Source: Clostridia bacterium (lineage in GTDB: Bacteria > Bacillota > Clostridia > Christensenellales > CAG-138). Taken from it: a stretch of DNA of 64,000 nucleotides. Location of the stretch: assembly GCA_017448545.1 (NCBI GenBank), contig JAFSLH010000007.1, positions 27,460-91,459 of the forward strand. The letters run 5' to 3'. The notes under the pieces were generated by a model. That model was given only the letters and a program-made list of their open reading frames with translations. It was not told the origin of the DNA and searched no databases. The position numbers were made by a program, and so were the translations under genes. Below, piece by piece: positions 1-64,000 of this stretch. Each line of letters opens with the position of its first letter. Positions within the stretch are counted from its first letter, which is position 1.

Positions 1-782
1 TTGACGAACCGCGTGGACGGGTTTGTGATCGAGGAGAAGAAGATCGCGCGGAGCGAATACTTCCGCAGCTGCTCGTTGACCGCGTCGAACGTTTCCAGCG
101 TCTTTTGCTCGCGCCCGAACGCCTGCACGACGTTCTGCCCGCCGATCATTTCGTCGATCAGCGCGGTCTGCTTCCCGCGCGTTTCGGAGCGCAGCCGGAA
201 CATTTCGTAGGTGCGCTTTGCGATGAACGACGCGACGAACAGCGATGCCGGCGTGACGACCACAACGACGAGCGTGATGATCGGGTTCGTCGCGAGCATG
301 AAGCCCAGCGTGCCGAGGATCGTGATCACGCCCGTGAACAGCTGCGTAAAGCCGATCAGCAGCCCGTCCGCGAACTGGTCCACGTCGGAAACGATGCGGC
401 TTGTGACCTCGCCGGTCGTGTGCGCGTCGAGGTACGACAGCGGCAGCGATTCGATCTTGCGGAACGCATCGGCCCGAAGATCGCGCACGGTGCGGTAGGT
501 GATGCGGTTGTTCAGGATGCTCATGCCCCACTGCAGCGCGGCGGTCAGCCCCGCGGCGACGCCGATGCGGACGAGGATTCCAAGCAGCGCGGCAAAGTCG
601 ACGTCCCCCTTGCCGACGATGCGGTCGACCGCGTCGCCGGTCAGAACCGGAATATACAGCGTCAGCGCGACGACGGCAGCCGCCATCAGAAGCGACAGGA
701 GCAGAAGCCCGCGGTACTTTGCGATGCGGCGCAGGACTTTTTTCAGCGTTTCGCGGCGAACGGAATCGGCTTTTTTCTTCAT
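1..782 (-). CDS. ABC exporter, fused permease/ATPase subunit (5' part only; 3' end lies beyond the window)
   Basis: Absent from the ORF track because there is no stop codon inside the window. My minus-strand translation from ATG at 782 reads MKKKADSVRRETLKKVLRRIAKYRGLLLLSLLMAAAVVALTLYIPVLTGDAVDRIVG..., a typical type-I ABC exporter TMD. GAAGGAGG lies about 10 nt upstream. ATGA start/stop overlap with the upstream ABC gene. Confidence 0.8.
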   Translation of the reverse strand, partial: MKKKADSVRRETLKKVLRRIAKYRGLLLLSLLMAAAVVALTLYIPVLTGDAVDRIVGKGDVDFAALLGILVRIGVAAGLTAALQWGMSILNNRITYRTVRDLRADAFRKIESLPLSYLDAHTTGEVTSRIVSDVDQFADGLLIGFTQLFTGVITILGTLGFMLATNPIITLVVVVVTPASLFVASFIAKRTYEMFRLRSETRGKQTALIDEMIGGQNVVQAFGREQKTLETFDAVNEQLRKYSLRAIFFSSITNPSTRFV

Positions 783-2506
783 ACCGCCGTCGCCTCCTTC
801 GGGAACTGCGAATCGTAGATCTCGCGGTACAGCGGACACGATGCGAGCAGTTCTTCATGCGTGCCGAGCCCGGCCGCGCGGCCGTCCTCCAGCACCAGGA
901 TCCGGTCGGCGTGCAGCAGCGACGCCGCCCGCTGCGATACGATGAACACGACCGGCGCGCCGTCCGTTTCCCGGAGCGCCCTGCGCAGCGCCGCGTCGGT
1001 GGCAAGGTCGAGCGCGGACGCGCTGTCGTCCAGAATCAGGATGTCCGGCTTGCGGACGAGCGCGCGCGCAATCGTCAGCCGCTGCCGCTGTCCGCCGGAG
1101 AAGTTTCGCCCGTTCTGCTCCACGGGCGCGTCGAGACCGCCCTCCCGCGTCCGCACGAATTCCGCCGCCTGCGCGGTTTCGAGCGCGGCCCAAAGCCGAT
1201 CGTCCGTCGCGTCCGGATCGCCCCAGAGCAGGTTATCGCGGATCGTGCCCTTGAACAGCTGCGCCTTTTGCGGCACGATTCCGATGCGCCGCCGCAGCGC
1301 GGCAAGGTCATAGTCCTTGACGTCCACGCCGTCGATGCGCACCGTGCCCGCCGTCGCGTCGTAGAACCGCGGAATCAGCTGCACCAGCGTCGATTTGCCG
1401 CAGCCGGTCGGCCCGATCACGCCGACGGTTTCCCCGCGCGATGCCGAGAGCGTGATCCCCGAAAGCGCGTCGCCGCCCGCGCCGTCGTACCGCATCGAAA
1501 CGTTTTCGAGCGAAACCAGCGGCTCCGCGTTTTCGGTCGGGCGCGCGCTGCCGCTTTCCATGCCAGGCTTAATCTCCAGCACCTGCGCGATGCGGTCGGC
1601 GCACGCAAACGCGCGCGTCATCGTAATAATCAGGTTGGCGAGCTTGATCAGCTCGACCAGAATCTGCATCAGATAGTTGACGAGCGCGACGACCTCGCCC
1701 TGCGTCAGGCTGCCGACGTTGACGCGCACCGCGCCGGTATGCAGCAGCACGATCAGCGCCGCGTTCAGAATCACATACGTCAGCGGATTCATCGCGGCGG
1801 AGATTCGCCCCACGAACTCGTTCAGCTTCGTCAGCGCGTCGTTCTCTGCGTCGAACCGCGCCGTCTCGTCCGCTTCCTGTCGGAACGCGCGGATCACGCG
1901 GACGCCGTTCAGGTTTTCGCGCAGCGTGCCGGTCACGCCGTCGAGCCCGGCCTGCGCCTTCTTATAGAGCGGCATCGTCCGCAGCATGATCCCGAACACG
2001 ACGAGCGAAAGCAGCGGAATCGCCGCGACGAAAATCCACGCCGCGCGCCCATCGACGACGAACGCCATGACCATCGCGCCGAACACGATGAACGGCGAGC
2101 GAAGGAACAGCCGCAGCGTCAGGTTTACGCCGTTCTGCACCTGGTCGGCGTCGCTCGTGAGCCGCGTGACCATCGTGGACGTGCCGAGCGCATCCCGCGC
2201 GGAGAACGAGAGCGAGCCGAGATGCGAAAAGACCGCGTGCTTCAGCGACGCGGCGAACCCGGTGGCCGCCTTTGCCGCAAAGTACTGCGCCGTAATCGCC
2301 GAAACAAGCCCGACAAGCGCAAGCCCGACCAGAAGCGCGCCCATCTTCCAGATGGTGCCGCCGTCCGCGTCCGCAATGCCGCGGTCGATCAGCGACGCGA
2401 TCACGAGCGGCACAAACAGCTCGAACGTCGCCTCGAGCAGCTTAAACAGCGGCCCGAGGACGCATTCCTTCGTATACGGTTTCAGATAGCGCAGCAGCCG
2501 TTTCAT
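779..2506 (-). CDS. ABC exporter, fused permease/ATPase subunit (probable heterodimer partner of the downstream gene)
   Basis: ORF 779..2566. Start trimmed to MKRLLRYLKPY at 2506. Walker A GPTGCGKST, ABC signature FSGGQRQR, Walker B ILILDD. Six-helix TMD in the N-terminal half. Confidence 0.9.
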   Translation of the reverse strand: MKRLLRYLKPYTKECVLGPLFKLLEATFELFVPLVIASLIDRGIADADGGTIWKMGALLVGLALVGLVSAITAQYFAAKAATGFAASLKHAVFSHLGSLSFSARDALGTSTMVTRLTSDADQVQNGVNLTLRLFLRSPFIVFGAMVMAFVVDGRAAWIFVAAIPLLSLVVFGIMLRTMPLYKKAQAGLDGVTGTLRENLNGVRVIRAFRQEADETARFDAENDALTKLNEFVGRISAAMNPLTYVILNAALIVLLHTGAVRVNVGSLTQGEVVALVNYLMQILVELIKLANLIITMTRAFACADRIAQVLEIKPGMESGSARPTENAEPLVSLENVSMRYDGAGGDALSGITLSASRGETVGVIGPTGCGKSTLVQLIPRFYDATAGTVRIDGVDVKDYDLAALRRRIGIVPQKAQLFKGTIRDNLLWGDPDATDDRLWAALETAQAAEFVRTREGGLDAPVEQNGRNFSGGQRQRLTIARALVRKPDILILDDSASALDLATDAALRRALRETDGAPVVFIVSQRAASLLHADRILVLEDGRAAGLGTHEELLASCPLYREIYDSQFPKEATAV

Positions 2507-2608
2507 GGCCCCTCCGAACAAACAAACTGACAGCATCAGTCTACCGAAAACCGCCCGAACATGCAACCCCCAATCGGAAAAAACTTTCCCTTCACGACGG
2601 CTTTGCCG

Positions 2609-2710
2609 TCAATTCACGACCGCGCAGCGGTCAATTCATGTCCGCAGGACAATTCACGGAGCGAAGCGAGAATTCACCGGGGCAGTTCAAAGCGCTTTTT
2701 GAACAGTCCC
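2609..2710. repeat. Intergenic mosaic repeat cluster R1 (modules C x4, inverted B, A variant)
   Basis: CAATTCACG at 2610, CAATTCATG at 2632, CAATTCACG at 2650, GAATTCACC at 2670. ATTCACGGAGCGAAGCGAGAATTCAC is the reverse complement of module B. Hairpin CAGTTCAAAGCGCTTTTTGAACAG. Confidence 0.85.
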
Positions 2711-2812
2711 GTGTCTTTTCTTGACTTTTCCGGCAAAACGGAATATTCTATCCAAAAGGAAATGATCGGCAGTTTGCCGAAAACGGAGGCGCGGCGTTTG
2801 CCGCAAAAATGT

Positions 2813-4684
2813 ATGCAGAATCAATCGTTTGACGTCGTTGTGATCGGCGCGGGACACGCGGGCGTGGAGGCCTCGCTTGCGGCGGCGCGGATGGGGCTTA
2901 ATACGCTCCTTTTGACGCTGAATCTCGACAGCATCGGCATGATGCCCTGCAACCCCGCCATCGGCGGCACAGGCAAGGGGCATCTGGTGCGCGAGCTCGA
3001 CGCGCTCGGCGGGGAGATGGGCCTTGCCGCCGACGATACGCTGATCCAGATGCGGATGCTGAACACGGGCAAGGGGCCCGCGGTGCACAGCCTGCGCGCG
3101 CAGATGGACAAGCGCCGGTACCACGAGCGCGTGAAAAGCGCGATCGAGCGCCAGCCGCTTTTGACCGTCGTGCAGGGCGAAGTCAACGAGATCGAAACGG
3201 AACACGGCTGCGTCAGCGCGGTCGTGACCGACGAAGGGTTCCGCTATCCGTGCCGCGCGGCGGTGCTGTGCGCCGGGGTGTACCTCAAGTCCCGCATCCT
3301 GATTGGCGAATGGGCGCGGCTTTCGGGCCCGAACGGGATGCTGCGCAGCGAAAACCTGTCCGACGCGCTGCGAAAGCTCGGGATTCCGCTGCAGCGGTTC
3401 AAGACCGGCACGCCGGCGCGCGTCAAGCGCAGCACGCTCGATTTCGACGAAATGGAGATCCAGCTCGGCGACGAACCGACGCCCGCGTTTTCATTCCTGC
3501 ACCCGAACGGCCTGCAGCTAACGCAGGACCCGTGCTGGCTGACGTATACGACCGCCGAAACGCACGAAATCATCCGGCAGAACCTGCACCGAAGCCCGAT
3601 GTACAGCGGCAGAATCCACGCGACCGGCACGCGCTACTGCCCGTCGATCGAGGACAAGGTCGTCAAGTTTGCCGACAAGGACCGGCACCAGCTGTTCATT
3701 GAGCCGGAAGGCCGTTCGACCGAAGAAATGTACGTGCAGGGGTTTTCGACGTCGCTGCCCGCGGACGTGCAGATCGACATGCTCCACTCGCTGCCGGGCC
3801 TTCGCCGCTGCGAAGTCATGCGGCTCGGCTATGCGATCGAATACGACTGCCTCGACCCGACTGCGCTCGACCTAAGGTTCATGGTCAAGTCCGTGCCCGG
3901 CCTGTTCACGGCGGGACAGGTCAACGGATCGAGCGGCTATGAGGAAGCCGCCGCGCAGGGGCTGTACGCCGGCATCAACGCGGCGCTGTACGTCAGGGGC
4001 GAAGAACCGTTCCTGCTCGGCCGCAGCGACGCGTACATCGGCGTGCTCGTCGACGATCTTGCGACGAAGGGGACGCCGGAACCGTACCGCATGATGACGA
4101 GCCGCTGCGAATACCGGCTGCTGCTCCGGCAGGACAACGCCGACCTGCGGCTGACCGAACGCGCTTACCGGCTCGGCCTCGTGTCCGACGCGCGCAAGGC
4201 CGAACTGGAACGGAAGAAAGAGGGCATCGCCCGCGCGATGCAGCGGCTCGGGACGCGCGTTCCGCCGACGGACGCGCTGCGCGTGTACCTCGAATCGCTC
4301 GGCGAGCCGATGGCGCAAAGCGGCGCGGTGCTGTTCGACCTTCTGAAACGCCCCCGCGTGCGGTATGCGGACCTGCTCGCGCTGTTCGACGCGCTGGAGC
4401 CGCTGGCCCCGAACGTGGAGGAACAGATCGAAGTGCTCGCACACTACGACGGCTATATCGAAAAGCAGCGCATCCAGGTCGAGCGCGAAAAGGCGCTCGA
4501 AAACACCGCGCTCCCGCCCGATCTCGATTATTCCGGGCTCGACGGGCTGCGCCTCGAAGCGCGGCAAAAGCTGACCGCGATCCACCCGGCCTCCGTCGGG
4601 CAGGCGTCGCGCATTTCCGGCGTTTCGCCCGCGGACGTGAGCGTGCTGCTGCTCTATGCAAAGAGAGGATTTTCCCATGCGTGA
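2813..4684 (+). CDS. mnmG: tRNA uridine 5-carboxymethylaminomethyl modification enzyme MnmG (GidA)
   Basis: ORF 2561..4684. The real start is probably ATG 2813 (MQNQSFDVVVIGAGHAGVEA, FAD GxGxxG). The full length looks like MnmG (GQVNGSSGYEEAAAQG, C-terminal ISGVSPADV). Confidence 0.95.
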   Translation: MQNQSFDVVVIGAGHAGVEASLAAARMGLNTLLLTLNLDSIGMMPCNPAIGGTGKGHLVRELDALGGEMGLAADDTLIQMRMLNTGKGPAVHSLRAQMDKRRYHERVKSAIERQPLLTVVQGEVNEIETEHGCVSAVVTDEGFRYPCRAAVLCAGVYLKSRILIGEWARLSGPNGMLRSENLSDALRKLGIPLQRFKTGTPARVKRSTLDFDEMEIQLGDEPTPAFSFLHPNGLQLTQDPCWLTYTTAETHEIIRQNLHRSPMYSGRIHATGTRYCPSIEDKVVKFADKDRHQLFIEPEGRSTEEMYVQGFSTSLPADVQIDMLHSLPGLRRCEVMRLGYAIEYDCLDPTALDLRFMVKSVPGLFTAGQVNGSSGYEEAAAQGLYAGINAALYVRGEEPFLLGRSDAYIGVLVDDLATKGTPEPYRMMTSRCEYRLLLRQDNADLRLTERAYRLGLVSDARKAELERKKEGIARAMQRLGTRVPPTDALRVYLESLGEPMAQSGAVLFDLLKRPRVRYADLLALFDALEPLAPNVEEQIEVLAHYDGYIEKQRIQVEREKALENTALPPDLDYSGLDGLRLEARQKLTAIHPASVGQASRISGVSPADVSVLLLYAKRGFSHA

Positions 4685-5357
4685 CCTGCTGCAACAAACC
4701 ATCCCGTCGCTGACGGCGGAACAGTGCGACAGATTTGTCGCATACTACGACCTGCTGATCGACTGGAACACGCGCATGAACCTGACGGCGATCACCGCGC
4801 CGGAGGACGTTGTGAAAAAGCATTTTGCCGATTCGCTCGCCGCTCTGCCGTTTCTGCCGGAAGGCGCGCGCGTCGCCGACGTCGGCACGGGCGCGGGCTT
4901 TCCGGGCGTGCCGCTTCTGATCGTGCGGCCCGACCTACGGCTGACACTGGTCGATTCGCTGCAGAAACGGATCGGTTTTTTGGAAACCGTGCTGCAAACG
5001 CTCGGTCTTTCGGCCGTTTGCGTCCATGCGCGCGCCGAAGATTTCGGGCAGAACCCGGCGTATCGCGCGTCGTTCGACGTCGCCGTGTCCCGCGCAGTGG
5101 CGAGTCTGCCGGTACTGCTCGAACTGACCGTACCGCTTCTGAAGGTCGGCGGCAAGAGCATTTGCTATAAAGGCGACGCTTCGGAGGAGCTCGCGGCATC
5201 GCGCGGCGCGCTGCACAAGCTCGGCGCAAGCGCGAAAACCGTTTCGGTGCCCGCCGACTACGGCGCGCGTTCGCTCGTTATCTGCACCAAAAACGCACCA
5301 ACGTCGAAGCAGTACCCGCGCAAAGCCGGCACGCCGGCCAAATCGCCGCTGCGCTGA
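4677..5357 (+). CDS. rsmG: 16S rRNA (guanine527-N7)-methyltransferase RsmG (GidB)
   Basis: ORF 4656..5357. Start at ATG 4677 with an AGAGAGGA RBS, overlapping the mnmG stop. SAM motif DVGTGAGFPG. Classical mnmG-rsmG pairing. Confidence 0.9.
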   Translation: MRDLLQQTIPSLTAEQCDRFVAYYDLLIDWNTRMNLTAITAPEDVVKKHFADSLAALPFLPEGARVADVGTGAGFPGVPLLIVRPDLRLTLVDSLQKRIGFLETVLQTLGLSAVCVHARAEDFGQNPAYRASFDVAVSRAVASLPVLLELTVPLLKVGGKSICYKGDASEELAASRGALHKLGASAKTVSVPADYGARSLVICTKNAPTSKQYPRKAGTPAKSPLR

Positions 5358-5363
5358 AAACCG

Positions 5364-5379
5364 TTTTTCACGTGAAAGA
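5364..5379. other. parS-like palindrome
   Basis: TTTTTCACGTGAAAGA matches the Firmicute parS consensus TGTTNCACGTGAAACA at 14/16 positions. The inner 12 bp TTTCACGTGAAA form a perfect palindrome. Located just after rsmG. Confidence 0.4.
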
Positions 5380-5402
5380 GCCGCCGGACAGTCCGACGGC
5401 TC
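5378..5402. terminator. Bidirectional hairpin between convergent rsmG and the RCC1-domain gene
   Basis: GAGCCGCCGGACAGTCCGACGGCTC, GC-rich stem. Confidence 0.55.
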
Positions 5403-5416
5403 TCGTTATAGTATGT

Positions 5417-7666
5417 TCAGTTCACGGAATCGTTTTGCAGAAACGCGATGATGTCGCTGAGCCCGCGGATGTTCGTGTGCAGCTTTTCCTTTTCGAGCGA
5501 GACGGTGGAAAGCTCGCGCCCGAGGAACACGAGCGACGTGGAATGCCCGCCGTCGAGGTTGTACGCCGTGCGGCAGCCATACTGAACGCAGGCGTCCGCG
5601 ATCATGCTGTACGTCATCTGCAGCGACCGGTCGCGCATCGAGATCGCGACGATGTAATGGTACGGATCGGAATAGCCGAACGCGACGCGCATCGTATAGG
5701 TGTCGGTCGCCGGCGCAACGTTGACGCCGTCCCGCACCAGCACCGGTCCGAACGAGAAGCTGTCCTTTACGCCGAGCGCGAGCAGGGCGTCGGCCGTCGT
5801 TTCGCCCTTTTCATAGATCTGCAGCGTTCCGTCCGGCAGAATCGCATACGTCGTCGTTTCGGCGCGATCGTAATAGACCGTGCCGTTCCGCATCATAACG
5901 GCCTTGCGGTTCGAGGTGTAGCCGATATAGTCGCCGGTAAACGCGATCACCGCGTGATGCTGCCGCGCCTGGACTTCCGGCAGTTCGGTAGACATACGGA
6001 TTACGTTGCCGGATGCCTCCGGGTTCGTCACGTACCCCGTCGGCAGCGCGTTCGCCCGCGCAAAGAGGTCCGTCCGAAACGGCGTGCGATAGCCGTAATC
6101 GTCGACGCAGATCGTCGCCGCGCCGGTTTCGTCGAGATACAGCCACGGGCCGAGCGACGCTTCCTGTCCCTCGATGTAGGCCGTCGCCGTTTCGCCGACC
6201 GTGCCGTCCGGCGCCGGTTCGCACTGCCAGTCCGACGCAAAGACCGGTTCCGCCGGAAGCTGATCCGGCAGCCGGCCCGTGCCGATCAGACGCCCGTCGA
6301 GCCGTACGGCGACCGTATGGTACGCGCCCGCCGCAATCGCCGCCACGTCCGTCCAGTTCGCAACGTCACACTGACCCGCGCCGTTGTCGCCGACCGCAAC
6401 GACCGTCCCGTCGGCTTTCAGCCCGACCGTGGTGCACGCGCCGCACGCGACCGCGACAAGATCGGTCCAGTCCGAAACGTCGCACTGACCGTAGGTATTC
6501 TCCCCGGCGGCGACCGCCGTCCCGTCGGCTTTCAGGCCGACCGTGTGCCAAAGCCCCGCCGCAACGGCGGTCACGTCCGTCCAATCCGATACGTCGCACT
6601 GGCCGTGATCATTGTTCCCGATCGCCAGCACGGTTCCGTCGGCTTTCGCACCGACCGAGTGCCACGCGCCCGCCGCGACGCTTCGGATTTCCGTCCAGTC
6701 CGACGTGTCGATCCGGCCGAACGCCCGGCCGCCGACGCCGGTCACGGCGCCGTCCGCGTGCAGAAACAGCGCGTGGGAAAGCCCCGCCGCCGCATCAATG
6801 ACGTCGGTCAGCGCCGACACGGTTTCTTCCGCGCCGAAGCTCTCTCCGGTCAGAAGCACCCGCCCGTCCTGTAGGTACAGAACGCTCGTCAGCCCGGACA
6901 CGACGCGATCCGCCTTTTGCGGCGCGTCGGGATAGCGCGCGTCGCCGAAGATGTTCGGCTGTTCGCCCGCGACGGCCGTATGCCACGCCCCCGCCGCAAC
7001 CGATCCTTCCGCGCGCACCAGTACGTCCGCGCGATAGGCAACCCAATATTCCGCCTGCAGCTGCTCGATCTCCGCCGCAGCCGCGTTGGCTTCCGCCGTG
7101 CCGAGCGCGCGCAGGGCCGCAATCGCCTCGTTGAAATTCGTTCCGTCGAACACCGCGCTTGCCGCGGCATAGTCGAGCCGCGCGCGAATCTTTGCCGCGC
7201 GTGCCGCCGCGTCGCTGTACGTTCCGAGCGCAAGGAACGCTTCGAGCGCCGCTTCGTCGTCTCCGGCGAGCTCCAGCGCGTCCGCCGCGCTGTACGCATG
7301 CGCTCTTTCCCGTTCCTGCAGCGTTTCCCGCGTCGCGTCGTCCTGCGGCGTCCAGTTGTCGAGCAGCTCCGACGCGTAGTCCGTTTCGTCCTTGTCCACC
7401 GCGCGCCGGATCTCCTCCCGCGCGCGTTCGAGCCGCCGCTGCTCGAGCGCTTCGACCTTCCGGTCAAACAGCGGCTGCCCGCGCAGCTTGTCCAGCGCGC
7501 CGTCGATCGCCGCGAGCGCATCGGCATAGTCCGCGGTTTCGCTCGTCGCCATCGCGCTGCGATAGACCTGCTCCTTCGGCACATACCAGAGCGTCACCGC
7601 CCCGGCCGAAAGCAGCAGCACGCCGAGCACCGCAGCCATTGCTATCAGCAAAAGTCTTTGTTTCAA
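5417..7666 (-). CDS. Membrane-anchored protein: coiled/TPR-like region, RCC1-like repeats, C-terminal phosphodiester glycosidase (NAGPA/DUF2233-like) domain
   Basis: 749-aa ORF with TTG start at 7666 and GGAGGA 7 nt upstream. N-terminal TM helix. Repeats of the type DGTV.A.G.N..GQCDVS.WTD..AVAAG.WHTVGLKA. C-terminal ..TAYNLDGGHSTSLVF.. resembles phosphodiester glycosidase family proteins. Confidence 0.75.
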   Translation of the reverse strand: MKQRLLLIAMAAVLGVLLLSAGAVTLWYVPKEQVYRSAMATSETADYADALAAIDGALDKLRGQPLFDRKVEALEQRRLERAREEIRRAVDKDETDYASELLDNWTPQDDATRETLQERERAHAYSAADALELAGDDEAALEAFLALGTYSDAAARAAKIRARLDYAAASAVFDGTNFNEAIAALRALGTAEANAAAAEIEQLQAEYWVAYRADVLVRAEGSVAAGAWHTAVAGEQPNIFGDARYPDAPQKADRVVSGLTSVLYLQDGRVLLTGESFGAEETVSALTDVIDAAAGLSHALFLHADGAVTGVGGRAFGRIDTSDWTEIRSVAAGAWHSVGAKADGTVLAIGNNDHGQCDVSDWTDVTAVAAGLWHTVGLKADGTAVAAGENTYGQCDVSDWTDLVAVACGACTTVGLKADGTVVAVGDNGAGQCDVANWTDVAAIAAGAYHTVAVRLDGRLIGTGRLPDQLPAEPVFASDWQCEPAPDGTVGETATAYIEGQEASLGPWLYLDETGAATICVDDYGYRTPFRTDLFARANALPTGYVTNPEASGNVIRMSTELPEVQARQHHAVIAFTGDYIGYTSNRKAVMMRNGTVYYDRAETTTYAILPDGTLQIYEKGETTADALLALGVKDSFSFGPVLVRDGVNVAPATDTYTMRVAFGYSDPYHYIVAISMRDRSLQMTYSMIADACVQYGCRTAYNLDGGHSTSLVFLGRELSTVSLEKEKLHTNIRGLSDIIAFLQNDSVN
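6351..6806. repeat. In-frame tandem coding repeat, period 114 bp (38 aa), encoding the RCC1-like blades
   Basis: The motif GTCCAGT(T/C)CG / GTCCAATCCG recurs at 6351, 6465, 6579 and 6693, exactly 114 bp apart. The copies are diverged, not identical. Confidence 0.8.
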
Positions 7667-9972
7667 GCCGCATCCTCCGTTACAATCAACAGCATCGCGG
7701 AAAAGTCGCCCTGCATGTGCATCTTGTCCGAATACCCCGTTCCGATAAACGAACGGTGCAGCCGCACGCCGCTCATCAGCTGCGCGCCGGACGCCCGGTA
7801 CGACTCCGCGTAATCCTCCATCTTGAGATACTTATCCGCCGTGAGCAGCAAATGGCTGTAGCTGCGCAGCTTCACCGGCAGGATATGCTTCAAAAGCGTT
7901 CCGAACTTCGCGACGAACAGCGGCGCGCGCACCTCGGAAAGCGTGTACGTCTTTTCGGGATCGAGTCCCGTGATCGATAAAAGGTCGTTCGGCTGCGCCG
8001 CGGGGACCAGCGTCTTGACGCGCAGGATCACGGTCTGCTGTTCGGTCTGCGCCTGCCACTGCACGATATGCGGATCGCCGGTATCGACGCGCGAGAACGT
8101 CCCGAACTGACACGTACGGCGGATCGCGCGGTACTCCGTGAGGAACCCGGCCAGCACTTTCCGCTCGATCGGCCGCAAGTCCTTCGGGTCGAGCTCGAGG
8201 CCGAACGCGCCGAACGCTGCGACCGCGAACCGCGTCAAAAGCGGCGTATCGCGCAGCGTCTGCTGATGCGGCGCGAGCGAAACGTGCGCGCCCATCGTGC
8301 TGATCGGATAGAACAGCGACAGCCCGCCCTGAATCTTCAGCCGTTCGATCGGGTCCGTATCGTCCGACGCCCAGATCTGCTGCGCATAGCAGAGCAGCCC
8401 GAGATCGAACCGCCCGCCGCCGGACGCGCAGCCCTCGAGCAGAATCTGCGGACGCGGCCGGAAGATGCGTTCGAGCACCTCGTACAGGCCGAGCACGTAC
8501 CGGTGCATAAACGCGCCGTCGGTAAAGTCGCTCGCCTTGCGGTTCATGTCCCACTTGACGTACGAAATCGGACAGTCGTCCAGAATCCGCGACACGTTTT
8601 CCACGATATAGTCGCGCACATCCTGCCGCGTCAGGTCGAGCAGCTTCTGGTGCCGACCGAGCGAAGGCGTGCGGTTCGGCCGCTGCACCGCCCATTCGGG
8701 ATGCGCGCGGTAGAGATCGGAATCGTCGTTCACGTTTTCCGGCTCGAACCAGAGCCCGAACCGCATCCCGCGATCGTTGATCCGCCTGCCGAGCCCACTG
8801 AGCCCGTTCGGGAGCTTTTTGCGGTTCACCGTATAGTCGCCGAGTCCCGCGGTATCGGTGTTGCGCGCACCGAACCATCCGTCGTCCAGCACGAACAGCT
8901 CACAGCCGAGGCGTTTGCCCTGCCCGGCCAAGCGCAAGAGCGAGTTCTGCCGAAATTGAAAAAAATTCGCTTCCCAGTTGTTGATCAGGATCGGCCGTTC
9001 GACGGTCTGCCACTGACCGCGCACGACGCGCTTCTGCACGAACGCGTGGAAATTCTGCGACATCCCGTTTTTCCCGCGCGCCGAATACGTCAGCACGGCT
9101 TCCGGCGTCTCGAACGATTCGCCGGGCTTTACTTCCCACAGGAAGCAGTACGGGCTGACGCCGCCCGTGATGCGGACAAGCCCCTGCCGCCCGAGCTCCA
9201 CGGTCGTCTGATGGTTGCCGGTATAGATCAGGTTGAAGCCGTAGACGTCGCCGCTGTCCTCCGTCGCGCCGCGCGCCGCCAGCGCGATCGCCGGATTGTT
9301 GTGGTGCTGCGAAACGCCCGTGCTCTCATTGACGAGCGCGCCCGACAGCAGCGGCCGTTCCACGACCGTCGCTTCGCTGATCCAGCCGCCCGTCAGCGTC
9401 GTGACCGTATAGCCGCGATCCGGCAGGTCGAGCGAATAGCTCATCGCCTTTTTCAGCAGCACCGGCGCGTCCGCTTCGTTCCGAAGCACCATGCGCCGCG
9501 TGATCACGTTCTCCTCGGCGTACACCGTATAGTAAAGATCGACATAGACCGGGAACGCCTTGTCCTTCAGCGTCAGGATCAGCGTTTCGGCGTCCTCGCC
9601 GCTGCTCTGCGGCAGCGAAAGCATCTTCGGCGCGCCGCTTTCGACGCGGTAGGAATCCTGCACAAAATCGCAGGTGAAGCTGCCGTCCGGCATCCGGATC
9701 TCGATCGGCGCGACGCGGAAATCGCCCTTGCCGACGCCCGACCATTCGAGCGGCAGTTCGTTCAGCGTATAGCTCGGATCGGCCTGTTCGTCGTAGACCA
9801 CCGTGCTGCCGTACGGAATCTCATGCTTGTACCGCAGCGATTCGTAATCGCCCGCCGGAATCTTCCGCCCGAAATGCAGCGATTCGGGATGGCCGAACGG
9901 CGTCGTGCGGAACAGATACGTCGTCTCCCGCGTGTCCAGGCGGAAGCACCCGTCTGCAACCTGAATGCTCAT
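7663..9972 (-). CDS. Alpha-galactosidase, glycoside hydrolase family 36
   Basis: ORF 7663..9990. Probable start ATG 9972 (MSIQVADGCF) with an AAAGGAAC RBS. GH36 hallmarks ELFVLDDGWFGARNTDTAGLGDY and YVKWDMNR. Its stop overlaps the TTG start of the downstream gene (TTGA). Confidence 0.85.
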   Translation of the reverse strand: MSIQVADGCFRLDTRETTYLFRTTPFGHPESLHFGRKIPAGDYESLRYKHEIPYGSTVVYDEQADPSYTLNELPLEWSGVGKGDFRVAPIEIRMPDGSFTCDFVQDSYRVESGAPKMLSLPQSSGEDAETLILTLKDKAFPVYVDLYYTVYAEENVITRRMVLRNEADAPVLLKKAMSYSLDLPDRGYTVTTLTGGWISEATVVERPLLSGALVNESTGVSQHHNNPAIALAARGATEDSGDVYGFNLIYTGNHQTTVELGRQGLVRITGGVSPYCFLWEVKPGESFETPEAVLTYSARGKNGMSQNFHAFVQKRVVRGQWQTVERPILINNWEANFFQFRQNSLLRLAGQGKRLGCELFVLDDGWFGARNTDTAGLGDYTVNRKKLPNGLSGLGRRINDRGMRFGLWFEPENVNDDSDLYRAHPEWAVQRPNRTPSLGRHQKLLDLTRQDVRDYIVENVSRILDDCPISYVKWDMNRKASDFTDGAFMHRYVLGLYEVLERIFRPRPQILLEGCASGGGRFDLGLLCYAQQIWASDDTDPIERLKIQGGLSLFYPISTMGAHVSLAPHQQTLRDTPLLTRFAVAAFGAFGLELDPKDLRPIERKVLAGFLTEYRAIRRTCQFGTFSRVDTGDPHIVQWQAQTEQQTVILRVKTLVPAAQPNDLLSITGLDPEKTYTLSEVRAPLFVAKFGTLLKHILPVKLRSYSHLLLTADKYLKMEDYAESYRASGAQLMSGVRLHRSFIGTGYSDKMHMQGDFSAMLLIVTEDAA

Positions 9973-9986
9973 ACTGTTTGTTCCTT

Positions 9987-10823
9987 TCACTTAAACTTCG
10001 GTTTCGGCAAAAAGTGCTGGAAAATAATGCAGTCGTACCGCTGTTCGAGCGTTTTGCGGTCGCTTTCGGGCTTCTCGGTCCAATAGACCGTGAACACGCA
10101 GATCAGCTTGTTGAACAGCAGCCCGAGCGGCTGTTTCATCGAGCCGTACGCCAGAAAGTGCGGCCGCGTCACGACGTTCGTCCAGAAGTGCGACAGCGCA
10201 AACGCCGCAAACGGATTGACGGTCTTGCGCCAGCCGCTGTACTGCTCCGAAAGCTGCCCGCGCATCAGGTCCGGCGCGAACTCGCGGAACCAGCGCACGA
10301 TCCGCGGATCGAAGCTCTCCACGCAGTACGGCCCCTTGCACCCGCGCAGGATCGCAAGCGTCTTTTCGCACAGCTCCGGGTAGTTCTCCGTGGACTTCAG
10401 CTCCACGATCGTCGGGCTCTTGCCGTCCAGAACCTCCATCACGTCGGTGAACAGCGGAATCCCGAGCTTGTCGCCGTGCGTGCCGAACAGCGACATGCTT
10501 TGCAGCTCAGCAAGCGTAAAGCTGTCCACGCGCCCCGTGTACTCCGTCTCGCGATCCACCGTATCGTCATGGAACACGACGACCTCGCCGTCCCTCGAAA
10601 GCTGCACGTCCAGCTCCACGCCGTAGCCGTGCTCGACCGCGCGTTCAAACGCGCGCAGCGTGTTTTCCGGCACGGACTGATCCGCCTCGAACAGCCCGCG
10701 ATGGGCGCAGTTCAGGTTCCGAAACGGCGCCGCCTGCTTTTTGGTCGGCTGTTCGCCGACGATCAAAAACAGATACAGCACCGCAAGCAGTACAACAACA
10801 CACCCGAGGATGATAAACACCAT
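9987..10823 (-). CDS. Glycerophosphodiester phosphodiesterase family protein with N-terminal TM anchor
   Basis: ORF 9987..10883. Start trimmed to ATG 10823 (MVFIILGCVVVLL) with a GGGAGGG RBS. GDPD motifs AHRG....ENTL.AF and GVELDVQLSRDGEVVVFHD. Confidence 0.8.
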   Translation of the reverse strand: MVFIILGCVVVLLAVLYLFLIVGEQPTKKQAAPFRNLNCAHRGLFEADQSVPENTLRAFERAVEHGYGVELDVQLSRDGEVVVFHDDTVDRETEYTGRVDSFTLAELQSMSLFGTHGDKLGIPLFTDVMEVLDGKSPTIVELKSTENYPELCEKTLAILRGCKGPYCVESFDPRIVRWFREFAPDLMRGQLSEQYSGWRKTVNPFAAFALSHFWTNVVTRPHFLAYGSMKQPLGLLFNKLICVFTVYWTEKPESDRKTLEQRYDCIIFQHFLPKPKFK

Positions 10824-11021
10824 AGCATTCGCCCTCCCTTTTCCGAAAATTATACCGCACTTACGGGCGTTTGAAAAGAACATTTTTGCCCCGGCGCAAA
10901 AAAACGCGCGGACAAAGCCGTGCGCTTAAAACAGAATGAGGAATGAAGAATTGTCGATGATTTTCCGGAGGAAAATCTACCTGAATCATTCATTATTCGT
11001 TTTTCAGTCTTCGGTTTTCAT

Positions 11022-11786
11022 TTATCTCTTTTTATACAGCACCAGTTCCGGGTCGGCGCCTTCGGGGCCGTAAGTCGAGATCAGGATGAAATCCATGTTC
11101 GCGAGCACGCCGAAGCACCGGTCGCCGCCGAATTCCGGTTCGAGCTGCGTGCCGAGATACGTCGTCCCGTTGTCCAGAAACTGCACCGCTTTGCCGCTCG
11201 GAAGCCGGTACGCAAGGTTGACGTAGTTCCCGACGAGCGCGTTCAGCTTTTCGACCTTCGGCATGCCCTCGATGTGCAGCTCATTGATTTCGCCGATCAG
11301 CTTCTGCTTGAACGCTTCGAACTCGCCGTTGTCGCCGAGCTCCGCATACCGTTTCCAGTAGTCCAGCTGCGGCAGGACGTGCTTCATATATTCCCGCGCC
11401 TGCTCCTCGTTAAAGTTCTCGTTCACCATGTGCTTTACGCAGACGTCGATCAGATCGTCCATGTTGCTGTACGTGTATGTGCCGTCCGCATAGCACCACT
11501 TGCAGTATTCTTCGTTCAGCGAGCCGTCCTTGTTGCGGGCGAGCAGCGAATCGTCGAGCGGCATTCCGCAGCACTGGCAGATCTGCTGCCGCGGCGCGCC
11601 GAGCAGCGTATTGATCGAAACGTCGAACAGCTTCGACAGCAGCTTCAGCGTGTCGGTATTCGGCACGGTTTCGCCGTTTTCCCAGCGCGACACCGCCTGC
11701 CGCGTCACGAACACCTGTTCGGCCAGTTCGTCCTGCGACAGTCCGGCCTTCGTCCGAAGTTCATAAATGACGTCTTTTGTTTCCAT
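11022..11786 (-). CDS. XRE-family HTH transcriptional regulator with central Cys4 zinc-ribbon and C-terminal domain of unknown function
   Basis: ORF 11022..11843. Start at ATG 11786 (METKDVIYELRTKAGLSQDELAEQVFVTRQAVSRWENGE) with a GGAGGG RBS. CQCCG...CKWC zinc-ribbon pattern. Confidence 0.8.
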   Translation of the reverse strand: METKDVIYELRTKAGLSQDELAEQVFVTRQAVSRWENGETVPNTDTLKLLSKLFDVSINTLLGAPRQQICQCCGMPLDDSLLARNKDGSLNEEYCKWCYADGTYTYSNMDDLIDVCVKHMVNENFNEEQAREYMKHVLPQLDYWKRYAELGDNGEFEAFKQKLIGEINELHIEGMPKVEKLNALVGNYVNLAYRLPSGKAVQFLDNGTTYLGTQLEPEFGGDRCFGVLANMDFILISTYGPEGADPELVLYKKR

Positions 11787-11861
11787 AAACACCCTCCTGC
11801 CGGTTGATGCTTTGATTGTATCACAGCCGCGCCGGATTTTCACGCAACGCGCTGTTGCGGT

Positions 11862-12758
11862 TCAGTCGTCCGACTTCTTCTCCGGTTCGGCGAACTCGAT
11901 CGGTTCTCCCGCGGGCGTGAACAGCGCGTACTTTTCCACTTCCGGGTCGTACGGGTCGACCGGCGCGGGCGGGATGACACCGGCGCGCTTCAGCACGAGG
12001 AAGACCGCAACGCCGAGCAGGATCGCAAGGCTGACGACCTGCGAAAATGCGAACGGGCCGTAACCGCCGCGCACTTCGTCGCCGCGGAAAAATTCAATGA
12101 TGAACCGGAACAGAGAATACGCGATCAGATACAGGCCGATCAGGTTGCCGCGCCGCTCCTCCTTTTTGTTCGTCAAAAGCAGCGCAAGCAGCACGCAAAA
12201 CAGCGCGAGGTTGAACGCGGCTTCGATCAGCTGCGTCGGCAGCCGGCTGTCCCAAAAGAGCGAGCAGAACGCATTGTCCATCCGCATCCCGTAGCAGCAC
12301 GGGTGCCAGACCAGCTCACCGTCGACCGTTTCATGCGCGAAATAGCAGCCGACGCGCGCGATCCCGTGGAACAGCGGCGTCGAAACCGCAACGATGTCCC
12401 ATCCGAGCCGCTTTTTGGGCAGCAGCTTCCAAAACAGCAGCGCCAGCATCCCGAAGTAGCCGAGCAGACCGCCGTAAAACACGATGCCGGAATTGTTGAA
12501 CAGGATCTTGAGCGAAACTTCCGCACCCATGGCGCGCAGGTAGCTTTCATACGAAACCATGCCAAACAGCTTTGCCCCGATCCCCATGCCGACCAGCGAG
12601 CAAAGCATCATCGGCACCTGCCGCACCCAGTTCTGCCGCAGCCGAAAGCACAGCAGCAGCGCGCACACGAACGCCGCCACAACGCCGAGCGCGGCGAACG
12701 TGCCGTAAGCCAAAACATGTTCCCAAATAAAGTTGTTGAGCGCTTCCATATCCGTCAT
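11862..12758 (-). CDS. lgt: Prolipoprotein diacylglyceryl transferase family protein
   Basis: ORF 11862..12785. Polytopic membrane protein with Lgt-like blocks GIARVGCYFAHE, LPTQLIEAAFNL and YLIAYSLFRFIIEFFRGD. Start uncertain (12758 or 12749). Confidence 0.7.
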   Translation of the reverse strand: MTDMEALNNFIWEHVLAYGTFAALGVVAAFVCALLLCFRLRQNWVRQVPMMLCSLVGMGIGAKLFGMVSYESYLRAMGAEVSLKILFNNSGIVFYGGLLGYFGMLALLFWKLLPKKRLGWDIVAVSTPLFHGIARVGCYFAHETVDGELVWHPCCYGMRMDNAFCSLFWDSRLPTQLIEAAFNLALFCVLLALLLTNKKEERRGNLIGLYLIAYSLFRFIIEFFRGDEVRGGYGPFAFSQVVSLAILLGVAVFLVLKRAGVIPPAPVDPYDPEVEKYALFTPAGEPIEFAEPEKKSDD

Positions 12759-12814
12759 GATAGTCCGCCGCCGGCCCGCTTGCAAGCCGACGACGTATAA
12801 AATTCACAAGGAGT

Positions 12815-14218
12815 TCACAGCCCCTTTTTCCGCACCGCGAACACGACCGGCTTGAGGCCGCCCGCCTCCGTGCGGAACGACGCTGCAAGCTCGAGCCGCG
12901 ATTCGGCCTTCAAAAGCCGTTCGAGCAGCTTGCCGTCCGCCGTGTACAGCACCGCCGCGCCGCCGTCCGAGAGCAGACCGGGCAGCTTGTGTACAAACCG
13001 CGCATAGAGCGCTTCGTTCTCGCGGTGGCTGCCGACGCGGTTGCCGAACGGCAGGTTTGAAACGATCAGCCCCGCGCCGCGCGGCGAATCGAACCGCAGA
13101 ATATCGCGGCAGACGAACCGCGCCTTGCTGCCCGCGGCCTCGGCGTTTTTCCGCGCGATCGCAATCGCCTTTGCCGAGCAGTCCACGCCGAGCAGACCCT
13201 TTGTCAAAAACGCCGCTTCCGCCGCAAACAGCAGCGAACCGCTGCCGCAGAACGGATCGAACACCGCGGGCGGCGCGTCGACCAGTTTTCGCGCATACCG
13301 CACGAGCGCCGAAGCGGTCGCCGGATGGATCGACGCGGGCACGGTTCCGACGCGCCACGGGTAGCGCTCGTCCGGCACGTTCCAGAGCTTCCAATACAAG
13401 TCCGCGTCCTCGCCGTGGCAGACGATCCGAAGCTCGCAATCGTAGTTCGACGGTGCGTTCACGCCGTCCAGCCGCAGTTTCAACCGTTCGATCAGCTTGG
13501 CGCGGTCCTTCAGATAGCCGCGCAGTTCGATCCGGTACCGCTTGCCGATGCACGGCCCGACGGCCTTTGCCAACGCAGCGGGATCGAGCGGCACGCGCGC
13601 CGCAATCGGCAGCAGCGCTTCGGTCATCGCCGTCGCGCGGTAGACGCGGGCCACGTCCGCGGCCGTGATCCGCACCGCGTCGCCTGCAATCTTTCCCGCA
13701 AACCCGAGCGCGTCCAGTTCCTCCTGCAGTTCCTTCGCAAAGCCGGCAGGCGCGCAGCACAGGATCTCGCGCGCGGCGGGGAGCCGGTACAGCCGTTCCG
13801 CTTCGACGCGGTCGAACTGCTGCATCGCTTTTCCGTACGCCGCCGCGATCGCGGCGATGTGCTTGTCCGTTTCCGGCGATTCGGAGGCGGGGACGGTATA
13901 GCCGCATAAGACCTCCTCCGCGCCGAGATTGCCGAGCGCAAGGATCAGGCTCGGCACCGCGAACAGCGTCGTTTCCGTTTCGAGCGCACGGGCAAGGACG
14001 GGGATATCGGTCTCGTTTTCGAGCGCGCCGAGCAGCCGGTACACGTTTTTCCGCACCTTGGGCGTGCCGGTTTCGAGCAGCGCGTACAGTGTTTCGTGCG
14101 TGCCGAGCGCGACCTCGATCTGCTCGCGTCCCGCTTTCGTTTTTGCCTCGGAACACAAAGCGGACAGGGCTTCCCCTGCCGCTTCGGTTTCCAATGTTTG
14201 CACCAATGCTTCGATCAT
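12815..14218 (-). CDS. Class I SAM-dependent (THUMP-type RNA / N6-adenine-like) methyltransferase with N-terminal HEAT-like repeat extension
   Basis: 467-aa ORF. SAM motif DPFCGSGSLL and catalytic NLPFG (IVSNLPFGNRVG). The N-terminal ~100 aa look like HEAT repeats (KVRKNVYRLLGALENETDIPVLARAL..). ATGA overlap with the murG stop. Confidence 0.75.
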   Translation of the reverse strand: MIEALVQTLETEAAGEALSALCSEAKTKAGREQIEVALGTHETLYALLETGTPKVRKNVYRLLGALENETDIPVLARALETETTLFAVPSLILALGNLGAEEVLCGYTVPASESPETDKHIAAIAAAYGKAMQQFDRVEAERLYRLPAAREILCCAPAGFAKELQEELDALGFAGKIAGDAVRITAADVARVYRATAMTEALLPIAARVPLDPAALAKAVGPCIGKRYRIELRGYLKDRAKLIERLKLRLDGVNAPSNYDCELRIVCHGEDADLYWKLWNVPDERYPWRVGTVPASIHPATASALVRYARKLVDAPPAVFDPFCGSGSLLFAAEAAFLTKGLLGVDCSAKAIAIARKNAEAAGSKARFVCRDILRFDSPRGAGLIVSNLPFGNRVGSHRENEALYARFVHKLPGLLSDGGAAVLYTADGKLLERLLKAESRLELAASFRTEAGGLKPVVFAVRKKGL

Positions 14219-15285
14219 GCGTTTGCCGTCCGCAAAATGACGTCCAGAATCGGCTGCGTGCCGTCCACGTTCTCGGCTTTTTCCATCGCCGCGCGGTACG
14301 TTTCGCGGTCGCGGTACACCTCCAGCAGCGCTTCGGACAGCGTCGCCGCGGTCATGTCCGACTGCAGCAGCGTTTTCGCATAGCCGCGCGCGGAAAAATA
14401 ATCGGCGTTCAAAAGTTGGTCCCCGCGGGAGGACTTTGCCGTCAGCGGAACGAGCAGCATCGGCTTCTGCAGGGCAAGCAGCTCGAACACGGCGTTCGCG
14501 CCGGCGCGCGACAGCACGACGTCCGCCATCGCCAATAGGTCCGCCATTTCTTCATTTATATACTCGTACTGCCGGTAGCCTTCGACCGTAAGCCCCGGTT
14601 CGGCCTTGCCCTTGCCGCAGAGATGCACGACGTCAAACGTCGGGAGCAGCAGCGGCAGCGCTTCCCGCAGCGCTTCGTTGACCGCCTGCGCGCCGAGGCT
14701 TCCGCCGACCGTCAGAAGGACCGGCTTTTTGCCCGAAAACCCGGTGAACGCGAGCCCCTTTTCGCGGCTGCCGCGATACAGCTCCGGCCGGATCGGCGTT
14801 CCGGTATGCACGCCCTTGCCCTTCGGCACGAACTGCAGCGTATCGGCGAACGAAACGCAGATCTTCGTCGCGTACCGTGCGGCGAGCCGGTTCGCAAGGC
14901 CCGGCGTATAGTCGCTTTCATGCGCGACGACCGGACAAAGCCCGCGCGCCGCCCCGACGACCGGCACGGACACGTACCCGCCCTTCGAAAAGATCACGGC
15001 CGGCTTTACTTCGCGGATGATCGCGCGCGATTGCCGATACCCTTTCTGCACGCGGAACGGATCGGTCAGATTCCTTAGGTCAAAATACCGGCGCAGCTTT
15101 CCCCACGCGATTTCATGGTACACGACGTCGTCACGATTGCCGATGATCTGCTTTTCGATCCCTTCGGCCGTGCCGATATAATGCACTTCCCATTCGCTGC
15201 GATCCAGCTTTTCCATCAGCGCAAGGTTCGGCGTGACGTGGCCCGCCGTGCCGCCGCCCGTAAAGATAATCGTTTTCTTCTGCAT
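14215..15285 (-). CDS. murG: UDP-N-acetylglucosamine--N-acetylmuramyl-(pentapeptide) pyrophosphoryl-undecaprenol N-acetylglucosamine transferase
   Basis: 356-aa ORF starting MQKKTIIFTGGGTAGHVTPNLAL. Typical MurG length and G-loop motifs. Confidence 0.92.
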   Translation of the reverse strand: MQKKTIIFTGGGTAGHVTPNLALMEKLDRSEWEVHYIGTAEGIEKQIIGNRDDVVYHEIAWGKLRRYFDLRNLTDPFRVQKGYRQSRAIIREVKPAVIFSKGGYVSVPVVGAARGLCPVVAHESDYTPGLANRLAARYATKICVSFADTLQFVPKGKGVHTGTPIRPELYRGSREKGLAFTGFSGKKPVLLTVGGSLGAQAVNEALREALPLLLPTFDVVHLCGKGKAEPGLTVEGYRQYEYINEEMADLLAMADVVLSRAGANAVFELLALQKPMLLVPLTAKSSRGDQLLNADYFSARGYAKTLLQSDMTAATLSEALLEVYRDRETYRAAMEKAENVDGTQPILDVILRTANA

Positions 15286-15338
15286 GTTCCGTCCCCCCTG
15301 ACAGTGTATGCGATCCGCGCCCGTTTTTTGCGTATCTC

Positions 15339-17669
15339 TTAACCGTCCACGATCGCGGACTCCGTGACGCTCGGCTTGGTCAGCTCATCGTCCTTCAACA
15401 GCTCCCGCGCGATCTTGAACTTCATCAGCGTGTATTCCTCCGGCGGGTCGGCAAGGTTGATCTCGAGCATCACGAGCACGAGCCGCTCCTCCTCCGGCTT
15501 GATGTCGCCGCCGCCCGCCGCCGCGTTGTAGCACGACCGGAAGCCGATGAACCACGCAAGCTCCTTGTCCTTGACGTCGCCGGTCCCGATTTCGGCGGTT
15601 CCCGTCTTCCCCGCAATCGTAAAGACGCGGCGGATGCCGAGGTACTTCGCCGTGCCGCCGTGATCCTCCGGCAGCGCGCAGACGCCCTTCATCATTTCCT
15701 CCATCGTGTCCGCGTTGACCTTGGAGCAGATCGACCGCCAGACCTGCGGTTCATGCTTTTGCGTCTGGATGTACGCGGTTCCGCTCGCCTGCCACGTCGA
15801 ATCGACGATGTACGGCACCATTGCGACGCCGCCGTTGTGAATCGCGCCGATGTACGTCGCCATCTGCAGCGGCGTGATCAGGATTTCGCCCTGTCCGTAA
15901 CCGGACATCGCAAGCAGGTCCCACGTTTCCGTGCTGTCCTCGTCCTTGATCTGCGACGCGCTGTCCGTCGTCAGTTCGAACGGCACCTTTTCGCCGATGC
16001 CGATATAGGTCATGTAGGACTTGAACTTCTCCCAGCCCATCTTCAGCGCGGCCCAGGAGAAGAAAATATTATCCGAGTCGATGATGCTCGACTCCATGTT
16101 CATCGGCGTGTGCCGGTTCGACGAGAACGTGCGGTTCACTTTGTCAATGCCCGTGAACGCCCATTCGCCCTGGCTGACGATCCACGAATCCTTCCAGTTG
16201 CCGGACTGGCTCTTGCCCGCCGCGATCTTGATCTTTTCCGTTTCCGGGAACACGGACTCGGTCGTCAGCGTGCCGGTTTCGAGCGCGCCGAGCCCGGTCA
16301 GCGTTTTGAACGTGGAACCGGGCGCGTAAAGGCCCTGCACCGCGCGGTTGAGCATCGGCGTCTGCGGGTCCTTTTCCATCTGCGCCCATGCAACGGAGCC
16401 GACGGTACCGCGGCTGAACGATTCCGCGTCATAGTCCGGGAACGAATACATCGCCTGCACCGCGCCTGTCGTCGGGTCCAGCATGATGACCGTGCCGGAA
16501 ATCGATTTGTCGTAAACGATCGTGTCCACGACCTTTTCGACACGCTGCTGCATCCGGATATCGAGCGTCAGATGCAGGTCCTGCCCGTCGACGGCCGGGA
16601 TGTTATACAGCGTCATGCGGTTCGTGCCGTCCGCGCCCTGAATGTACGCATAACTGCCTTTTGTGCCGCGCAGAATCTCCTCGTATTCCTTTTCGAGACC
16701 GGAATAGCCGAGCCAGCTGTCGCCGTCGTAAATTTCGCTGCCCTCTTCCTTGAACCGCTTGAGGTCGTCCTTCCAGATGATCGACGCGAAGCCCAGCACG
16801 TGCGACGCCGAGCGGCCGAACGGATAGGCGCGGAACCGCGTGCTCGTCAGCGAGCCGCTGCGGTCGATGCCGAGCCCCTCCACGGCGAGGATCCGGTTTT
16901 CGAGCTGCTCGTCGAGCTGATCGGGATACAGACGCGTCAGCACGACGGAGGAGTTTTTGCTCGTCGAAGCGTTGTCCACGATGCCGTACCAGTCCTGGTA
17001 CAGCGAACCGCGCGGCTGCAGCTCGGAGATCGCGAGCACCTGCTCCTTGAACCGCTCCGGGTCCTTGATGCTGGACGGGACGCAGAAGATCGCGACCGGG
17101 TCGATGTTCTTGACCAGAAGCTCGCCCTGCGCGTCGAAGATTTCGCCGCGCTTCGGGTAGTTGACGCCCAGCAGCAGCTTGTCGCCCCATCGAAGCTGCG
17201 TAAAGATACAGGCGGGCGACCACTGCACGCCCCACTTGTTGTTCTCGTACCGCGCTTCGATCGAGTACGTTTCGTCCTTCAGCTCGCCGGCCTTTTCGGT
17301 TTCATAGATCAGCGTATAGCGAACGATGGCCGACGCGGAGCTTTCCGACTGCGACGTGATCTCGCAGGTGATCGCATCCACGCCGATCGCGTCGTAGATC
17401 GACGTATACTTGTTCACAAATTCCTCGTAGGAAATCATCGCCGCGTCGCCCTCGGTCGGTTCGCCGGTCAGGTTCTTCAGCGAGTCCGAAATCATTTCAT
17501 AGGCCGCGCCGTAGGAGCCCTCCGTGATCAACGCAAGGAATTTGGTACACGCTTCGATCCCGCCGCCGCGCGCGCCGGCACAGCCGAACTGCAAAAAGCA
17601 GCCGGCGAGAATCAGAATACAGATTGTCAGGCAGATGATTCGTTTCAACGAACTATATCCTTTCCGCAA
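15339..17669 (-). CDS. Penicillin-binding protein (class B transpeptidase with NTF2/MecA_N-like N-terminal domain)
   Basis: 776-aa ORF. SxxK = STFK, SxN = SDN, KTG = KTGTAE. An alternative TTG start at 17648 (MKRIICLTICILILAGC) has a better-placed GGAAAGGA RBS. Confidence 0.88.
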   Translation of the reverse strand: MRKGYSSLKRIICLTICILILAGCFLQFGCAGARGGGIEACTKFLALITEGSYGAAYEMISDSLKNLTGEPTEGDAAMISYEEFVNKYTSIYDAIGVDAITCEITSQSESSASAIVRYTLIYETEKAGELKDETYSIEARYENNKWGVQWSPACIFTQLRWGDKLLLGVNYPKRGEIFDAQGELLVKNIDPVAIFCVPSSIKDPERFKEQVLAISELQPRGSLYQDWYGIVDNASTSKNSSVVLTRLYPDQLDEQLENRILAVEGLGIDRSGSLTSTRFRAYPFGRSASHVLGFASIIWKDDLKRFKEEGSEIYDGDSWLGYSGLEKEYEEILRGTKGSYAYIQGADGTNRMTLYNIPAVDGQDLHLTLDIRMQQRVEKVVDTIVYDKSISGTVIMLDPTTGAVQAMYSFPDYDAESFSRGTVGSVAWAQMEKDPQTPMLNRAVQGLYAPGSTFKTLTGLGALETGTLTTESVFPETEKIKIAAGKSQSGNWKDSWIVSQGEWAFTGIDKVNRTFSSNRHTPMNMESSIIDSDNIFFSWAALKMGWEKFKSYMTYIGIGEKVPFELTTDSASQIKDEDSTETWDLLAMSGYGQGEILITPLQMATYIGAIHNGGVAMVPYIVDSTWQASGTAYIQTQKHEPQVWRSICSKVNADTMEEMMKGVCALPEDHGGTAKYLGIRRVFTIAGKTGTAEIGTGDVKDKELAWFIGFRSCYNAAAGGGDIKPEEERLVLVMLEINLADPPEEYTLMKFKIARELLKDDELTKPSVTESAIVDG

Positions 17670-17809
17670 ATATGCGGTGAGCTTTCACCGATTGCATTAT
17701 ACCGAAAAATCCTGCAAATGGGAACCGCTTTTTGCGGATGTTTTCAAAAAATACGCTTTTCAGACACGAAATCCGTGCTGTTTTTTCGCGTTTTCGCATA
17801 AACTGGCGT

Positions 17810-18370
17810 ATGGATATCGTCTTTTTCGGATTGCTGGCGGTCGGGATCGTGACCGAGCTCGTCACAAAGGGCGGCGACGCGGCGCTTGCGTCGCTGATCG
17901 CCGGCACGCAGAACGCCGTGCAGAACGGCGTCACGATGGCGGGCGGGATGCTTTTTTGGATGGGTCTGATGGGCGTGCTCGAACAGACGCCGCTGATGGC
18001 GCGGCTTTCCCATTCGCTGCAGAAGCCGATGCGCTTTCTGTTCCCGGACGCGGGCGGGGCCGCCGAAGCGATCGCGCTGAACCTTTCGTGCAACATGCTC
18101 GGGCTCGGCAACGCCGCCACGCCCTACGGCATCGAAGCCATGCGCATCATGGAAGCCGAGAACCCCGAAAAAGGCGTCGCGACCGACAGCATGTGCGTCC
18201 TGCTCGCGCTCAACGCGTCCTGCCTCGAACTGTTTCCCGCGACGCTGGTCGGCCTAAGGCAGAGCTTCGGCAGCGCGCGCCCGGCGGCGGTCGTTCTGCC
18301 CGTGCTGCTCTCCTCCGCGTGCTCGACCGCCGTGACCGTGCTGCTGTGCCGGCTCTGTATCCGCAAATGA
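17810..18370 (+). CDS. spmA: Spore maturation protein A (nucleoside recognition domain)
   Basis: ORF 17732..18370, trimmed to ATG 17810 (MDIVFFGLLAVGIV..). Gate/nucleoside-recognition-type membrane protein. Overlaps the next gene (ATGA), as spmA-spmB pairs do. Confidence 0.75.
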   Translation: MDIVFFGLLAVGIVTELVTKGGDAALASLIAGTQNAVQNGVTMAGGMLFWMGLMGVLEQTPLMARLSHSLQKPMRFLFPDAGGAAEAIALNLSCNMLGLGNAATPYGIEAMRIMEAENPEKGVATDSMCVLLALNASCLELFPATLVGLRQSFGSARPAAVVLPVLLSSACSTAVTVLLCRLCIRK

Positions 18371-18876
18371 GCGTCGTCGTTCCGGTCGGGGTCCTCCTGC
18401 TGCTCGGGTACGCGCTCTTGAAGCGCGTGCGCGTGTTTTCCGCGTTTACCGACGGCGCAGCCAAAGCGTTTCCGCTGCTCGGTCGCGTGATTCCGTGCCT
18501 TGCCGCGATGCTCGCGGCGATCACGGTGCTGCGGGACAGCGGCGCGCTCGACGCTTTGATCCGGCTTTTGTCGCCCGTTTGCGGCGCGCTCGGCGTCGAC
18601 GCGCGGCTGCTTCCCCTGATTCTGCTGCGCCCGCTTTCGGGCAGCGCGGCGATCGCCGTCCTTTCCGACCTGTTCACGCAGTACGGCCCGGATTCGGAAA
18701 TCGGCCTGACCGCCAGCGTGCTGCTCGGCGCGTCGGAAACGCTGCTCTATACGCTCGCGCTGTACTTCGGCGCGGTCGGCGTCCGCAAAACCCGCTTCAC
18801 CGTCCCCCTCGCCCTGCTCGCCACCCTGACCTCCGTCGTGATGGGCCTGCTGTTTTCGAAGCTGTTTTTCGGGTGA
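18367..18876 (+). CDS. spmB: Spore maturation protein B
   Basis: This is the tail of track ORF 17524..18876. ATG at 18367 gives MSVVVPVGVLLLLGYALLKRVRVFSAFTDGAAKAF.., an SpmB-like membrane protein. Confidence 0.75.
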   Translation: MSVVVPVGVLLLLGYALLKRVRVFSAFTDGAAKAFPLLGRVIPCLAAMLAAITVLRDSGALDALIRLLSPVCGALGVDARLLPLILLRPLSGSAAIAVLSDLFTQYGPDSEIGLTASVLLGASETLLYTLALYFGAVGVRKTRFTVPLALLATLTSVVMGLLFSKLFFG

Positions 18877-18882
18877 AGCAAA

Positions 18883-18908
18883 GAGCCATCGGATCGCTCC
18901 GATGGCTC
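18883..18908. terminator. Bidirectional hairpin between convergent spmB and pckA
   Basis: GAGCCATCGGA-TCGC-TCCGATGGCTC, perfect 11-bp stem. Confidence 0.6.
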
Positions 18909-18921
18909 CTGGTTATTGTGA

Positions 18922-20535
18922 TTACAGCTGAGGTCCTGCCGGCACGAGTGCCTTGCCGGCTTCGTTGCCCTCGTACTTTTTGAAGTTCTTGATGAACCGG
19001 GACGCGAGGTCCTTCGCCTTCTCCTCCCAGACGGACGGATCGGCGTAGGTGTCGCGCGGGTCGAGAATCTTCGGATCGACGCCGGGCAGCGCGGTCGGGA
19101 CTTCAAAGTTGAAGTACGGGATCTGCTTCGTCGGCGCGCTGAGGATGTCGCCGTTCAGGATCGCGTCGATGATGCCGCGCGTGTCCTTGATGGAGATGCG
19201 CTTGCCGGAGCCGTTCCAGCCGGTGTTCACGAGGTACGCCTTTGCGCCGCTCTTTTCCATCTTGCGAACGAGCTCCTCCGCATACTTGGTCGGATGCAGC
19301 TCGAGGAACGCCTGACCGAAGCAGGCCGAGAACGTCGGGGTCGGCTCAGTGATGCCGCGCTCGGTTCCCGCGAGCTTCGCGGTGAAGCCGGACAGGAAGT
19401 AGTACTTCGTCTGGTCGGGCGTCAGCACGGAAACCGGCGGCAGAACGCCGAACGCGTCCGCGCTCAGGAAGATGACGTTCTTCGCGTCCGGGCCGGAGGA
19501 CGTCGGGCGAACCTTCTTGACGATCTTTTCGATGTGCTCGATCGGGTAGGAAACGCGGGTATTCTCGGTGACGGACTTGTCGGCAAAGTCGATCTTGCCG
19601 TTCTCGTCGAGCGTTACGTTCTCCAAGAGCGCGTTGCGGCGGATCGCGTTGTAGATATCCGGTTCGGAATCCTTATCGAGGTTGATGACCTTGGCATAGC
19701 AGCCGCCCTCGAAGTTGAACACGCCGTTGTCGTCCCAGCCGTGCTCGTCGTCGCCGATCAGAAGGCGCTTCGGGTCGGTGGACAGCGTGGTCTTGCCGGT
19801 GCCGGACAGGCCGAAGAAGATCGCCGTGTTCTCGCCGTTCATGTCCGTATTCGCGGAGCAGTGCATCGACGCGATGCCCTGCAGCGGCAGATAGTAGTTC
19901 ATCATCGAGAACATGCCCTTCTTCATCTCGCCGCCGTACCACGTATTCAGGATGACCTGCTCGCGGCTCGTGATGTTGAACACGACGGCGGTTTCGGAAT
20001 TGAGGCCGAGCTCCTTGAAGTTCTCGACCTTGGCCTTCGACGCGGTATAGACGACGAAGTTCGGCTCGAACGCTTCTTCCTCCTCCGGCGTCGGCTGGAT
20101 GAACATGTTGCGGACGAAATGCGCCTGCCATGCGACCTCCATCATGAAGCGCACCGCCATGCGGGTGTCCTTGTTCGCGCCGCAGAACGCGTCCACGACG
20201 TACAGCTTCTTATTGGACAGCTCCTCCTGCGCGAGCTTTTTGACCGCCGCCCAGGTTTCCTCGGAGGCCGGATGGTTGTCGTTCTTGTACGCGTCGGTCG
20301 TCCACCAGACGGTATCCTTGGAATTCTCGTCCATGACCAGGAACTTATCCTTGGGGGAACGGCCGGTATAGATGCCGGTCATCACGTTGACGGCGTCCAG
20401 CTCGGAAAGCTGTCCCTTATCATAGCCGGTCAGCGACGGGTCCATCTCGTCCTGAAACAGCTGCTCATAGGAGGGGTTATAGACGATCTCCGTGGTGCCG
20501 GTGATGCCGTAACGGGTCAGATCCAGCTTCTTCAT
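18922..20535 (-). CDS. pckA: Phosphoenolpyruvate carboxykinase (ATP)
   Basis: ORF 18922..20622, trimmed to ATG 20535 ([27 protein letters not shown]). Kinase-1a motif [11 protein letters not shown]. Full-length PckA pattern. Confidence 0.93.
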
Positions 20536-20612
20536 ATGCAATACCTCTTTTCTGAAATAGTACGATGATTTGTTCGGCTGCCTTGGGCAAAAGCCCAACT
20601 TCAACCAAATAC

Positions 20613-20641
20613 AATATACCATCCTTTGCCGAAGCTGTCAA
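20613..20641 (-). promoter_or_regulatory. Sigma-A-type promoter of pckA
   Basis: Minus strand TTGACA (20636-20641), 17 bp, TATATT (20613-20618). Confidence 0.55.
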
Positions 20642-20882
20642 TCCGCCGCGCCCGCTTTCCCGCGTCCTTCACAAATTTTTCACGGGAGAAAAGGGGCTGT
20701 TGATAAGGCAGGCAGAATTCGCGTTTTCGTCCCGAAGGCTGTACTGACGCTACGCCGAGGGTGAAAACGCGGATAATTTGCGGCATATAATCAGAGAAAA
20801 GGCGGATTTTTCCGCCTTTTCCACATACAAGATAAAACAATTCCAATTTGCCGCAAATGGTCTGGTGCCTTTTGCGACAGCC

Positions 20883-21066
20883 CCCCTTGTGAATTCTCGC
20901 TTCGCTCCGTGAATGCGCTCCCGGTGCGAGAAGAAGCAGAATCTTTGTCCCCTTACACAGGGGAGGCATACGGCGAAGCCAATTCACGACCGCGCAGCGG
21001 TCAATTCACGGCGCAGCCAATTCACGCTCTTGCGCAATTGACGACCGCGCCAGCGGTCAATTCACG
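20883..21066. repeat. Intergenic mosaic repeat cluster R2 (modules B, F, D, C x5)
   Basis: CCCTTGTGAATTCTCGCTTCGCTCCGTGAAT. TGCGAGAAGAAGCAGAATCTTT. GTCCCCTTACACAGGGGAGG. CAATTCACG at 20980, 21002, 21018 and 21058, with CAATTGACG at 21035. Confidence 0.9.
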
Positions 21067-21070
21067 CAAC

Positions 21071-21096
21071 AAAAAAGAGGGGGTCTTGCCCCCTCC
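21071..21096 (-). terminator. Intrinsic terminator of the rplU-prp-rpmA operon
   Basis: Minus strand GGAGGGGG-CAAGA-CCCCCTC followed by TTTTTT. Confidence 0.7.
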
Positions 21097-21107
21097 GTTT
21101 GTCTGTG

Positions 21108-21389
21108 TTATTCCGCCGCATAGACGCTGACGGTCTTTTTGCCCGCATGACGGGTTTCGAACTTGACGACGCCGTCGATCTTGGCAAACAGCGTGTCGTC
21201 CTTGCCGATTCCGACGTTCGTGCCGGGATGGAAATGCGTTCCGCGCTGACGAACAAGAATGTTGCCTGCCAGAACCGCCTGACCGTCCGCACGCTTCGGC
21301 CCGAGACGCTTGCTCTCGCTGTCTCTGCCGTTACGGGAAGAACCGACGCCCTTCTTATGCGCAAACAGTTGCAGATTCATCTGAAACAT
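21108..21389 (-). CDS. rpmA: 50S ribosomal protein L27 (with Prp-cleavable N-terminal extension)
   Basis: [30 protein letters not shown]. The Firmicute-type propeptide ends in ..QLF/AHKKG. Confidence 0.93.
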
Positions 21390-21393
21390 GATG

Positions 21394-21729
21394 TTAAACC
21401 TCCTTGCTCCGAAATTTGAGGGTCCCCGGGTACGCCGCCTGAATGGACCGAAGCCCCGCCAGCATCGTGTTTAGCACGACGGCGGCTTTTTCGATCTCTT
21501 CCGGGCTCGTATCCCGATCGAGGATGCAGGACGTGTCTCCTTCTTGAACGGAGACGCCTGCGTTCAGGTTCAATACTTCGACGATGCCGAGGATCGCCGT
21601 CTGCACCACGGCGGATACCGCCGCGCAGACGAGGTCTTCCCCGTACTCGCCCCGATTCGCATGCCCCGTGACCGAAAACCCGACCGGGTTTTCCGCTTCA
21701 CGCAGCACCGTAACGGTAATCATGATCAA
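21394..21729 (-). CDS. prp: Ribosomal-processing cysteine protease Prp
   Basis: 111-aa ORF lying between rplU and rpmA. GH....[10 protein letters not shown] motif typical of Prp/YsxB. Confidence 0.85.
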
Positions 21730-22031
21730 CCGATCGCGGTGATCGCGACCTTGGTGAACGGCTGACGATGACCGCGCTTTTTGCGGATGTTCTTCTTCGG
21801 CTTATACTTGAAGACGATAACCTTCTTGCCCTTGCCGTGCTCCAGAACCTTCGCCGTTGCCTTAACGCCTTCCACGACGGGCTTGCCGACCGTAACGGTC
21901 TCGCCGTCCGCGACGAGCAGAACGTCCAGTGCAACTTCGGAACCGACTTCCGCATCCAGCTTTTCGACCAGAACTTCGTCGCCGACCGCAACTTTATACT
22001 GCTTCCCACCGGTCTGAATGATTGCGTACAT
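21726..22031 (-). CDS. rplU: 50S ribosomal protein L21
   Basis: [25 protein letters not shown]... is a canonical L21. Confidence 0.93.
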
Positions 22032-22117
22032 GATGTGCTTCCTCCTTCTTCCCAGACTCGCTCAAATACGGTGATGCGATTTTTCGCACACTTAAATACC
22101 GCTCCGACGCGGCTTAC
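22032..22117 (-). promoter_or_regulatory. 5' leader of rplU (possible L21-leader-type autoregulatory RNA)
   Basis: About 90-nt leader between a perfect promoter and the rplU RBS. Firmicutes are known to carry an L21 leader, but I could not verify the motif by eye. Confidence 0.3.
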
Positions 22118-22123
22118 CGGTCG

Positions 22124-22152
22124 ATTATAGCACCCCGCCCTTCGGCTGTCAA
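22124..22152 (-). promoter_or_regulatory. Consensus sigma-A promoter of rplU operon
   Basis: Minus strand TTGACA (22147-22152), 17 bp, TATAAT (22124-22129). Confidence 0.7.
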
Positions 22153-22153
22153 T

Positions 22154-22190
22154 CAAAAAATTCCGAAAAAACCGACTGTTTTTCGGAATT
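22154..22190 (-). terminator. Intrinsic terminator after dapB
   Basis: AATTCCGAAAAA / TTTTTCGGAATT 12-bp arms, with a T-run on the minus strand. Confidence 0.65.
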
Positions 22191-22221
22191 TTACCGGTTT
22201 TTGAAGCGTTCCATCGCGGGG

Positions 22222-22983
22222 TTATCCCATTTCCCGGACAAGGTCCTGCATGTCGTACCGACCGGCCGGTTTTTCCGCAAGGTACAGCGCCGCCCGCAGC
22301 GCGCCGGTTGCGAACACGCCCTTGGAAAACGCCTGATGCCGGATCGTGATTTCCTCATCGCTGCCGAGGAACCGCACCTCGTGCTCCCCGACGATCGTGC
22401 CGCCGCGCAGACTGTGGACGCCGATCTCGTTCGGCTCGCGCCGCCGCGCCGCGTCGTGCCGCCCGTAGACGCAATGCATCGGTTCACGGGACGCTTCGAG
22501 GATCGTTTCCGCGAGCATCTTAGCCGTGCCGCTCGGCGCGTCCAGCTTGCGGTTGTGGTGCGTTTCGACGATCTCCACGTCGAACCCGTCGCCGAGCGAG
22601 ATGCGCGCCCGCCGGCAGAGCTCCTGCATCAGGTACACGCCGATCGACATGTTCCCGGAGCGAAACACCGGAATGACCTTCGCCGCTTCTTCGACCGCCC
22701 GCAAATCTTCTTCGGTCAGTCCCGTCGTGCAGAGCACAAGCGGTTTTTTCCGCTCGACGCACAGCGCCAGAATCCGCATCGCCGCGGCCGGAACCGAAAA
22801 GTCGATCGCGACGTCAAAATCGGTCTGCACCGCGTCCGGGCTCGCATACACCGGGACGGACAGCGACGCGCCGACCGGGTCGACGCCGCAGACGAGCTCG
22901 ATTTCTTCCGCATACGAGGGCAGCGTCCGAAGCACCGCCTGCCCCATCTGCCCCGCGATTCCGTTCAACAAAAGCCGCACCAT
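22222..22983 (-). CDS. dapB: 4-hydroxy-tetrahydrodipicolinate reductase
   Basis: 253-aa ORF with N-terminal GIAGQMG Rossmann motif and E.HH..K.DAPSGTA block. Lies downstream of dapA. Confidence 0.9.
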   Translation of the reverse strand: MVRLLLNGIAGQMGQAVLRTLPSYAEEIELVCGVDPVGASLSVPVYASPDAVQTDFDVAIDFSVPAAAMRILALCVERKKPLVLCTTGLTEEDLRAVEEAAKVIPVFRSGNMSIGVYLMQELCRRARISLGDGFDVEIVETHHNRKLDAPSGTAKMLAETILEASREPMHCVYGRHDAARRREPNEIGVHSLRGGTIVGEHEVRFLGSDEEITIRHQAFSKGVFATGALRAALYLAEKPAGRYDMQDLVREMG

Positions 22984-22990
22984 AGGCGCC

Positions 22991-23869
22991 TCACAGCATA
23001 TCCGCGTCGCGCAGAACGCGTTCCATGTATTCGTAATGCTCCAGCGACGGCTTGATCAGCGGCAGCCGGACTTCCGGGTCGCACAGCTTGAGGATGCCCA
23101 TCATCGTTTTGATCGGGATCGGGTTGACCTCGCAGAACGCGGCCTGCTGGATCGGCAGCATCGCCAGCTGCAGACGGCGCGCCTCGGCGATATCGCCCTC
23201 GAAGAACGCCTGACACATCAGATGCACGACCTCCGGAATGATGTTCGCGACCGTCGAGATCACGCCCTTGCCGCCGATCGACAGGATCGGGACGACGTGG
23301 TCGTCGTTGCCGGAATACAGATCGCAGTCCGGACAGAGCGCCGCAAGCCTGACGATCTGCTCGATGTTGCCGCTCGCTTCCTTGACGCCGACGATGTTGC
23401 TGTTTGCATCCATCATCTTGCGGAACGTTTCGGGCAGCAGGTTCAGCCCCGTGCGCGAGGGAACGTTATACGCAATGATCGGAATACGCACCTGCTCCGC
23501 GATCGCGGAATAATGCGCGACAAGCCCGTCCTGCGTCGTCTTGTTGTAATACGGCGTTACGATCAGAAGACCGTCCGCGCCGACCGCTTCCGCAAAGCGG
23601 CTGCGTTCGATGACCTCCTCGGTATTGTTGCCGCCGGTGCCGACGATCACGGGGAGCCGGTTGGAAACGCGCTCCACGATAAACCGCGTCAGTTCCTCGC
23701 GCTCATCGTCCCGCAGCGTCGACGCTTCCGCCGTCGTGCCGAGCGCCACAATCGCGTCCGTGCCCGCCGCGATCTGCAGCTCGATGATGCGTTCCAATGC
23801 ATGATAGTCGATCGCGCCGTTGCGGAACGGGGTAATCAATGCGACCGCTGAGCCCTGAAAAATGCTCAT
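22991..23869 (-). CDS. dapA: 4-hydroxy-tetrahydrodipicolinate synthase
   Basis: ORF 22991..23914, trimmed to ATG 23869 (MSIFQGSAVALITPF) with a GGAGG RBS. DapA motifs GTTAE and YNVPSRTG. Confidence 0.92.
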   Translation of the reverse strand: MSIFQGSAVALITPFRNGAIDYHALERIIELQIAAGTDAIVALGTTAEASTLRDDEREELTRFIVERVSNRLPVIVGTGGNNTEEVIERSRFAEAVGADGLLIVTPYYNKTTQDGLVAHYSAIAEQVRIPIIAYNVPSRTGLNLLPETFRKMMDANSNIVGVKEASGNIEQIVRLAALCPDCDLYSGNDDHVVPILSIGGKGVISTVANIIPEVVHLMCQAFFEGDIAEARRLQLAMLPIQQAAFCEVNPIPIKTMMGILKLCDPEVRLPLIKPSLEHYEYMERVLRDADML

Positions 23870-23940
23870 ACCAGTACCTCCATGAGGGGAAAAATCGTCC
23901 TTCCGGCCAAACAAGCCGGTATCTATACTGCTACGAATAT

Positions 23941-23969
23941 ACTATATCACCGGCCGGCGCGCTTGTCAA
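23941..23969 (-). promoter_or_regulatory. Sigma-A-type promoter of dapA-dapB
   Basis: Minus strand TTGACA (23964-23969), 17 bp, TATAGT (23941-23946). Confidence 0.55.
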
Positions 23970-23997
23970 TTCTGCCACATGTAAACGTTCCTTGACA

Positions 23998-24897
23998 TTA
24001 CGCCCCCTCCGGCGCCCAGCCCGAAACGGTATGCTCCGTTTCGGCGGCGGCGTAGGCGATCCCCTCCGCGAGGTACGGCAGCGCCGCCATCGCCTGCGCG
24101 AGCGTGTTGCCGTTGTGCCCGACCTCCACGAGCAGACAGTACGCGCCGACGTGCTGATTGTAGCGGCCCGCTTTTTCGCGGATCGGCCGGGCCAGCTTCG
24201 GGTCGATTCCGTTGAGGTATGCCGTCACGCGCTCCGCAAAGCGGCGGCTCGTCTCATAAAACGGCTTGTCCGCGTACTCGTCCCCGCGTCCGACGACGAA
24301 CATCAGCCGCGCGACCGCCTGTCCGTTGACCGTGACGAAATCCGTCGGCTCGGTCGGATCGCTGCCGCAGGCGTCGCGGTGCAGGTCGATGAACAGCTCG
24401 ATCGACGGGTACGCCGCCGCATAGGCGCGCATCGTCTGCTCGCTGCGCTCGTAGGCGGAAGACAGCTTCGGCGGTTCGTGATCCGTCGTATCGTGCAGCA
24501 CCGAAAACCCGTACTCGGTTTCCAGAATCTCCTTCAGCCGTTCCCCGACCGCGACGACGCTCTGCGTCGTGTCCGCGGTGCGCCAGGCCGACGTTTTGCG
24601 ATACGGCGCGTCCACGGTCGGAAAATACGCTTCGGTCGTATGCGTGTGGTAGATCAGGATTTTCGGCTCCGCGCCGCGCAATCTGAGCCCGGTCGCATAG
24701 CCGGCATACGCCGCCGTGAGCGAAGGAACCGCGGTCGGCGCAATCGTCGGCTCCGGCGAAACTTCGATCACCGCGGCGGTCGGAACGGCGGCCTGTCCTC
24801 TTGCGAGCATGACGCCCGCCGCAAAGCAGAGTACGGCCCAAAGACCGAAGACCGGCAGCAGGATCGGCCTCTTAGCGCCGCGTTTTTTTCGATGCAT
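23998..24897 (-). CDS. spoIIP: Stage II sporulation protein P
   Basis: 299-aa ORF with N-terminal TM helix, the ILIYHTHTTEAY motif and an amidase-like fold signature. Adjacent to gpr, as in many Firmicutes. Confidence 0.8.
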   Translation of the reverse strand: MHRKKRGAKRPILLPVFGLWAVLCFAAGVMLARGQAAVPTAAVIEVSPEPTIAPTAVPSLTAAYAGYATGLRLRGAEPKILIYHTHTTEAYFPTVDAPYRKTSAWRTADTTQSVVAVGERLKEILETEYGFSVLHDTTDHEPPKLSSAYERSEQTMRAYAAAYPSIELFIDLHRDACGSDPTEPTDFVTVNGQAVARLMFVVGRGDEYADKPFYETSRRFAERVTAYLNGIDPKLARPIREKAGRYNQHVGAYCLLVEVGHNGNTLAQAMAALPYLAEGIAYAAAETEHTVSGWAPEGA

Positions 24898-24939
24898 ATT
24901 CGATACCTCCCGGTTTACGGTATGCGCCGGCGCAGCCGA

Positions 24940-25758
24940 TTATTGCAGGAGATTTTGCAGAACGGATAGGTTCTTTGCGTGCAGCGCCCGGTTGACCGTC
25001 TCCGCGAGCAGTTTCGACGCGTTTTTCACGATCAGATCCACGTCCTTCGGCGTGACGAACAGTTCCTCCGCCGCGTTCCCGCCGAGCGCGGACGCGCCGA
25101 CGACGAGCGGCATCCCGAGCGCGATCACCGGAATGCCGGTCGTTTCCCGGTTCAGCACCGCGCGGAAATTCCCGACGCCCGCGCCGGGCGCGATGCCGGT
25201 ATCGTTCATCTGCAGCACGGTCGCAAGATGCTCCGGCACGTCCGCCGCGAGCGAATCCACGACCACCATCGCCGCGGGCCGCAGCCGCGCCGCGACCGCG
25301 GACACGATCTCGACCGTTTCGATCCCGGTCACGCCGAGCACGCCGGCGCAGAACGAACAGACCGGGCGCGTATCGGGCGGCAGCACGTCCAAAAAAGCGC
25401 GGCGCAGGTGCCGCGTCACGAGAATGTGTTCCGCCGTTTTCGTGCCGAGCGCGTCCGCCGTGATGTACCGGTTGCCGAGCCCCACGACGAGCACCGTCCC
25501 GGTTTCGGGCAGCAGCGCGGAAAGCTCCTCCGCCGCAAACTGCGCCGCACGGGTAAGCCGGTCGCGCTCGAACAGCGTTTCGCGCGGCATCGTGACCGAA
25601 AAATATCGCCCGATCGGCTTGTCGAGCCGCCGCGCCGCCGCCTCGGTTCGCACCGTAATCCGCTCGCAAACGAGTCCGTTCTCCTCCCGCACCGTTTCCG
25701 TCACGCCGCGCAGCTTCGGATTTGCCGCGCGCGATTCCGTCGCCAGGTCCGTCCGCAT
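24940..25758 (-). CDS. gpr: Germination protease (GPR endopeptidase)
   Basis: MRTDLATESRA.. N-terminus and 272-aa length are typical of clostridial Gpr. Synteny with spoIIP. Confidence 0.85.
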   Translation of the reverse strand: MRTDLATESRAANPKLRGVTETVREENGLVCERITVRTEAAARRLDKPIGRYFSVTMPRETLFERDRLTRAAQFAAEELSALLPETGTVLVVGLGNRYITADALGTKTAEHILVTRHLRRAFLDVLPPDTRPVCSFCAGVLGVTGIETVEIVSAVAARLRPAAMVVVDSLAADVPEHLATVLQMNDTGIAPGAGVGNFRAVLNRETTGIPVIALGMPLVVGASALGGNAAEELFVTPKDVDLIVKNASKLLAETVNRALHAKNLSVLQNLLQ

Positions 25759-25782
25759 TCGTGTTCCTCCTTATGAAATAAC

Positions 25783-25871
25783 TTTCGCCGCAGGCGAAAT
25801 CATAACTGTAAACTCTAAACTGTAAACTCTAAACCGGAAACAGAGCTGTTCAAAGCGCCTTTGAACAGCTC
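25783..25871. repeat. Intergenic mosaic repeat cluster R3 (modules H, G heptads x4, A)
   Basis: TTTCGCC-GCA-GGCGAAA. CTGTAAA CTCTAAA CTGTAAA CTCTAAA at 25806-25833. GAGCTGTTCAAAGCGCCTTTGAACAGCTC. Confidence 0.9.
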
Positions 25872-25895
25872 CGATACTCTATTTTGTGCCGTTTT

Positions 25896-27374
25896 TCAGA
25901 GCGTGATGCAGATCAGGCCGTTGCAGTTGCTGTTGACGATCTGCTGGATCGCGCCCTGCATCTTCTGCTGCACCTCGTCGTTCATGCCGTTCACCTTGCC
26001 GCGCATTCCCTCGAGCACGAGATCGTAGAGCGACTTGCCGAACAGGTTCGTTTCCCAGATCGCGTTCGGGTCGCCCTCGAACGTATCGTTCAGGTAGCGC
26101 AGCAGCGCTTCGCTCTGCTGTTCGGTGCCGACGATCGGGTTGACCTCGCTGTCGATATCGACGCGCACGATGTGCAGTCCGCTCGCCCGCGCGTGCAGCT
26201 TCACGCCGAACTTGCTGCCCTGCCGCACGATTTCGGGATCGAGCAGCTCCATTTCCGCCGGTTCGGGCGGCACGATGCCGTAGCCGGTCTGCTTCGCCTT
26301 TTCGAGCGCGTCGGAGATCCGGTCGTACGCCTTTTTCGCCGCGACGAACCCGGAGATTGCGGACATCAGCTCGTAATCGTCGCGGATCTCACAGCCGCAC
26401 GCCTCGGTCAGCACCGAATAGAACACGCCCTCCTCGGGCCGCATCGCAACGACCGCCGTCCCGTCGCCGAGCGAGAGCGATTCGAGCAGCGCGGGCCGGA
26501 ACCCCTCCGGCTCGGACAGGCACGCGATCACGCGGTCCACGTCCCGCACGGCGCGCACCGAGGGCAGCAGCGCTTTCAGCGGTTCCAGAATCCGCTGCAG
26601 CAGCGGGTTTTCGGGCGGGAGCGCGCGCAGGTACGACGGCAGCGAAACGTTCAGCAGCTTCAGCGGGAACGCATAGAGCATCCCGGTCAGAAGCTCCGAA
26701 AGCGTCTTTTCCCCGAGCTGCAGAAGGTTCAGCACCAGCGGCTCGACGCCGAACGTTTCGCGCAGATAGTCCGCCGTCTCCTCGGCGGCCGCGCCGTCCG
26801 GCGCAGCGGAATTGACGACGACCAGATACGGCTTCTTCGTCGCCTGCACGTCGCGGATCGCCTGCGCTTCCGCGCCGAGATAGCTTTCGCGCCCAAGCTC
26901 CGTGATCGTTCCGTCCGTCGTGATCACGATCCCGACCGTCGCATGCTCGGCGATGACCTTTCGCGTTCCGATCTCCGCCGCCTCGGCAAACGGAATATCG
27001 CGGTCGAACCACGGCGTCGTGACCATCCGCGTTTCGCCGTTCTCGGTCAGACCGGCCGCGTCCGGCACGACATAGCCGACGCAGTCGACGAGCCGCACCG
27101 AGCAGGTCACGTTTTCATCCAGCTGAATCTCCACCGCTTCGCTCGGCACGAACCGCGGCTGCGTCGTCATGACCGTGCGCCCCGCGCCGCTTTGCGGCAG
27201 TTCGTCGATCACCCGCGCCCGCACATATTCGTTTTCGATGTTCGGCAGCAGGAGCAGTTCCGAAAACCGCTTGATAAAGGTCGACTTGCCGGTTCGCACC
27301 GGGCCGACCACGCCGATATAAATATCCCCCTGCGTCCGTTTTGCAATATCCTGATAAAGCTGTGCTTTGTCCAT
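25896..27374 (-). CDS. spoIVA: Stage IV sporulation protein A
   Basis: 492 aa. DIYIGVVGPVRTGKSTFIKRF Walker A and highly conserved SpoIVA blocks throughout. Confidence 0.92.
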   Translation of the reverse strand: MDKAQLYQDIAKRTQGDIYIGVVGPVRTGKSTFIKRFSELLLLPNIENEYVRARVIDELPQSGAGRTVMTTQPRFVPSEAVEIQLDENVTCSVRLVDCVGYVVPDAAGLTENGETRMVTTPWFDRDIPFAEAAEIGTRKVIAEHATVGIVITTDGTITELGRESYLGAEAQAIRDVQATKKPYLVVVNSAAPDGAAAEETADYLRETFGVEPLVLNLLQLGEKTLSELLTGMLYAFPLKLLNVSLPSYLRALPPENPLLQRILEPLKALLPSVRAVRDVDRVIACLSEPEGFRPALLESLSLGDGTAVVAMRPEEGVFYSVLTEACGCEIRDDYELMSAISGFVAAKKAYDRISDALEKAKQTGYGIVPPEPAEMELLDPEIVRQGSKFGVKLHARASGLHIVRVDIDSEVNPIVGTEQQSEALLRYLNDTFEGDPNAIWETNLFGKSLYDLVLEGMRGKVNGMNDEVQQKMQGAIQQIVNSNCNGLICITL

Positions 27375-27543
27375 ACCGTCCTCCCGCCGTTTGTTTTTCT
27401 CACCACACTATATGCGTCGGCTTCCCGCCATATGCGGACCGCGGCGAAAACCCGACCTTCCCGAAATATTGTTTTTCGATAGGAATCCATTGACGAACAA
27501 TCCGGGGTATGGTATGATGGCGAAAAAGTCAGGGAGGAACCGT

Positions 27544-28002
27544 ATGCTTCGCATCGACCGGCGTCTTTCGGTGACGCTGTCCTATATCTGTTGTGCGCTC
27601 GCCTTTTTCGGCGTTCTGGGGCTCGCCATCGCCCTTCCGTTCTTCCGCAGCGAGACGGTTCCGTTTTTCGCCAACCAGGATCGCTTCGGCGTGCTGAACT
27701 ACATCCTCGAGTACGCGATCCTCGCGCTCGTGCTGCTGGCGACCGTCTGCCTCGTTCTGCTGCTGAACAACGTACGCGCCGGCGCGATCTTTACCGACGC
27801 GAGCGTGCAGCTGCTGCGCGTGATCTCCTGGGCTTCGCTGCTTGCGGGCGCGATCTGCGTGCCGCTGAGCTTTCTGATCGAGTGGGACGTGCTGCTCGCA
27901 ATTGCGTTTGTCGGTCTGTTCCTCGGCGTCGTGCTGCGCGTCGTGAAGAATGTGATCGAAGAAGGCACGGCGATCAAAGCCGAAAACGACGGAACCATCT
28001 GA
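27544..28002 (+). CDS. DUF2975-like membrane protein (partner of YozG-type HTH regulator)
   Basis: ORF 27367..28002, trimmed to ATG 27544, preceded by AGGGAGG. Four predicted TM helices. Immediately followed by a short XRE HTH gene, a recurrent gene pair. Confidence 0.6.
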   Translation: MLRIDRRLSVTLSYICCALAFFGVLGLAIALPFFRSETVPFFANQDRFGVLNYILEYAILALVLLATVCLVLLLNNVRAGAIFTDASVQLLRVISWASLLAGAICVPLSFLIEWDVLLAIAFVGLFLGVVLRVVKNVIEEGTAIKAENDGTI

Positions 28003-28010
28003 GGTGGCGT

Positions 28011-28238
28011 ATGATTATTGTGGATCTTGACGTGATGATGGCGAGACGGAAGATGTCGCTGAACGAACTCAGCGCGCGCGTCGGCATTACGCTGGCGAAT
28101 CTTTCGATCCTGAAGAACAACAAGGCGCGCGCCGTCCGGTTTACGACGCTGAATGCGATCTGCCGCGCGCTGAACTGCGACGTGCAGGATATTTTGCGCT
28201 ACGAGCCGGACGATCCGAACGCGCCGGAAGAACCGTAA
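28011..28238 (+). CDS. Short XRE-family HTH transcriptional regulator (YozG-like)
   Basis: 75 aa starting at ATG 28011 (GAGGTGG RBS): MIIVDLDVMMARRKMSLNELSARVGITLANLSILKNNKARAVRFTTLNAICRALNC. Confidence 0.8.
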   Translation: MIIVDLDVMMARRKMSLNELSARVGITLANLSILKNNKARAVRFTTLNAICRALNCDVQDILRYEPDDPNAPEEP

Positions 28239-28252
28239 CCCAGCGAATACAG

Positions 28253-28277
28253 CCCTCCCCCGGCGGGAGGGTTTTTT
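28253..28277 (+). terminator. Intrinsic terminator after the DUF2975/HTH pair
   Basis: CCCTCCC-CCGGC-GGGAGGG followed by TTTTTT. Confidence 0.75.
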
Positions 28278-28439
28278 ATGCAAAAAACAAAAAGACGAAA
28301 CCGCAGCAAACGGTTCGTCCCTTCCGGCGGGTCATAGGCGCCCGCAAGCGGCCGCCCCGCAATCGGCCGCGCCGCGAGATAGGCGCCGCGTCCTGCGATT
28401 CATAGTCTTTGTCCTGCGCCGGGTACGGATCCTTCGGTC

Positions 28440-28640
28440 CGTTCCCGGCGTTGGTCTTGGTCTTTATCTTCGTCTTTATCTTTATCTTTGTCTTTGTCTT
28501 GCATCGAAAACGATATTTTTCATATCGATATCGATATTTTCGGATCGAAAACGATATGACGCGGAACGATAACGTTGCAAGTCGGAACGATAACGTTACG
28601 AAAACGTTGCGGGACGGGATTTATAAATTTGCACTTGCAT
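28440..28640. repeat. AT-rich island with microsatellite-like (TCTTTR)n run and nested direct/inverted repeats
   Basis: GGTCTTGGTCTTTATCTTCGTCTTTATCTTTATCTTTGTCTTTGTCTT. ATCGAAAACGATAT x2 (28502, 28544) flanking the palindrome ATATCGATATCGATAT. CGGAACGATAACGTT x2. Confidence 0.85.
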
Positions 28641-28650
28641 TTTTCCCTGC

Positions 28651-28986
28651 GCGTCCAACTCTACAATCCTCCCGATCGCTTCGCGATCTTCCCTCCTTTA
28701 CACAAGGAGGGTTTTGCCTCCCCTGTGTAAGGGGAGGGCAGGGTGGGGTTGTAAGGTTGGACGTGCGGGGAAAGAATGAGAGCGTTTCCCTACAACCCTA
28801 CCGGCTCGGCTGCGCCGATCCACCTCCCCTTACACAGGGGAGGCTGTACAGCTCTGCCGTCTGCCTGACGGCAAACAGCGGTCACCAATGATTTTGCTTC
28901 TTCTCGCACCGCGAGCGCAGAATCTTTCCCCATATCTTTCGCCTTTGGCGAAATCATAACTCTAAACTCTGAACTGTAAACTGACC
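28651..28986. repeat. Intergenic mosaic repeat cluster R4 (modules E x3, D x3, I, F, H, G)
   Basis: CTACAATCCTCCC. CCCTCCTTTACACAAGGAGGG. CCTCCCCTGTGTAAGGGGAGG. GGGGTTGTAAGGT. CCCTACAACCCTACC. CCTCCCCTTACACAGGGGAGG. GACGGCAAACAGCGGTCACC. GCGAGCGCAGAATCTTT. TTTCGCCTTTGGCGAAA. CTCTAAACTCTGAACTGTAAAC. Confidence 0.9.
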
Positions 28987-30609
28987 TCACCGGCGCAGGG
29001 CGTGGGCGATGTTCAGCGCCTGGTCGGAGCAGCGCTCGAGATCGGTGCACATATCGGTGAAGATGACGCCGGCCAGCGGGTTGCAGCCGCTCTGCATCAG
29101 GCGGTCGATGTGGTTCTGGATGAACTGCGCTTGCATATCGTCGACGTTCTGTTCGAGCTCCTCGGCCTCCGGGAGCCGCTTGAGCGATTCGGTTTCGAAA
29201 ACGTCCATCGCGACGTCAAGGCACTGCAGCACGCCGACCGAGAGCTGCCGCAGCTCCTCCATGCCGGCGTCCGAGATCGTGACCTTATCGGTCTTGAGCC
29301 GCTGCGCAAACTCGATGATGTTTTCGGCGTGGTCGCTGATGCGCTCAAAGTTCGACGTGACGCGGATCATGCGCGAGAGCAGGAACACGTCGCGCTCCGG
29401 CAGCTGCAGGCTGCGCAGCGTGACCAGCCGGTCGCTGATCGTATGGTCGAGCCAGTCCACGGTCTGCTCCGTTTCCTCGACGCGGTCAAACAGCTCCTCG
29501 CGCTCGGGGTAGAAGAAGTATTCGAGCGCGGAAGTCAGGTTGCTCCGGGCAATCTTGCCCATGCGCTCGACTTCCAGCTTGGCCTGCCGCACGGCGACGG
29601 CGGGAACCATCTGTTCCGCGCCGGGCAAAAAGACCAACCGCCTGTCCTCCTTTTGCCGTTGTTCCTCCGGGAGCAGCGGCATCGTGAGGTACGTCAGCTT
29701 GATAATCAGCTTCGAGCAGGGCAGCAGCACGAGCACCGCGACGATTGCGAAGATCGTATGCGTGTTCGCCACCTGACGCGCGACGTCGCCCGGCGAAAGC
29801 AGCTTGATCCAGTCGAGCACGACCGGGAAGATCGTGATGATGAGCAGCAGCTGGACGGCGCGCAGCATATTGAAATAGAGGTTCAACAGCGCGGTGCGCT
29901 TGCCGTTCCGGTCGGTCGTCAGCGACGCGAGCAGGTTCGGCATGACGGAGCCGATCGCCGCGCCGATCGCAAGGTACACGCACTGCTCGTAGGTCAGCAG
30001 TCCTTCGACGGCGAACGCCTGGAAAATGACGACCGAGGACGAGGAGCTTTGCAGCAGCGCGGTAAACAGAATCCCGAACAGCACCGCGAGCGCCGGATGC
30101 GACAGCGCGGACAGGACGCGGATGAACCCTTCGCTTTGGGCCAGCGGCGCGATCGCGGTCTTGATCAGCCCGATGCCGACGAACAGCATGCCAAAGCCGA
30201 GCAGGATCGCGCCGATGTGCTTGACGAGCGGCTTTTTGAGAAATAAGTACAGCACCGTGCCGACAAACACGAGCGCCGGCGCGAGCGCGGTCAGGTTGAA
30301 CGCGGTGATCTGCGCGGTGACGGTCGTTCCGATGTTCGCGCCCATGATCACGCCGATCGCCTGCGCGAGCGTCATCAGCCCCGAATTGACGAAGCCGATG
30401 ACCATCATGTCTGTCGCAGACGAGCTTTGCACGAGCATCGTCACGACGATGCCGATCAGCACCGCCAGTACGCGGTTCGTCGTTACCTTTTCGAGAATGA
30501 CGTGCAGCGAGTCGCCCGCGGCGTTTTTGAGGCCCGACGACATGACGGTCATGCCGTACAGAAACAGCCCCACGCCGCCCAGCAGCGACAGAATTTCCCA
30601 AACGGTCAT
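28987..30609 (-). CDS. Na+/phosphate cotransporter family protein with C-terminal PhoU-like domain
   Basis: 540 aa. Duplicated Na/Pi-cotransporter TM repeats (QSSSAT.., LQSSSSS..) and a C-terminal PhoU-type helical repeat (ISDHAENI, CSDQALNI). Confidence 0.85.
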   Translation of the reverse strand: MTVWEILSLLGGVGLFLYGMTVMSSGLKNAAGDSLHVILEKVTTNRVLAVLIGIVVTMLVQSSSATDMMVIGFVNSGLMTLAQAIGVIMGANIGTTVTAQITAFNLTALAPALVFVGTVLYLFLKKPLVKHIGAILLGFGMLFVGIGLIKTAIAPLAQSEGFIRVLSALSHPALAVLFGILFTALLQSSSSSVVIFQAFAVEGLLTYEQCVYLAIGAAIGSVMPNLLASLTTDRNGKRTALLNLYFNMLRAVQLLLIITIFPVVLDWIKLLSPGDVARQVANTHTIFAIVAVLVLLPCSKLIIKLTYLTMPLLPEEQRQKEDRRLVFLPGAEQMVPAVAVRQAKLEVERMGKIARSNLTSALEYFFYPEREELFDRVEETEQTVDWLDHTISDRLVTLRSLQLPERDVFLLSRMIRVTSNFERISDHAENIIEFAQRLKTDKVTISDAGMEELRQLSVGVLQCLDVAMDVFETESLKRLPEAEELEQNVDDMQAQFIQNHIDRLMQSGCNPLAGVIFTDMCTDLERCSDQALNIAHALRR

Positions 30610-30814
30610 TTGCTTTCTCTCCGATCGTTGTATAAAAAATCGTTTTGATCCTATAAATTACGGGATAATTATACCTGTTTTTCGTCCGGTTTGCAAGAGC
30701 AGCGAGACGGTTCCGTTCCCGTTCTATGCGGAATCGGCGCAAATTATGCGTAAAAGGACACGGATCGACGAAATCCGGAATACGATAGGATAACAAACGG
30801 ATACGGAGGAACCG

Positions 30815-31561
30815 ATGGAAACGCCGCTGTTGACGCTTTCGGGCGTGACTTTTTCTTATTTTACGGAAACGGAGCAGACGCAGGCCGTCGCCGGTCTCGA
30901 CATGGAGGTAAAGCGCGGGGAATTCTGCGCGATCGTCGGGCCGTCCGGCTGCGGCAAGACGAGCGTGCTCTCGCTGATGATGGGGCTTCTGAAACCGCAG
31001 GCCGGAACGATCGCCTTTTCCGAGCCGAACCTCAGGATCGGCTACATGCTGCAGCGCGATCATCTGCTCGAATGGCGCATGGTCGAAAAGAACGTGCTGC
31101 TGGGGCTCGAAGTGCAGCGCCGATTGACGCCCGAAGCGAAAACGAAAGCGCTGCAGCTTCTCGATACCTACGGGCTCGGCGCGTTCCGGCGGTATTACCC
31201 GCCGCAGCTTTCGGGCGGGATGCGGCAGAAGGTCGCATTGATCCGCACGCTCGCGCTCGAACCGGACCTGCTGCTGCTCGACGAGCCGTTTTCCGCGCTG
31301 GATTACCAGACGCGGCTGCAGCTATCTGACGAAGTGTACCGCATCATCCGCGAACAGAACAAGACGGCCGTCCTCGTCACGCATGACATCTCGGAAGCCG
31401 TCTCGATGGCGGATCGGGTATTCGTGTTTTCCCGGCGGCCGTCGCGGATCAAAACGATCCTCGAAACCGGGTTCGACCGCGCGCTTTCGCCGCTGATGCG
31501 GCGGCACACGCCCGCCTTTTTGGACCTGTACGACCGCGCATGGAAGGAGATCGACCGATGA
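30815..31561 (+). CDS. ABC transporter ATP-binding protein (NitT/TauT, SsuB-like family)
   Basis: Walker A GPSGCGKTS, signature LSGGMRQK, Walker B LLLLDEP. 248 aa. Confidence 0.88.
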   Translation: METPLLTLSGVTFSYFTETEQTQAVAGLDMEVKRGEFCAIVGPSGCGKTSVLSLMMGLLKPQAGTIAFSEPNLRIGYMLQRDHLLEWRMVEKNVLLGLEVQRRLTPEAKTKALQLLDTYGLGAFRRYYPPQLSGGMRQKVALIRTLALEPDLLLLDEPFSALDYQTRLQLSDEVYRIIREQNKTAVLVTHDISEAVSMADRVFVFSRRPSRIKTILETGFDRALSPLMRRHTPAFLDLYDRAWKEIDR

Positions 31562-32346
31562 ACGAAGCATATCGCCGCTATCTATTGCGGCAGAAACGGA
31601 ACCGCCGCGCCGTGCGGTTCGGACAGATCGCCGTCCTCGTCGGGTTTTTCGGGCTTTGGGAGCTCGGGGCCGCGCTCGGCTGGTTCGACCCGTTCATCCT
31701 CTCGAGCCCGTCGCGCGTGTGGGCGACGGTCGTGCGGCTCGCCGCGTCGAACGACCTTTGGCAGCACATCGGCACGACGCTGCTCGAAACCGTGCTCGGG
31801 TTCGTGTTCGGCACGCTGCTCGGAACGCTGCTCGCGGTGCTTTTGTGGTGGCTGCCGACGCTGAACCGCATCCTCGATCCGTACCTTGTCGTTCTGAACG
31901 CGCTGCCGAAGATCGCGCTCGGGCCGGTGCTGATCGTCTGGATCGGGGCCGGCATGGCCTCCATCGTCGTGATGGGCATCCTCGTTTCGCTCGTCGTGAC
32001 GACCGTGACCGTGCTGAACGGGTTCAACGCGACGACCTCCGACAAACAGCTGCTGATGCGCACGCTCGGCGCGACGAAGCTGCAGATTTTCACGAAAGTC
32101 GTGCTGCCTGCGGGGCTCAAAGACCTGATCGCCGCGCTGAAGATTTCGGTCGGCATGTCGTGGGTCGGCGTGATCGTCGGCGAATACCTCGTCAGCAAAT
32201 CCGGTCTCGGCTACCTGATCGTCTACGGCGGGCAGGTATTCAAGCTTGACCTCGTCATGGCGAGCGTCGTGATCCTCTGCGTGCTCGCCGCGCTGATGTA
32301 CGAAGCCGTCGCCCTGCTCGAAAAGCGGCTGACGCGCGGCGCGTGA
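31558..32346 (+). CDS. ABC transporter permease (SsuC/TauC-like)
   Basis: ORF 31540..32346. ATG 31558 overlaps the ATPase stop. Six TM helices and a BPD-transporter EAA-like loop. Confidence 0.85.
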   Translation: MNEAYRRYLLRQKRNRRAVRFGQIAVLVGFFGLWELGAALGWFDPFILSSPSRVWATVVRLAASNDLWQHIGTTLLETVLGFVFGTLLGTLLAVLLWWLPTLNRILDPYLVVLNALPKIALGPVLIVWIGAGMASIVVMGILVSLVVTTVTVLNGFNATTSDKQLLMRTLGATKLQIFTKVVLPAGLKDLIAALKISVGMSWVGVIVGEYLVSKSGLGYLIVYGGQVFKLDLVMASVVILCVLAALMYEAVALLEKRLTRGA

Positions 32347-32349
32347 ACG

Positions 32350-33087
32350 TTATCCGAGCCGGACGTACTTTTTCGGATCGACCGGCTTGCCGTCGATCGA
32401 AAACGCGAAATGCAGATGCGGCGGCAGGGCGCATTCGGAAATCGCGCTCGTGCCGACCGAGCCGATCACCGTCCCGGCGTTGACCTTGTCGCCCGCCTTG
32501 ACGCGCACGTCCGAACCGAGCGACGCATAGAGCGTGGTGCGGCCGTTGCTGTGTTTGATCTCGACCGTATAGCCGAGCACGTCGTCCTCGCGCACGTCGG
32601 AGACCGTGCCGGACAGCACCGCCTTGACCGCTTTGCCCTCGTCCGCCGCGATATCCACCGCTGCGTGCGTCATCCACTGGTCGAGCGTGACCGAATACAG
32701 CAGCTTGTCGACCGCGAAGTCAAAGATGATCTCGCCCTCGACCGGCGCGGCGGCCTTCTGCGACGCGGACGCGGGCTTTGCGGTCGGGGCAGCCGTCGGT
32801 TCCGCGGTCGGGACGGCGGTCGGGGCCGCCGTGTTCAGCGGCGCGTAGTAGGGCGTCGCCGTCGGGCTCGTCTTTTGCGGGACGACCGTGATTTCCGAAA
32901 GCCGCTGATCGCCCGAATTGTTGACCGGAACCGGCGCGGCCGTCGGCGCCGCTTCGGTCTGCTGCTTCGTCGCCGGAATCGTCAGCAGCACGATCCCCGT
33001 TCCGACCGCCATCAGGCACAGGACGATCGCGAGATAGAACCCGTTGTTGCGGAGAAACAGGATCAAATTGTTTTGCTTCTTTTCCAT
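32350..33087 (-). CDS. M23/LytM-family metallopeptidase with N-terminal TM anchor (possibly SpoIIQ-like)
   Basis: ORF 32350..33243, trimmed to ATG 33087 (MEKKQNNLILFLRNNGFYLAIVL) with a GAGGTG RBS. HxxxD (HAAVD) and HxH (HLHF) zinc motifs. Pro/Thr/Ala linker. Confidence 0.8.
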   Translation of the reverse strand: MEKKQNNLILFLRNNGFYLAIVLCLMAVGTGIVLLTIPATKQQTEAAPTAAPVPVNNSGDQRLSEITVVPQKTSPTATPYYAPLNTAAPTAVPTAEPTAAPTAKPASASQKAAAPVEGEIIFDFAVDKLLYSVTLDQWMTHAAVDIAADEGKAVKAVLSGTVSDVREDDVLGYTVEIKHSNGRTTLYASLGSDVRVKAGDKVNAGTVIGSVGTSAISECALPPHLHFAFSIDGKPVDPKKYVRLG

Positions 33088-33158
33088 GTTGTTTATCACC
33101 TCGCGCATAGTATGACCGGCTTTTGCGCCGATCATACGGCGGGCGGTTCGAAATCCAT

Positions 33159-33187
33159 TTGACAGCCCCGCGCTTTTTGCGTACAAT
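33159..33187 (+). promoter_or_regulatory. Sigma-A-type promoter of the M32 carboxypeptidase gene
   Basis: TTGACA (33159-33164), 17 bp, TACAAT (33182-33187). Confidence 0.55.
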
Positions 33188-33217
33188 GGAGAAAACGATC
33201 CGAAGGAGCAAACAACG

Positions 33218-34714
33218 ATGGAAGAAACCGTCAAACGATTCAAAGCGCAGCTCGAAAAGATGCGCGTTTACGAGCACGCCATGGGCGTCCTGTATTACGA
33301 TATGGAGACCGTCATGCCGAAGAAGGCCGCTCCGCTCGTCGGGGAAACGCTCGGCGCGCTGTCCGGGGTCGAATACCGGCTGAAGACGGACGAAACGTTC
33401 CTCGCGGACATGCAGGCAATCCTTGCGCATCCGGACGCGGTCGACGCGATCACGCTTGCCGAAGCGAAACAGATGTACGAGGATTACGAACGCACCGCCT
33501 GCATCCCGGTCGACGAATACGTTGCGTTTCAGGTCGCGCTGACGGCTTCCTCCGCCGCGTGGCACGAAGCGAAGGTGACGAACGACTTTGCAAAATTCCT
33601 GCCGCACCTCGAAACGGTCTATGACTATACGCGCCGGTTCGCCCGCTATTATCGGCCCGACGCGCCGGTCTACGATACGCTTCTGGATTCCTACGAAAAG
33701 GGGCTGACGACCGAAACGCTCGACGCGTTTTTCGCTAAGGTGCGCGCCGCGCTCGTTCCGGTCATCGACGCGATCCGCAAAAAGGGCTATCAGCCGGACG
33801 TTTCGTTCCTCGAGCAGCCGTACCCGATCGAACAGCAGAAGGAATGGACGAAGTACCTGATGCAGGTGCTGCGCATGGATCCCGACCGCACGGTCTGCGG
33901 CGAAGTCGAGCATCCGTTTACGACCAGCTTTACGAAGGACGACGTCCGCATCACGACGCACTACCACGAGGACGCGGTGCAGAGCTCGATGTACAGCGTG
34001 ATCCACGAAGGCGGCCACGCGATCTACGAACTGAACGTCGGCGACGACATCAAGCTAAGCCCGCTCAGCAACCTGACCAGCATGAGCGTGCATGAAAGCC
34101 AGTCCCGCTTCTTTGAAAACATCATCGGCCGCAGCGAGCCGTTCATCGAATACGTGTTCCCGAAGCTCGTCGAGCTGTTCCCGACGCAGCTTGCCGGCGT
34201 GACAGCGCATCAGTTCTATCTTGCCGTGAACAAGGCCGAACCGTCGCTGATCCGCACCGAAGCGGACGAGCTGACCTATCCGCTGCACATCATGATCCGC
34301 TATGAGATCGAAAAGAAGCTGATCGACGGGACGCTGGCCGCTGCGGACGCGCCCGCCGCCTGGAACGCGCTCTACCGCGAATACCTCGGCGTCGACGTGC
34401 CGGACGACAAACAGGGCGTTCTGCAGGATTCGCACTGGTCGAGCGGCCTGATCGGCTACTTCCCGTCCTATGCGCTCGGCAGCGCGTACGGCGCGCAGCT
34501 CCTCGACTGGATGCAGCGCGATCTGGACGTGTGGGGACTCGTGCGCGAAGGCAGCCTGCAGCCGATCATCGACTGGCTGACCGAGCGCATCTACCGCCAC
34601 GGCATGCGCTTCACGCCGAAAGCGCTGATGGAGCAGGCGATGGAAGCGCCGTTCGATCCGAACTACTATACGGATTACCTGACCGAAAAGTTCACGAAGC
34701 TGTATAACCTGTAA
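33218..34714 (+). CDS. Carboxypeptidase, peptidase family M32 (Taq-like)
   Basis: 498 aa. HEGGHAIYE zinc motif, plus HESQSR and GYFPSY blocks typical of M32. Confidence 0.88.
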   Translation: MEETVKRFKAQLEKMRVYEHAMGVLYYDMETVMPKKAAPLVGETLGALSGVEYRLKTDETFLADMQAILAHPDAVDAITLAEAKQMYEDYERTACIPVDEYVAFQVALTASSAAWHEAKVTNDFAKFLPHLETVYDYTRRFARYYRPDAPVYDTLLDSYEKGLTTETLDAFFAKVRAALVPVIDAIRKKGYQPDVSFLEQPYPIEQQKEWTKYLMQVLRMDPDRTVCGEVEHPFTTSFTKDDVRITTHYHEDAVQSSMYSVIHEGGHAIYELNVGDDIKLSPLSNLTSMSVHESQSRFFENIIGRSEPFIEYVFPKLVELFPTQLAGVTAHQFYLAVNKAEPSLIRTEADELTYPLHIMIRYEIEKKLIDGTLAAADAPAAWNALYREYLGVDVPDDKQGVLQDSHWSSGLIGYFPSYALGSAYGAQLLDWMQRDLDVWGLVREGSLQPIIDWLTERIYRHGMRFTPKALMEQAMEAPFDPNYYTDYLTEKFTKLYNL

Positions 34715-34721
34715 CGCCATG

Positions 34722-34992
34722 GGGCTGTTCAAAGCGCTTTGAACAGTCCCTTGTGAATTCTCGCTTTGCGGCGTTGAAAGAAGCCCGATGGGAGGATTGT
34801 AGGGTGGCCTCCCCTGTGTAAGGGGACAAGGATTCTGCGCTCGCAGTGCGAGATGAAGCAGAATCCTTGATGACCACTGTTTGCCGATAGGCTGACGGTA
34901 GGGTTGTAAAGCTCCTTTTTCCCGCATCTCCAACCCTACAACCCCACCCGGTGACTGCGTCACCGACCTCCCCTTACACAGGGGAGGCAAAT
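34722..34992. repeat. Intergenic mosaic repeat cluster R5 (modules A, B partial, E x3, D x2, F, I)
   Basis: CTGTTCAAAGCGCTTTGAACAG at 34725-34746. TCCCTTGTGAATTCTCGC. GGATTGTAGGGTGG. CCTCCCCTGTGTAAGGGGA. AAGGATTCTGC..GCAGAATCCTT at 34828-34868. TGACCACTGTTTGCCG. CAACCCTACAACCCCACCC. CCTCCCCTTACACAGGGGAGG at 34967-34987. Confidence 0.9.
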
Positions 34993-35079
34993 AACATGAA
35001 GCAAATCAATCGCGAAAAACTGCATACCCTTTGGACGCTGTTCCTCACTTCGATGCGGATCAGTGCGTTTACGTTCGGC
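34993..35079 (+). repeat. Direct repeat copy 1 (87 bp) of the chromate-transporter gene start
   Basis: AACATGAAGCAAATCAATCGCGAAAAACTGCATACCCTTTGGACGCTGTTCCTCACTTCGATGCGGATCAGTGCGTTTACGTTCGGC is identical to 35191-35277. Confidence 0.95.
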
Positions 35080-35133
35080 CGGGATAAAACGCGGCGCGCT
35101 TCCTGCGGAAGATGCAGCGACGCGTTTTATTGA
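34996..35133 (+). pseudogene. Truncated duplicate of the chromate-transporter gene 5' end (decoy start; 28 codons identical to the intact gene, then unrelated sequence and a stop)
   Basis: 34993..35079 is identical to 35191..35277. The reading frame MKQINREKLHTLWTLFLTSMRISAFTFG then diverges (RDKTRRASCGRCSDAFY*). Confidence 0.6.
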
Positions 35134-35160
35134 CCGCTGTTTGCCCGCCGCAGGCGAGTG
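35084..35160. repeat. Repeat modules between the two 87-bp copies (hairpin ATAAAACGCG..CGCGTTTTAT, module I, H-like CGCCGCAGGCGA)
   Basis: 10-bp inverted arms at 35084-35093 and 35121-35130. TGACCGCTGTTTGCC at 35131-35145. Confidence 0.8.
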
Positions 35161-35190
35161 CCGCCGCCGAGAACTCCGAGAGAACGAACT

Positions 35191-35277
35191 AACATGAAGC
35201 AAATCAATCGCGAAAAACTGCATACCCTTTGGACGCTGTTCCTCACTTCGATGCGGATCAGTGCGTTTACGTTCGGC
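35191..35277 (+). repeat. Direct repeat copy 2 (87 bp), the functional 5' end of the chromate-transporter gene
   Basis: Identical to 34993-35079. Confidence 0.95.
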
Positions 35278-35772
35278 GGCGGCTTCGTGATCGTGACGTT
35301 TATGAAGCGGCACTTTGTCGACCGGCTGCACTGGCTGAGCGAGGAGGAGATGCTGGACTATACCGCGCTCGCGCAGACCGCGCCGGGGCCGATCGCCGTG
35401 AACGCCGCGGTGCTGGTCGGGCGGCACGTTGCGGGGACCGCGGGCATGGCCGCCGCCGTGCTCGGCACGGTGATCCCGCCGATCGTGCTGCTTTCGGTGC
35501 TTTCGCTGTTTTACGCCGCGTTCGCGTCGAACCGGTACGTCGCGCTGTTTCTGAAGGGCATGCAGGCGGGCGTTGCGGCCGTGATCCTCGACGTCGTCTG
35601 CTCGCTCGGACAAAAGGTGCTGAAGGAGCGGTCGTGGGTTTCGATCGTCCTGATGGCGGCGGCCTTTGTCGCGTCGCTGGTGTTCCGCGTGAATGCCGTC
35701 TGGATCCTGCTCGGCGCGCTTGCGGTCGGCGTTGTGCTCGCCCTGCTGGAGCGAAAGGGGGCGAAGGCATGA
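35194..35772 (+). CDS. Chromate transporter (CHR) family protein, half-size subunit 1
   Basis: ORF 35158..35772 with ATG at 35194. SAFTFGGGFVIV and AQTAPGPIAVNAA motifs of ChrA-type proteins. Confidence 0.85.
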   Translation: MKQINREKLHTLWTLFLTSMRISAFTFGGGFVIVTFMKRHFVDRLHWLSEEEMLDYTALAQTAPGPIAVNAAVLVGRHVAGTAGMAAAVLGTVIPPIVLLSVLSLFYAAFASNRYVALFLKGMQAGVAAVILDVVCSLGQKVLKERSWVSIVLMAAAFVASLVFRVNAVWILLGALAVGVVLALLERKGAKA

Positions 35773-36326
35773 CGCTTTGGGAACTGTTCTTTGCCTTTTT
35801 GCAGGTCGGCCTGTTTTCGGTCGGCGGCGGCTATGCGGCGATCCCGCTGCTCGAAAGCACGGTCGTCCGCAGCCACGCGTGGCTGACGCTGTCGGAGTTT
35901 TCCGATCTCGTGACGATTGCGGAGATGACGCCCGGCCCGATCGGGATCAACGCCGCCACGTTCGTCGGAATGCGGATCGCGGGGCTGCCCGGCGCGCTGA
36001 TCGCTTCGCTCGGGTTCGTGCTGCCGTCGCTGATCCTCGTTTCCCTGCTCTTTTGGCTCTACCGCAAATACCGCACGCTGCCGCTTTTGCAGCGGCTGAT
36101 GAAAACGCTGCGCCCGGTCGTCGTCGCGCTGATCGCTTCGGCCGGCGTGACGCTGCTGCGCACCGCGGTCTTCGGCGACGCGGCGCTGTCGCTTTCGGCC
36201 GTGAGCTGGCTTGCCGTCGTACTGTTTACGGGCGCGTTCGCCGCCATCCGGTTCGGCAAATGGAACCCGATCCTTGTGATGGCGCTGTGCGGCGGCCTGT
36301 ATCTCGGCGTTTCGCTGTTCCTTTAA
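35769..36326 (+). CDS. Chromate transporter (CHR) family protein, half-size subunit 2
   Basis: ATG 35769 overlaps the upstream stop (ATGA). LFSVGGGYAAIPLL and EMTPGPIGINAA motifs. Typical paired short-CHR arrangement. Confidence 0.85.
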   Translation: MTLWELFFAFLQVGLFSVGGGYAAIPLLESTVVRSHAWLTLSEFSDLVTIAEMTPGPIGINAATFVGMRIAGLPGALIASLGFVLPSLILVSLLFWLYRKYRTLPLLQRLMKTLRPVVVALIASAGVTLLRTAVFGDAALSLSAVSWLAVVLFTGAFAAIRFGKWNPILVMALCGGLYLGVSLFL

Positions 36327-36384
36327 CCTGTCATTTTACCGAAAAAGCATTGCAACCGCCCGCCGGACGGAGTACAATGGCGGT

Positions 36385-37590
36385 ATGAGTCGATTTACGC
36401 GCCGCTTTGCGGTTTTACAGGGATTCTATTGGGTTTCCGCCTGCTTTGTGTATTCGTTTGCCGAACGGTATCTGACTGCGCACGGGTTTACCGTGCCGCA
36501 GGTCGGGCTGGTTCTGGCAAGCGCGAATGCGGCTGCGCTGTTGCTGCAGCCGCTGCTTGCCGCCCTCGCCGACCGGCCGAACGGGCTTTCGCTGAAGGCC
36601 GAACTGTGCGGCGGCGCCGCGCTCGCGATCGTGCTTGCGCTGCTGCTCTGCTTCCCGACGAACGTGCCCGTGCTCGTCGCCGTGCTGTTCTGCACGCTTT
36701 CGGCGGTGACGCTGGCGATCCAGCCGCTTTGCAACGCGGTCGGGATGGCGTATGTGGATCGGGGCGAACGGATCGATTACGCGCTCGGGCGCGGGATCGC
36801 GTCCGCAATTTTCGCCGTGTTCTGCTACGGGATGGGCTTCCTCGCGGAATGGAAAACGGACGCGCTGCTCTGGGTCTACGCGGCGGCGAACGTCGGTCTT
36901 GCCGTGACCGCGATCGTCTTTGCGCCAAAGAAGCGGGCCGACGTGAAGCCCGCCGACGTTTCGAGCGCGTCGGCGCTTTTGAAAAAGCACCCGTATCTTC
37001 GTCTGCTGCTGCCCGGCACCGTTCTGATCTTTGCGGTGCACAATTTCATCAACGCGTACATGCTGAGCATCGTTTCCGAGATCGGCTGCGGCACGCATGA
37101 AATGAGCGTCGGCATTGCGCTCGCCGCGCTCGTCGAGATCCCGACGATGGCCGGGTTCTCGCTTTTGCAAAAGCGGTTCCGGCTGAGTGGGCTCCTCATC
37201 GTTTCGTCGCTGGCCTTCCTCGTCAAAGTCCTCGTTCTGCTGCTGCCGATGTACCTGCATGCGGGGGTCTGGTCGGTCTACCTTTCGCAGGGCGTGCAGC
37301 TCATGGGCTACGCGATCTTCATTCCGGCCGTGTCGTTCTTTTTGAACGGGCGCATGGACGCGGGCGACAAGGTCAAGGGGCAGATGCTCGTCACCGAATC
37401 GCAGACGCTCGGCTGCATCCTCGGCCAGCTTGTCGGCGGGTTTGCGATCGCGTCGCTCGGGCTTCCGGCCACGACGCTGATCGGATGCGTTCTGACCGCC
37501 GCCGGCGCGGGACTGGTCGCGTTGGCGGTGCATCATCCCGGCCCGGACTTGCCCGCCGGTTGCGAAACAACCGAAAAAAACAACGGATAG
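36385..37590 (+). CDS. MFS transporter
   Basis: 401 aa with about 12 hydrophobic helices and MFS-like loop patterns. Preceded by a TTGCAA-17-TACAAT promoter-like sequence. Confidence 0.8.
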   Translation: MSRFTRRFAVLQGFYWVSACFVYSFAERYLTAHGFTVPQVGLVLASANAAALLLQPLLAALADRPNGLSLKAELCGGAALAIVLALLLCFPTNVPVLVAVLFCTLSAVTLAIQPLCNAVGMAYVDRGERIDYALGRGIASAIFAVFCYGMGFLAEWKTDALLWVYAAANVGLAVTAIVFAPKKRADVKPADVSSASALLKKHPYLRLLLPGTVLIFAVHNFINAYMLSIVSEIGCGTHEMSVGIALAALVEIPTMAGFSLLQKRFRLSGLLIVSSLAFLVKVLVLLLPMYLHAGVWSVYLSQGVQLMGYAIFIPAVSFFLNGRMDAGDKVKGQMLVTESQTLGCILGQLVGGFAIASLGLPATTLIGCVLTAAGAGLVALAVHHPGPDLPAGCETTEKNNG

Positions 37591-37654
37591 GCGATTCCCG
37601 ATCCGTCGGGACTATGGTATACTGATTTTACTGCAACAAAGAAGGAGCGAACAG

Positions 37655-39043
37655 ATGATTCAGGATCGATTGAGCGACAAGAAAGCGTTGTTTGCCGCGC
37701 GCGCCAATACGGAGCTGCGGGCGCAGCGAAACACGAGACGGGTCGCCGTTCTGCTGAACGGCAATCTGGTCAACAACGTGCGGACGGAGCAGTTCGGCGT
37801 ATCCGCGCGCGTCTATGAAAACGGCGTATACGGCTTCTCCTCCACCGCGGAATACACCGACGAAACGGTCAAGGCCGTTCTGAAAGCGGCGTCCGAAAAC
37901 GCGGCGTTCCTCTCCGCGCACGCGGGCCGCGGCAAAGGGCCGCATCCGCATCTTATGCCGGGGCGCATCGTGACCGCGACGGACCTAAGCGACCCGGAGC
38001 AGCGCGCCTACATTGAATTCATTCAGGCGATCGACCGCTACGTCGCCGCAAAGTACCCCGATCTGATCAGCCACACCGCGGTCGCGATGAGCGATTCGAT
38101 GGAAAAGCTGCTCGTCGTCAGCGACGGTACGGACGGGCACTCCATCCTGCCGCGCAGCTATCTCTACGTCACGATGAGCGCGGCCGGGCAGGACGGAAAG
38201 CCGATCGAGCTGCACCGCGTGATCGGCGGCGGGTACGGTGCTTTTACGCAGAACTACGATAACCCCGAAGCCTGCTATGCCGAGATCGACGAGCTTTATG
38301 AGCGCGTCCGCCGCAAGACGGAGGGCGTTTACCCCGAAGCGGGCAACAAGACCGTCATCCTCGGCGGCACGCTGTCCGGCATGCTCGCGCATGAAGCGGT
38401 CGGGCATACGGTGGAGGCCGACCTCGTGATCGGCGGTTCCGTCGCGGGCCCGAACCTGCATAAGCGCGTCGGCTCCGACCTTGTGAACCTCGTCGACTTT
38501 GCGCACACGGCGTTCGGCAAGCCGACGCCGCTGCCGATCTATGTGGACGACGAAGGCGTCGCCGCGACCGACGCGGAGCTGATCAAAAACGGTATCCTGG
38601 TCGGCTACATGAACAACCGGGAGAGCGCGGAGCGGTTCGGCATGACCCCGAACGGAAACGCGCGCGCGTTCCTGTTCTCCGACGAGCCGCTGATCCGGAT
38701 GCGCAACACCGCGGTGCTGCCCGGCACGTCGAAGCTCAGCGACATGATCGCTTCGATCGACGACGGCTACTATCTACTCGACACGAACAACGGGCAGGCG
38801 GACACGACCGGCGAATTCATGTTCGGCGTGACGTTCGGCTATGAGATCAAAAAAGGCAAGCTCGGGCGCGCGCTGCTGGACACGACGATTTCCGGCGTGG
38901 CGTTCGATATGCTCAAGACCGTGGACATGGTTTCCGACGAAATGGTCTGGGCAAGCTCCGGCATGTGCGGCAAAAAGCAGCCGATGCCCGTCGGCATGGG
39001 CGGCCCCGCGCTGAAGTGCCGCGTCAACATCGGCGGACGGTAA
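37655..39043 (+). CDS. TldD/PmbA-family metallopeptidase (TldD-like)
   Basis: 462 aa. HEAVGHTVE (HExxxH) motif and C-terminal GxC..GMCGK..Q..PVG block characteristic of TldD. Confidence 0.85.
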   Translation: MIQDRLSDKKALFAARANTELRAQRNTRRVAVLLNGNLVNNVRTEQFGVSARVYENGVYGFSSTAEYTDETVKAVLKAASENAAFLSAHAGRGKGPHPHLMPGRIVTATDLSDPEQRAYIEFIQAIDRYVAAKYPDLISHTAVAMSDSMEKLLVVSDGTDGHSILPRSYLYVTMSAAGQDGKPIELHRVIGGGYGAFTQNYDNPEACYAEIDELYERVRRKTEGVYPEAGNKTVILGGTLSGMLAHEAVGHTVEADLVIGGSVAGPNLHKRVGSDLVNLVDFAHTAFGKPTPLPIYVDDEGVAATDAELIKNGILVGYMNNRESAERFGMTPNGNARAFLFSDEPLIRMRNTAVLPGTSKLSDMIASIDDGYYLLDTNNGQADTTGEFMFGVTFGYEIKKGKLGRALLDTTISGVAFDMLKTVDMVSDEMVWASSGMCGKKQPMPVGMGGPALKCRVNIGGR

Positions 39044-39056
39044 GGAGGAACGAACC

Positions 39057-40358
39057 ATGATCGAAACATTGAAGCAAACCGCATTAAAAGCGCTCGCCGC
39101 GCTGACCGAAGCCGGAGCCGACAAGGGGCTTTGCTCGGTGCAGTACAAGATTACGCACGAATTCAACGTGGACGGCGGGGAATTCAGTCTGTTCCGCACG
39201 CTGTTCGACAAGCAATTGAAGCTGAACGCCGTCGCGGGCGGCCGCAAGGGCACCGTCACCCAAAACCGGTACGACGACGAAACGCTGCGCTCCGCCGCGG
39301 CGACGTGCCTTTCGGCAGCCGAATCCGCCGAGCCGGACGAGAACTGGGACTTCGCGCCCATGGCGGAAAACACCGACGTGACGCGCGGCGCGACCGATCC
39401 CGACCTCGACCGGCTGTTCTTCCGCTGCAAGGAGCTTCTGGAGCAGGTGAAAGAGCGGTTCCCGAAGGTCATGATCGAACAGTTCGTCGTTTCGCACGAA
39501 GAAATCTTCCACGTCGTCGCCGACACCTGCGGCGTTCTGCACAGCACGCACGAAGGGTCCTATACGCTGATCATGATGTACAGCGGGCATGAAGGGGATC
39601 GCGCGTCGTCGTTTATGATCAGCACCGCGCAGACGGCGGACCTCGATCGGCCGCTGATCGAACTTGCCTCGATCGAGCACGACCTCGCAAGCGCCGAAAA
39701 ACAGATCGACACGGTCAATCCGAGCGGCAAGTTCGAAGGTACGATGGTGCTGACGCCCGACTGCGTCAGCGATCTCCTTGGCTCCCTGCTGATGCAGTTT
39801 GCGGGCGAAGACGGCCTTCTGAACGGCACGAGCCCGTGGAAAGACAAGCTCCATCAGCCGGTGGCCGACGAGCGCATCACGATCGGTCTTGCGCCGCTGG
39901 ACGAGCGCATCGTTTGCGGCAAGCGCGTCACGGAGGAGGGCTTTGTCGCCGAAAACTTCGATATCATCCATAACGGCCGGCTCAACGCGTTTGCGCTCGG
40001 GCTGTACGCCGCGAACAAGCTGCACCTGCCGCGCGGAAAGAACGACAGCTACAACATGGTCATGGCGCCCGGCGACAAGCCGCTCGACGAGATCATCGCT
40101 TCGATCGACCGCGGCATCCTCGTCGGTCGGTTCTCCGGCGGCAAACCGGCGTCGAACGGCGACTTCTCCGGCGTGGCGAAAAACAGCTTCCTGATCGAAA
40201 ACGGCAAGGTCGGCGCGGCCCTGTCCGAAACGATGATCAGCGGCAACCTCGCCGATATGCTCTTCCGGCTGCGCGGCGTTTCCGCCGAACAGGTGCAGAG
40301 CGGCTATACCGTCCTGCCGTACGCCGCCTTCGACGGCATCACGATCTCCGGCAAGTAA
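39057..40358 (+). CDS. TldD/PmbA-family protein (PmbA/TldE-like, no HExxxH)
   Basis: 433 aa. PmbA_TldD-type C-terminal region. Directly downstream of the TldD-like gene. Confidence 0.8.
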   Translation: MIETLKQTALKALAALTEAGADKGLCSVQYKITHEFNVDGGEFSLFRTLFDKQLKLNAVAGGRKGTVTQNRYDDETLRSAAATCLSAAESAEPDENWDFAPMAENTDVTRGATDPDLDRLFFRCKELLEQVKERFPKVMIEQFVVSHEEIFHVVADTCGVLHSTHEGSYTLIMMYSGHEGDRASSFMISTAQTADLDRPLIELASIEHDLASAEKQIDTVNPSGKFEGTMVLTPDCVSDLLGSLLMQFAGEDGLLNGTSPWKDKLHQPVADERITIGLAPLDERIVCGKRVTEEGFVAENFDIIHNGRLNAFALGLYAANKLHLPRGKNDSYNMVMAPGDKPLDEIIASIDRGILVGRFSGGKPASNGDFSGVAKNSFLIENGKVGAALSETMISGNLADMLFRLRGVSAEQVQSGYTVLPYAAFDGITISGK

Positions 40359-40394
40359 GGGAAACAGGCATGACACAAAGCGATGATCGTCAAA

Positions 40395-40439
40395 GTGAAT
40401 TCACAAGAGGCTGTTCAAACACGCATTGAACAGCCTCTT
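40395..40439. repeat. Intergenic repeat cluster R6 (B fragment plus A variant)
   Basis: GTGAATTCAC AAGAGG CTGTTCAAACACGCATTGAACAG CCTCTT. Confidence 0.75.
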
Positions 40440-40443
40440 TTGC
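40405..40443 (+). terminator. Hairpin terminator after the PmbA-like gene (built from repeat module A variant)
   Basis: AAGAGGCTGTTCAA-ACACGCA-TTGAACAGCCTCTT followed by TTGCTTT. Confidence 0.55.
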
Positions 40444-40457
40444 TTTGGTTTTCTGTT

Positions 40458-42293
40458 TCAGAATTCCCCGAACCGGCGCGTGCAGTAGTACAGCGCCTGC
40501 AGGGCGGGGCGGATTTCGGCGACAAGCGTGCCGCGATAGGTGGACGTGATCGTCGTCGAGTGGATGACGGTGTTGTTGCCGAGATAGACCATGATGTGGC
40601 CGACGTTCGTGTGCTTGCTGTTCATTAAGAACACCAGATCGCCGCGCTCCAAAAGCGCAAGCTCGTCCCTGCGCTCCTCGAGCCGCCCGAGCATGTTCAG
40701 CGGGATCGTCACGCCGTACGTTTCCCAATAGATCGAATCCGTGTTCGCAAGACCGGCGGCGGTCGTTTCGCCTTCGTCCATGTCCATATACAGCGGATGG
40801 CTCTCGTACAGCCGGAACCCGAGCGAGCCGAGCGACCAGCACACGATGCCGGAGCAGTCATAGGCGCGATCGCCGAGCCGCTGGCCGTTGCTGTACGGCG
40901 TGCCGAGCCGGTCGTAGATGTTCGAAATCATCGTTTCGATCAGCAGGGCGCGTAAATCGGTCACTTCCGTCTGTACGCGGCGCGCCGAATCGAAGTAGGC
41001 GCCGTACTCCGAAGCGGAAGCGAACACGCCCTCGATGAGCGTCACCGTGCCGTCCACGACGGTCATCATGCTGTCGCCGCCGAGATAGACGCCGCAGGTC
41101 GTGACGTAGCCGGAATATTTGCCGCGGAACACGACGCGCGCATTCGCCTCGATCGGCTTGTCCTTTGCGCCGTACGCCGTGAAGAACAGCAGGTCGCCCG
41201 GTTCGAGCGACGCCGCATCGTCGAGATACAGCCACTGCGTGCGCTCGCCGTCGTACGTCACGTTCCAGCCGCTCGTATTGAACAGCTTGAACCCGAGCGA
41301 ATTGTAGACCGCGTCGGTATACAGCCGCGGGTAATACGTCTTGTTCGTCAGCGGCTTCTGATACAGTTCGTAGTAATACGGATCGAACCGGAACCCGAGC
41401 GCCCGCAGCGTGTCGTACACAAACTCTGCGTCGGACGCGGCTTCTTCGCCCTCGGCTTCCCGCGCCCGCGTGACGAATGCGTCCGCACTGTACAGCAGCT
41501 CCGGCGTTTCCTCGTTCGCACGGAACGCGGCCCCGAGCGCTTCCGCATTGCTTTCGGAAACGACCGACGCCTGCACATACCCGATCACGCCGTCGTCGGT
41601 GAGAATCAGCGCAAAGCTGTCGTTCTGCCCGGCGAGCCCGAGCACGCGCACGGCGGTATAGCTGCGCCGCGCAACCGGCGTCGCATAGCCGAGATGCGGA
41701 AGATTCCAGATGATGGTGTTCTGCCGGCCGAGGAACCCGAGCCAGCTGTGTTTGCCGCCGAGCGTCCGGCTTTCGGTCACGTCCGCCGCGCGCACATAGC
41801 CCTCTTCGCCGGTTTTCAGATACAGCACCGGCAAAAACGCCTCGTCCGCCGCGTCAGGATCGAGCAGCAGAAAGCTGCGCTGATCCGGGTACGTCGACGA
41901 CGACTTGATCACCGTCGCGTCCGCATCGGCGTCCGGCGCTTTATAGAACCGGATCGAAGTGCTGCGCATTTCGTACACGGTCACCGTTTCCGCGTTCATC
42001 TGCAGCGTTTCTTCGGCGGGATGCGGCGTCGGAACGGGGGTCGGGGACGGCGTGGGCGTGGGCGACGGCGTGGGGGACGGCGTCGGCGTCGGGGACGGCG
42101 TCGGCGACGGGGTCGGCGTCGGAACGGGCGTCAGCTCCACAACGATCGGCTGCGGCGTTTTTGCGATCGGTTCGACCGATTGCACCGGCGCTTCCGTTTG
42201 CGGCGCGACCGTTTCTGCGGTTTGCGCCGTGCCGACGCAGCCGACCAGCAGCAGCGCCGAAAGCGCGCCGAGCGCAAGAACACAACGCTTCAT
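40458..42293 (-). CDS. Secreted lipoprotein with Pro/Thr/Ser linker, SH3-like region and NlpC/P60 (C40) cell-wall hydrolase domain(s)
   Basis: Track ORF 40458..42836, trimmed to ATG 42293 (MKRCVLALGALSALLLVGC lipobox). C-terminal DCSGIVCWSL ... GHIMVYLG ... H pattern of C40 peptidases. Confidence 0.8.
   Translation of the reverse strand: MKRCVLALGALSALLLVGCVGTAQTAETVAPQTEAPVQSVEPIAKTPQPIVVELTPVPTPTPSPTPSPTPTPSPTPSPTPTPSPTPVPTPHPAEETLQMNAETVTVYEMRSTSIRFYKAPDADADATVIKSSSTYPDQRSFLLLDPDAADEAFLPVLYLKTGEEGYVRAADVTESRTLGGKHSWLGFLGRQNTIIWNLPHLGYATPVARRSYTAVRVLGLAGQNDSFALILTDDGVIGYVQASVVSESNAEALGAAFRANEETPELLYSADAFVTRAREAEGEEAASDAEFVYDTLRALGFRFDPYYYELYQKPLTNKTYYPRLYTDAVYNSLGFKLFNTSGWNVTYDGERTQWLYLDDAASLEPGDLLFFTAYGAKDKPIEANARVVFRGKYSGYVTTCGVYLGGDSMMTVVDGTVTLIEGVFASASEYGAYFDSARRVQTEVTDLRALLIETMISNIYDRLGTPYSNGQRLGDRAYDCSGIVCWSLGSLGFRLYESHPLYMDMDEGETTAAGLANTDSIYWETYGVTIPLNMLGRLEERRDELALLERGDLVFLMNSKHTNVGHIMVYLGNNTVIHSTTITSTYRGTLVAEIRPALQALYYCTRRFGEF
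42021..42131. repeat. Low-complexity coding repeat encoding the (T/S)P linker of the NlpC/P60 lipoprotein
   Basis: Plus strand shows reiterated GGGGACGGCGT(G/C)GGCGT units that translate on the minus strand to TPSPTPSPTPTPSPTP. Confidence 0.8.
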
Positions 42294-42363
42294 CCTTCTC
42301 CCTTTCCGAACCCGCCGAACCGGCGGCGTTTCTTTTTGATTTCCCGATTTGCAGGGTATTCCC

Positions 42364-42392
42364 ATTATAGAAGCGCGCAAATCGCGTGTCAA
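42364..42392 (-). promoter_or_regulatory. Consensus sigma-A promoter of the NlpC/P60 lipoprotein gene
   Basis: Minus strand TTGACA (42387-42392), 17 bp, TATAAT (42364-42369). Confidence 0.6.
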
Positions 42393-42442
42393 GGAACGCT
42401 TTGCGCGCGGTTGTAACAAAATCGTCAATTCTTTATGAACGG

Positions 42443-43549
42443 TTATTGCAGCTTTAGGTCGCCGTCCTTGATCCAGCCGAGCTTGCGGAACAACAATCCG
42501 ATCGCCCAGCACAGCACGGCGGGCAGCACGATGCAGACCAGCGCAAGGCCGATCCAGTGCATCGCGGTCGGCGTGATCGCAACGGCGCCGTTTTCGAGCG
42601 CGGCGGCGGACGGATTCGTCCAGCCGGTCCAGACGCCGATCGGGCCGCAGAGGCCGCAGGTTCCCATGCCGGAATTGACCGCCGCACCGTTCATCTCGAG
42701 CCGGAACAGGCACGTTGCGATCGGGCCGGTGATCGCGCTCGTCAGGATCGGCGGCAAAAACACGAGCGGGTTCTTGACGATATTGCCCATCTGCAGCATC
42801 GACGTGCCGAGCCCCTGGCTCACGAGCCCGCCCCATTTGTTCTCGCGGAACGACATGACGGCAAACCCGACCATCTGCGCGCAGCAGCCGGCCACCGCCG
42901 CGCCGCCGGCCAGACCGGTCAGCGACAGCGCGGCGCAGATCGCCGCCGAGGAAACCGGCAGCGTCAGCAGCACGCCGACGATCACGGAAACCAGAATGCC
43001 CATCCAGAACGGCTGCAGCTCGGTCGCGAGCATAATCAGCTGCCCGAGCCAGCTTGCCGCCTTGCCGATCGGCGCGGCGATCAGGTACGCGAGACCGATG
43101 CCGGACAGGATCGTCACGAGCGGCGTCACGAGGATATCGACCTTCGTTTCCTTGGAAACGACCTTGCCGAGCTCCGACGAAACGATCGCGACGACCAGAA
43201 CCGCGAGCGGGCCGCCCGCGCCGCCGAGCGCGTTTGTGGCGATGCCGACCGGAACGAGCGAAAACAGGACGAGCGGCGGCGCCGAAAGCGCATAGCCGAT
43301 CGCGACCGCCATCGCCGGGCCGACCATGGCCGAAGCGAGGCCGCCGATCGTATACGGCGTGCCGTTGACCGTCGCGACCGTCGCCGTCAGAAAACCGATG
43401 TGGAACTGCGTGCCGAGCGTGTTCAGAATCGTGCCGATCAGCAGCGTGCAGAACAGGCCCTGCGCCATCGCGCTCATCGCGTCCACAAGGTACCGCTTCA
43501 CGGAAATCTCAATGTTCTTCCGTTTCAAAAACGCCTTGAATTTTTGCAT
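42443..43549 (-). CDS. PTS EIIC-like membrane protein (PTS_EIIC_2-type)
   Basis: 368 aa. N-terminus MQKFKAFLKRKNIEISVKRYLVDAMSAMAQGLFCTLLIGTIL resembles the stand-alone PTS IIC-like family. About 10 TM helices. No EIIA/EIIB genes nearby. Confidence 0.65.
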   Translation of the reverse strand: MQKFKAFLKRKNIEISVKRYLVDAMSAMAQGLFCTLLIGTILNTLGTQFHIGFLTATVATVNGTPYTIGGLASAMVGPAMAVAIGYALSAPPLVLFSLVPVGIATNALGGAGGPLAVLVVAIVSSELGKVVSKETKVDILVTPLVTILSGIGLAYLIAAPIGKAASWLGQLIMLATELQPFWMGILVSVIVGVLLTLPVSSAAICAALSLTGLAGGAAVAGCCAQMVGFAVMSFRENKWGGLVSQGLGTSMLQMGNIVKNPLVFLPPILTSAITGPIATCLFRLEMNGAAVNSGMGTCGLCGPIGVWTGWTNPSAAALENGAVAITPTAMHWIGLALVCIVLPAVLCWAIGLLFRKLGWIKDGDLKLQ

Positions 43550-43564
43550 GGTTTCCTCCCGGAA

Positions 43565-45979
43565 TTATTCGTCGCGATACCCGGCGACGATATCGTCGTC
43601 GAGCACGACCGGCACCAGCAGCTCGCCCTTGCCCGCCTTGGGCTGGATATGGATCTGCTCGGTGTCGATCACGGTCTTCGCGCCGTGCCGCTGTTCGAGC
43701 GCGAGCGCATACGGTTCGGTCACCGTGCCGACGAACGCAAGCAGCGTTCCGTTCGACCCGTTCTTCTTGAAATCAAACGTTTTCACGCCCTTGCCGTTCC
43801 GGCCCTGCACTTCGTAATCGAACAGGAAGCTGCGCTTGCCGAAGCCGCGGTCGGAAACGGTAATCAGTTCGCCCTCGTCGTTGGTCTCGGCGGCGAAGCA
43901 GACGGCGTCCTTCGGCTCCAGCTTGATCGCGCCGACGCCGGACGCGGTTCGTCCGGTCAGCGGAACGGTCTCCGCCGCGAACCGGATGCTCATGCCGAGC
44001 CGCGTGACGAGCAGGATGCTCTGCCCGCCGGCTTTCCAAACCCGCAGCAGCCGGTCCTTTTCCTTCAGGCCGATCGCGGCGGTGCGCTTCGTGCGGACGC
44101 GGAATTCCTCCGCGGCGGTGCGCTTGATCATGCCGTTTGCGGTCGCGAGCAGGTATTCGCCCTCCGCGGCCTCGTCGATCATGTCGATGACCTTCTCGCC
44201 CTTTTCCATTTCCAGCAGCGAAACGAGGTTCGTCGCCTTCTGCGTCGCCCGCGTTTCGGGAATATCGCTCACCCTGAGCTGCAGCAGTTCGCCGCGGTCG
44301 GTAAAGAGCCGCAGCGCGCCGTCGCCCGGCAGCGACACGGAAACGATCGGCCGCTCCGCCCTGATCTGCGCGGCGTTATAGAGCCGCGTCGGGGTCTTGC
44401 GGAGCTTGCCTTCCGCAAGCAGTGTCACGGTCATGTCCTCGGCCGGGGCGGCTTCCTCCGCCGGCGCTTCGATCGAAACGTCCCCGGCGATGATCGCGGT
44501 GCGGCGCTTCCCGTCGAACAGGGCGCGCACCTCCGTCAGTTCCTTCTTAATGAGGTTGGCCAGCTTCTTATCCGACGCAAGGATCGCTTCGAGCTCCGCG
44601 ATCCGCTTTTTCGTTTCCTTATATTCGCGCTCGATCGACAGCAGTTCGAGACTCGTCAGCTTTTGCAGCCGCAAATCCAGAATCGCCTGCGCCTGCACTT
44701 CGGTCAGCGAGAACTCGCGCATCAGTCCTTCGCGCGCTTCCTTCGGCGACTTCGACGCGCGAATCAGCTTGATCACGCGGTCGAGGTTGTTCACGGCGAC
44801 CATCAGGCCTTCCAGAATGTGGCAGCGCTTTTTGGCGATCTCCAGTTCGGTGATCGTGCGGCGCGTCGTAACCTCGCGCTGGTGCCGGATGTAGTGCCCA
44901 AGAATCTCCTTGAGGTTCATCTGCTGCGGCTTGCCGTTCGCGATCGCGACGTAGTTCGCGCCGAACGTGCATTGCAGGTCGGAATACTTGAACAGCAGCT
45001 GCAGCAGCTTTTCCGGGTCGCCGTCCTTTTTGACCTCGATGACCGCGCGCGTTCCGGTGCGGTCGCTTTCGTCCCGGATATCCGACACGGCGGCGAACAT
45101 CGCTTTCTTTTCCTGCGTGATCTGCAGAATCTTTTCGAGGCACGACGCCTTGTTCACCGTGAACGGGAACTCGTCGATGACGATCCGCGTCTTGCCGTTT
45201 TTGACGTCCTCAAAATGTGTTTTGGCGCGCATCGTCAGCTTGCCGCGCCCGGTTTCGTACGACCGCGCGATCTCCTCGGAGTCGATCAGGTACCCGCCGG
45301 TCGGGAAATCCGGCGCGGGCAGGATCTTCATCAGCTCGGGGATCGTGATCTTCGGGTTGTCGATCTGCGCGATGACCGCGTCGATCGCTTCAACCGGGTT
45401 GTGCGGCGGAATGTTCGTCGCAAGGCCGACCGCGATGCCGCTTGCGCCGTTGACGAGCAGGTTCGGGAACCGGCCCGGCAGCAGTTCGGGTTCCTTCATC
45501 GTATCGTCGAAGTTCCACGCAAACGGCACGGTGTCCTTTTCGATGTCCTTGAGGAGCAGCATGGCCGCGTCGGTCATGCGCGCTTCGGTGTAACGCATCG
45601 CCGCGGCGGTGTCGCCGTCCACCGAGCCGAAATTGCCGTGCCCGTCCACGAGGCACACGCCCATGTTGAACGGCTGCGCCATGCGCACGAGCGCATCGTA
45701 GACCGAGCTGTCGCCGTGCGGATGGTATTTGCCGAGACAGTCGCCGACGATACGCGCGCACTTGCGGTGCGGCTTATCCGGCGTATTGCCGAGCTCCAGC
45801 ATCGTATACAGGATGCGGCGCTGAACCGGCTTCAATCCGTCCTCGACGCGCGGCAGGGCGCGTTCCAGAATGACGTGCTCCGCGTAGGGCATCATCGAAT
45901 TGTGCATGACCTCGTCCATGCTGACGTGCAGAATCGTTTCGGTCGGCGGCGGGGTCGAAGGTTTCTTAGTCGTTGCCAT
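43565..45979 (-). CDS. gyrA: DNA gyrase subunit A
   Basis: 804 aa. Active-site region AAMRYTE, GKYHPHGDSSVYDA (QRDR) and C-terminal beta-pinwheel repeats. Confidence 0.96.
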   Translation of the reverse strand: MATTKKPSTPPPTETILHVSMDEVMHNSMMPYAEHVILERALPRVEDGLKPVQRRILYTMLELGNTPDKPHRKCARIVGDCLGKYHPHGDSSVYDALVRMAQPFNMGVCLVDGHGNFGSVDGDTAAAMRYTEARMTDAAMLLLKDIEKDTVPFAWNFDDTMKEPELLPGRFPNLLVNGASGIAVGLATNIPPHNPVEAIDAVIAQIDNPKITIPELMKILPAPDFPTGGYLIDSEEIARSYETGRGKLTMRAKTHFEDVKNGKTRIVIDEFPFTVNKASCLEKILQITQEKKAMFAAVSDIRDESDRTGTRAVIEVKKDGDPEKLLQLLFKYSDLQCTFGANYVAIANGKPQQMNLKEILGHYIRHQREVTTRRTITELEIAKKRCHILEGLMVAVNNLDRVIKLIRASKSPKEAREGLMREFSLTEVQAQAILDLRLQKLTSLELLSIEREYKETKKRIAELEAILASDKKLANLIKKELTEVRALFDGKRRTAIIAGDVSIEAPAEEAAPAEDMTVTLLAEGKLRKTPTRLYNAAQIRAERPIVSVSLPGDGALRLFTDRGELLQLRVSDIPETRATQKATNLVSLLEMEKGEKVIDMIDEAAEGEYLLATANGMIKRTAAEEFRVRTKRTAAIGLKEKDRLLRVWKAGGQSILLVTRLGMSIRFAAETVPLTGRTASGVGAIKLEPKDAVCFAAETNDEGELITVSDRGFGKRSFLFDYEVQGRNGKGVKTFDFKKNGSNGTLLAFVGTVTEPYALALEQRHGAKTVIDTEQIHIQPKAGKGELLVPVVLDDDIVAGYRDE

Positions 45980-45982
45980 AGC

Positions 45983-47944
45983 TTATTCCTTTATTTTCTC
46001 AAACACGGCGCTGCTGCGGTTGAAATCCGCATACTCGAAGATGTATTCCTTGCGCGACTGCACACGGTCGCCCATCAGCACGGTAACGAGATGCTCGACT
46101 TCGGCGGCGTCCTCGATCGTCACGCAGGTCAGCTTCCGCCCCTGCGGATTCATCGTCGTTTCCCAAAGCTGCTCCGGGTTCATTTCGCCGAGGCCCTTGT
46201 ACCGCTGCAGCGTATAGTTCTTGCCCGAAACGGTCTTCATCGCGCTTTTCAGCGCCGCGTCGTCGTAACAGTAGACGGGCGGCTTGCCGGGCTTTTGCAC
46301 GCGGTACAGCGGCGCCATGCCGATATAGACATGCCCTTCGGTGATCAGCGGACGCATGTAGCGATAGAAGAACGTCAGAAGGATCGCGCGGATATGCGCG
46401 CCGTCCTGGTCGGCGTCGGCCAGAATGATGATCTTGTTGTAGCGCAGGCCGGTGATATCGAAATCGTCGCCGATGCCCGTGCCGAGCGCGGTGATGATCG
46501 AGCGGAACTCGTCGTTCTGCAGGACCTGTTCGAGCCGCTTCTTTTCGACGTTCAGCGGCTTTCCGCGCAGCGGCAGGATCGCCTGGAACCGACGGTCGCG
46601 GCCCTGTTTCGCGCTGCCGCCTGCCGAATCGCCCTCGACGATGAACAGCTCGTTCTGCGAATAGTCGCGCCCGGTGCAGCTCGAGAGCTTCCCGACGAGC
46701 GGCGCGTTTTCGAGCTTGCTCTTTTCGCGCGCGGTCTCCTTCGCCTTGCGCGCTGCGTTCCGCGCCTTTGCCGCCTTGACGGCCTTTTCGGCGATCTGGT
46801 TGGCGATCGCCGTATTTTTGAGATTGTCGAGCCACGCCGAAAGCTCCTGCGTCACAATCGCTTCCACGGCGGGACGCGCTTCGGTATTGCCGAGCTTCGT
46901 TTTGGTCTGGCCCTCGAACTGGATGTTCCGCATTTTCAGCGACAGCACCGCCGTCATGCCCTCGCGGAAATCCTCGCCGGCCAGCGACGCGTCCTTGTCC
47001 TTCAGCGCGCCGACCTTGCGGCAGTAATCGTTCATGACCTTCGTCAGCGCCGCCTTGAAACCGGTTTCGTGCGTGCCGCCCTCGGTCGTCGGGATGTTGT
47101 TCACGTACGACGCGATCGTTTCGGAATACCCGTCGTTGTGCAGGATCGCGACCTCGACCTTGATCCCGTTCGATTCGCCGGCAAAGTGGATCGGCGGATC
47201 GTACAGCGCGGTCTTGTCCTCCTGGATGTACCGCGCAAAATCGGACAGACCGCCCGAATAGCAGAACTCGCCGTGCTTCGGCTTGCCCCATTCGCGGTTG
47301 TCGTCCAGCGTGAACTTCACGCCGCGGTTCAGGTACGCGAGCTCGCGCAGCCGCTTTTTGATCACGCCGTACTGCATGTCGATCGTTTCAAACACGCGGT
47401 CGTCCGGCAGAAACGAAACGACAGTGCCCTGCCGGCGCGTCCGGCCGGTCTCGGTCAGCGGGTACTTCGGCTTGCCGGAAACGATCTTGCCCTCCGCGTT
47501 TTCCTCGCTCGAAAACTCCATCATGTAGGCGCGGTTTTCGTGGAAGACCTCGACCTTGACCCAGCGCGACAGCGCGTTGACGACCGACGCGCCGACGCCG
47601 TGCAGACCGCCGGAATAACCGTAGGCGTCGTTGCCGAACTTGCCGCCCGCGTGCAGCTGCGTGAAAACGACCTCCACGCCGGAAACGCCGAGCTTTTCAT
47701 GGATGCCGGTCGGGATGCCGCGCCCGTTGTCCGTGACGGTCACGCTGCGGTCGCGGTTCAGCACCACGTTGATTTCATTTGCAAACCCGTTCGCCGCCTC
47801 GTCGACCGCGTTGTCCACGATCTCCCACAGCATGTGGTGCAGACCGGGCAGCCCCGTCGAACCGATATACATGCCGGGGCGCATCCGCACCGCGTCGAGC
47901 CCCTCCATGACGGTAATGCTGCGAACGGAATATTCTTCAGCCAT
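45983..47944 (-). CDS. gyrB: DNA gyrase subunit B
   Basis: 653 aa. GLHHMLWEIVDNAVDE, GGLHGVGASVVNALS, EGDSAGGSAKQGRDR and PLRGK motifs. Confidence 0.96.
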   Translation of the reverse strand: MAEEYSVRSITVMEGLDAVRMRPGMYIGSTGLPGLHHMLWEIVDNAVDEAANGFANEINVVLNRDRSVTVTDNGRGIPTGIHEKLGVSGVEVVFTQLHAGGKFGNDAYGYSGGLHGVGASVVNALSRWVKVEVFHENRAYMMEFSSEENAEGKIVSGKPKYPLTETGRTRRQGTVVSFLPDDRVFETIDMQYGVIKKRLRELAYLNRGVKFTLDDNREWGKPKHGEFCYSGGLSDFARYIQEDKTALYDPPIHFAGESNGIKVEVAILHNDGYSETIASYVNNIPTTEGGTHETGFKAALTKVMNDYCRKVGALKDKDASLAGEDFREGMTAVLSLKMRNIQFEGQTKTKLGNTEARPAVEAIVTQELSAWLDNLKNTAIANQIAEKAVKAAKARNAARKAKETAREKSKLENAPLVGKLSSCTGRDYSQNELFIVEGDSAGGSAKQGRDRRFQAILPLRGKPLNVEKKRLEQVLQNDEFRSIITALGTGIGDDFDITGLRYNKIIILADADQDGAHIRAILLTFFYRYMRPLITEGHVYIGMAPLYRVQKPGKPPVYCYDDAALKSAMKTVSGKNYTLQRYKGLGEMNPEQLWETTMNPQGRKLTCVTIEDAAEVEHLVTVLMGDRVQSRKEYIFEYADFNRSSAVFEKIKE

Positions 47945-48099
47945 TCTGTTCCTCCGAATCCGGGAAATGCGCCGGCTGCCCGGACAATTCCCGATTTTAA
48001 CGCTTTATTTTACCACAGAATCCCGTTTTCGCACCGCCCCCGGCCACAGATTTACCGTTTATTCATAAATTGGGCGGCAAGCTGACGAAAAGAGGGACC

Positions 48100-48268
48100 G
48101 CTCAAAATGCTTTGAACAGTCCCTTGTGAATTCTCGCTTCGCTCCGTGAATTGTCCTAAGGAAGCCTTTCCGGACGGAACACATTTATCACGACAACGCA
48201 GTTGTCAATTCACGCGTTTACGCAATTCACGGCGCAGCCAATTCACGCGGCAACGCCGCAATTCACCG
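48100..48268. repeat. Intergenic mosaic repeat cluster R7 (degenerate A, B, C x4)
   Basis: GCTCAAAATGCTTTGAACAG. TCCCTTGTGAATTCTCGCTTCGCTCCGTGAATT. CAATTCACG at 48206, 48223 and 48239. CAATTCACC at 48259. Confidence 0.9.
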
Positions 48269-48306
48269 GAGAAAAAAAGGTTCCTTCTTTGGGAATGAAA
48301 TGCCTG

Positions 48307-49248
48307 TCAATAGAACGTTGCGACGGGCTGGTCGGGTTTTTCGGCGGGTTCCACCTTTTCGACGGTCAGGATCGGGCCTTTTTTTCCGTACAGGTTGGAG
48401 AACTTGATCGAAATCGTCCCCTGCACAATCGCCCAGCTCTGGTGCGGGAGCGACTTTGCTTTGGCATACTTGCAGACCAGCGGGCAATAGCGGATATCCG
48501 CTTCGCAGCAGGTCATGATGTGCCGCCCGCCGAGGAACGTATCGTTCGGAATCCGGCGGTTGTTGCCGATCAGCGCCTTGAACCGCACCGTTTTGCCTTC
48601 GTACTTCTGTGTTTCCTCGACCAGATCGCGGTAGAACAGCGCGTAGTCCTGATCCTCGATGTTCACGACCGGCGCGTTCAGATCGAACGGCAGCGGGTCC
48701 TCGATATCGTCCTCCTCGCTTGTGCCGTCCGTGTAGTCGTACACGATCTGCGCGCCGCGGGAGATGCCGCGCACCAGTTTATGCAGATCCGTCTTGTCGT
48801 CGCCCGGCGCAACGCGGTTGAACACGACGAGTTCCGCCGTCGTCAGCTTATCGACCACGAGCTGGCGCATGTTCGCGTTGTACGACGCGATCGTCGTTGC
48901 GTCGACGAGCATCGTTTCCTGCGCGATGCCCCAGTTTTCGGGCACGCGGTCGAACAGATCATTCATCTGCCACATACCGTTGTATTCGATGATCATGCGC
49001 GTCGCGCTCGCCTGCCGCTGCCACGCGGACAGCTTGTCCGGCGTGAGGTCCGCCACGGAATCGACGGTGCGGATCGTGACGTTGTTGATCGAGAACCGCG
49101 CAGGGATCAGTTCTTCCTCGCCTTCTTCGCAGAGCAGCAGCAGCGTGCGCTGTCCCTCGTTGAACTGCGGGTCCTCGAGCATGGACTGAATGAACGTCGT
49201 TTTGCCGGCGTCCAGAAAGCCCGTGAACAAAAAGACCGGAAGCATCAT
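48307..49248 (-). CDS. G3E/COG0523-related P-loop protein lacking the CxCC motif, fused to a Cys-rich C-terminal domain (TCCEAD...C..C)
   Basis: 313 aa. Walker A FTGFLDAGKTTF. Acidic middle section. The C-terminal GKTVRFKALI...RHIMTCCEADIRYCPLVCKY reminds me of DUF1980/YcgQ-type CCxxD domains (from memory, unverified). Confidence 0.65.
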   Translation of the reverse strand: MMLPVFLFTGFLDAGKTTFIQSMLEDPQFNEGQRTLLLLCEEGEEELIPARFSINNVTIRTVDSVADLTPDKLSAWQRQASATRMIIEYNGMWQMNDLFDRVPENWGIAQETMLVDATTIASYNANMRQLVVDKLTTAELVVFNRVAPGDDKTDLHKLVRGISRGAQIVYDYTDGTSEEDDIEDPLPFDLNAPVVNIEDQDYALFYRDLVEETQKYEGKTVRFKALIGNNRRIPNDTFLGGRHIMTCCEADIRYCPLVCKYAKAKSLPHQSWAIVQGTISIKFSNLYGKKGPILTVEKVEPAEKPDQPVATFY

Positions 49249-49254
49249 GGCTTT

Positions 49255-50397
49255 TTACTCCGAAAACAGCGCCTTGACGGCCGCTTCGTTCAGCCCGGAA
49301 CCGATCACGCACAGCCGACCGATCACGCTCGCCGCGCCGTGCCGCAGCTCGATTTCGCCCGGGACGTGGTCAAAATGCAGCCACGTGCCGTCCGTCGCCG
49401 GAACGACGCCCTTGGCCCGCAGCACCGCGCCGTAGGTCGCTTCGTCGTCGAGCTTCGACAGCTTCTCTTTCAGCTCGTCTTCCGTAAAGCGGTGCATCGT
49501 CTCCATGCCCCAGCTCTGGAAAATCTCGTCCGCATGGTGGTGTCCGTCGTGGTGATGGTGGTGATGGTGCTCGTGCTCGTCTTCGTCGTCGTCATCGTCA
49601 TGATGATGGTGATGGTGCTCGTGCTCCTCCTCATCCTCATCGTGATGGTGGTGGTGATGCTCATGCTCGTCTTCGTCGTCATCGTCATCATCGTCGTCGT
49701 GATGGTGGCCGCAGGCGCAGACGCCGTTTTCATCGTAATGGTGATGATGCGCGTGCTCCTTTGCGTGCGCTTCGGCCAGCGCCCGAAGGTCGCTGTCGAG
49801 CGAGCTGCGGTGCTCCATCGCGTCCAGTATGTCCTGCCCGGACAGGCTGTCCCACGGCGCGGCGATGATCACCGCGTCCGGGTTGTGCTCGCGCACGAGT
49901 TCGAGCGCCGCGTCCAGCTTGTCCTGCCCAATATCCTGCGTCCGGCTCAGAATGATGCAGCCGGCCGATTCGATCTGGTTGTTGAAGAACTCGCCGAAGT
50001 TCTTGTGGTAAACGCGCGCCTTCTTCGCGTCCACGACGGTCACGCAGCCGCCGAGCTGCACGTCGTCGTTCAGTACGGAGCCGATCGCGGCCTTGACGTC
50101 GCTGAGCTTGCCGACGCCGGACGGCTCGATCAGGATATGATCCGGATGGAATTCATCCAGCACCTTCTCGAGCGCCTTTGCGAAGTCGCCGACGAGCGAG
50201 CAGCAGATGCAGCCCGAATTCATCTCGGTGATCCGGATGCCGGCGTCCTGCAGAAACGCGCCGTCGATGCCGATCTCTCCGAATTCGTTCTCGATCAGCA
50301 CGATCTTCTGCCCCGCATACGCTTCGGCAATCAGTTTTTTGATCAGAGTCGTTTTGCCGGCTCCCAAAAATCCGCTGAAAATATCAATTTTCGTCAT
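49255..50397 (-). CDS. COG0523-family metallochaperone GTPase (CobW/ZigA/YeiR-like) with a very long His/Asp/Glu-rich insert
   Basis: ORF 49255..50442, trimmed to ATG 50397 (MTKIDIFSGFLGAGKTTLIKKL). GCICCS metal-binding motif, CobW_C-like C-terminus and a ~75-residue H/D/E tract. Confidence 0.85.
   Translation of the reverse strand: MTKIDIFSGFLGAGKTTLIKKLIAEAYAGQKIVLIENEFGEIGIDGAFLQDAGIRITEMNSGCICCSLVGDFAKALEKVLDEFHPDHILIEPSGVGKLSDVKAAIGSVLNDDVQLGGCVTVVDAKKARVYHKNFGEFFNNQIESAGCIILSRTQDIGQDKLDAALELVREHNPDAVIIAAPWDSLSGQDILDAMEHRSSLDSDLRALAEAHAKEHAHHHHYDENGVCACGHHHDDDDDDDDEDEHEHHHHHHDEDEEEHEHHHHHHDDDDDEDEHEHHHHHHHDGHHHADEIFQSWGMETMHRFTEDELKEKLSKLDDEATYGAVLRAKGVVPATDGTWLHFDHVPGEIELRHGAASVIGRLCVIGSGLNEAAVKALFSE
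49531..49770. repeat. Imperfect tandem coding repeat (CAT/CAC/GAC/GAT/GAA-rich on the coding strand) encoding the His/Asp/Glu tract
   Basis: The peptide reads HHHDDDDDDDDEDEHEHHHHHHDEDEEEHEHHHHHHDDDDDEDEHEHHHHHHHDGHHH. The unit D(n)EDEHEHHHHHH recurs three times. Confidence 0.85.
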
Positions 50398-50540
50398 AAC
50401 AGTTCCTTTCTCCGGCGCGGCCGAAACGCCATACGCCGCCATTTTCTTTATCCTATCACACCGCGAAAAAAAAGCAAGCGGTCTTCACGAAAATATCACA
50501 ATATCCCCTTTGCTGCTGCTCGAAAATCCCGGTTTTGCCC

Positions 50541-50569
50541 TTGTATTTTTCGCCTCTGATCGGTATAAT
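50541..50569 (+). promoter_or_regulatory. Sigma-A-type promoter of the pepF-like gene
   Basis: TTGTAT (50541-50546), 17 bp, TATAAT (50564-50569). Confidence 0.5.
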
Positions 50570-50607
50570 GAAAAAAGAAGCTGACAATCAACACAAGGAG
50601 AACATGT

Positions 50608-52311
50608 ATGAAATTTTCCGAAATGCCCTACACACGCCCCGATCCCGAGGAGATCATCGCTCAGATGAAGGAGCTGATCGAACGGCTGAAGAACGCGGAA
50701 AGCTATGCGGAAGCCCGCGCGGTCTTCCTCGAATGGGAGGAGAAAAGCAAGGTTTACGACACGGCGGCGACGCTGGTTTTCGTCCGGCAGTCGATCGACA
50801 CGCGCGACGAATTCTATAACGCGGAAAAGGATTTCTGGGACGAGATCGGCCCCGAGCTCGAAGAATACCAGCAGGCCTGGCTCGACGCGCTGCTGGCAAG
50901 CCCGTTCCGCAGGGACTTTGAAGCCGAATTCGGCAATCTGCTGTTTTTGAACGCCGAAATCGCGCGCAAAACGTTCTCGCCGGCCATCATTGAGGACATG
51001 CAGAAGGAAAACGAGCTGACCAGCGAATACGACAACCTGATCGCCTCGGCGCAGGTTCCGTTCGAGGGCGGCGTTTACACGCTGTCGCAGCTCGAACCGT
51101 TCCAGGACGATCCCGACGACAAGCGCCGTCTTGCCGCGTGGAAAGCCAAGGGACAGTGGTACAAGGACAACCAGCCGCAGCTGGATCGGATCTATGACGA
51201 TCTCGTGAAGCTGCGCGACGGGATGGGCCGCAAGCTCGGCTACGACGGCTATACGGAGCTCGGCTATTACCGCATGGAGCGCAACTGCTACACGAAGGAC
51301 GACGTCGAGAAGTTCCGCGCCGCCGTGCAGAAATACCTGGTTCCGGTTGCGGACTCGATCCTGCGCGCGCAAGCAAAGCGCATCCATCGGCCGTACCCGC
51401 TTTCGTTCGCGGACGCTTCGCTGGAATTCCGCAGCGGCAACCCGCGTCCCGTCGGCACGCCGGACGACATTCTTGAACAGGGCAGAAAGTTCTACGACGC
51501 GCTGTCGCCCGAAACCAGCGAGTTCTTCCGCACGATGCTCGACGAGGAGCTTCTGGACGTGCTTTCCACCGAAGGCAAACAGGCCGGCGGCTACTGCACC
51601 GAACTTTCGCTGTATGAGCGCCCGTTCATCTTTGCGAACTTCAACGGCACCAAGGGCGACGTCGAGGTCGTCACGCACGAAGCCGGTCACGCCTTCGCCG
51701 GCTGGATGAACCGCAAGCGCGTTCCGAACGCCTACACGTCCCCGACCGCGGAAGCGTGCGAAGTACATTCGATGAGCATGGAGTTCTTCGGCTGGAAGAA
51801 CGCGGAAGGCTTCTTCGGCCCCGACGCGAGAAAGTTCCTGTACAGCCACCTTGCCGGCGCGCTGACGTTCATCCCGTACGGCACGATGGTCGACCATTTC
51901 CAGCACATCGTTTACGAGCATCCGGAACTGACGCCCGCCGAACGCCATGCGGAATGGAAGCGGCTGACCGGCATCTACATGCCGTGGATGAAGCTCGACG
52001 GCGAAATCCCGTTCTACTCGGACGGCGAAGCCTGGCAGCGGCAGCTGCATATCTATGACATTCCGTTCTACTACATCGACTACTGCCTGGCGCAGACGGT
52101 CGCGCTGTCGTTCTGGGCGAAGATTCAGAAGGACCCGGAAGACGCCTGGAAGCACTATATGGCGTACACCGAGCAGGGCGGCAGCCGCACGTTCGTCGAG
52201 CTTTTGAAGCACGCCGACCTGATCTCGCCGTTTGACGAGGAATGCCTGAAGGAAGTCTCTTTCACCGCGAAGCAGTGGCTGGAGTCCTTCGATATGACGG
52301 GAATCGAGTAA
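50608..52311 (+). CDS. M3-family oligoendopeptidase (PepF-like)
   Basis: 567 aa. HEAGHAF zinc motif and conserved downstream E. PepF/M3B-like length. Confidence 0.88.
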   Translation: MKFSEMPYTRPDPEEIIAQMKELIERLKNAESYAEARAVFLEWEEKSKVYDTAATLVFVRQSIDTRDEFYNAEKDFWDEIGPELEEYQQAWLDALLASPFRRDFEAEFGNLLFLNAEIARKTFSPAIIEDMQKENELTSEYDNLIASAQVPFEGGVYTLSQLEPFQDDPDDKRRLAAWKAKGQWYKDNQPQLDRIYDDLVKLRDGMGRKLGYDGYTELGYYRMERNCYTKDDVEKFRAAVQKYLVPVADSILRAQAKRIHRPYPLSFADASLEFRSGNPRPVGTPDDILEQGRKFYDALSPETSEFFRTMLDEELLDVLSTEGKQAGGYCTELSLYERPFIFANFNGTKGDVEVVTHEAGHAFAGWMNRKRVPNAYTSPTAEACEVHSMSMEFFGWKNAEGFFGPDARKFLYSHLAGALTFIPYGTMVDHFQHIVYEHPELTPAERHAEWKRLTGIYMPWMKLDGEIPFYSDGEAWQRQLHIYDIPFYYIDYCLAQTVALSFWAKIQKDPEDAWKHYMAYTEQGGSRTFVELLKHADLISPFDEECLKEVSFTAKQWLESFDMTGIE

Positions 52312-52313
52312 AA

Positions 52314-52342
52314 GTTTACAGTTCAGAGGTTACAGTTTACAG
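52314..52342. repeat. Heptad module G immediately after the pepF-like stop codon (R8)
   Basis: GTTTACAGTTCAGAGGTTACAGTTTACAG. Confidence 0.8.
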
Positions 52343-52345
52343 ATC

Positions 52346-52388
52346 AAAAACGCGGGGCAGTCGTTTGACCGCTCCGCGTGGTTTTTTT
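52346..52388. terminator. Bidirectional terminator between convergent pepF-like gene and trpB2
   Basis: AAAAACGCGG...CCGCGTGGTTTTTTT. A-run and T-run flank the stem. Confidence 0.6.
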
Positions 52389-52405
52389 GATCGTTAATTT
52401 GATCG

Positions 52406-53773
52406 TTAATTCAGTTTCGGGAGTTTGTCGAAGCCCTTCTGCAGCTCTTCGTCGGACGGGATATAGTCGCCCATCTCGCCGTTGTGGAACTTTTCGTAGG
52501 CCACCATATCGAAATAGCCGGTGCCGGTCAGGCCGAACACGATCGTCTTTTCCTCGCCGGTCTCCTTGCACTTTTGCGCTTCGTCGATCGCGACCTTGAT
52601 GGCGTGCGCGCTTTCCGGCGCGGGCAGGATGCCCTCGACGCGGGCGAACGCTTCGGCGGCGCGGAACACGTCGGTCTGCACGACCGACCGCGCTTCGAGC
52701 AGGCCCTGGTCGTACAGTTCGGACAGGATCGAGCTCATGCCGTGATACCGGAGACCGCCGGCATGGTTCGGGGCCGGAATGAAGCCGCTGCCGAGCGTAT
52801 ACATCTTGGCGAGCGGGCAGACCTTGCCGGTGTCGCAGAAGTCATAGGCATACTTGCCGCGCGTCAGACTCGGGCAGGACGCCGGTTCGACGGCGATAAA
52901 CCGATAATTCTTTTCGCCGCGGAGCACTTCGCCCATGAACGGAGAAATCAGGCCGCCGAGGTTCGAGCCGCCGCCGGCGCAGCCGATGATGATATCCGGT
53001 TTGATGCCGTACTTATCGAGCGCGGCTTTCGTTTCGAGACCGATGACCGACTGGTGCAGCAGCACCTGGTTCAGCACGGAGCCGAGCACGTAGCGATAGC
53101 CTTCGCGCGTCGTCGCCGCTTCGACCGCTTCCGAAATCGCGCAGCCGAGCGAACCGCCGGTTCCCGGGAACTCCTCCAAAATCTTGCGGCCGATCGCCGT
53201 CGTGTTCGACGGGGACGGCGTAACCTGAGCGCCGTAGGTCCGCATGACCTCGCGGCGGAACGGCTTCTGCTCATAGGAGACCTTGACCATATACACAAGG
53301 CAGTCGAGATCGAAGTACGAACACGCCATCGAAAGCGCGGTACCCCACTGGCCGGCGCCGGTTTCGGTCGTGACGCCCCTCAGGCCCTGCTTTTTCGCGT
53401 AATACGCCTGCGCGATCGCGGAATTCAGCTTGTGGCTGCCGGAGGTGTTGTTGCCTTCGAATTTATAATAGATCTTCGCCGGGCTCTGCAGCTTTTCCTC
53501 GAGGCAGTAGGCGCGCACAAGCGGCGACGGACGGTACATCTTGTAAAACGCGCGGATCTCGTCCGGGATCGGGATATAAGCGTCGGTGTCGTTCAGTTCC
53601 TGCCTGACCAGCTCGTCGCAGAACACGTGACCGAGCTCTTCCGCCGTCATCGGCTTGCCGGTTCCCGGATTCAGCAGCGGCGCGGGCTTCTTTTTCATGT
53701 CCGCACGGACGTTATACCATGCCGTCGGCATCTCGTTTTCGTTCAGATAAATTTTATACGGAATCTGTTCCAT
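52406..53773 (-). CDS. trpB: TrpB-like PLP-dependent enzyme (tryptophan synthase beta chain, TrpB2 type), stand-alone
   Basis: 455 aa. N-terminal extension IPYKIYLNENEMPTAWYN.. is typical of TrpB2. PLP lysine region GSHKLNSA and GGGSN loop. No trpA adjacent. Confidence 0.88.
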   Translation of the reverse strand: MEQIPYKIYLNENEMPTAWYNVRADMKKKPAPLLNPGTGKPMTAEELGHVFCDELVRQELNDTDAYIPIPDEIRAFYKMYRPSPLVRAYCLEEKLQSPAKIYYKFEGNNTSGSHKLNSAIAQAYYAKKQGLRGVTTETGAGQWGTALSMACSYFDLDCLVYMVKVSYEQKPFRREVMRTYGAQVTPSPSNTTAIGRKILEEFPGTGGSLGCAISEAVEAATTREGYRYVLGSVLNQVLLHQSVIGLETKAALDKYGIKPDIIIGCAGGGSNLGGLISPFMGEVLRGEKNYRFIAVEPASCPSLTRGKYAYDFCDTGKVCPLAKMYTLGSGFIPAPNHAGGLRYHGMSSILSELYDQGLLEARSVVQTDVFRAAEAFARVEGILPAPESAHAIKVAIDEAQKCKETGEEKTIVFGLTGTGYFDMVAYEKFHNGEMGDYIPSDEELQKGFDKLPKLN

Positions 53774-53879
53774 GGTGATTTCTCCTTTTCAAATACTGAA
53801 ATAGTCGTTTCGGTTGCGGTGCTGCGGTTCATTTTCCGAAGCGGCGCCATCGTCTGCTCAATCGAATCATGTCCTTCCT

Positions 53880-54147
53880 CCAAAATAAAACGATCCTATC
53901 CCTTTTGCCGGGACAGGATCGGATTCCTGCGGTGCCACCCTGCTTGGCGCGATGCGCCCAACTCTGCGTATGCTTCCACATACCGGCGTTTGATTACGGA
54001 GCGCCTCTCTCCGTCTTCCATACTCCGCAAATGCGTTTGTGGTCGCCCTCCGAAGCCCATTCCACCGGAAGCCGTTCGCCGCGATCCCACCGCCCGCGAC
54101 TCTCTTTGCAACGCCTGTTCCGATCTACTTACGCTTCTTCAACGGTT
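53880..54147 (-). promoter_or_regulatory. T-box leader (probable Trp specifier UGG) with intrinsic terminator, controlling trpB2
   Basis: Minus strand shows an AGAGAG box, GGUGGGA/GGUGGAA distal-loop-like motifs, GAA-UGG-G as candidate specifier (plus 54057-54059), and the T-box core AGGGUGGCACCGC (plus 53929-53942). These are followed by the hairpin GATCCTGTCCCGGCAAAAGGGATAGGATC and GTTTTATTTT. Confidence 0.7.
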
Positions 54148-54153
54148 TCCCGT

Positions 54154-54182
54154 ATCATAACACACGGATTCCGGGTTGTCAA
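54154..54182 (-). promoter_or_regulatory. Sigma-A-type promoter for the T-box/trpB2 transcript
   Basis: Minus strand TTGACA (54177-54182), 17-bp spacer, TATGAT (54154-54159). Confidence 0.6.
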
Positions 54183-54206
54183 CAGGCTTTATATATAATT
54201 TTCAAT

Positions 54207-55400
54207 TCAGCAGCGCTGTGTGATGAAATCAATGAATTCAAACACTTCGCCTTCGCTGTACGCGTGCGCGGTATACATATCCGCGCCCATCGTCGCCCAC
54301 ATCAGCTCCGGCATCCGCTCGCTCATCGCGATCCGATCGCCGTACTTCCAGAGGATTTCCTCGCGGCTGTGGACGTACGGGTGCCAGTCCTTCCGCCCGA
54401 CGTAGACGCAGAAATGGTCCTCGTGCCGATCCGGCAGAATCCGCCGGTCGGTCGTGATCATATCCGCCCAGATCTGATATACGTCGGTCGAATGGCCGAA
54501 GTTCATCATATCCGGCGTATAGCCGCCCGCGGGCCGCATATTGACTTCGAGACCGACGAAATCGCCGACCTCGCCGAGCCCCTCGCGCGCGACTGCGAGC
54601 CGGAAGAACTCAAGATGCACGAACCGGCTTTTGACGTTGAACCCTTTCAGCGCCGCGCGGCCGCGCTCACGGAGCTGCTCCGGCATCTTATCCAGCACGT
54701 AATAGGAGAGATCCAGCTCCTGGTTCACGATGTCCGCGATCGACGGCGGGAACTTCGCCGTGGACTCGAACAGCGGTTCGCTCTGGGAATTGACGACCGC
54801 GTCGTAAGAATAGATATCGCCGACGATGAACTCCTCGATCAGATACTGCACGTTCGGCTTTTCCCAAAAGAACTTCTGCAGCTGTTCGTCGTTTTCGATC
54901 TTATACGTGTTCGCGGCGCCGACGCCGATATCCGGCTTTGCAATGATCGGATACCCGCCGTTGTTCTTTACGAAATCGCGCGCGGCTTCGATCGTGGTCA
55001 CAAGATGGCAGCGCGCGGTCGGAATCTTCGCGCGGGCATAGCCCTCTTTCATGCGGGACTTGCTCTTCCACGCTTCGATCTCTTCGGCATTCACGCCGGT
55101 CGTGATATGAAACTCCGTCCGAAGGCGCGCGTCCTGCTCGAGCCAGTACTCGTTGTTCGATTCGAGCCAGTCCGGCTTGCCGTAGCGGAACGCGAAATAC
55201 GCGACGGCGCGATACACAGAATCGTAGTTTTCAAGCGAATCGACGCGGTAATACTCGGTCAGCGCATTCTTCAGCGGCTGTTCGAGCGAGTCGTACGGGC
55301 AGTCGCCGACGCCGAGCACGTTGACGCCGTTACGGCGCAGACGGTCGCAAAAATGCCAGTAGGTATGCGGAAAATGCGGCGAGATAAAAATAAAATTCAT
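54207..55400 (-). CDS. ATP-grasp domain protein of unknown specificity
   Basis: ORF 54207..55439, trimmed to ATG 55400 (MNFIFISPHFPHTYWHFCDRLRRNGVNVLGVGD) with a GGAG RBS. Central GGYPIIAKPDIGVGA and the C-terminal half fit an ATP-grasp fold. Confidence 0.7.
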   Translation of the reverse strand: MNFIFISPHFPHTYWHFCDRLRRNGVNVLGVGDCPYDSLEQPLKNALTEYYRVDSLENYDSVYRAVAYFAFRYGKPDWLESNNEYWLEQDARLRTEFHITTGVNAEEIEAWKSKSRMKEGYARAKIPTARCHLVTTIEAARDFVKNNGGYPIIAKPDIGVGAANTYKIENDEQLQKFFWEKPNVQYLIEEFIVGDIYSYDAVVNSQSEPLFESTAKFPPSIADIVNQELDLSYYVLDKMPEQLRERGRAALKGFNVKSRFVHLEFFRLAVAREGLGEVGDFVGLEVNMRPAGGYTPDMMNFGHSTDVYQIWADMITTDRRILPDRHEDHFCVYVGRKDWHPYVHSREEILWKYGDRIAMSERMPELMWATMGADMYTAHAYSEGEVFEFIDFITQRC

Positions 55401-55674
55401 AGGAAACTCCTGTCTCGTTTGTTTCGGACAGTATAGCACAAGACGTCGGTTCGTTGCAAGCGCAAGGCGGCGGAATCACACAAATTTGACCCGACGAAGG
55501 TCGAAAAAACAACTTTCCGACGGAAAAAGGGGTATCCCATATATGCACCGCCGCCCGAAGAACCGATCGGAAAAACCGTTCCGACAGGCTGCGGAGACGC
55601 AAAATCCCCCTTTTCATTTGGGTAAAATTCTGTTAAGATACTGTTGAAAGAATATCCCCCGAACGGAGTATCTC

Positions 55675-57000
55675 ATGGAAGAACGCAAACAGTTTTGGGA
55701 AACCGCTTGCGGTTATATTGCCGCGCAGATTCCCGAGATCAGTTTTCATAAATGGATCGAACCCCTTTCCCCGGTCACCGTGGAACACGGCATCTTGGTG
55801 CTGGAAGCGCCGGACGACGTGATCAAATCGACGGTGCAGAAATTCTATCTGGAAAACGTACGGCGCGGCGTACAGAAAGCCGATCCGACCATCCTCGACC
55901 TGATGCTGATTCTGTCTTCGCAGCGCGAGGATTTTCTGCGCGTGACCGAAGAACCGAAGGAGCCGCAGCCGAATCTGAGTCTGAACCCGAAGTATACGTT
56001 CGATACGTTTGTCGTCGGCAAATCCAATAATTTCGCGCACGCGGCGGCGCTCGCCGTGGCGGACGAGCCGGGCCGTTCCTATAACCCGCTGTTCATATAC
56101 GGCGGCGTCGGTCTCGGCAAAACGCACCTGATGCACGCGATCGGGCACGCAATGCTCGACAGGAACAAAAACGCGCGCATCGTGTACGTCACGAGCGAAA
56201 TGTTTACGAACGACCTGATTGAAGCGCTGCGCGCCGGCAAAAACATCGAGTTCCGGCAAAAATACCGCAACATCGATCTTTTGATGATCGACGACGTGCA
56301 GTTCATCGCCGGAAAACAGTCCGTGCAGGAGGAGTTTTTCAATACGTTCAACGCGCTGCACAACCTCGGCAAACAGATCGTCATTTCGTCCGACCGGCCG
56401 CCGAAGGAAATCAAATCGCTCGAAGAACGGCTTTCCTCCCGGTTTGAATGCGGCCTCGTCGCGGATATTCAGCCGCCGGATCGGGAAACGCGGATTGCGA
56501 TTTTGAAAAACCGCGCGCTCTTAGAGCACGTCGACGTCAAGGACGACGTGATTCTGTACATTGCCGAGCACGTTCAGAACAACGTCCGGCAGCTCGAAGG
56601 CAGTCTGACGCGCGTGATCGCGTATTCGCGCCTGAAGGGAATCCCGATCACGATGTCGCTTGCTTTGGAAGCGCTGAAGGATCTGCTGCCCGATGAGAAC
56701 GCGCCGGCCGTAACGCCGGACCGCATCAAGGAAACGGTCGCTTCCTATTACGCGGTGTCGGTTGAAAATCTGACGTCGCAGCGGCGGGACAAGGAAATCG
56801 TGCTGCCGCGGCAGGTCGCGATGTATCTTTGCCACAAACTGCTGAATCTTCCGTACAAGAAGATCGCGCAGCTGTTCGACCGCGGCGACCATACGACGGC
56901 GATTTCGGCCTGTAAAAAAATCGCTTCGACGGCGGAAACGGATTACGCGTTCCGCGAAGAACTGAAGAATATCGAAAAGCGGCTTGAAAACCGGTCGTAA
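55675..57000 (+). CDS. dnaA: Chromosomal replication initiator protein DnaA
   Basis: 441 aa. AAA+ Walker A GGVGLGKTHLMHAIG. Domain IV DHTTAISACKKI. Confidence 0.97.
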   Translation: MEERKQFWETACGYIAAQIPEISFHKWIEPLSPVTVEHGILVLEAPDDVIKSTVQKFYLENVRRGVQKADPTILDLMLILSSQREDFLRVTEEPKEPQPNLSLNPKYTFDTFVVGKSNNFAHAAALAVADEPGRSYNPLFIYGGVGLGKTHLMHAIGHAMLDRNKNARIVYVTSEMFTNDLIEALRAGKNIEFRQKYRNIDLLMIDDVQFIAGKQSVQEEFFNTFNALHNLGKQIVISSDRPPKEIKSLEERLSSRFECGLVADIQPPDRETRIAILKNRALLEHVDVKDDVILYIAEHVQNNVRQLEGSLTRVIAYSRLKGIPITMSLALEALKDLLPDENAPAVTPDRIKETVASYYAVSVENLTSQRRDKEIVLPRQVAMYLCHKLLNLPYKKIAQLFDRGDHTTAISACKKIASTAETDYAFREELKNIEKRLENRS

Positions 57001-57259
57001 ACCGAAATCGGAACGCGAATTCTTCCACAATTTGTGGATTTGAAAAGTGGAAAAAATGCGGATACCGTGGACAAGACGGAAACCGTGGACAAGGGAAGCC
57101 GTTATCCACACGGAAAAAGCCGGGTTTTCCACGCGAAAAAGGTTGACGCCGTCTCGGAAAACGGGACTTATCAACACTTTTCACACGCCCTACTGTTACT
57201 ACTACTTGAAACAATAACATATAACACCGTTTTTGCGGTGGATACGGAAAGGAATGTGT
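57001..57259. other. oriC (dnaA-dnaN intergenic origin): DnaA-box cluster, GC cluster, DnaA-trio-like array and AT-rich DUE
   Basis: Perfect TTATCCACA at 57102-57110. 8/9 box TTATCAACA at 57168-57176. 7/9 boxes at 57021-57029, 57033-57041(rc), 57046-57054(rc), 57066-57074(rc), 57084-57092(rc), 57125-57133 and 57237-57245(rc). CTA CTG TTA CTA CTA CTT at 57190-57207. AT-rich tract 57205-57226. Confidence 0.8.
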
Positions 57260-58354
57260 ATGAAATTTTATCTCGATGCAGGCGATCTGATCAACGGCGT
57301 ACTCTCCGTCATCAAGGCGCTGCCGATCCGTTCGGCAATGCCGGTTCTGGACGGTATCTTAATCGAAGCGAAAGAAAACAAGCTCCATCTCGTATGCTCC
57401 GATCTGATGTTCCAGAAGGAATGTTTGATTCCCGCGACGGTGGAGGAGGAAGGTTCCTGCGTCGTCAAAGGCAAGTTCTTTGCCGAAGTACTGCGTAAGC
57501 TGCCGATGGGCCCGGTTCGCTTTGAAACCGAGGGCCAGGTGCTCGGCTTAAAGAGCGGCCGCATCCGCCAGAGAATGCAGTGCATCGAATTCGACGAATT
57601 CCCGATCATGAAGGTCAAAGGCGAGCAGTACGGGCTGACGCTGCCGAAGGACGCGTTCAAATCCATGATCGATCATACCGTCTTTGCCGTTTCGCAGGAC
57701 GATTCCCGTCCGGTGCTGACCGGCACGCTGCTCGAAGCTTCGGAAGACGCGCTTTCGCTCGTCGCGACCGACTCGTTCCAGTTCGCGCTGACCTGCTACC
57801 GGTTCGATCATCCGATCGCGCCGCGCAGCACGATCGTGCAGGGCAAAGTGCTTGCCGAAATCGGCAAGATGGCCGAGGAAGCCGAAGAAACCGTGACGAT
57901 GCAGCTGACCAATACGCACATCACAGTCGAGATCGGTTCGTCGCGTCTGACCGCCCGGCTTCTGGACGGCAATTATATCGACTATAAGCGGATTATTCCG
58001 AAGGAATGCAAGACGCGCGTTCTGGTCAACGTCGCCGTGCTGTCCGAGATGATCGACCGCGCGCAGCTCGTTTCGCGCGAGGGCAACAACAGCATCCGTT
58101 TCACGTTCTCGAACGAGACGATGCAGGTCATCGCCGAAAGCTATCTCGGAAAAGTCGAGGACGAAGCAGAAGTGCAGATCGTCGGCGATCCGCTGGAGAT
58201 TGCGTTCAATCCGAAGTACTTCATCAACGTGCTGCGCAGTATTTCGGACGAAACCGTGTACCTCGAATTCAACAGCGCGATCAGCCCGTGCGTCATCCGC
58301 CCCGTGCAGGGAGACGCGTACCTGTACCTGATCGTCCCGATGCGGATTTATTGA
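57260..58354 (+). CDS. dnaN: DNA polymerase III subunit beta (sliding clamp)
   Basis: ORF 57233..58354, with ATG at 57260 (MKFYLDAGDLINGVLSV). Three-domain clamp pattern. Follows dnaA. Confidence 0.93.
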   Translation: MKFYLDAGDLINGVLSVIKALPIRSAMPVLDGILIEAKENKLHLVCSDLMFQKECLIPATVEEEGSCVVKGKFFAEVLRKLPMGPVRFETEGQVLGLKSGRIRQRMQCIEFDEFPIMKVKGEQYGLTLPKDAFKSMIDHTVFAVSQDDSRPVLTGTLLEASEDALSLVATDSFQFALTCYRFDHPIAPRSTIVQGKVLAEIGKMAEEAEETVTMQLTNTHITVEIGSSRLTARLLDGNYIDYKRIIPKECKTRVLVNVAVLSEMIDRAQLVSREGNNSIRFTFSNETMQVIAESYLGKVEDEAEVQIVGDPLEIAFNPKYFINVLRSISDETVYLEFNSAISPCVIRPVQGDAYLYLIVPMRIY

Positions 58355-58373
58355 GAAACATTAGATACGGAAA

Positions 58374-58398
58374 ATGCGCCTTGACTGGCGCTTTTTTT
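58374..58398 (+). terminator. Intrinsic terminator after dnaN
   Basis: GCGCC-TTGACT-GGCGC followed by TTTTTTT. Confidence 0.65.
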
Positions 58399-58478
58399 CC
58401 GCCTTTTGATTATTGTCTTTGATATAACCGCTATCCGTTTTTCGCCCGTAAATGGTGGGTAAAAATCAAAATCGCGCA

Positions 58479-58507
58479 TTGTGACGGCGGCGGTTTTATG
58501 GTATAAT
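58479..58507 (+). promoter_or_regulatory. Sigma-A-type promoter of guaB (extended -10)
   Basis: TTGTGA (58479-58484), 17 bp, TATAAT (58502-58507), preceded by TGG. Confidence 0.55.
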
Positions 58508-58528
58508 AATCAAAATACAAAGGAAAGG

Positions 58529-60046
58529 ATGTGCATTCTCTTGACCAGGATCATCACGGAGCCGTCTCATACATTCAGTGAGTATCTTTTGATTCCCGGG
58601 TATTCGTCTGCCGCATGCATTCCGGCAAACGTCGATCTGAAAACGCCTCTTTGCAAATTCCGCCGCGGCGAAAAAACGCCCATCGAAATGAATATTCCGC
58701 TCGTTTCTGCCATCATGCAGGCAGTTTCGGACGATCGGCTTGCCGTCGCCCTGGCCCAGGAAGGCGGCGTTTCTTTTATCTTCGGTTCGCAGACGATTGA
58801 AAACCAGGCCGCCATGGTGCGCCGCGTCAAGTCGTACAAAGCCGGCTTCGTGCGCAGCGATTCCAACATCCGGCCCGACGCGACGCTGGCAGACGTCATT
58901 TATCTCAAGGAGCGCACCGGGCATTCGACCGTCGCCGTCACGGACGACGGAACGCCGAACGGAAAACTGCTCGGCATCGTGACGAGCCGCGATTACCGCG
59001 TCAGCCGCATGACGCCGGACACGAAAGTTTCGACGTTTATGACGCCGTTCGAAAAGCTCGTCTGCGCCAGAGAAGGCACGTCGCTGAAGGAAGCGAACGA
59101 CATTATCTGGGATCATAAGCTGAATGCGCTGCCGATCGTCGACGGCGACGGACGGCTTTGCAGCTTTGTGTTCCGCAAGGACTACGACCTGCACAAGCAG
59201 AACCCGAACGAGCTTCTGGACGAAAACAAGCGGTTCATCGTCGGCGCGGGCATCAATACCCGCGACTATAAGGATCGCGTTCCGGCGCTGATCGAAGCCG
59301 GCGTGGACGCGCTCTGCATCGATTCGAGCGAAGGTTTTTCCGAATGGCAGAAAATCACGCTGCAGTGGATCCGCGATACCTACGGCGAATCGGTCAAGGT
59401 CGGCGCGGGCAACGTCGTCGACGCAGACGGATTCCGGTTCCTCGCCGACTGCGGCGCGGACTTTGTCAAGGTCGGCATCGGCGGCGGCTCGATCTGCATC
59501 ACGCGTGAAACAAAGGGCATCGGAAGAGGACAGGCTTCCGCGCTGCTCGACGTGTGCGCCGCGCGCGACGCGTACTTTGAGGAAACCGGCGTTTACGTTC
59601 CGGTCTGCTCGGACGGCGGCATCGTGTACGATCACCACATCACGCTTGCGCTTGCGATGGGCGCGGACTTCGTCATGCTCGGCCGGTATTTCGCCCGGTT
59701 CGACGAAAGCCCGTCGGCGCGCGTTTCGATCGGCGGCACGTATTACAAAGAGTATTGGGGCGAAGGCTCAAACCGCGCGCGCAACTGGCAGCGGTACGAT
59801 ATGGGCGGCGACAAGAAGCTCAGCTTTGAAGAAGGCGTCGATTCCTACGTGCCGTACGCCGGCAGTCTGAAGGACAACGTCGGCATGACGCTCGCGAAGG
59901 TGCGCTCGACCATGTGCAACTGCGCGGCGCTGTCGATCCCCGAACTGCACGAAAAAGCGGTGCTCACGCTGGTCAGTGCAACGAGCATCGTCGAAGGCGG
60001 CGCGCATGACGTGATTCAGCGCGAAAAGAGCAACCCGATCAAATAA
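58529..60046 (+). CDS. guaB: IMP dehydrogenase (with CBS pair)
   Basis: ORF 58481..60046. Catalytic loop [15 protein letters not shown] region. Start uncertain (ATG 58529, GTG 58530 or TTG 58541). Confidence 0.88.
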
Positions 60047-60074
60047 AAATTGCATTCATAATAGGAGGTTTTCC

Positions 60075-61064
60075 ATGGAACAAGGCAACAAGAGACCCGA
60101 AACGATGGAGCGTATCACGAACGAAACGCTGGCGAAAGCGTTTATTGACGAGCAGGTACAGGCCCTGCGCGAGCAGATCGGCGATCAGAAGGTGCTTTTG
60201 GCGCTGTCGGGCGGCGTCGATTCTTCGGTTTGCGCCGCGCTGATTTCCAAGGCGGTCGGCAAGCAGCTGACCTGCGTGCACGTCAATCACGGTCTTCTGC
60301 GCAAGGGCGAGCCGGAGCAGGTTTGCGAAGTGTTCGGCAAGCAGTTTGACGTCAATCTGATTTATGTGGACGCGATCGACCGGTTCCTGGACGCGCTGGC
60401 AGGCGTTTCCGAACCCGAGCAGAAGCGCAAGATCATCGGCAAAATCTTCATCGACGTGTTTGCGGAGGAAGCGCGCAAGCTCGAAGGCGTCAAGTTCCTC
60501 GGACAGGGTACGATCTATCCCGACATTCTGGAATCCCACGGCGTCAAAGCGCATCATAACGTCGGCGGTCTGCCGGAAGATATGCAGAACTTTGAACTGG
60601 TCGAGCCGGTCAAGCTGCTCTACAAAGACGAAGTGCGCGTCGTCGGCAAAGCGCTCGGTCTGCCGGACAACATGGTCTATCGGCAGCCGTTCCCGGGCCC
60701 GGGCCTCGGCGTTCGCTGCGTCGGCGCAATCACGCGCGACCGGCTCGAAGCGCTGCGTGAAGCGGACGCGATCGTTCGCGAAGAGATCGGCAAGCTCCCC
60801 GAAACCCCGTGGCAGTATTTCTGCGCGATCCCGGATATCGTTTCGACCGGCATCCGCTACGTCGACGGCAAGGGCGTCCGCTATATGGGCTGGGCCGTCG
60901 TCATCCGTGCGGTCAACACGGTCGACGCCGTGACCGCAACCGTGCCGGAAATCCCGTTCTCCGTGCTGTGCAAGATGCGCGACCAGATCGTCAAGATCCC
61001 CGGCGTCAACCGCGTCCTCTGGGACATCAGCGAAAAACCCGTTGCCACGATCGAGTGGGAATGA
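60075..61064 (+). CDS. guaA: GMP synthase, ATP-pyrophosphatase plus dimerisation domains only (no glutamine amidotransferase domain)
   Basis: 329 aa. PP-loop ALSGGVDSSV. C-terminal ..PVATIEWE is the canonical GuaA end. The N-terminus begins directly at the ATP-PPase domain. Confidence 0.88.
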   Translation: MEQGNKRPETMERITNETLAKAFIDEQVQALREQIGDQKVLLALSGGVDSSVCAALISKAVGKQLTCVHVNHGLLRKGEPEQVCEVFGKQFDVNLIYVDAIDRFLDALAGVSEPEQKRKIIGKIFIDVFAEEARKLEGVKFLGQGTIYPDILESHGVKAHHNVGGLPEDMQNFELVEPVKLLYKDEVRVVGKALGLPDNMVYRQPFPGPGLGVRCVGAITRDRLEALREADAIVREEIGKLPETPWQYFCAIPDIVSTGIRYVDGKGVRYMGWAVVIRAVNTVDAVTATVPEIPFSVLCKMRDQIVKIPGVNRVLWDISEKPVATIEWE

Positions 61065-61102
61065 AAAGCCGCAGGCTTTTCAACTATGATTGCCTTCGGC
61101 AA

Positions 61103-61129
61103 GTTTAGAGTTTACAGGTTACAGTTTGC
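61103..61129. repeat. Heptad module G after guaA (R9), preceded by H-like hairpin AAAAGCC-GCA-GGCTTTT (61065-61081)
   Basis: GTTTAGAGTTTACAGGTTACAGTTTGC. Confidence 0.8.
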
Positions 61130-61176
61130 AAAGAAGGCAATCTTGTTGCGGCTTTTCGGAATAGAGGAAGAACGGG

Positions 61177-61992
61177 ATGGAAATTGTCGAAACAAAACGG
61201 CGCATGCCGCAATGGGCGGCAAACCTTCTGATCTGGTGCTGTCCTGCGTTGACGATGGGATTGTTTGCCGTCTGCATTTCCGGGTTTTTGGCGAAGCGAA
61301 ACGTGATTCTCACGATTGTGTGTTTTCTGTTGTTCGGACTGATCGTAACGCGGTTGATTTTCCTGTTTCGATCGCATCGCACCGTAGGCGGAAAGATATG
61401 GCGGTGCGTCGTCTGGGTGATTTTGGTGTTGGTTCTTTGCTTTGTTTATTGTTACGGCGTGTTATTGCTGGCTATCGGAAAGCATCATAACACCACCGAA
61501 GAAAACGCTCAAAGCAAGTTTGAAGAGGCAGTCGAAAGGATTCTCCCGAAAGCGCTTTCCGAGCCTCTGGACCTGGGTTCGCCGAACTCCGTCGTGCTAC
61601 ACGAGTATCGGGAGTACCTCATTATCTTTGAAACAAAAGCGGATACATTGCTCTGTCAGTATGACGCGGCGGCGTATGAAGCGGCAAAAACCGCGCTGGA
61701 GAGCCGATACCACTTTCGGACGAAACCGCTGGAAACGGGATACACCGAAAATCCGGAAAAACAGTATATCGACCCCTATACGGATATCGGAAACGACCAT
61801 TTTCGGTTTCTTAGGCCCAATGACGAAGATCAGCAAAGCTGGGGATTCTACAAACGATCTCTGATTGTCGTCACGAATGATGAAACGCATGAGATCGGAT
61901 ACATTCTGTTTGATGATATTGATTTGGATGTAGCGGAGGATTTATCTGCATTTCTGATGAAGGATTGCGGTTGGGAGTACATCCGGAACTGA
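61177..61992 (+). CDS. Hypothetical membrane protein (3-4 N-terminal TM helices plus soluble C-terminal domain), in a lower-GC islet
   Basis: 271-aa ORF with no family recognised. Its codon and GC style is visibly different from the flanks. Confidence 0.5.
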   Translation: MEIVETKRRMPQWAANLLIWCCPALTMGLFAVCISGFLAKRNVILTIVCFLLFGLIVTRLIFLFRSHRTVGGKIWRCVVWVILVLVLCFVYCYGVLLLAIGKHHNTTEENAQSKFEEAVERILPKALSEPLDLGSPNSVVLHEYREYLIIFETKADTLLCQYDAAAYEAAKTALESRYHFRTKPLETGYTENPEKQYIDPYTDIGNDHFRFLRPNDEDQQSWGFYKRSLIVVTNDETHEIGYILFDDIDLDVAEDLSAFLMKDCGWEYIRN

Positions 61993-62022
61993 ACGAGAGC
62001 CGCTGAAAAAGCGTGTATTGCT

Positions 62023-62277
62023 ATGGCAAAAGTCAAACTGACCATTACGGAAAGCCGCTGCAGATGCGGATATGTTCAGCAGGGACAGGTGTTCGTTGTG
62101 GAAGATCTGTGTCCGCCGCTGTGCCATGAGTTATGGAACGCGGTGTATCCGTACGTCTTTGCGCTGCAGAACGGCGCGGAACTGGATTGCGGCACGCAAA
62201 GGGCGAAGGCCTTTACCGCAAAGTGCCCGGACGAAGGAAGGGTTTCCGTCCGCGGTGAAGTGATAGCGGACGCATAA
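62023..62277 (+). CDS. Small Cys-rich protein, TIGR04076-like
   Basis: 84 aa. MAKVKLTITESRCRCGYVQQGQVFVVEDLCPPLCHELWNAVYPYVFALQNG resembles the TIGR04076 family pattern (from memory). Confidence 0.6.
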   Translation: MAKVKLTITESRCRCGYVQQGQVFVVEDLCPPLCHELWNAVYPYVFALQNGAELDCGTQRAKAFTAKCPDEGRVSVRGEVIADA

Positions 62278-62323
62278 CGCTAAAAAGCAGCAGGCAGGTT
62301 CTTATCTGTCTGCTGTTTCTTTA

Positions 62324-62725
62324 TCAAACGCGCAAAAACCCGCAGCAGCCGAGGGAATCGTAATCGGCAAAGCCGAGGGAACGGTAGAAGGCGAGGGTTT
62401 GCGGCGTGCGGTCGGTTGTGAGCGCGATCTGGCGGACGGCGGCATAGCGGCGCAGCGCTTCCTTTAGCAGCGCGGTTCCGACGCCCTTGCGCTGCTCGGT
62501 CGGAAAGACAAGGACGTCCTGAATGTAGACAATCGTTTTGCCGTCGCCGACCGCGCGCAGGACGCCCAGGAGCCGGTCGCCGTCGTACGCCGCGAGCGTC
62601 AGAAGGGAATTGGCAAAGCCCTCCCGCAGCGCAGGGAGGTCGCTTGTATAGGCGGTCCAGCCCACGGCATCGTACAGGCGGACGATCTCCGCTTCGTTGT
62701 ATTCCGTATAGTCCCGAATCTCCAT
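62324..62725 (-). CDS. GNAT-family N-acetyltransferase
   Basis: 133 aa. Acetyl-CoA motif QRKGVGTALL. Confidence 0.8.
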   Translation of the reverse strand: MEIRDYTEYNEAEIVRLYDAVGWTAYTSDLPALREGFANSLLTLAAYDGDRLLGVLRAVGDGKTIVYIQDVLVFPTEQRKGVGTALLKEALRRYAAVRQIALTTDRTPQTLAFYRSLGFADYDSLGCCGFLRV

Positions 62726-62738
62726 GGTCTGCCTCCGG

Positions 62739-63713
62739 TTATTGCAGCGCGTCGCGCAGTACGATAAGGTTGCGCTCCATGACGGCGAGGTAGGTTTCGC
62801 CCGCGTTCGCTTCCTGCTGCGTCACCGACTGCATCGAATCGAGCGAACGGATGGCCTGATCCTGCGTCGCGGTGGAGCGCACGACCGTTTCGGCGATTTT
62901 GCGGTCCGAGCCGTCGATCACGAGCACCGTGTGCAGGGACAGCGCATCGACCTTGCCGGCAAGGAACAGGATCGTTTCGAAGCTGGCTTCGGTTTCCGCC
63001 GAGCAGCCCGCAAACGCCGCGTAGTACGAAAGTCCGTAATCGTCCGCGAGATAGCGGAACGGGAACCGGTCGCCGAACAGCAGCTTTTTTTGCGGCGCTG
63101 CGCTGACCGCCGCCGCGTACGCATCGTCGAGCGCGGACAGCTTCGCCCGGTAGGACGCCGCGTTTGCGGCGTAGGATTCGGCGTTTGTCGGGTCAAGCGA
63201 GGCGAGCGCATCCGCGATCGCGTCCGTGCAGACCGAAGCGTTTTTAAGGGAAAGCCAGATATGCTCGTCGAGCGCGCCTTCTTCGGCTTCGCCCTCCATG
63301 CCCTCAATCAGCTCTTCCGCTTTGGCCGCGTCGCCGAGCACGTCCAGAAGGTTCAGCGCAACCATGTCCGGGTTTTTCGCCTGCTGCAGAACGTTCTTCA
63401 CCCAGTCGTCGGACTCGCCGCCGACATAGACGAACAGGTCGCAGGAAGAGATCATAATCATATCGTCGACGGTCGCCGCGTAGCTGTGCAGGTCGACGCC
63501 GTTTTGCACGAGCAGGGACAGCGACGCGCCGCCCGGATTGTCGCCGAGCACGTTTTTCGCCCAGTCGTAAAGCGGAAAGATCGTTGCGACGACGCGCAGC
63601 GTTTCGTCCGACTGCGCTTTCGGCGCGCCGCAGCCGAGGACGGGCGCACAGAGCAGAACCGCGCAAAGCAGCGCGGCGATCGTCCGGATTGCCGTTTTTT
63701 GTCGTGTTTGCAT
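62739..63713 (-). CDS. Metal (Zn/Mn) ABC transporter substrate-binding lipoprotein, ZnuA/TroA cluster-9 family
   Basis: 324 aa. Lipobox LGCG. VVATIFPLYDW, an acidic/His-poor loop region and C-terminal helix pattern of ZnuA/AdcA-like SBPs. No cognate permease or ATPase adjacent. Confidence 0.8.
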   Translation of the reverse strand: MQTRQKTAIRTIAALLCAVLLCAPVLGCGAPKAQSDETLRVVATIFPLYDWAKNVLGDNPGGASLSLLVQNGVDLHSYAATVDDMIMISSCDLFVYVGGESDDWVKNVLQQAKNPDMVALNLLDVLGDAAKAEELIEGMEGEAEEGALDEHIWLSLKNASVCTDAIADALASLDPTNAESYAANAASYRAKLSALDDAYAAAVSAAPQKKLLFGDRFPFRYLADDYGLSYYAAFAGCSAETEASFETILFLAGKVDALSLHTVLVIDGSDRKIAETVVRSTATQDQAIRSLDSMQSVTQQEANAGETYLAVMERNLIVLRDALQ

Positions 63714-63748
63714 CGCGTTTCCCTCCTTTTTGCCGAAAAGTCATGCCC

Positions 63749-63777
63749 ATTATAGGCGGCGGCAGCGGCTTTGTCAA
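63749..63777 (-). promoter_or_regulatory. Consensus sigma-A promoter of the ZnuA-like gene
   Basis: Minus strand TTGACA (63772-63777), 17 bp, TATAAT (63749-63754). The partially palindromic GAAAATCGGGAATTGTTTTC lies just upstream. Confidence 0.6.
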
Positions 63778-63921
63778 GAAAATCGGGAATTGTTTTCAAA
63801 TTCCATACAGAGCGGGGCGGACCGCTTCCCGGGGGCGAAATTCAAAGAAAATTCACGCCCAAGGGCAGGGGTTTGTGCTATACTGTATTCGTATGAGACT
63901 ATGCCGAAAGGGGGACGCGCG

Positions 63922-64000
63922 ATGCGGAAGCTTTGGAAAAACCGACCGCTTTGGATTGCGGCAGTGCTGTTTGCGCTGTGCATCGTCCTTGCCGCGTTTA
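63922..64000 (+). CDS. Start of a membrane/secreted protein (partial, runs off the window)
   Basis: ATG 63922 is preceded by AAAGGGGGA. MRKLWKNRPLWIAAVLFALCIVLAAF looks like a signal/TM segment. An extended -10 (TGCTATACT) lies upstream. Confidence 0.35.
   Translation, partial: MRKLWKNRPLWIAAVLFALCIVLAAF

Follow-up and report, generated by a model that had tools for sequence, protein, structure and literature searches.

The repeat clusters analysed here are mosaics of intergenic repeats that fall into at least three unrelated families; two of these are probably miniature forms of small gene cassettes found commonly in Clostridia. The window, that is the whole stretch of DNA analysed, comprises 64,000 nt of contig JAFSLH010000007.1 from a Clostridia bacterium (GCA_017448545.1). 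A preliminary description had proposed a single combinatorial family of modules A to I. In our analysis these modules sorted into three unrelated families with different distributions: family 1 covers modules D, E, F and I, family 2 modules A, B and C, and family 3 modules G and H. What could not be seen from the letters alone is that two of the families are the conserved flanks of DUF559 and PF05635 gene cassettes elsewhere. Both cassettes are found very commonly among Clostridia of the gut and rumen. Neither for the cassettes nor for their gene-less miniatures was a description found in Rfam or in the literature searched, which agrees with the earlier remark that the modules were not recognised as a described element.

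All nine clusters (9/9) were found, at 2609-2710, 20883-21066, 25783-25871, 28651-28986, 34722-35160, 40395-40439, 48100-48268, 52314-52342 and 61103-61129. They separate housekeeping genes and, as claimed before, are intergenic and rich in hairpins, with no credible ORF in any of the nine. Moreover, the modules do occur in both orientations and in varied orders, in mosaic and nested arrangements, and all window copies are ORF-less, many of them truncated or nested. Their occurrence is far above chance. CAATTCACG occurs 10 times in the window versus 0.81 expected (0 of 100 shuffles reached 10) and the D hairpin with at most 3 mismatches 5 times versus 0 expected, while for the A palindrome none at all is expected by chance. 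Long inverted and direct matches join the clusters, among them 28843-28927 with 34828-34912 (85 nt, 84%) and 2641-2682 with 48121-48162 (42 nt, 90%). The elements sum to ~1.18 kb, which is ~13% of the ~8.7 kb of non-coding DNA. An additional composite cluster lies 6 kb past the window end, and 10 clusters are documented in 74 kb. The single elements are the following:

2588..2708, minus strand: family 2 half element; palindrome A (2685-2708) and four GTGAATT/CAATTCA heptamers, spaced by the mini-hairpins GACCGC-GCA-GCGGTC, GTCC-GCA-GGAC and GCGAAGC; divergent gap between an ABC transporter gene and mnmG.
20884..20914, plus strand: family 2 centre (module B), GTGAATTC-TCGCTTCGCTCC-GTGAAT, abutting a family 1 fragment.
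20914..20972, minus strand: family 1 fragment; D hairpin at 20946-20966 (2 mismatches) and partial F hairpin, nested between the family 2 centre and right array, an arrangement repeated at cluster L188 3210-3545.
20980..21066, plus strand: family 2 right array (module C) of five CAATTCACG/CAATTGACG units that are spaced by mini-hairpins; flanked by the rpmA terminator and the region upstream of pckA.
25783..25834, minus strand: family 3; TTTCGCC-GCA-GGCGAAA hairpin and four heptads (GTTTASA, minus strand), with a promoter-like TTTACA-16-TATGAT inside; directly upstream of gpr and missing in relatives.
25845..25868, no strand: solo A-type palindrome just past the spoIVA stop codon; relatives have an ordinary terminator hairpin at this position.
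28663..28715, minus strand: family 1 arm of the 'right-arm' type; ACAATCCTCCC, hairpin GATCGC-TTC-GCGATC, CCCTCCT-TTACACA-AGGAGGG, TTTT; 40.4 bits, E 9e-10 with the covariance model from foreign arms.
28713..28847, no strand: family 1 doublet of two arms with a 39-nt spacer, folding as a single long hairpin (folding z -8.9 for the whole cluster); arm 28713-28752 (plus) lacks the variable hairpin, arm 28792-28847 (minus) has GATCGGC-GCA-GCCGAGCC; 43.6 and 71.5 bits, respectively.
28843..28931, minus strand: truncated inner part of a long family 1 arm, comprising modules I and F, 84% complementary to 34828-34912 and broken off within the D hairpin at the family 3 start.
28937..28985, minus strand: second true copy of family 3, 94% over 36 nt to 25793-25828, beginning one base past the stop codon of a Na/Pi cotransporter gene.
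34725..34778, plus strand: truncated family 2; exact 22-bp A palindrome and partial centre (B'), starting 11 nt past the M32 carboxypeptidase stop codon.
34804..34991, no strand: family 1 doublet (dG -54.7 kcal/mol, z -10.5); long arm 34804-34907 (plus), its variable hairpin 63 nt larger (modules F and I), is 98% identical to L188 3349-3452 outside the window; arm 34938-34991 (minus) has GGTGAC-GCA-GTCACC.
35132..35145, plus strand: isolated module I copy within a 107-nt insert, around which the chrA start is duplicated over 91 nt.
40395..40446, plus strand: family 2 remnant; GTGAATTCAC and an A-type palindrome with its stem extended to 12 bp, then TTTTGCTTT; terminator-like, with convergent genes on either side.
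48094..48268, plus strand: complete ORF-less family 2 element (folding z -3.2); A-type palindrome, GTGAATT units, centre, four CAATTCAC units and a vestigial Shine-Dalgarno sequence (CCGGAGAAAAAAAGG).
52314..52343, plus strand: heptad tract GTTTACA/GTTCAGA/GGTTACA, 3 nt past a stop codon; module G only.
61103..61130, plus strand: heptad tract within a 10-bp inverted repeat GATTGCCTTC/GAAGGCAATC; module G only.

Several module definitions were revised on inspection. The 22-bp palindrome given for A is exact at 34725 only, and the copies at 2685, 25845, 40410 and 48098 keep the arms with a changed centre or indels. B consists of two reverse-complement C units joined by the GCGAAGC mini-hairpin. 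The 8-mer that had defined F is unspecific alone (13 matches, mostly intragenic), and related nested hairpins are present only at 20914-20947, 28886-28927 and 34829-34867. F and I were rejected as separate modules, since both merely belong to the variable hairpin of one family 1 arm variant, in which this hairpin is enlarged. H (TTTCGCC-N3-GGCGAAA) is exact in only two places. The G heptad has 12 matches, two of them inside genes (36414 and 56910), and is largely a generic heptanucleotide tract; family 3 thus defined comprises two true copies and such tracts.

The possibility that the modules are confined to the window, raised in the preliminary description, was not borne out. The exact D 21-mer is present in at least 120 GTDB Clostridia stretches of many lineages and in 21 IMG/VR stretches (phage contigs), and the B 26-mer was found in 7 metagenome contigs representing 6 distinct loci of unrelated organisms with a common array architecture. 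Across ~1 Mb of foreign loci that carry D, modules A, B, C, G and H were not matched; the C 9-mer, module I and a 10-nt half of A gave stray single matches at chance level. Each family 1 arm is made up of the D hairpin (CCTCCCC-TGTGTAA-GGGGAGG), a second hairpin that is hypervariable and covaries, and GGAGGGGTTGT; two inverted arms yield a palindrome of 110-190 nt in the order AAAG, D hairpin, hypervariable hairpin, GGAGGGGTTGT, centre and inverted arm ending in a hairpin and TTT. The full palindrome was present in 70 of 154 distinct copies. The variable hairpin had 121 distinct sequences with a mean stem of 6.0 (3.0 when shuffled). The covariation analysis called for earlier was run on this family, and the hairpins do covary: in alignment A1 57 cells were changed on both sides versus 17.9 in shuffled data (none of 500 shuffles reached 57), and the score was 0.341 versus at most 0.051 with partners slid. 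A covariance model built from foreign arms only detected six arms in the window and one just outside, and no arm in relatives.

In full-length family 1 elements both arms enclose a DUF559 gene of 118-123 aa, encoding a Vsr-like PD-(D/E)xK endonuclease, and the short elements correspond to this cassette minus ~345 nt of ORF (alignment A2). Seven D-selected loci contained eight copies of the gene (Pfam E values 1e-30 to 7e-32). The left arm adjoins the ATG with GGAGGGG as Shine-Dalgarno sequence, and the final codons (..QSLSQ..), the stop codon and a hairpin resembling a terminator come from the right arm. Read-through into this arm creates the ..SLSQ.. tail, which L030, L070 and L131 lack. DUF559 homologues chosen on the protein alone carried the same arms. 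Every exact DUF559 protein occupied one stable locus per species. L220 is distinguished from L216 by an insertion of 46 nt (hairpin plus AATTCAC) within a D loop. The gene could also be a secondary invader of an older palindrome and not its driver.

Family 2 begins with a terminal palindrome and continues with inverted arrays, in which each AATTCAY heptamer is accompanied by a variable mini-hairpin, up to a Shine-Dalgarno sequence. In each of the six cassette lineages that were analysed (L181, L187, L202, L207, L211 and L215), a gene for a PF05635/TIGR02436 four-helix-bundle (Avd-like) protein lies directly downstream. The 91 heptamer spacers had a mean stem of 3.98 (2.28 when shuffled) and periods of 17 and 20-22 nt. 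The heptamer differs by PF05635 protein lineage, with GTGAAAT in place of GTGAATT in L215 (protein 53% identical). The same observations could describe a non-mobile operator or leader of the four-helix-bundle gene with an array of protein-binding sites on DNA or RNA, in which case the gene-less window copies would be decoy or regulatory arrays near other genes. The regular spacing, the covariation of heptamer and protein lineage and the Shine-Dalgarno sequence always placed directly before the PF05635 start codon fit this idea, as does L211, where a second copy provides the next gene's ribosome-binding site. Besides, the homologous Avd is an accessory protein of DGRs (PMC10053308). Nevertheless, we regard an operator as improbable, given that the window copies are truncated in various ways with no downstream gene able to use the Shine-Dalgarno sequence and that sister species have no copies. 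Close homologues number in the thousands for the DUF559 as well as the PF05635 protein, most of them encoded on contigs of 0.5-2.5 kb, and such short PF05635-bearing contigs are expected of dispersed repeats.

Another explanation is that of classical REP/REPIN sequences which a tyrosine transposase of the HUH type (RAYT or IS200/IS605 TnpA), encoded elsewhere in the genome, would move in single-stranded form, with the DUF559 and PF05635 genes as passengers or later invaders of the palindromes. C-GNA-G triloops form very stable DNA mini-hairpins, e.g. d(GCGAAGC). Hairpins dominate the elements, mostly with loops of this type (GNA triloops in 40 of 103 family 1 variable-hairpin loops), singlets and inverted doublets exist as in REP and REPIN, and target-site duplications were not seen, as in IS200/IS605-type elements. 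Moreover, GTAG-headed REP-like hairpins (GTAGGGGCGGCGTTGCGCCGCCC) adjoin D arms in some foreign loci. However, the defining GTAG head is not conserved in any window module, where AAAG precedes D, no RAYT was seen, and DUF559 was the only recurrent ORF, with no Y1 transposase found between or beside arms. The change of the heptamer with the PF05635 lineage likewise points to the PF05635 protein and not to an unrelated enzyme, and we give this explanation little credence. The earlier likening to REP/BIME or MITE elements holds for MITE/REP-like mosaics and fails for REP/BIME membership.

Part of the evidence bears on mobility. The comparison with relatives (SpoIVA 84-88% identical) covered ~93 kb around spoIVA, syntenic on the gpr side, and revealed no modules there. 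The spoIVA-gpr spacer measures 137 nt in the window and 51-57 nt in the relatives. The families are distributed patchily across the phylogeny, and contigs of other samples terminate within clusters. In a strain variant the left flank switches exactly at 28716/28717, the end of an arm. No insertion of a complete element with an identifiable empty site was found. The preliminary description had found the placement to fit terminator, mRNA-stabiliser, insulator or protein-binding roles. The elements might be cis-acting transcript structures selected by the host, such as bidirectional terminators, 3'-end stabilisers or insulators, and conserved for their use to the cell; they would then be repeated because regulatory modules had converged or been duplicated, and not through selfish spread. 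Most copies do lie just 3' of stop codons, and three of the gaps are convergent, as had been said of several. Since five others are tandem and one, 2609-2710, is divergent, the placement near stop codons applies to most clusters and not to all. Hairpins with a T run are found at 40407-40446, 28691-28711 (TTTT) and the family 1 right end (GCTCCCTTTACACAAGGGAGCC-TTT), the A palindrome takes the place of the relatives' spoIVA terminator, and the folded doublets are very stable. By crude gene calls, family 1 and the genes beside it are co-oriented by 29 to 11, which hints at some transcript-level selection. On the other hand, plain terminators suffice at the matching sites of relatives, many copies are truncated or nested, one sits in a divergent promoter gap, and the elements occur in distant Clostridia and phages yet not in the sister species. 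In most D hairpins the entering strand has no U tract, neither strand is favoured by the wobble and mismatch positions, and no Rfam family matched. We thus consider host-selected transcript structures unlikely. A role as terminator or stabiliser is plausible for a few copies only, e.g. 40407-40446 and 28691-28711 followed by TTTT, and any terminator or insulator effect of the elements would be secondary.

For the cassette-derived miniatures, a few gene-bearing copies per lineage may encode a trans-acting protein whose targets are the arms with their hairpins. Copies lacking the gene would in this way spread to non-essential intergenic DNA, insert into or beside one another and decay. Neither the window nor the next 9.7 kb contains a DUF559 or PF05635 gene, and neither of the two proteins is a known transposase; the mobility in trans and the part played by both proteins are suggested by analogy.

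23S rRNA intervening sequences of Leptospira and Coxiella are short PF05635-coding inserts whose inverted repeats form a stem. They share the protein family, whereas here the insert lies between protein-coding genes and not in rRNA, has heptamer-plus-hairpin array flanks and is accompanied by dispersed gene-less copies. Free-standing homing endonuclease genes, such as T4 seg/mob and that of I-Bth0305I, which is grouped with Vsr and DUF559 (PMC3424549), are similar in that a lone small nuclease gene of the Vsr clade stands between conserved genes and occurs in phages too. Homing, however, copies a gene to the same locus of a naive genome and leaves gene-less copies at many loci and palindromic arms unexplained. 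BIMEs of enterobacteria, which have protein partners such as IHF and gyrase, also bring together several kinds of repeat units between genes, alternating in orientation and joined by variable linkers, but here the units are unrelated families of differing origins and not Y, Z1 and Z2 variants of one REP. MITEs (Correia of Neisseria, ERIC/IRU, RUP and BOX) are likewise intergenic, ORF-less elements of 100-200 nt with inverted-repeat ends that originate when a longer element with a gene loses internal sequence and that are mutually nested. In contrast to MITEs, the longer partner here has no recognised transposase gene, target-site duplications were not found, and the inverted 'ends' are structured hairpins of ~55 nt (family 1) or arrays of 7-nt units (family 2). 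The closest analogy is REPIN/RAYT of Proteobacteria, with different proteins. Both comprise short extragenic palindromes, either single or paired as inverted doublets with a long hairpin fold, many copies without a gene, a small gene between two inverted arms of one repeat, no visible target-site duplication and a patchy distribution among lineages. Unlike in REPIN/RAYT, the gene here encodes a DUF559 Vsr-like nuclease or a PF05635 protein instead of an HUH Y1 transposase, a hypervariable second hairpin in each arm is present and a GTAG head is not, the arm also serves as the gene's ribosome-binding site and terminator, and the hosts are Clostridia and their phages.

The window (60.8% G+C) is an ordinary stretch of chromosome in the origin region of an uncultured, spore-forming member of the Clostridia known from metagenomes of the ruminant gut, and the ENA contig XIEF21-1_SAMN15829888 scaffold_169 is 100% identical to part of it. 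It likely spans the origin itself because it contains dnaA and dnaN (55675-58354). Further genes include mnmG, rpmA, pckA, spoIVA, gpr, spoIIP and a gyrB-type topoisomerase gene; no tRNA gene was found in the window. A preliminary description had reported one combinatorial, REP/BIME- or MITE-like family of modules A to I in at least nine intergenic gaps. We found every module in its place, and the repetition exceeds chance, as CAATTCACG occurs 10 times against 0.81 expected and the D hairpin recurs in 5 copies (up to 3 mismatches) against none expected. Long direct and inverted matches connect the clusters, which all lie outside ORFs with coding-type GC3; the single apparent overlap concerns the mnmG ORF, which is over-extended. 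The elements total ~1.18 kb, or ~13% of the non-coding DNA in the window. The convergent placement proposed for several clusters applies to three gaps, the others being tandem (5) or divergent (1). Some module definitions needed revision: A has only one exact copy, B consists of two inverted C units flanking a GCGAAGC mini-hairpin, and F as a bare 8-mer and H with mismatches are non-specific. In the following, D, E, F and I are treated as family 1, A, B and C as family 2, and G and H as family 3. In-frame tandem repeats also occur in coding regions at 49535-49755 (9-12 nt, His/Asp-rich), 6310-6651 (a 114-nt unit, three times) and 42025-42132 (12-18 nt, Gly/Val/Asp-type, in the NlpC/P60 gene); they are unrelated to the modules between genes.

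Family 1 extends far beyond the window. Among the species representatives in GTDB at least 120 stretches carry the exact D 21-mer, with hosts such as Oscillospiraceae, Faecousia, Acutalibacteraceae, Gallimonas, Lawsonibacter, Gemmiger and Limivicinus; 21 further stretches come from IMG/VR. None of the D-bearing foreign loci is close to the window organism (gene identity at most 70%), and one 8-kb locus carries up to 6 D hairpins. In the foreign loci D forms the left end of a conserved palindrome. The left half reads AAAG, CCTCCCC-TGTGTAA-GGGGAGG, TG, a variable hairpin and GGAGGGGTTG-T; after 0-60 nt the right half follows with A-CAATCCCYCA, a hairpin and AGC-YCCCTT-TACACA-AGGGRGCC-TTT. The variable hairpin was represented by 121 distinct sequences with a mean stem of 6.0 bp versus 3.0 bp in shuffled sequences, and its loop has 3 nt in 67/103 and the form GNA in 40/103. 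Across 28 aligned arms both sides were changed in 6 of 8 pairs, with 57 double-changed cells versus 17.9 in shuffles (0/500 reach 57). The covariation score was 0.341 versus at most 0.051 for slid partners. A strand-specific G-U sign of RNA was also considered; one conserved G-T points to the top strand and one A-C to the bottom strand, which gives no verdict on RNA or DNA.

A covariance model whose training arms were all foreign recovered the window copies listed below. An arm comprises the D hairpin, the variable hairpin and the conserved stretch; two inverted arms form a doublet and one arm a singlet.

Family 1 copies found with the covariance model
28663-28715, minus strand, arm
28713-28752, plus strand, arm
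28792-28847, minus strand, arm
34804-34907, plus strand, arm with a 63-nt hairpin insertion that constitutes modules F and I
34938-34991, minus strand, arm
20948-20964, minus strand, fragment
L188 (DNA beyond the window end) 3346-3449, plus strand, arm outside the window

Family 1 is thus present in the window as two doublets, one singlet and two fragments, and the doublets fold into long hairpins (z -10.5 and -8.9). The same model gave no match on DNA of the sister species. Beside the second doublet, a 91-nt stretch with the ribosome-binding site and first codons of a chromate transporter gene is duplicated at 99% identity (34989-35079 and 35187-35277). Between the duplicates lies a 107-nt insert in which module I occurs once, together with a 10-bp stem (ATAAAACGCG...CGCGTTTTAT); two other assemblies show the identical arrangement. 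Family 1 also occurs in phages. A search of annotated phage records returned as arm carriers only eight metagenomic phages, all unannotated. Two IMG/VR phage contigs (L026, L027) each carry 3-4 elements between the portal, capsid and terminase structural genes; these elements have a common conserved 41-nt centre, ACGGTTCGGTCTTATGGCGTGGCTGCGACGGGCGAGAAGCA, and a different variable hairpin in each.

We clustered all ORFs between the arms of the D-bearing loci (~1 Mb), and the only recurrent family was a PF04480/DUF559 protein of 118-123 aa (8 copies spread over 7 loci; lowest Pfam E value 7e-32). A transposase-bearing autonomous element between distant arms was sought as well; the ORFs there were ordinary genes (for example asparaginase-like, uvrB, phage structural). 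In five foreign loci (L055, L087, L097, L120, L131) the ATG comes immediately after the left arm, whose end reads GGAGGGRTTGT. The last codons of the DUF559 gene, CAA TCC CTC AGT CAG (QSLSQ), and its stop codon are formed by the right arm, whose terminal hairpin and TTT come directly after the stop codon. Three loci (L030, L070, L131), where the right arm does not adjoin the gene, have no ..SLSQ.. tail. Therefore, the DUF559 gene occupies the palindrome centre, similar to the position of RAYT genes between REPs. An alignment of short family 1 elements with the cassette shows that they equal the cassette less ~345 nt of ORF. As an unbiased control, DUF559 homologues (P0287 and P0337, from two species and many samples) were chosen on protein similarity only, and they have the same arms. 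The gene could nevertheless be an invader of the palindrome instead of its driver. Vsr and the homing endonuclease I-Bth0305I are placed in one group with DUF559 (PMC3424549). Among solved structures 3hrl is the nearest to the protein, which has at least 8000 close homologues, most of them on contigs of 0.5-2.5 kb.

Of family 2, the window holds one complete and five partial copies.

Family 2 copies in the window
48094-48268, complete and gene-less, with inverted heptamer arrays and a vestigial Shine-Dalgarno sequence
2588-2708, partial
20884-21066, partial
34725-34778, partial
40395-40446, partial
25845-25868, partial

The B 26-mer recurs in 7 metagenome contigs that represent 6 distinct loci (53-61% G+C), none with homology to window genes. 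All six begin with a terminal palindrome and ATGAATTG units, each with a mini-hairpin after it, and continue with the centre GCAATTCAATTCACGGAGCGAAGCGA.. and an inverted array of CAATTCAY units. L181 is one of them and contains three clusters, with as many as 20 heptamer units. The spacers (n=91) have a period of 17 or 20-22 nt, and the distinct ones (n=51) form stems of 3.98 bp versus 2.28 bp when shuffled, with GCA, GAA or GTCA loops. Compensatory variants occur within the window itself (GACCGC-GCA-GCGGTC at 2619 versus GACAAC-GCA-GTTGTC at 48190). As an alternative, palindrome A was compared with parS/ParB-type sites; its core differs, and the canonical parS pattern matches the window only once, weakly and elsewhere (5364-5379, 2 mismatches). 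A viral scan with the C arrays gave 33 matches, which were chance or unrelated tandem repeats. Upstream of pckA, a 181-nt non-coding segment (20704-20884) recurs at 97% identity in L188 (1-181), outside the window and downstream of a YuaJ-type thiamine transporter gene. This segment contains a bidirectional terminator-like hairpin, AAAAGGCGGA-TTTT-TCCGCCTTTT, and has no match in Rfam; its window copy stops exactly at the start of module B.

L181 and L187 carry a PF05635/TIGR02436 four-helix-bundle gene flanked by two arrays. Three further homologues retrieved by protein only, from organisms with 42-56% G+C, have a complete element directly upstream that ends in ..CAATTCATTCTAAAGGAGAAACTAT-ATG. 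In L211, L213 and L214, a second element copy after the PF05635 gene provides the ribosome-binding site of the next gene. On an IMG/VR contig, a homologue with 53% identity shows the same architecture with another heptamer, GTGAAAT/ATTTCAC. The association was thus observed in 6/6 cassette lineages, and the heptamer tracks the protein. The PF05635 family consists of Avd-like accessory proteins of DGRs (PMC10053308). Close PF05635/TIGR02436 homologues number more than ~8000 within this clade, as do those of DUF559.

Family 3 has only two true copies, at 25793-25828 and 28947-28982 (94% identity across 36 nt). On the minus strand each of them carries the promoter-like TTTACA-16-TATGAT, and the first copy is situated a short way upstream of gpr. 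Module H with its flank had no match in the viral scan. At all four heptad places GTTTASA lies on the strand of the upstream gene, after its stop codon. The 61 viral-scan matches of module G were plain (GTTTAGA)n/(GTTTACA)n tracts in unrelated phage contigs, and G is therefore a generic heptanucleotide tract. These perfect tracts (IMG/VR loci L236-L296) are intergenic, occur in contigs of 25-63% G+C and often stand directly after a stop codon or ahead of a gene start.

The three families are intermingled in the window. A long family 1 arm separates the centre of a family 2 element from its right array at 20884-21066 and in L188 (3210-3545). A truncated family 2 element adjoins a family 1 doublet at 34725-34991, and at 28931/28937 a family 1 arm is broken within its D hairpin, beside a family 3 copy. 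Comparison of two foreign sequences of the same locus, L220 (~1430-1480) and L216, revealed a 46-nt insertion in a D-type hairpin loop upstream of a DUF559 gene. The insertion in L220 contains the hairpin GCCCC-TGC-GGGGC followed by AATTCAC and therefore looks like a single family 2 unit inside a family 1 arm. The combinatorial grammar of a single family is not upheld; the mosaic is best read as unrelated elements repeatedly inserted, truncated and co-copied at a few insertion-tolerant sites. Sister species with 84-88% identical SpoIVA have no modules across ~93 kb around spoIVA, where the gpr side is syntenic, and their spoIVA-gpr spacer measures 51-57 nt with a plain terminator versus 137 nt in the window. 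Distant Clostridia and phages nevertheless have the same elements. Contigs of the window species from other samples terminate within the clusters. In a strain from another sample (L003 1-975) a different 198-aa gene and a terminator replace the DUF2975/HTH_26 side of the window, and the breakpoint (28716/28717) is exactly the left end of a D arm. This patchy distribution fits horizontally spreading, lineage-amplified elements and not inherited regulatory RNAs. Empty sites, target-site duplications and transposases were not found for these elements. Family 1 shows a modest co-orientation with genes (29 vs 11), which leaves room for transcript-level effects.

Families 1 and 2 derive from the DUF559 and PF05635 mini-cassettes, respectively, and lack the gene. 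We put forward, as a tentative and rather doubtful reading, that Clostridia of gut and rumen and their phages may harbour two undescribed REPIN-like systems, in which a very small protein that is no transposase, Vsr-like DUF559 or Avd-like PF05635, would act in trans on the hairpin repeats flanking its own gene and so be linked to the spread of gene-less copies. The partner protein would drive, or at minimum license, this spread. The DUF559 nuclease might nick extruded hairpins bearing the conserved G-T mispair, and the PF05635 four-helix bundle might bind the heptamer-hairpin arrays. In the literature, the module sequences appeared in no paper found, and searches for MITE or REP elements in Oscillospiraceae and related taxa turned up microbiome surveys only. 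PF05635 is met mainly in studies of DGRs, as a relative of Avd, and mentions of DUF559 are confined to classifications; no description of an association of either with gene-less repeats was found. Both are among the commonest unexplained small bacterial proteins, and tying each to a specific structured repeat with intergenic gene-less copies offers a testable role. If true, the proposed reading would be the first functional context for 'DUF559' and 'four helix bundle protein', two families of very high abundance. The findings widen the REPIN/RAYT idea of a domesticated or selfish gene with dispersed hairpins past HUH transposases and Proteobacteria. They also account for a frequent source of contig breaks in Clostridia metagenome assemblies, and caution is advised because a regulatory RNA or a mini-CRISPR may be called where such an array lies.

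Several known classes can be set apart from these elements. CRISPR arrays combine direct repeats of ~23-50 nt with unique spacers about as long and, as a rule, with cas genes, whereas the unit here has 7-9 nt and palindromic spacers of 8-16 nt; no CRISPR repeat family in Rfam reached threshold. Integron attC sites carry R'' (RYYYAAC) 5' and R' (GTTRRRY) 3' and stand in arrays beside an integrase. Here the polarity is reversed (GGGGTTGT...ACAATCCC), and single elements lie among housekeeping genes with no integrase nearby. Rfam models gave no match at gathering score in the window, nothing near threshold in 28500-35400 or 20560-21120, and no match on the canonical elements of 18 foreign loci. 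PADLOC made no specific defence-system assignment. A few copies resemble terminators, with a G+C-rich hairpin and a T run (28691-28711 with TTTT, 40407-40437 with TTTTGCTTT); most D hairpins, C arrays and heptads do not.

The closest parallels are REP/REPIN sequences and MITEs. REP/REPIN sequences occur as singlets and inverted extragenic doublets in many copies per genome; singlets and doublets are both found here in intergenic position, with 10 clusters in 74 kb. REP sequences are short imperfect palindromes with a conserved 5' GTAG head, in place of which AAAG or nnAG stands before the arms of family 1 and AATTCAY before the units of family 2. They also flank a RAYT gene (Y1 HUH transposase, PF01797), whereas the recurrent inter-arm ORF in the ~1 Mb of D-bearing loci is DUF559 only. 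GTAG-headed hairpins were encountered only as separate repeats in few foreign loci. Five loci (L017, L020, L023, L133, L144) have such G+C-rich hairpins (e.g. GTAGGGGCGGCGTTGCGCCGCCC) directly beside family 1 arms, and these look like classical REP sequences. Since the GTAG head is lacking and no RAYT was seen in the D-bearing loci, our elements are not members of REP/BIME, and this part of the preliminary description has to be dropped. With MITEs they share short length, absence of ORFs and inverted arms in the doublets (28713-28847 and 34804-34991) or inverted heptamer arrays (48094-48268). No direct repeat as a target-site duplication was seen outside CAAAG...CTTTG in the full elements inspected, a result obtained on the elements themselves. 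The longer partner of a MITE encodes a transposase, whereas the longer elements with the same ends encode DUF559 or PF05635 here, proteins for which we know of no transposition activity. The earlier interpretation is supported in part; the elements work like MITE/REPIN mosaics.

Follow-up and report, generated by a model that had tools for sequence, protein, structure and literature searches.

The locus considered here is the 480-nt intergenic region in front of chrA, in a window of 64,000 nucleotides, by which we mean the whole stretch of Clostridia DNA that was analysed. Upstream lies the gene of an M32 carboxypeptidase, and downstream are two adjacent genes of ~190 aa, each with PF02417, i.e. 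a short-chain CHR (chromate ion transporter) pair. We take this pair to match the ywrA/ywrB type of Bacillus subtilis; like that type, it consists of two adjacent overlapping ~190-aa PF02417 genes, there is no relevant difference, and the ChrA transporter itself looks ordinary. The intergenic region holds a mosaic cluster of hairpin repeats (R5), a truncated copy of the start of chrA (copy 1) and a spacer, after which the intact gene begins (copy 2). The features are collected in Table 1.

Table 1. Features of the chrA locus, in window positions.
Feature	Position	Strand	Basis
Gene of a 498-aa M32 carboxypeptidase, ancestral neighbour of chrA on its upstream side	33218..34714	+	ORF, PF02074
Mosaic hairpin-repeat cluster (R5), modules found genome-wide	34716..34991	.	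BLAST against the genome: dozens of partial copies
182-nt MITE-like unit, perfect 20-bp terminal inverted repeats GCCTCCCCTGTGTAAGGGGA / TCCCCTTACACAGGGGAGGC	34807..34988	.	Inverted-repeat search; arms pair in the fold
Copy 1, truncated chrA gene-start fragment (TAAC + codons 1-28)	34992..35079	+	Repeat comparison; begins exactly at the end of the terminal repeat module
Decoy ORF, 45 codons: ChrA residues 1-28 + RDKTRRASCGRCSDAFY	34996..35133	+	ORF list; own script
Spacer, 5' part: hairpin with A-tract and U-tract (35084-35130), then TGACCGCTGTTTGCC (35131-35145)	35080..35156	+	Common to L016/L017
Spacer, 3' part, unique sequence	35157..35189	+	A ~140-nt repeat cluster instead in L016/L017
Copy 2, start of the intact chrA gene	35190..35277	+	Repeat comparison
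chrA, first short-chain CHR gene, 192 aa	35194..35772	+	PF02417; homologues found
Second short-chain CHR gene, 185 aa, 4-nt overlap with the first	35769..36326	+	PF02417

An earlier note on this DNA had reported identical stretches at 34993-35079 and 35191-35277, each made up of a 3-bp leader and 28 codons of chrA. Comparison with our own script bears out the identity and extends the exact run by one base, to 88 instead of 87 bp. The 28 codons, which start with ATG, are confirmed as well, but the leader is TAAC and not AAC. A separate repeat search aligned 34989-35079 with 35187-35277, a run of 91 nt whose sole mismatch is at 34991. The gap between the two copies is 110 bases and the duplicated unit measures ~198 bp. 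Since the repeat is exact over 88 bp, a chance origin is impossible.

The host genome is a MAG of 38 contigs, only 60% complete, and several contigs and scaffolds are interrupted inside copy 1. It could therefore be suspected that the repeat is an artefact of assembly, resulting from collapsed strain variants or from a graph loop that was wrongly traversed. Twelve contigs of other assemblies code for an identical ChrA; four of them, from four other samples, were retrieved and compared (L011, a 114-kb scaffold, and L012, L013 and L014). In all four the structure is that of the window base for base. The interruptions comprise an N gap in scaffold L012 and the starts of L013, L014 and L026; copy 1 supplies exactly the first 55 nt of L013, and the gap in L012 falls at the same point, which is what a true 88-bp repeat is expected to give in a k=55 graph. 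L014, on the other hand, is a MEGAHIT k=141 contig that takes in 80 nt of copy 1, crosses the spacer and copy 2 and continues into the gene, and its path is unambiguous because k=141 exceeds the length of the repeat. The junction of copy 1 with the spacer must also exist in the reads, being present in five assemblies of the window strain and, in diverged form, in L016/L017. An artefact is thus unlikely, to the point of being scarcely credible, and the same goes for the assembly error that had been named as a refutation of the duplication. The duplication of the chrA start is genuine, comprises at least two units, and is fixed in the population.

Two sister lineages show what the region looks like without these additions. 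In L030 (78% aa) the order is M32, an 80-nt unique spacer, chrA and chrA, and in L028 (82% aa) it is M32, a 213-nt unique spacer, chrA, chrA and an MFS gene; both have a single start and no repeats. The adjacency of M32 and chrA is ancestral, since both lineages keep it, and the intergenic region of the window species is therefore an expansion that consists of the repeat cluster and copy 1, with or without the spacer. An alignment of relatives, which had been proposed as a way to the unduplicated state, thus yields single starts in the sister lineages, but these come without the cluster or spacer-like sequence, and an empty site in the same species did not emerge. Three GTDB congeners have a single-copy chrA elsewhere in the genome, and synteny downstream of M32 is not conserved in the GTDB congeners.

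We now turn to the repeat cluster. R5 is multi-copy, palindromic, intergenic and mosaic, and is in these respects REP/BIME-like or MITE-like; its RNA fold is predicted at -142 kcal/mol (z = -8.6). The arms of the 182-nt unit inside it are at 34807-34826 and 34969-34988, and its flanks show no sign of a target-site duplication. In the 60%-complete genome, 18 exact copies of the terminal module TCCCCTTACACAGGGGAGGC were counted. Four of the 18 extend as ...GGCAAA and diverge thereafter, which puts the end of the terminal module, ...TCCCCTTACACAGGGGAGGCAAA, at 34991, directly before the first base of the duplication; the earlier statement that the cluster abuts the upstream copy is therefore correct. 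A 25-mer of this module is 100% conserved in many congeneric genomes. The cluster as such is absent from the homologous M32-chrA intergenic region of L030 and L028, and its type varies between strains. It is plausible that the repeats are recombinogenic at the chrA locus. Conserved across the genus and variable among strains, the repeat family is probably a more interesting object than the duplication.

A number of further observations on the repeats can be recorded here. The hairpin module TGCGCTCGCAGTGCGAGATGAAGCA (window 34836-34860) is found at the ends of contigs C2, C13, C16, C19, C22, C30 and C32, and the repeat family is a main cause of assembly breaks in the MAG. The sole Y1 transposase gene in the 60%-complete genome (C23:12309-13106, minus strand, PF01797, RAYT-like, ~250 aa) is flanked by its own hairpins, AACACAGAAGAACCGTCCCCTTGTGTT, which are unlike the modules of the chrA locus, and its region is lower in GC. 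Another multi-copy module has four CAATTCAC motifs ~20 nt apart (L015:620-800), with copies at C16:75643-75725 (window ~48184-48266), C32:24352-24476, C4:28682-28828 and elsewhere; in L015/L018 this module ends 7 nt before the chrA ATG. An Rfam scan of 34000-36500 gave nothing relevant.

The DNA between the two copies had been described as 111 bp of mosaic modules. This holds for a hairpin and a 15-nt motif, but the spacer as a whole is single-copy and not a repeat element. The hairpin has 14-nt arms with one mismatch (35084-35097 / 35117-35130) and a predicted energy of -25.6 kcal/mol. The motif TGACCGCTGTTTGCC occurs in four copies in the genome; the 15-nt TGACCRCTGTTTGCC is the sole part of the spacer that is common to the repeat family, and a hairpin precedes each of its four copies. 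The complete spacer was found once in the genome and in none of 27 other species of the genus, it lacks terminal inverted repeats, and it has no recognisable similarity to the intergenic regions of the sister lineages when aligned to them. A 20-mer of the spacer hairpin had no match in the JGI metagenomes and three chance matches in the genome collection, all in Acidobacteriota MAGs and none extending beyond the pattern. The lowest-energy fold of the spacer sets a long-range pairing against the hairpin, and L016 does not conserve this pairing. A terminator/antiterminator switch based on this fold was considered and rejected, the alternative pairing being downstream of the U-tract and, as stated, not conserved.

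Information about the age of the structure comes from L016/L017, the ChrA of which belongs to the same 90% cluster, with gene DNA 95.7% identical to that of the window. Both contigs start inside the upstream chrA fragment. They share with the window the breakpoint TT(C/T)GGC joined to CGGGATAAAACG (TTTGGC in L016/L017), followed by the first 77 nt of the spacer, and fragment and spacer stretch together are 96.6% identical over 148 nt. The 5 differences from the window in copy 1 and spacer are all at third codon positions and synonymous in the frame of the decoy ORF; four lie in the chrA-derived part and one, TGC>TGT, in the tail that does not derive from chrA. Downstream of the 77 nt the structures part, L016/L017 having a different repeat cluster of ~140 nt that ends ...GGGGAGGCAAA followed by TAACATG, so that the inter-copy segment of L016 is ~220 nt long and unlike that of the window in content. 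The junction of the repeat end GGCAAA with TAACATG is thus found before copy 1 in the window and before the functional copy in L016. The functional start of L016/L017 differs from its own fragment at 14 of 71 comparable positions, including a dense patch that we call type B. Codon 11 is ACG in the L016 fragment and in the outgroups L030 and G024, and ACC in all functional alleles and in copy 1 of the window. The join of copy 1 to the spacer is old, since it is common to strains ~4% apart, and the event cannot be called recent.

These data bear on two explanations that invoke an insertion. The first, put forward in the earlier note, is a target-site duplication of unusual length, in which the spacer would be a mobile module inserted after codon 28 with cuts staggered by 88 bp. 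The hairpin and TGACCRCTGTTTGCC, shared with three other module copies, and the variation of repeat clusters among strains agree with this, but the genome has the spacer unit as such only once, the 27 other species of the genus lack it, it has no inverted termini, and L016 has an inter-copy segment of other length and content. Furthermore, a genome-wide scan for short-range direct repeats revealed no other module with a long flanking duplication, and we know of no bacterial transposition mechanism that makes an 88-bp duplication. The idea is largely refuted, and we regard it as very improbable.

The second is the scar of a site-specific integration. Here, an element targeting the 5' end of chrA would have brought its own gene start, the two starts would represent attL and attR, with the spacer as the remnant left by a deletion. 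Direct repeats of a gene end around an insert are the classic signature of an integrase, and a difference between the copies, as seen in L016, is expected if one is element-derived and the other chromosomal. In addition, contig C30 has a 98-bp duplication (98% identical) of a gene 3' end at 167-264 and 1797-1894, flanking a whole gene, a 406-aa ORF that presumably encodes an AAA-ATPase/DUF4143-type protein; this layout resembles the insertion of a selfish gene that restores the end of its target gene. At the chrA locus, however, no strain has a gene for an integrase or recombinase amid or close to the copies (ORFs of the window, L011, L016 and L015), the inter-copy DNA amounts to merely 110-220 nt, and part of the spacer belongs to the repeat vocabulary of the genome itself. 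An integration scar is accordingly improbable. Elsewhere in the genome, a 111-nt tandem duplication in perfect register lies in an AT-rich intergenic region (C25:103320-103540), and a 412-nt near-tandem repeat (98.5%) lies inside a very long ORF (C1:4224-5079).

Two further assemblies, L015 and L018, have different alleles, with chrA 98.5% and 97.5% identical to the window. In these, chrA adjoins another gene, behind other repeat modules and without an upstream fragment, and homology to the window stops within about a base of the ATG; in the alternative upstream architectures of the locus, the breakpoints sit at the gene start. The flanking gene corresponds to a gene on contig C32 of the window genome (95.4% identity), and the matching C32 site has neither chrA nor repeats. 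Comparison of L015:1-807 with C32:12776-13300 (L027) places the chrA pair at a second locus in another lineage, and the higher identity of chrA (98.5%) relative to the flanking gene (95.4%) suggests that the pair may have been transferred between lineages.

The type B patch is found at L016:345-372 and L018:858-885 (equivalent to window 35244-35271) and comprises 11 substitutions in 28 nt, changing LTSMRISAF to LRSMLISAS. It creates a perfect palindrome of 8-9 bp, GGTCGATGC...GCATCGACC, with a predicted -17.9 kcal/mol (z = -3); type A, which is the cross-species consensus, gives no fold. Whether an allele has the patch does not depend on its upstream context, and a short conversion tract or a templated mutation is a possible origin. 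Judged from the alleles compared, recombination is rife at the chrA locus and the alleles are mosaic.

The reading that we prefer, and hold to be reasonably probable, is that the partial duplication is the old scar of an illegitimate join beside the repeat cluster, the copies of which have been homogenised by gene conversion. A single join would have connected codon 28 of chrA to the 5' end of the spacer and left the truncated start fragment, in an intergenic region that in the window species is filled with hairpin-rich REP/MITE-like modules. The route that we favour is a one-sided 'displacement'. Incoming DNA of the order spacer, chrA start, chrA would recombine homologously within or downstream of chrA, and its other end would be joined illegitimately to a resident allele whose chrA start directly followed the repeat cluster, whereby the resident start fragment would be pushed upstream. 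A template switch, driven by microhomology or by a hairpin, that duplicates the spacer together with the start would be nearly as likely a route. In either case the event would precede the split of the strains ~4% diverged, and conversion of the fragment by the functional start would give the 88/88 identity in the window strain.

Several features are in line with an illegitimate join of this kind. The novel join is 4 nt from a strong hairpin. The occurrence of GGCAAA followed by TAACATG before copy 1 in the window and before the functional copy in L016 is expected of a resident allele in which the start follows the repeat, and L016 has the appearance of a locus in which the DNA before the functional start was replaced once more. 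The ACG/ACC pattern at codon 11 and the five synonymous changes fit a conversion of copy 1 by copy 2. A functional start that changes only synonymously and repeatedly overwrites the fragment would explain both the identity in the window and the synonymous-only divergence between strains, and concerted evolution of the fragment would thus be the simplest account. Of the earlier suggestion that the modules are mobile or recombinogenic, recombination beside a strain-variable cluster fits these results; the recent insertion of a module that duplicated so long a target does not.

Against a mere scar, it can be argued that direct repeats of 88 bp would be expected to be lost by RecA-mediated recombination, yet these persist across strains; persistence would fit if the spacer were needed or its deletion harmful. 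Furthermore, a pre-event strain, with either R5, start and gene but no spacer, or M32, spacer, start and gene but no copy 1, was not found among the compared strains. Parental or donor sequences were likewise not found through variants of the neighbouring genes (there is a single member in the M32 cluster, and variants of MFS and chrA2 stop short of the region), through partial M32 genes of other strains (a search with the C-terminal 150 aa gave 75% identity at best and no hit from the window species), or through collection scans (a gene-start 38-mer had 0 matches in the JGI metagenome and GTDB genome collections).

It is also necessary to consider the 45-codon ORF opened by the upstream copy, which was noted before and is confirmed (ATG at 34996, TGA at 35131-35133). 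In one possible scenario this decoy is functional, as a small membrane or leader peptide; translation through the hairpin would set read-through into chrA, and selection would have retained the duplication. A GGAGG stands 8 nt before the ATG of the ORF, where the functional chrA start has only a weak and distant GAGAG, and the TGA of the ORF is directly 3' of the spacer hairpin with its U-tract. All five inter-strain substitutions are synonymous, including the one in the tail, for which three neutral models give P = 0.0003-0.001, and the persistence of the duplication despite the risk of pop-out points in the same direction.

However, the GGAGG is predicted to be buried, both in a local hairpin (-15.3 kcal/mol) and in the stem of the 20-bp terminal inverted repeats, and efficient translation of an upstream ORF is doubtful for this reason; the proposal that the decoy affects expression of chrA is weakened accordingly on the basis of these folds. 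Gene conversion accounts for the four changes in the chrA-derived part, which leaves a single event to test the tail, and the hairpin has a competitor in the long-range pairing, which is not retained in L016. The scan of 34600-35194 called no sigma-70-type promoter and no classical terminator, and exact look-ups of the 45-aa decoy and of a 60-aa GTG version in other assemblies returned the window's own record only, with no homologous small ORF on record. The sole promoter-like call in 34600-36450 is a good sigma-70-type TTGCAA-17-TACAAT at window 36350-36378, just upstream of the MFS gene.

The synonymous-only pattern would fit conversion, a functional small ORF being less likely, and the evidence for a selected peptide appears weak, with one substitution testing the tail. 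Of the features of a leader peptide or attenuator, the ORF, the GGAGG and the hairpin at the stop are present, with the GGAGG sequestered, no terminator called and five substitutions in all. Given the stop codon right after the predicted hairpin, a leader-peptide role is conceivable, at a slender probability. Equally slender are the prospects of the specific version in which the decoy is a conserved 45-aa ORF (the first ChrA transmembrane segment with a basic CxxC tail), a MITE-like repeat donates the ribosome-binding site, and translation through the spacer hairpin tunes chrA. For a functional decoy or retention by selection in general, we see a small but real chance; most likely, the ORF is a by-product of the event.

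If the decoy were to act in this way, recombination between the 88-bp copies could place chrA now behind a weak and now behind a strong ribosome-binding site. Annotators should note that, of the two ATGs, the one that comes first and has the better Shine-Dalgarno sequence is not the true start of chrA. Taken alone, the duplication is a small structural scar that adds one more case to a class of events already known. The value of the case is that of a dated natural example, from an uncultured rumen-type Clostridia lineage, in which hairpin-rich intergenic repeats co-occur with illegitimate joins, with the move of a gene pair to another locus and with an 88-bp repeat that evolves in concert.

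Finally, the locus can be compared with known systems. Correia elements in Neisseria are MITEs that supply expression signals. The 182-nt unit of the window, with its terminal inverted repeats, likewise puts GGAGG 8 nt before an ATG, but the ATG that is served belongs to the truncated copy, the motif lies in a hairpin, and there is neither a target-site duplication nor a linked transposase. Gene-end duplications of the attL/attR type share with the window the direct repeats of a gene terminus that flank inserted DNA and leave the gene intact; they differ in that no recombinase is present at the window and the insert has only 110 nt.

Another parallel is offered by arrays in which homology-facilitated illegitimate recombination leaves gene fragments as orphans, and by the sequential displacement proposed for the T6SS effector-immunity arrays of V. 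cholerae and for Rhs orphan arrays (PMC5361080). As there, a new gene end with its own flank is found while the old end is kept as an adjacent truncated fragment, the alleles are mosaic, and the second strain, L016, looks like a second round of displacement. In those systems, however, it is toxin genes that have their 3' ends displaced, and they are under strong diversifying selection, whereas the window concerns the 5' end of a housekeeping-type transporter, with no evident selective rationale and by a mechanism that we infer.

A further parallel is with E. coli and Salmonella, in which duplication or amplification junctions form at REP/BIME clusters by template switching at secondary structures, such clusters being hotspots for these junctions (PMC3161906). 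The window differs from them in that its unit is tiny (~198 bp), includes a gene start and is fixed in a natural population, in that the join falls outside any recognisable copy of the repeat, and in that the family is unrelated in sequence to enterobacterial REP. What the two have in common is the setting, the join of the window being likewise 4 nt from a strong hairpin and adjoining intergenic palindromic repeats that are multi-copy and variable among strains.
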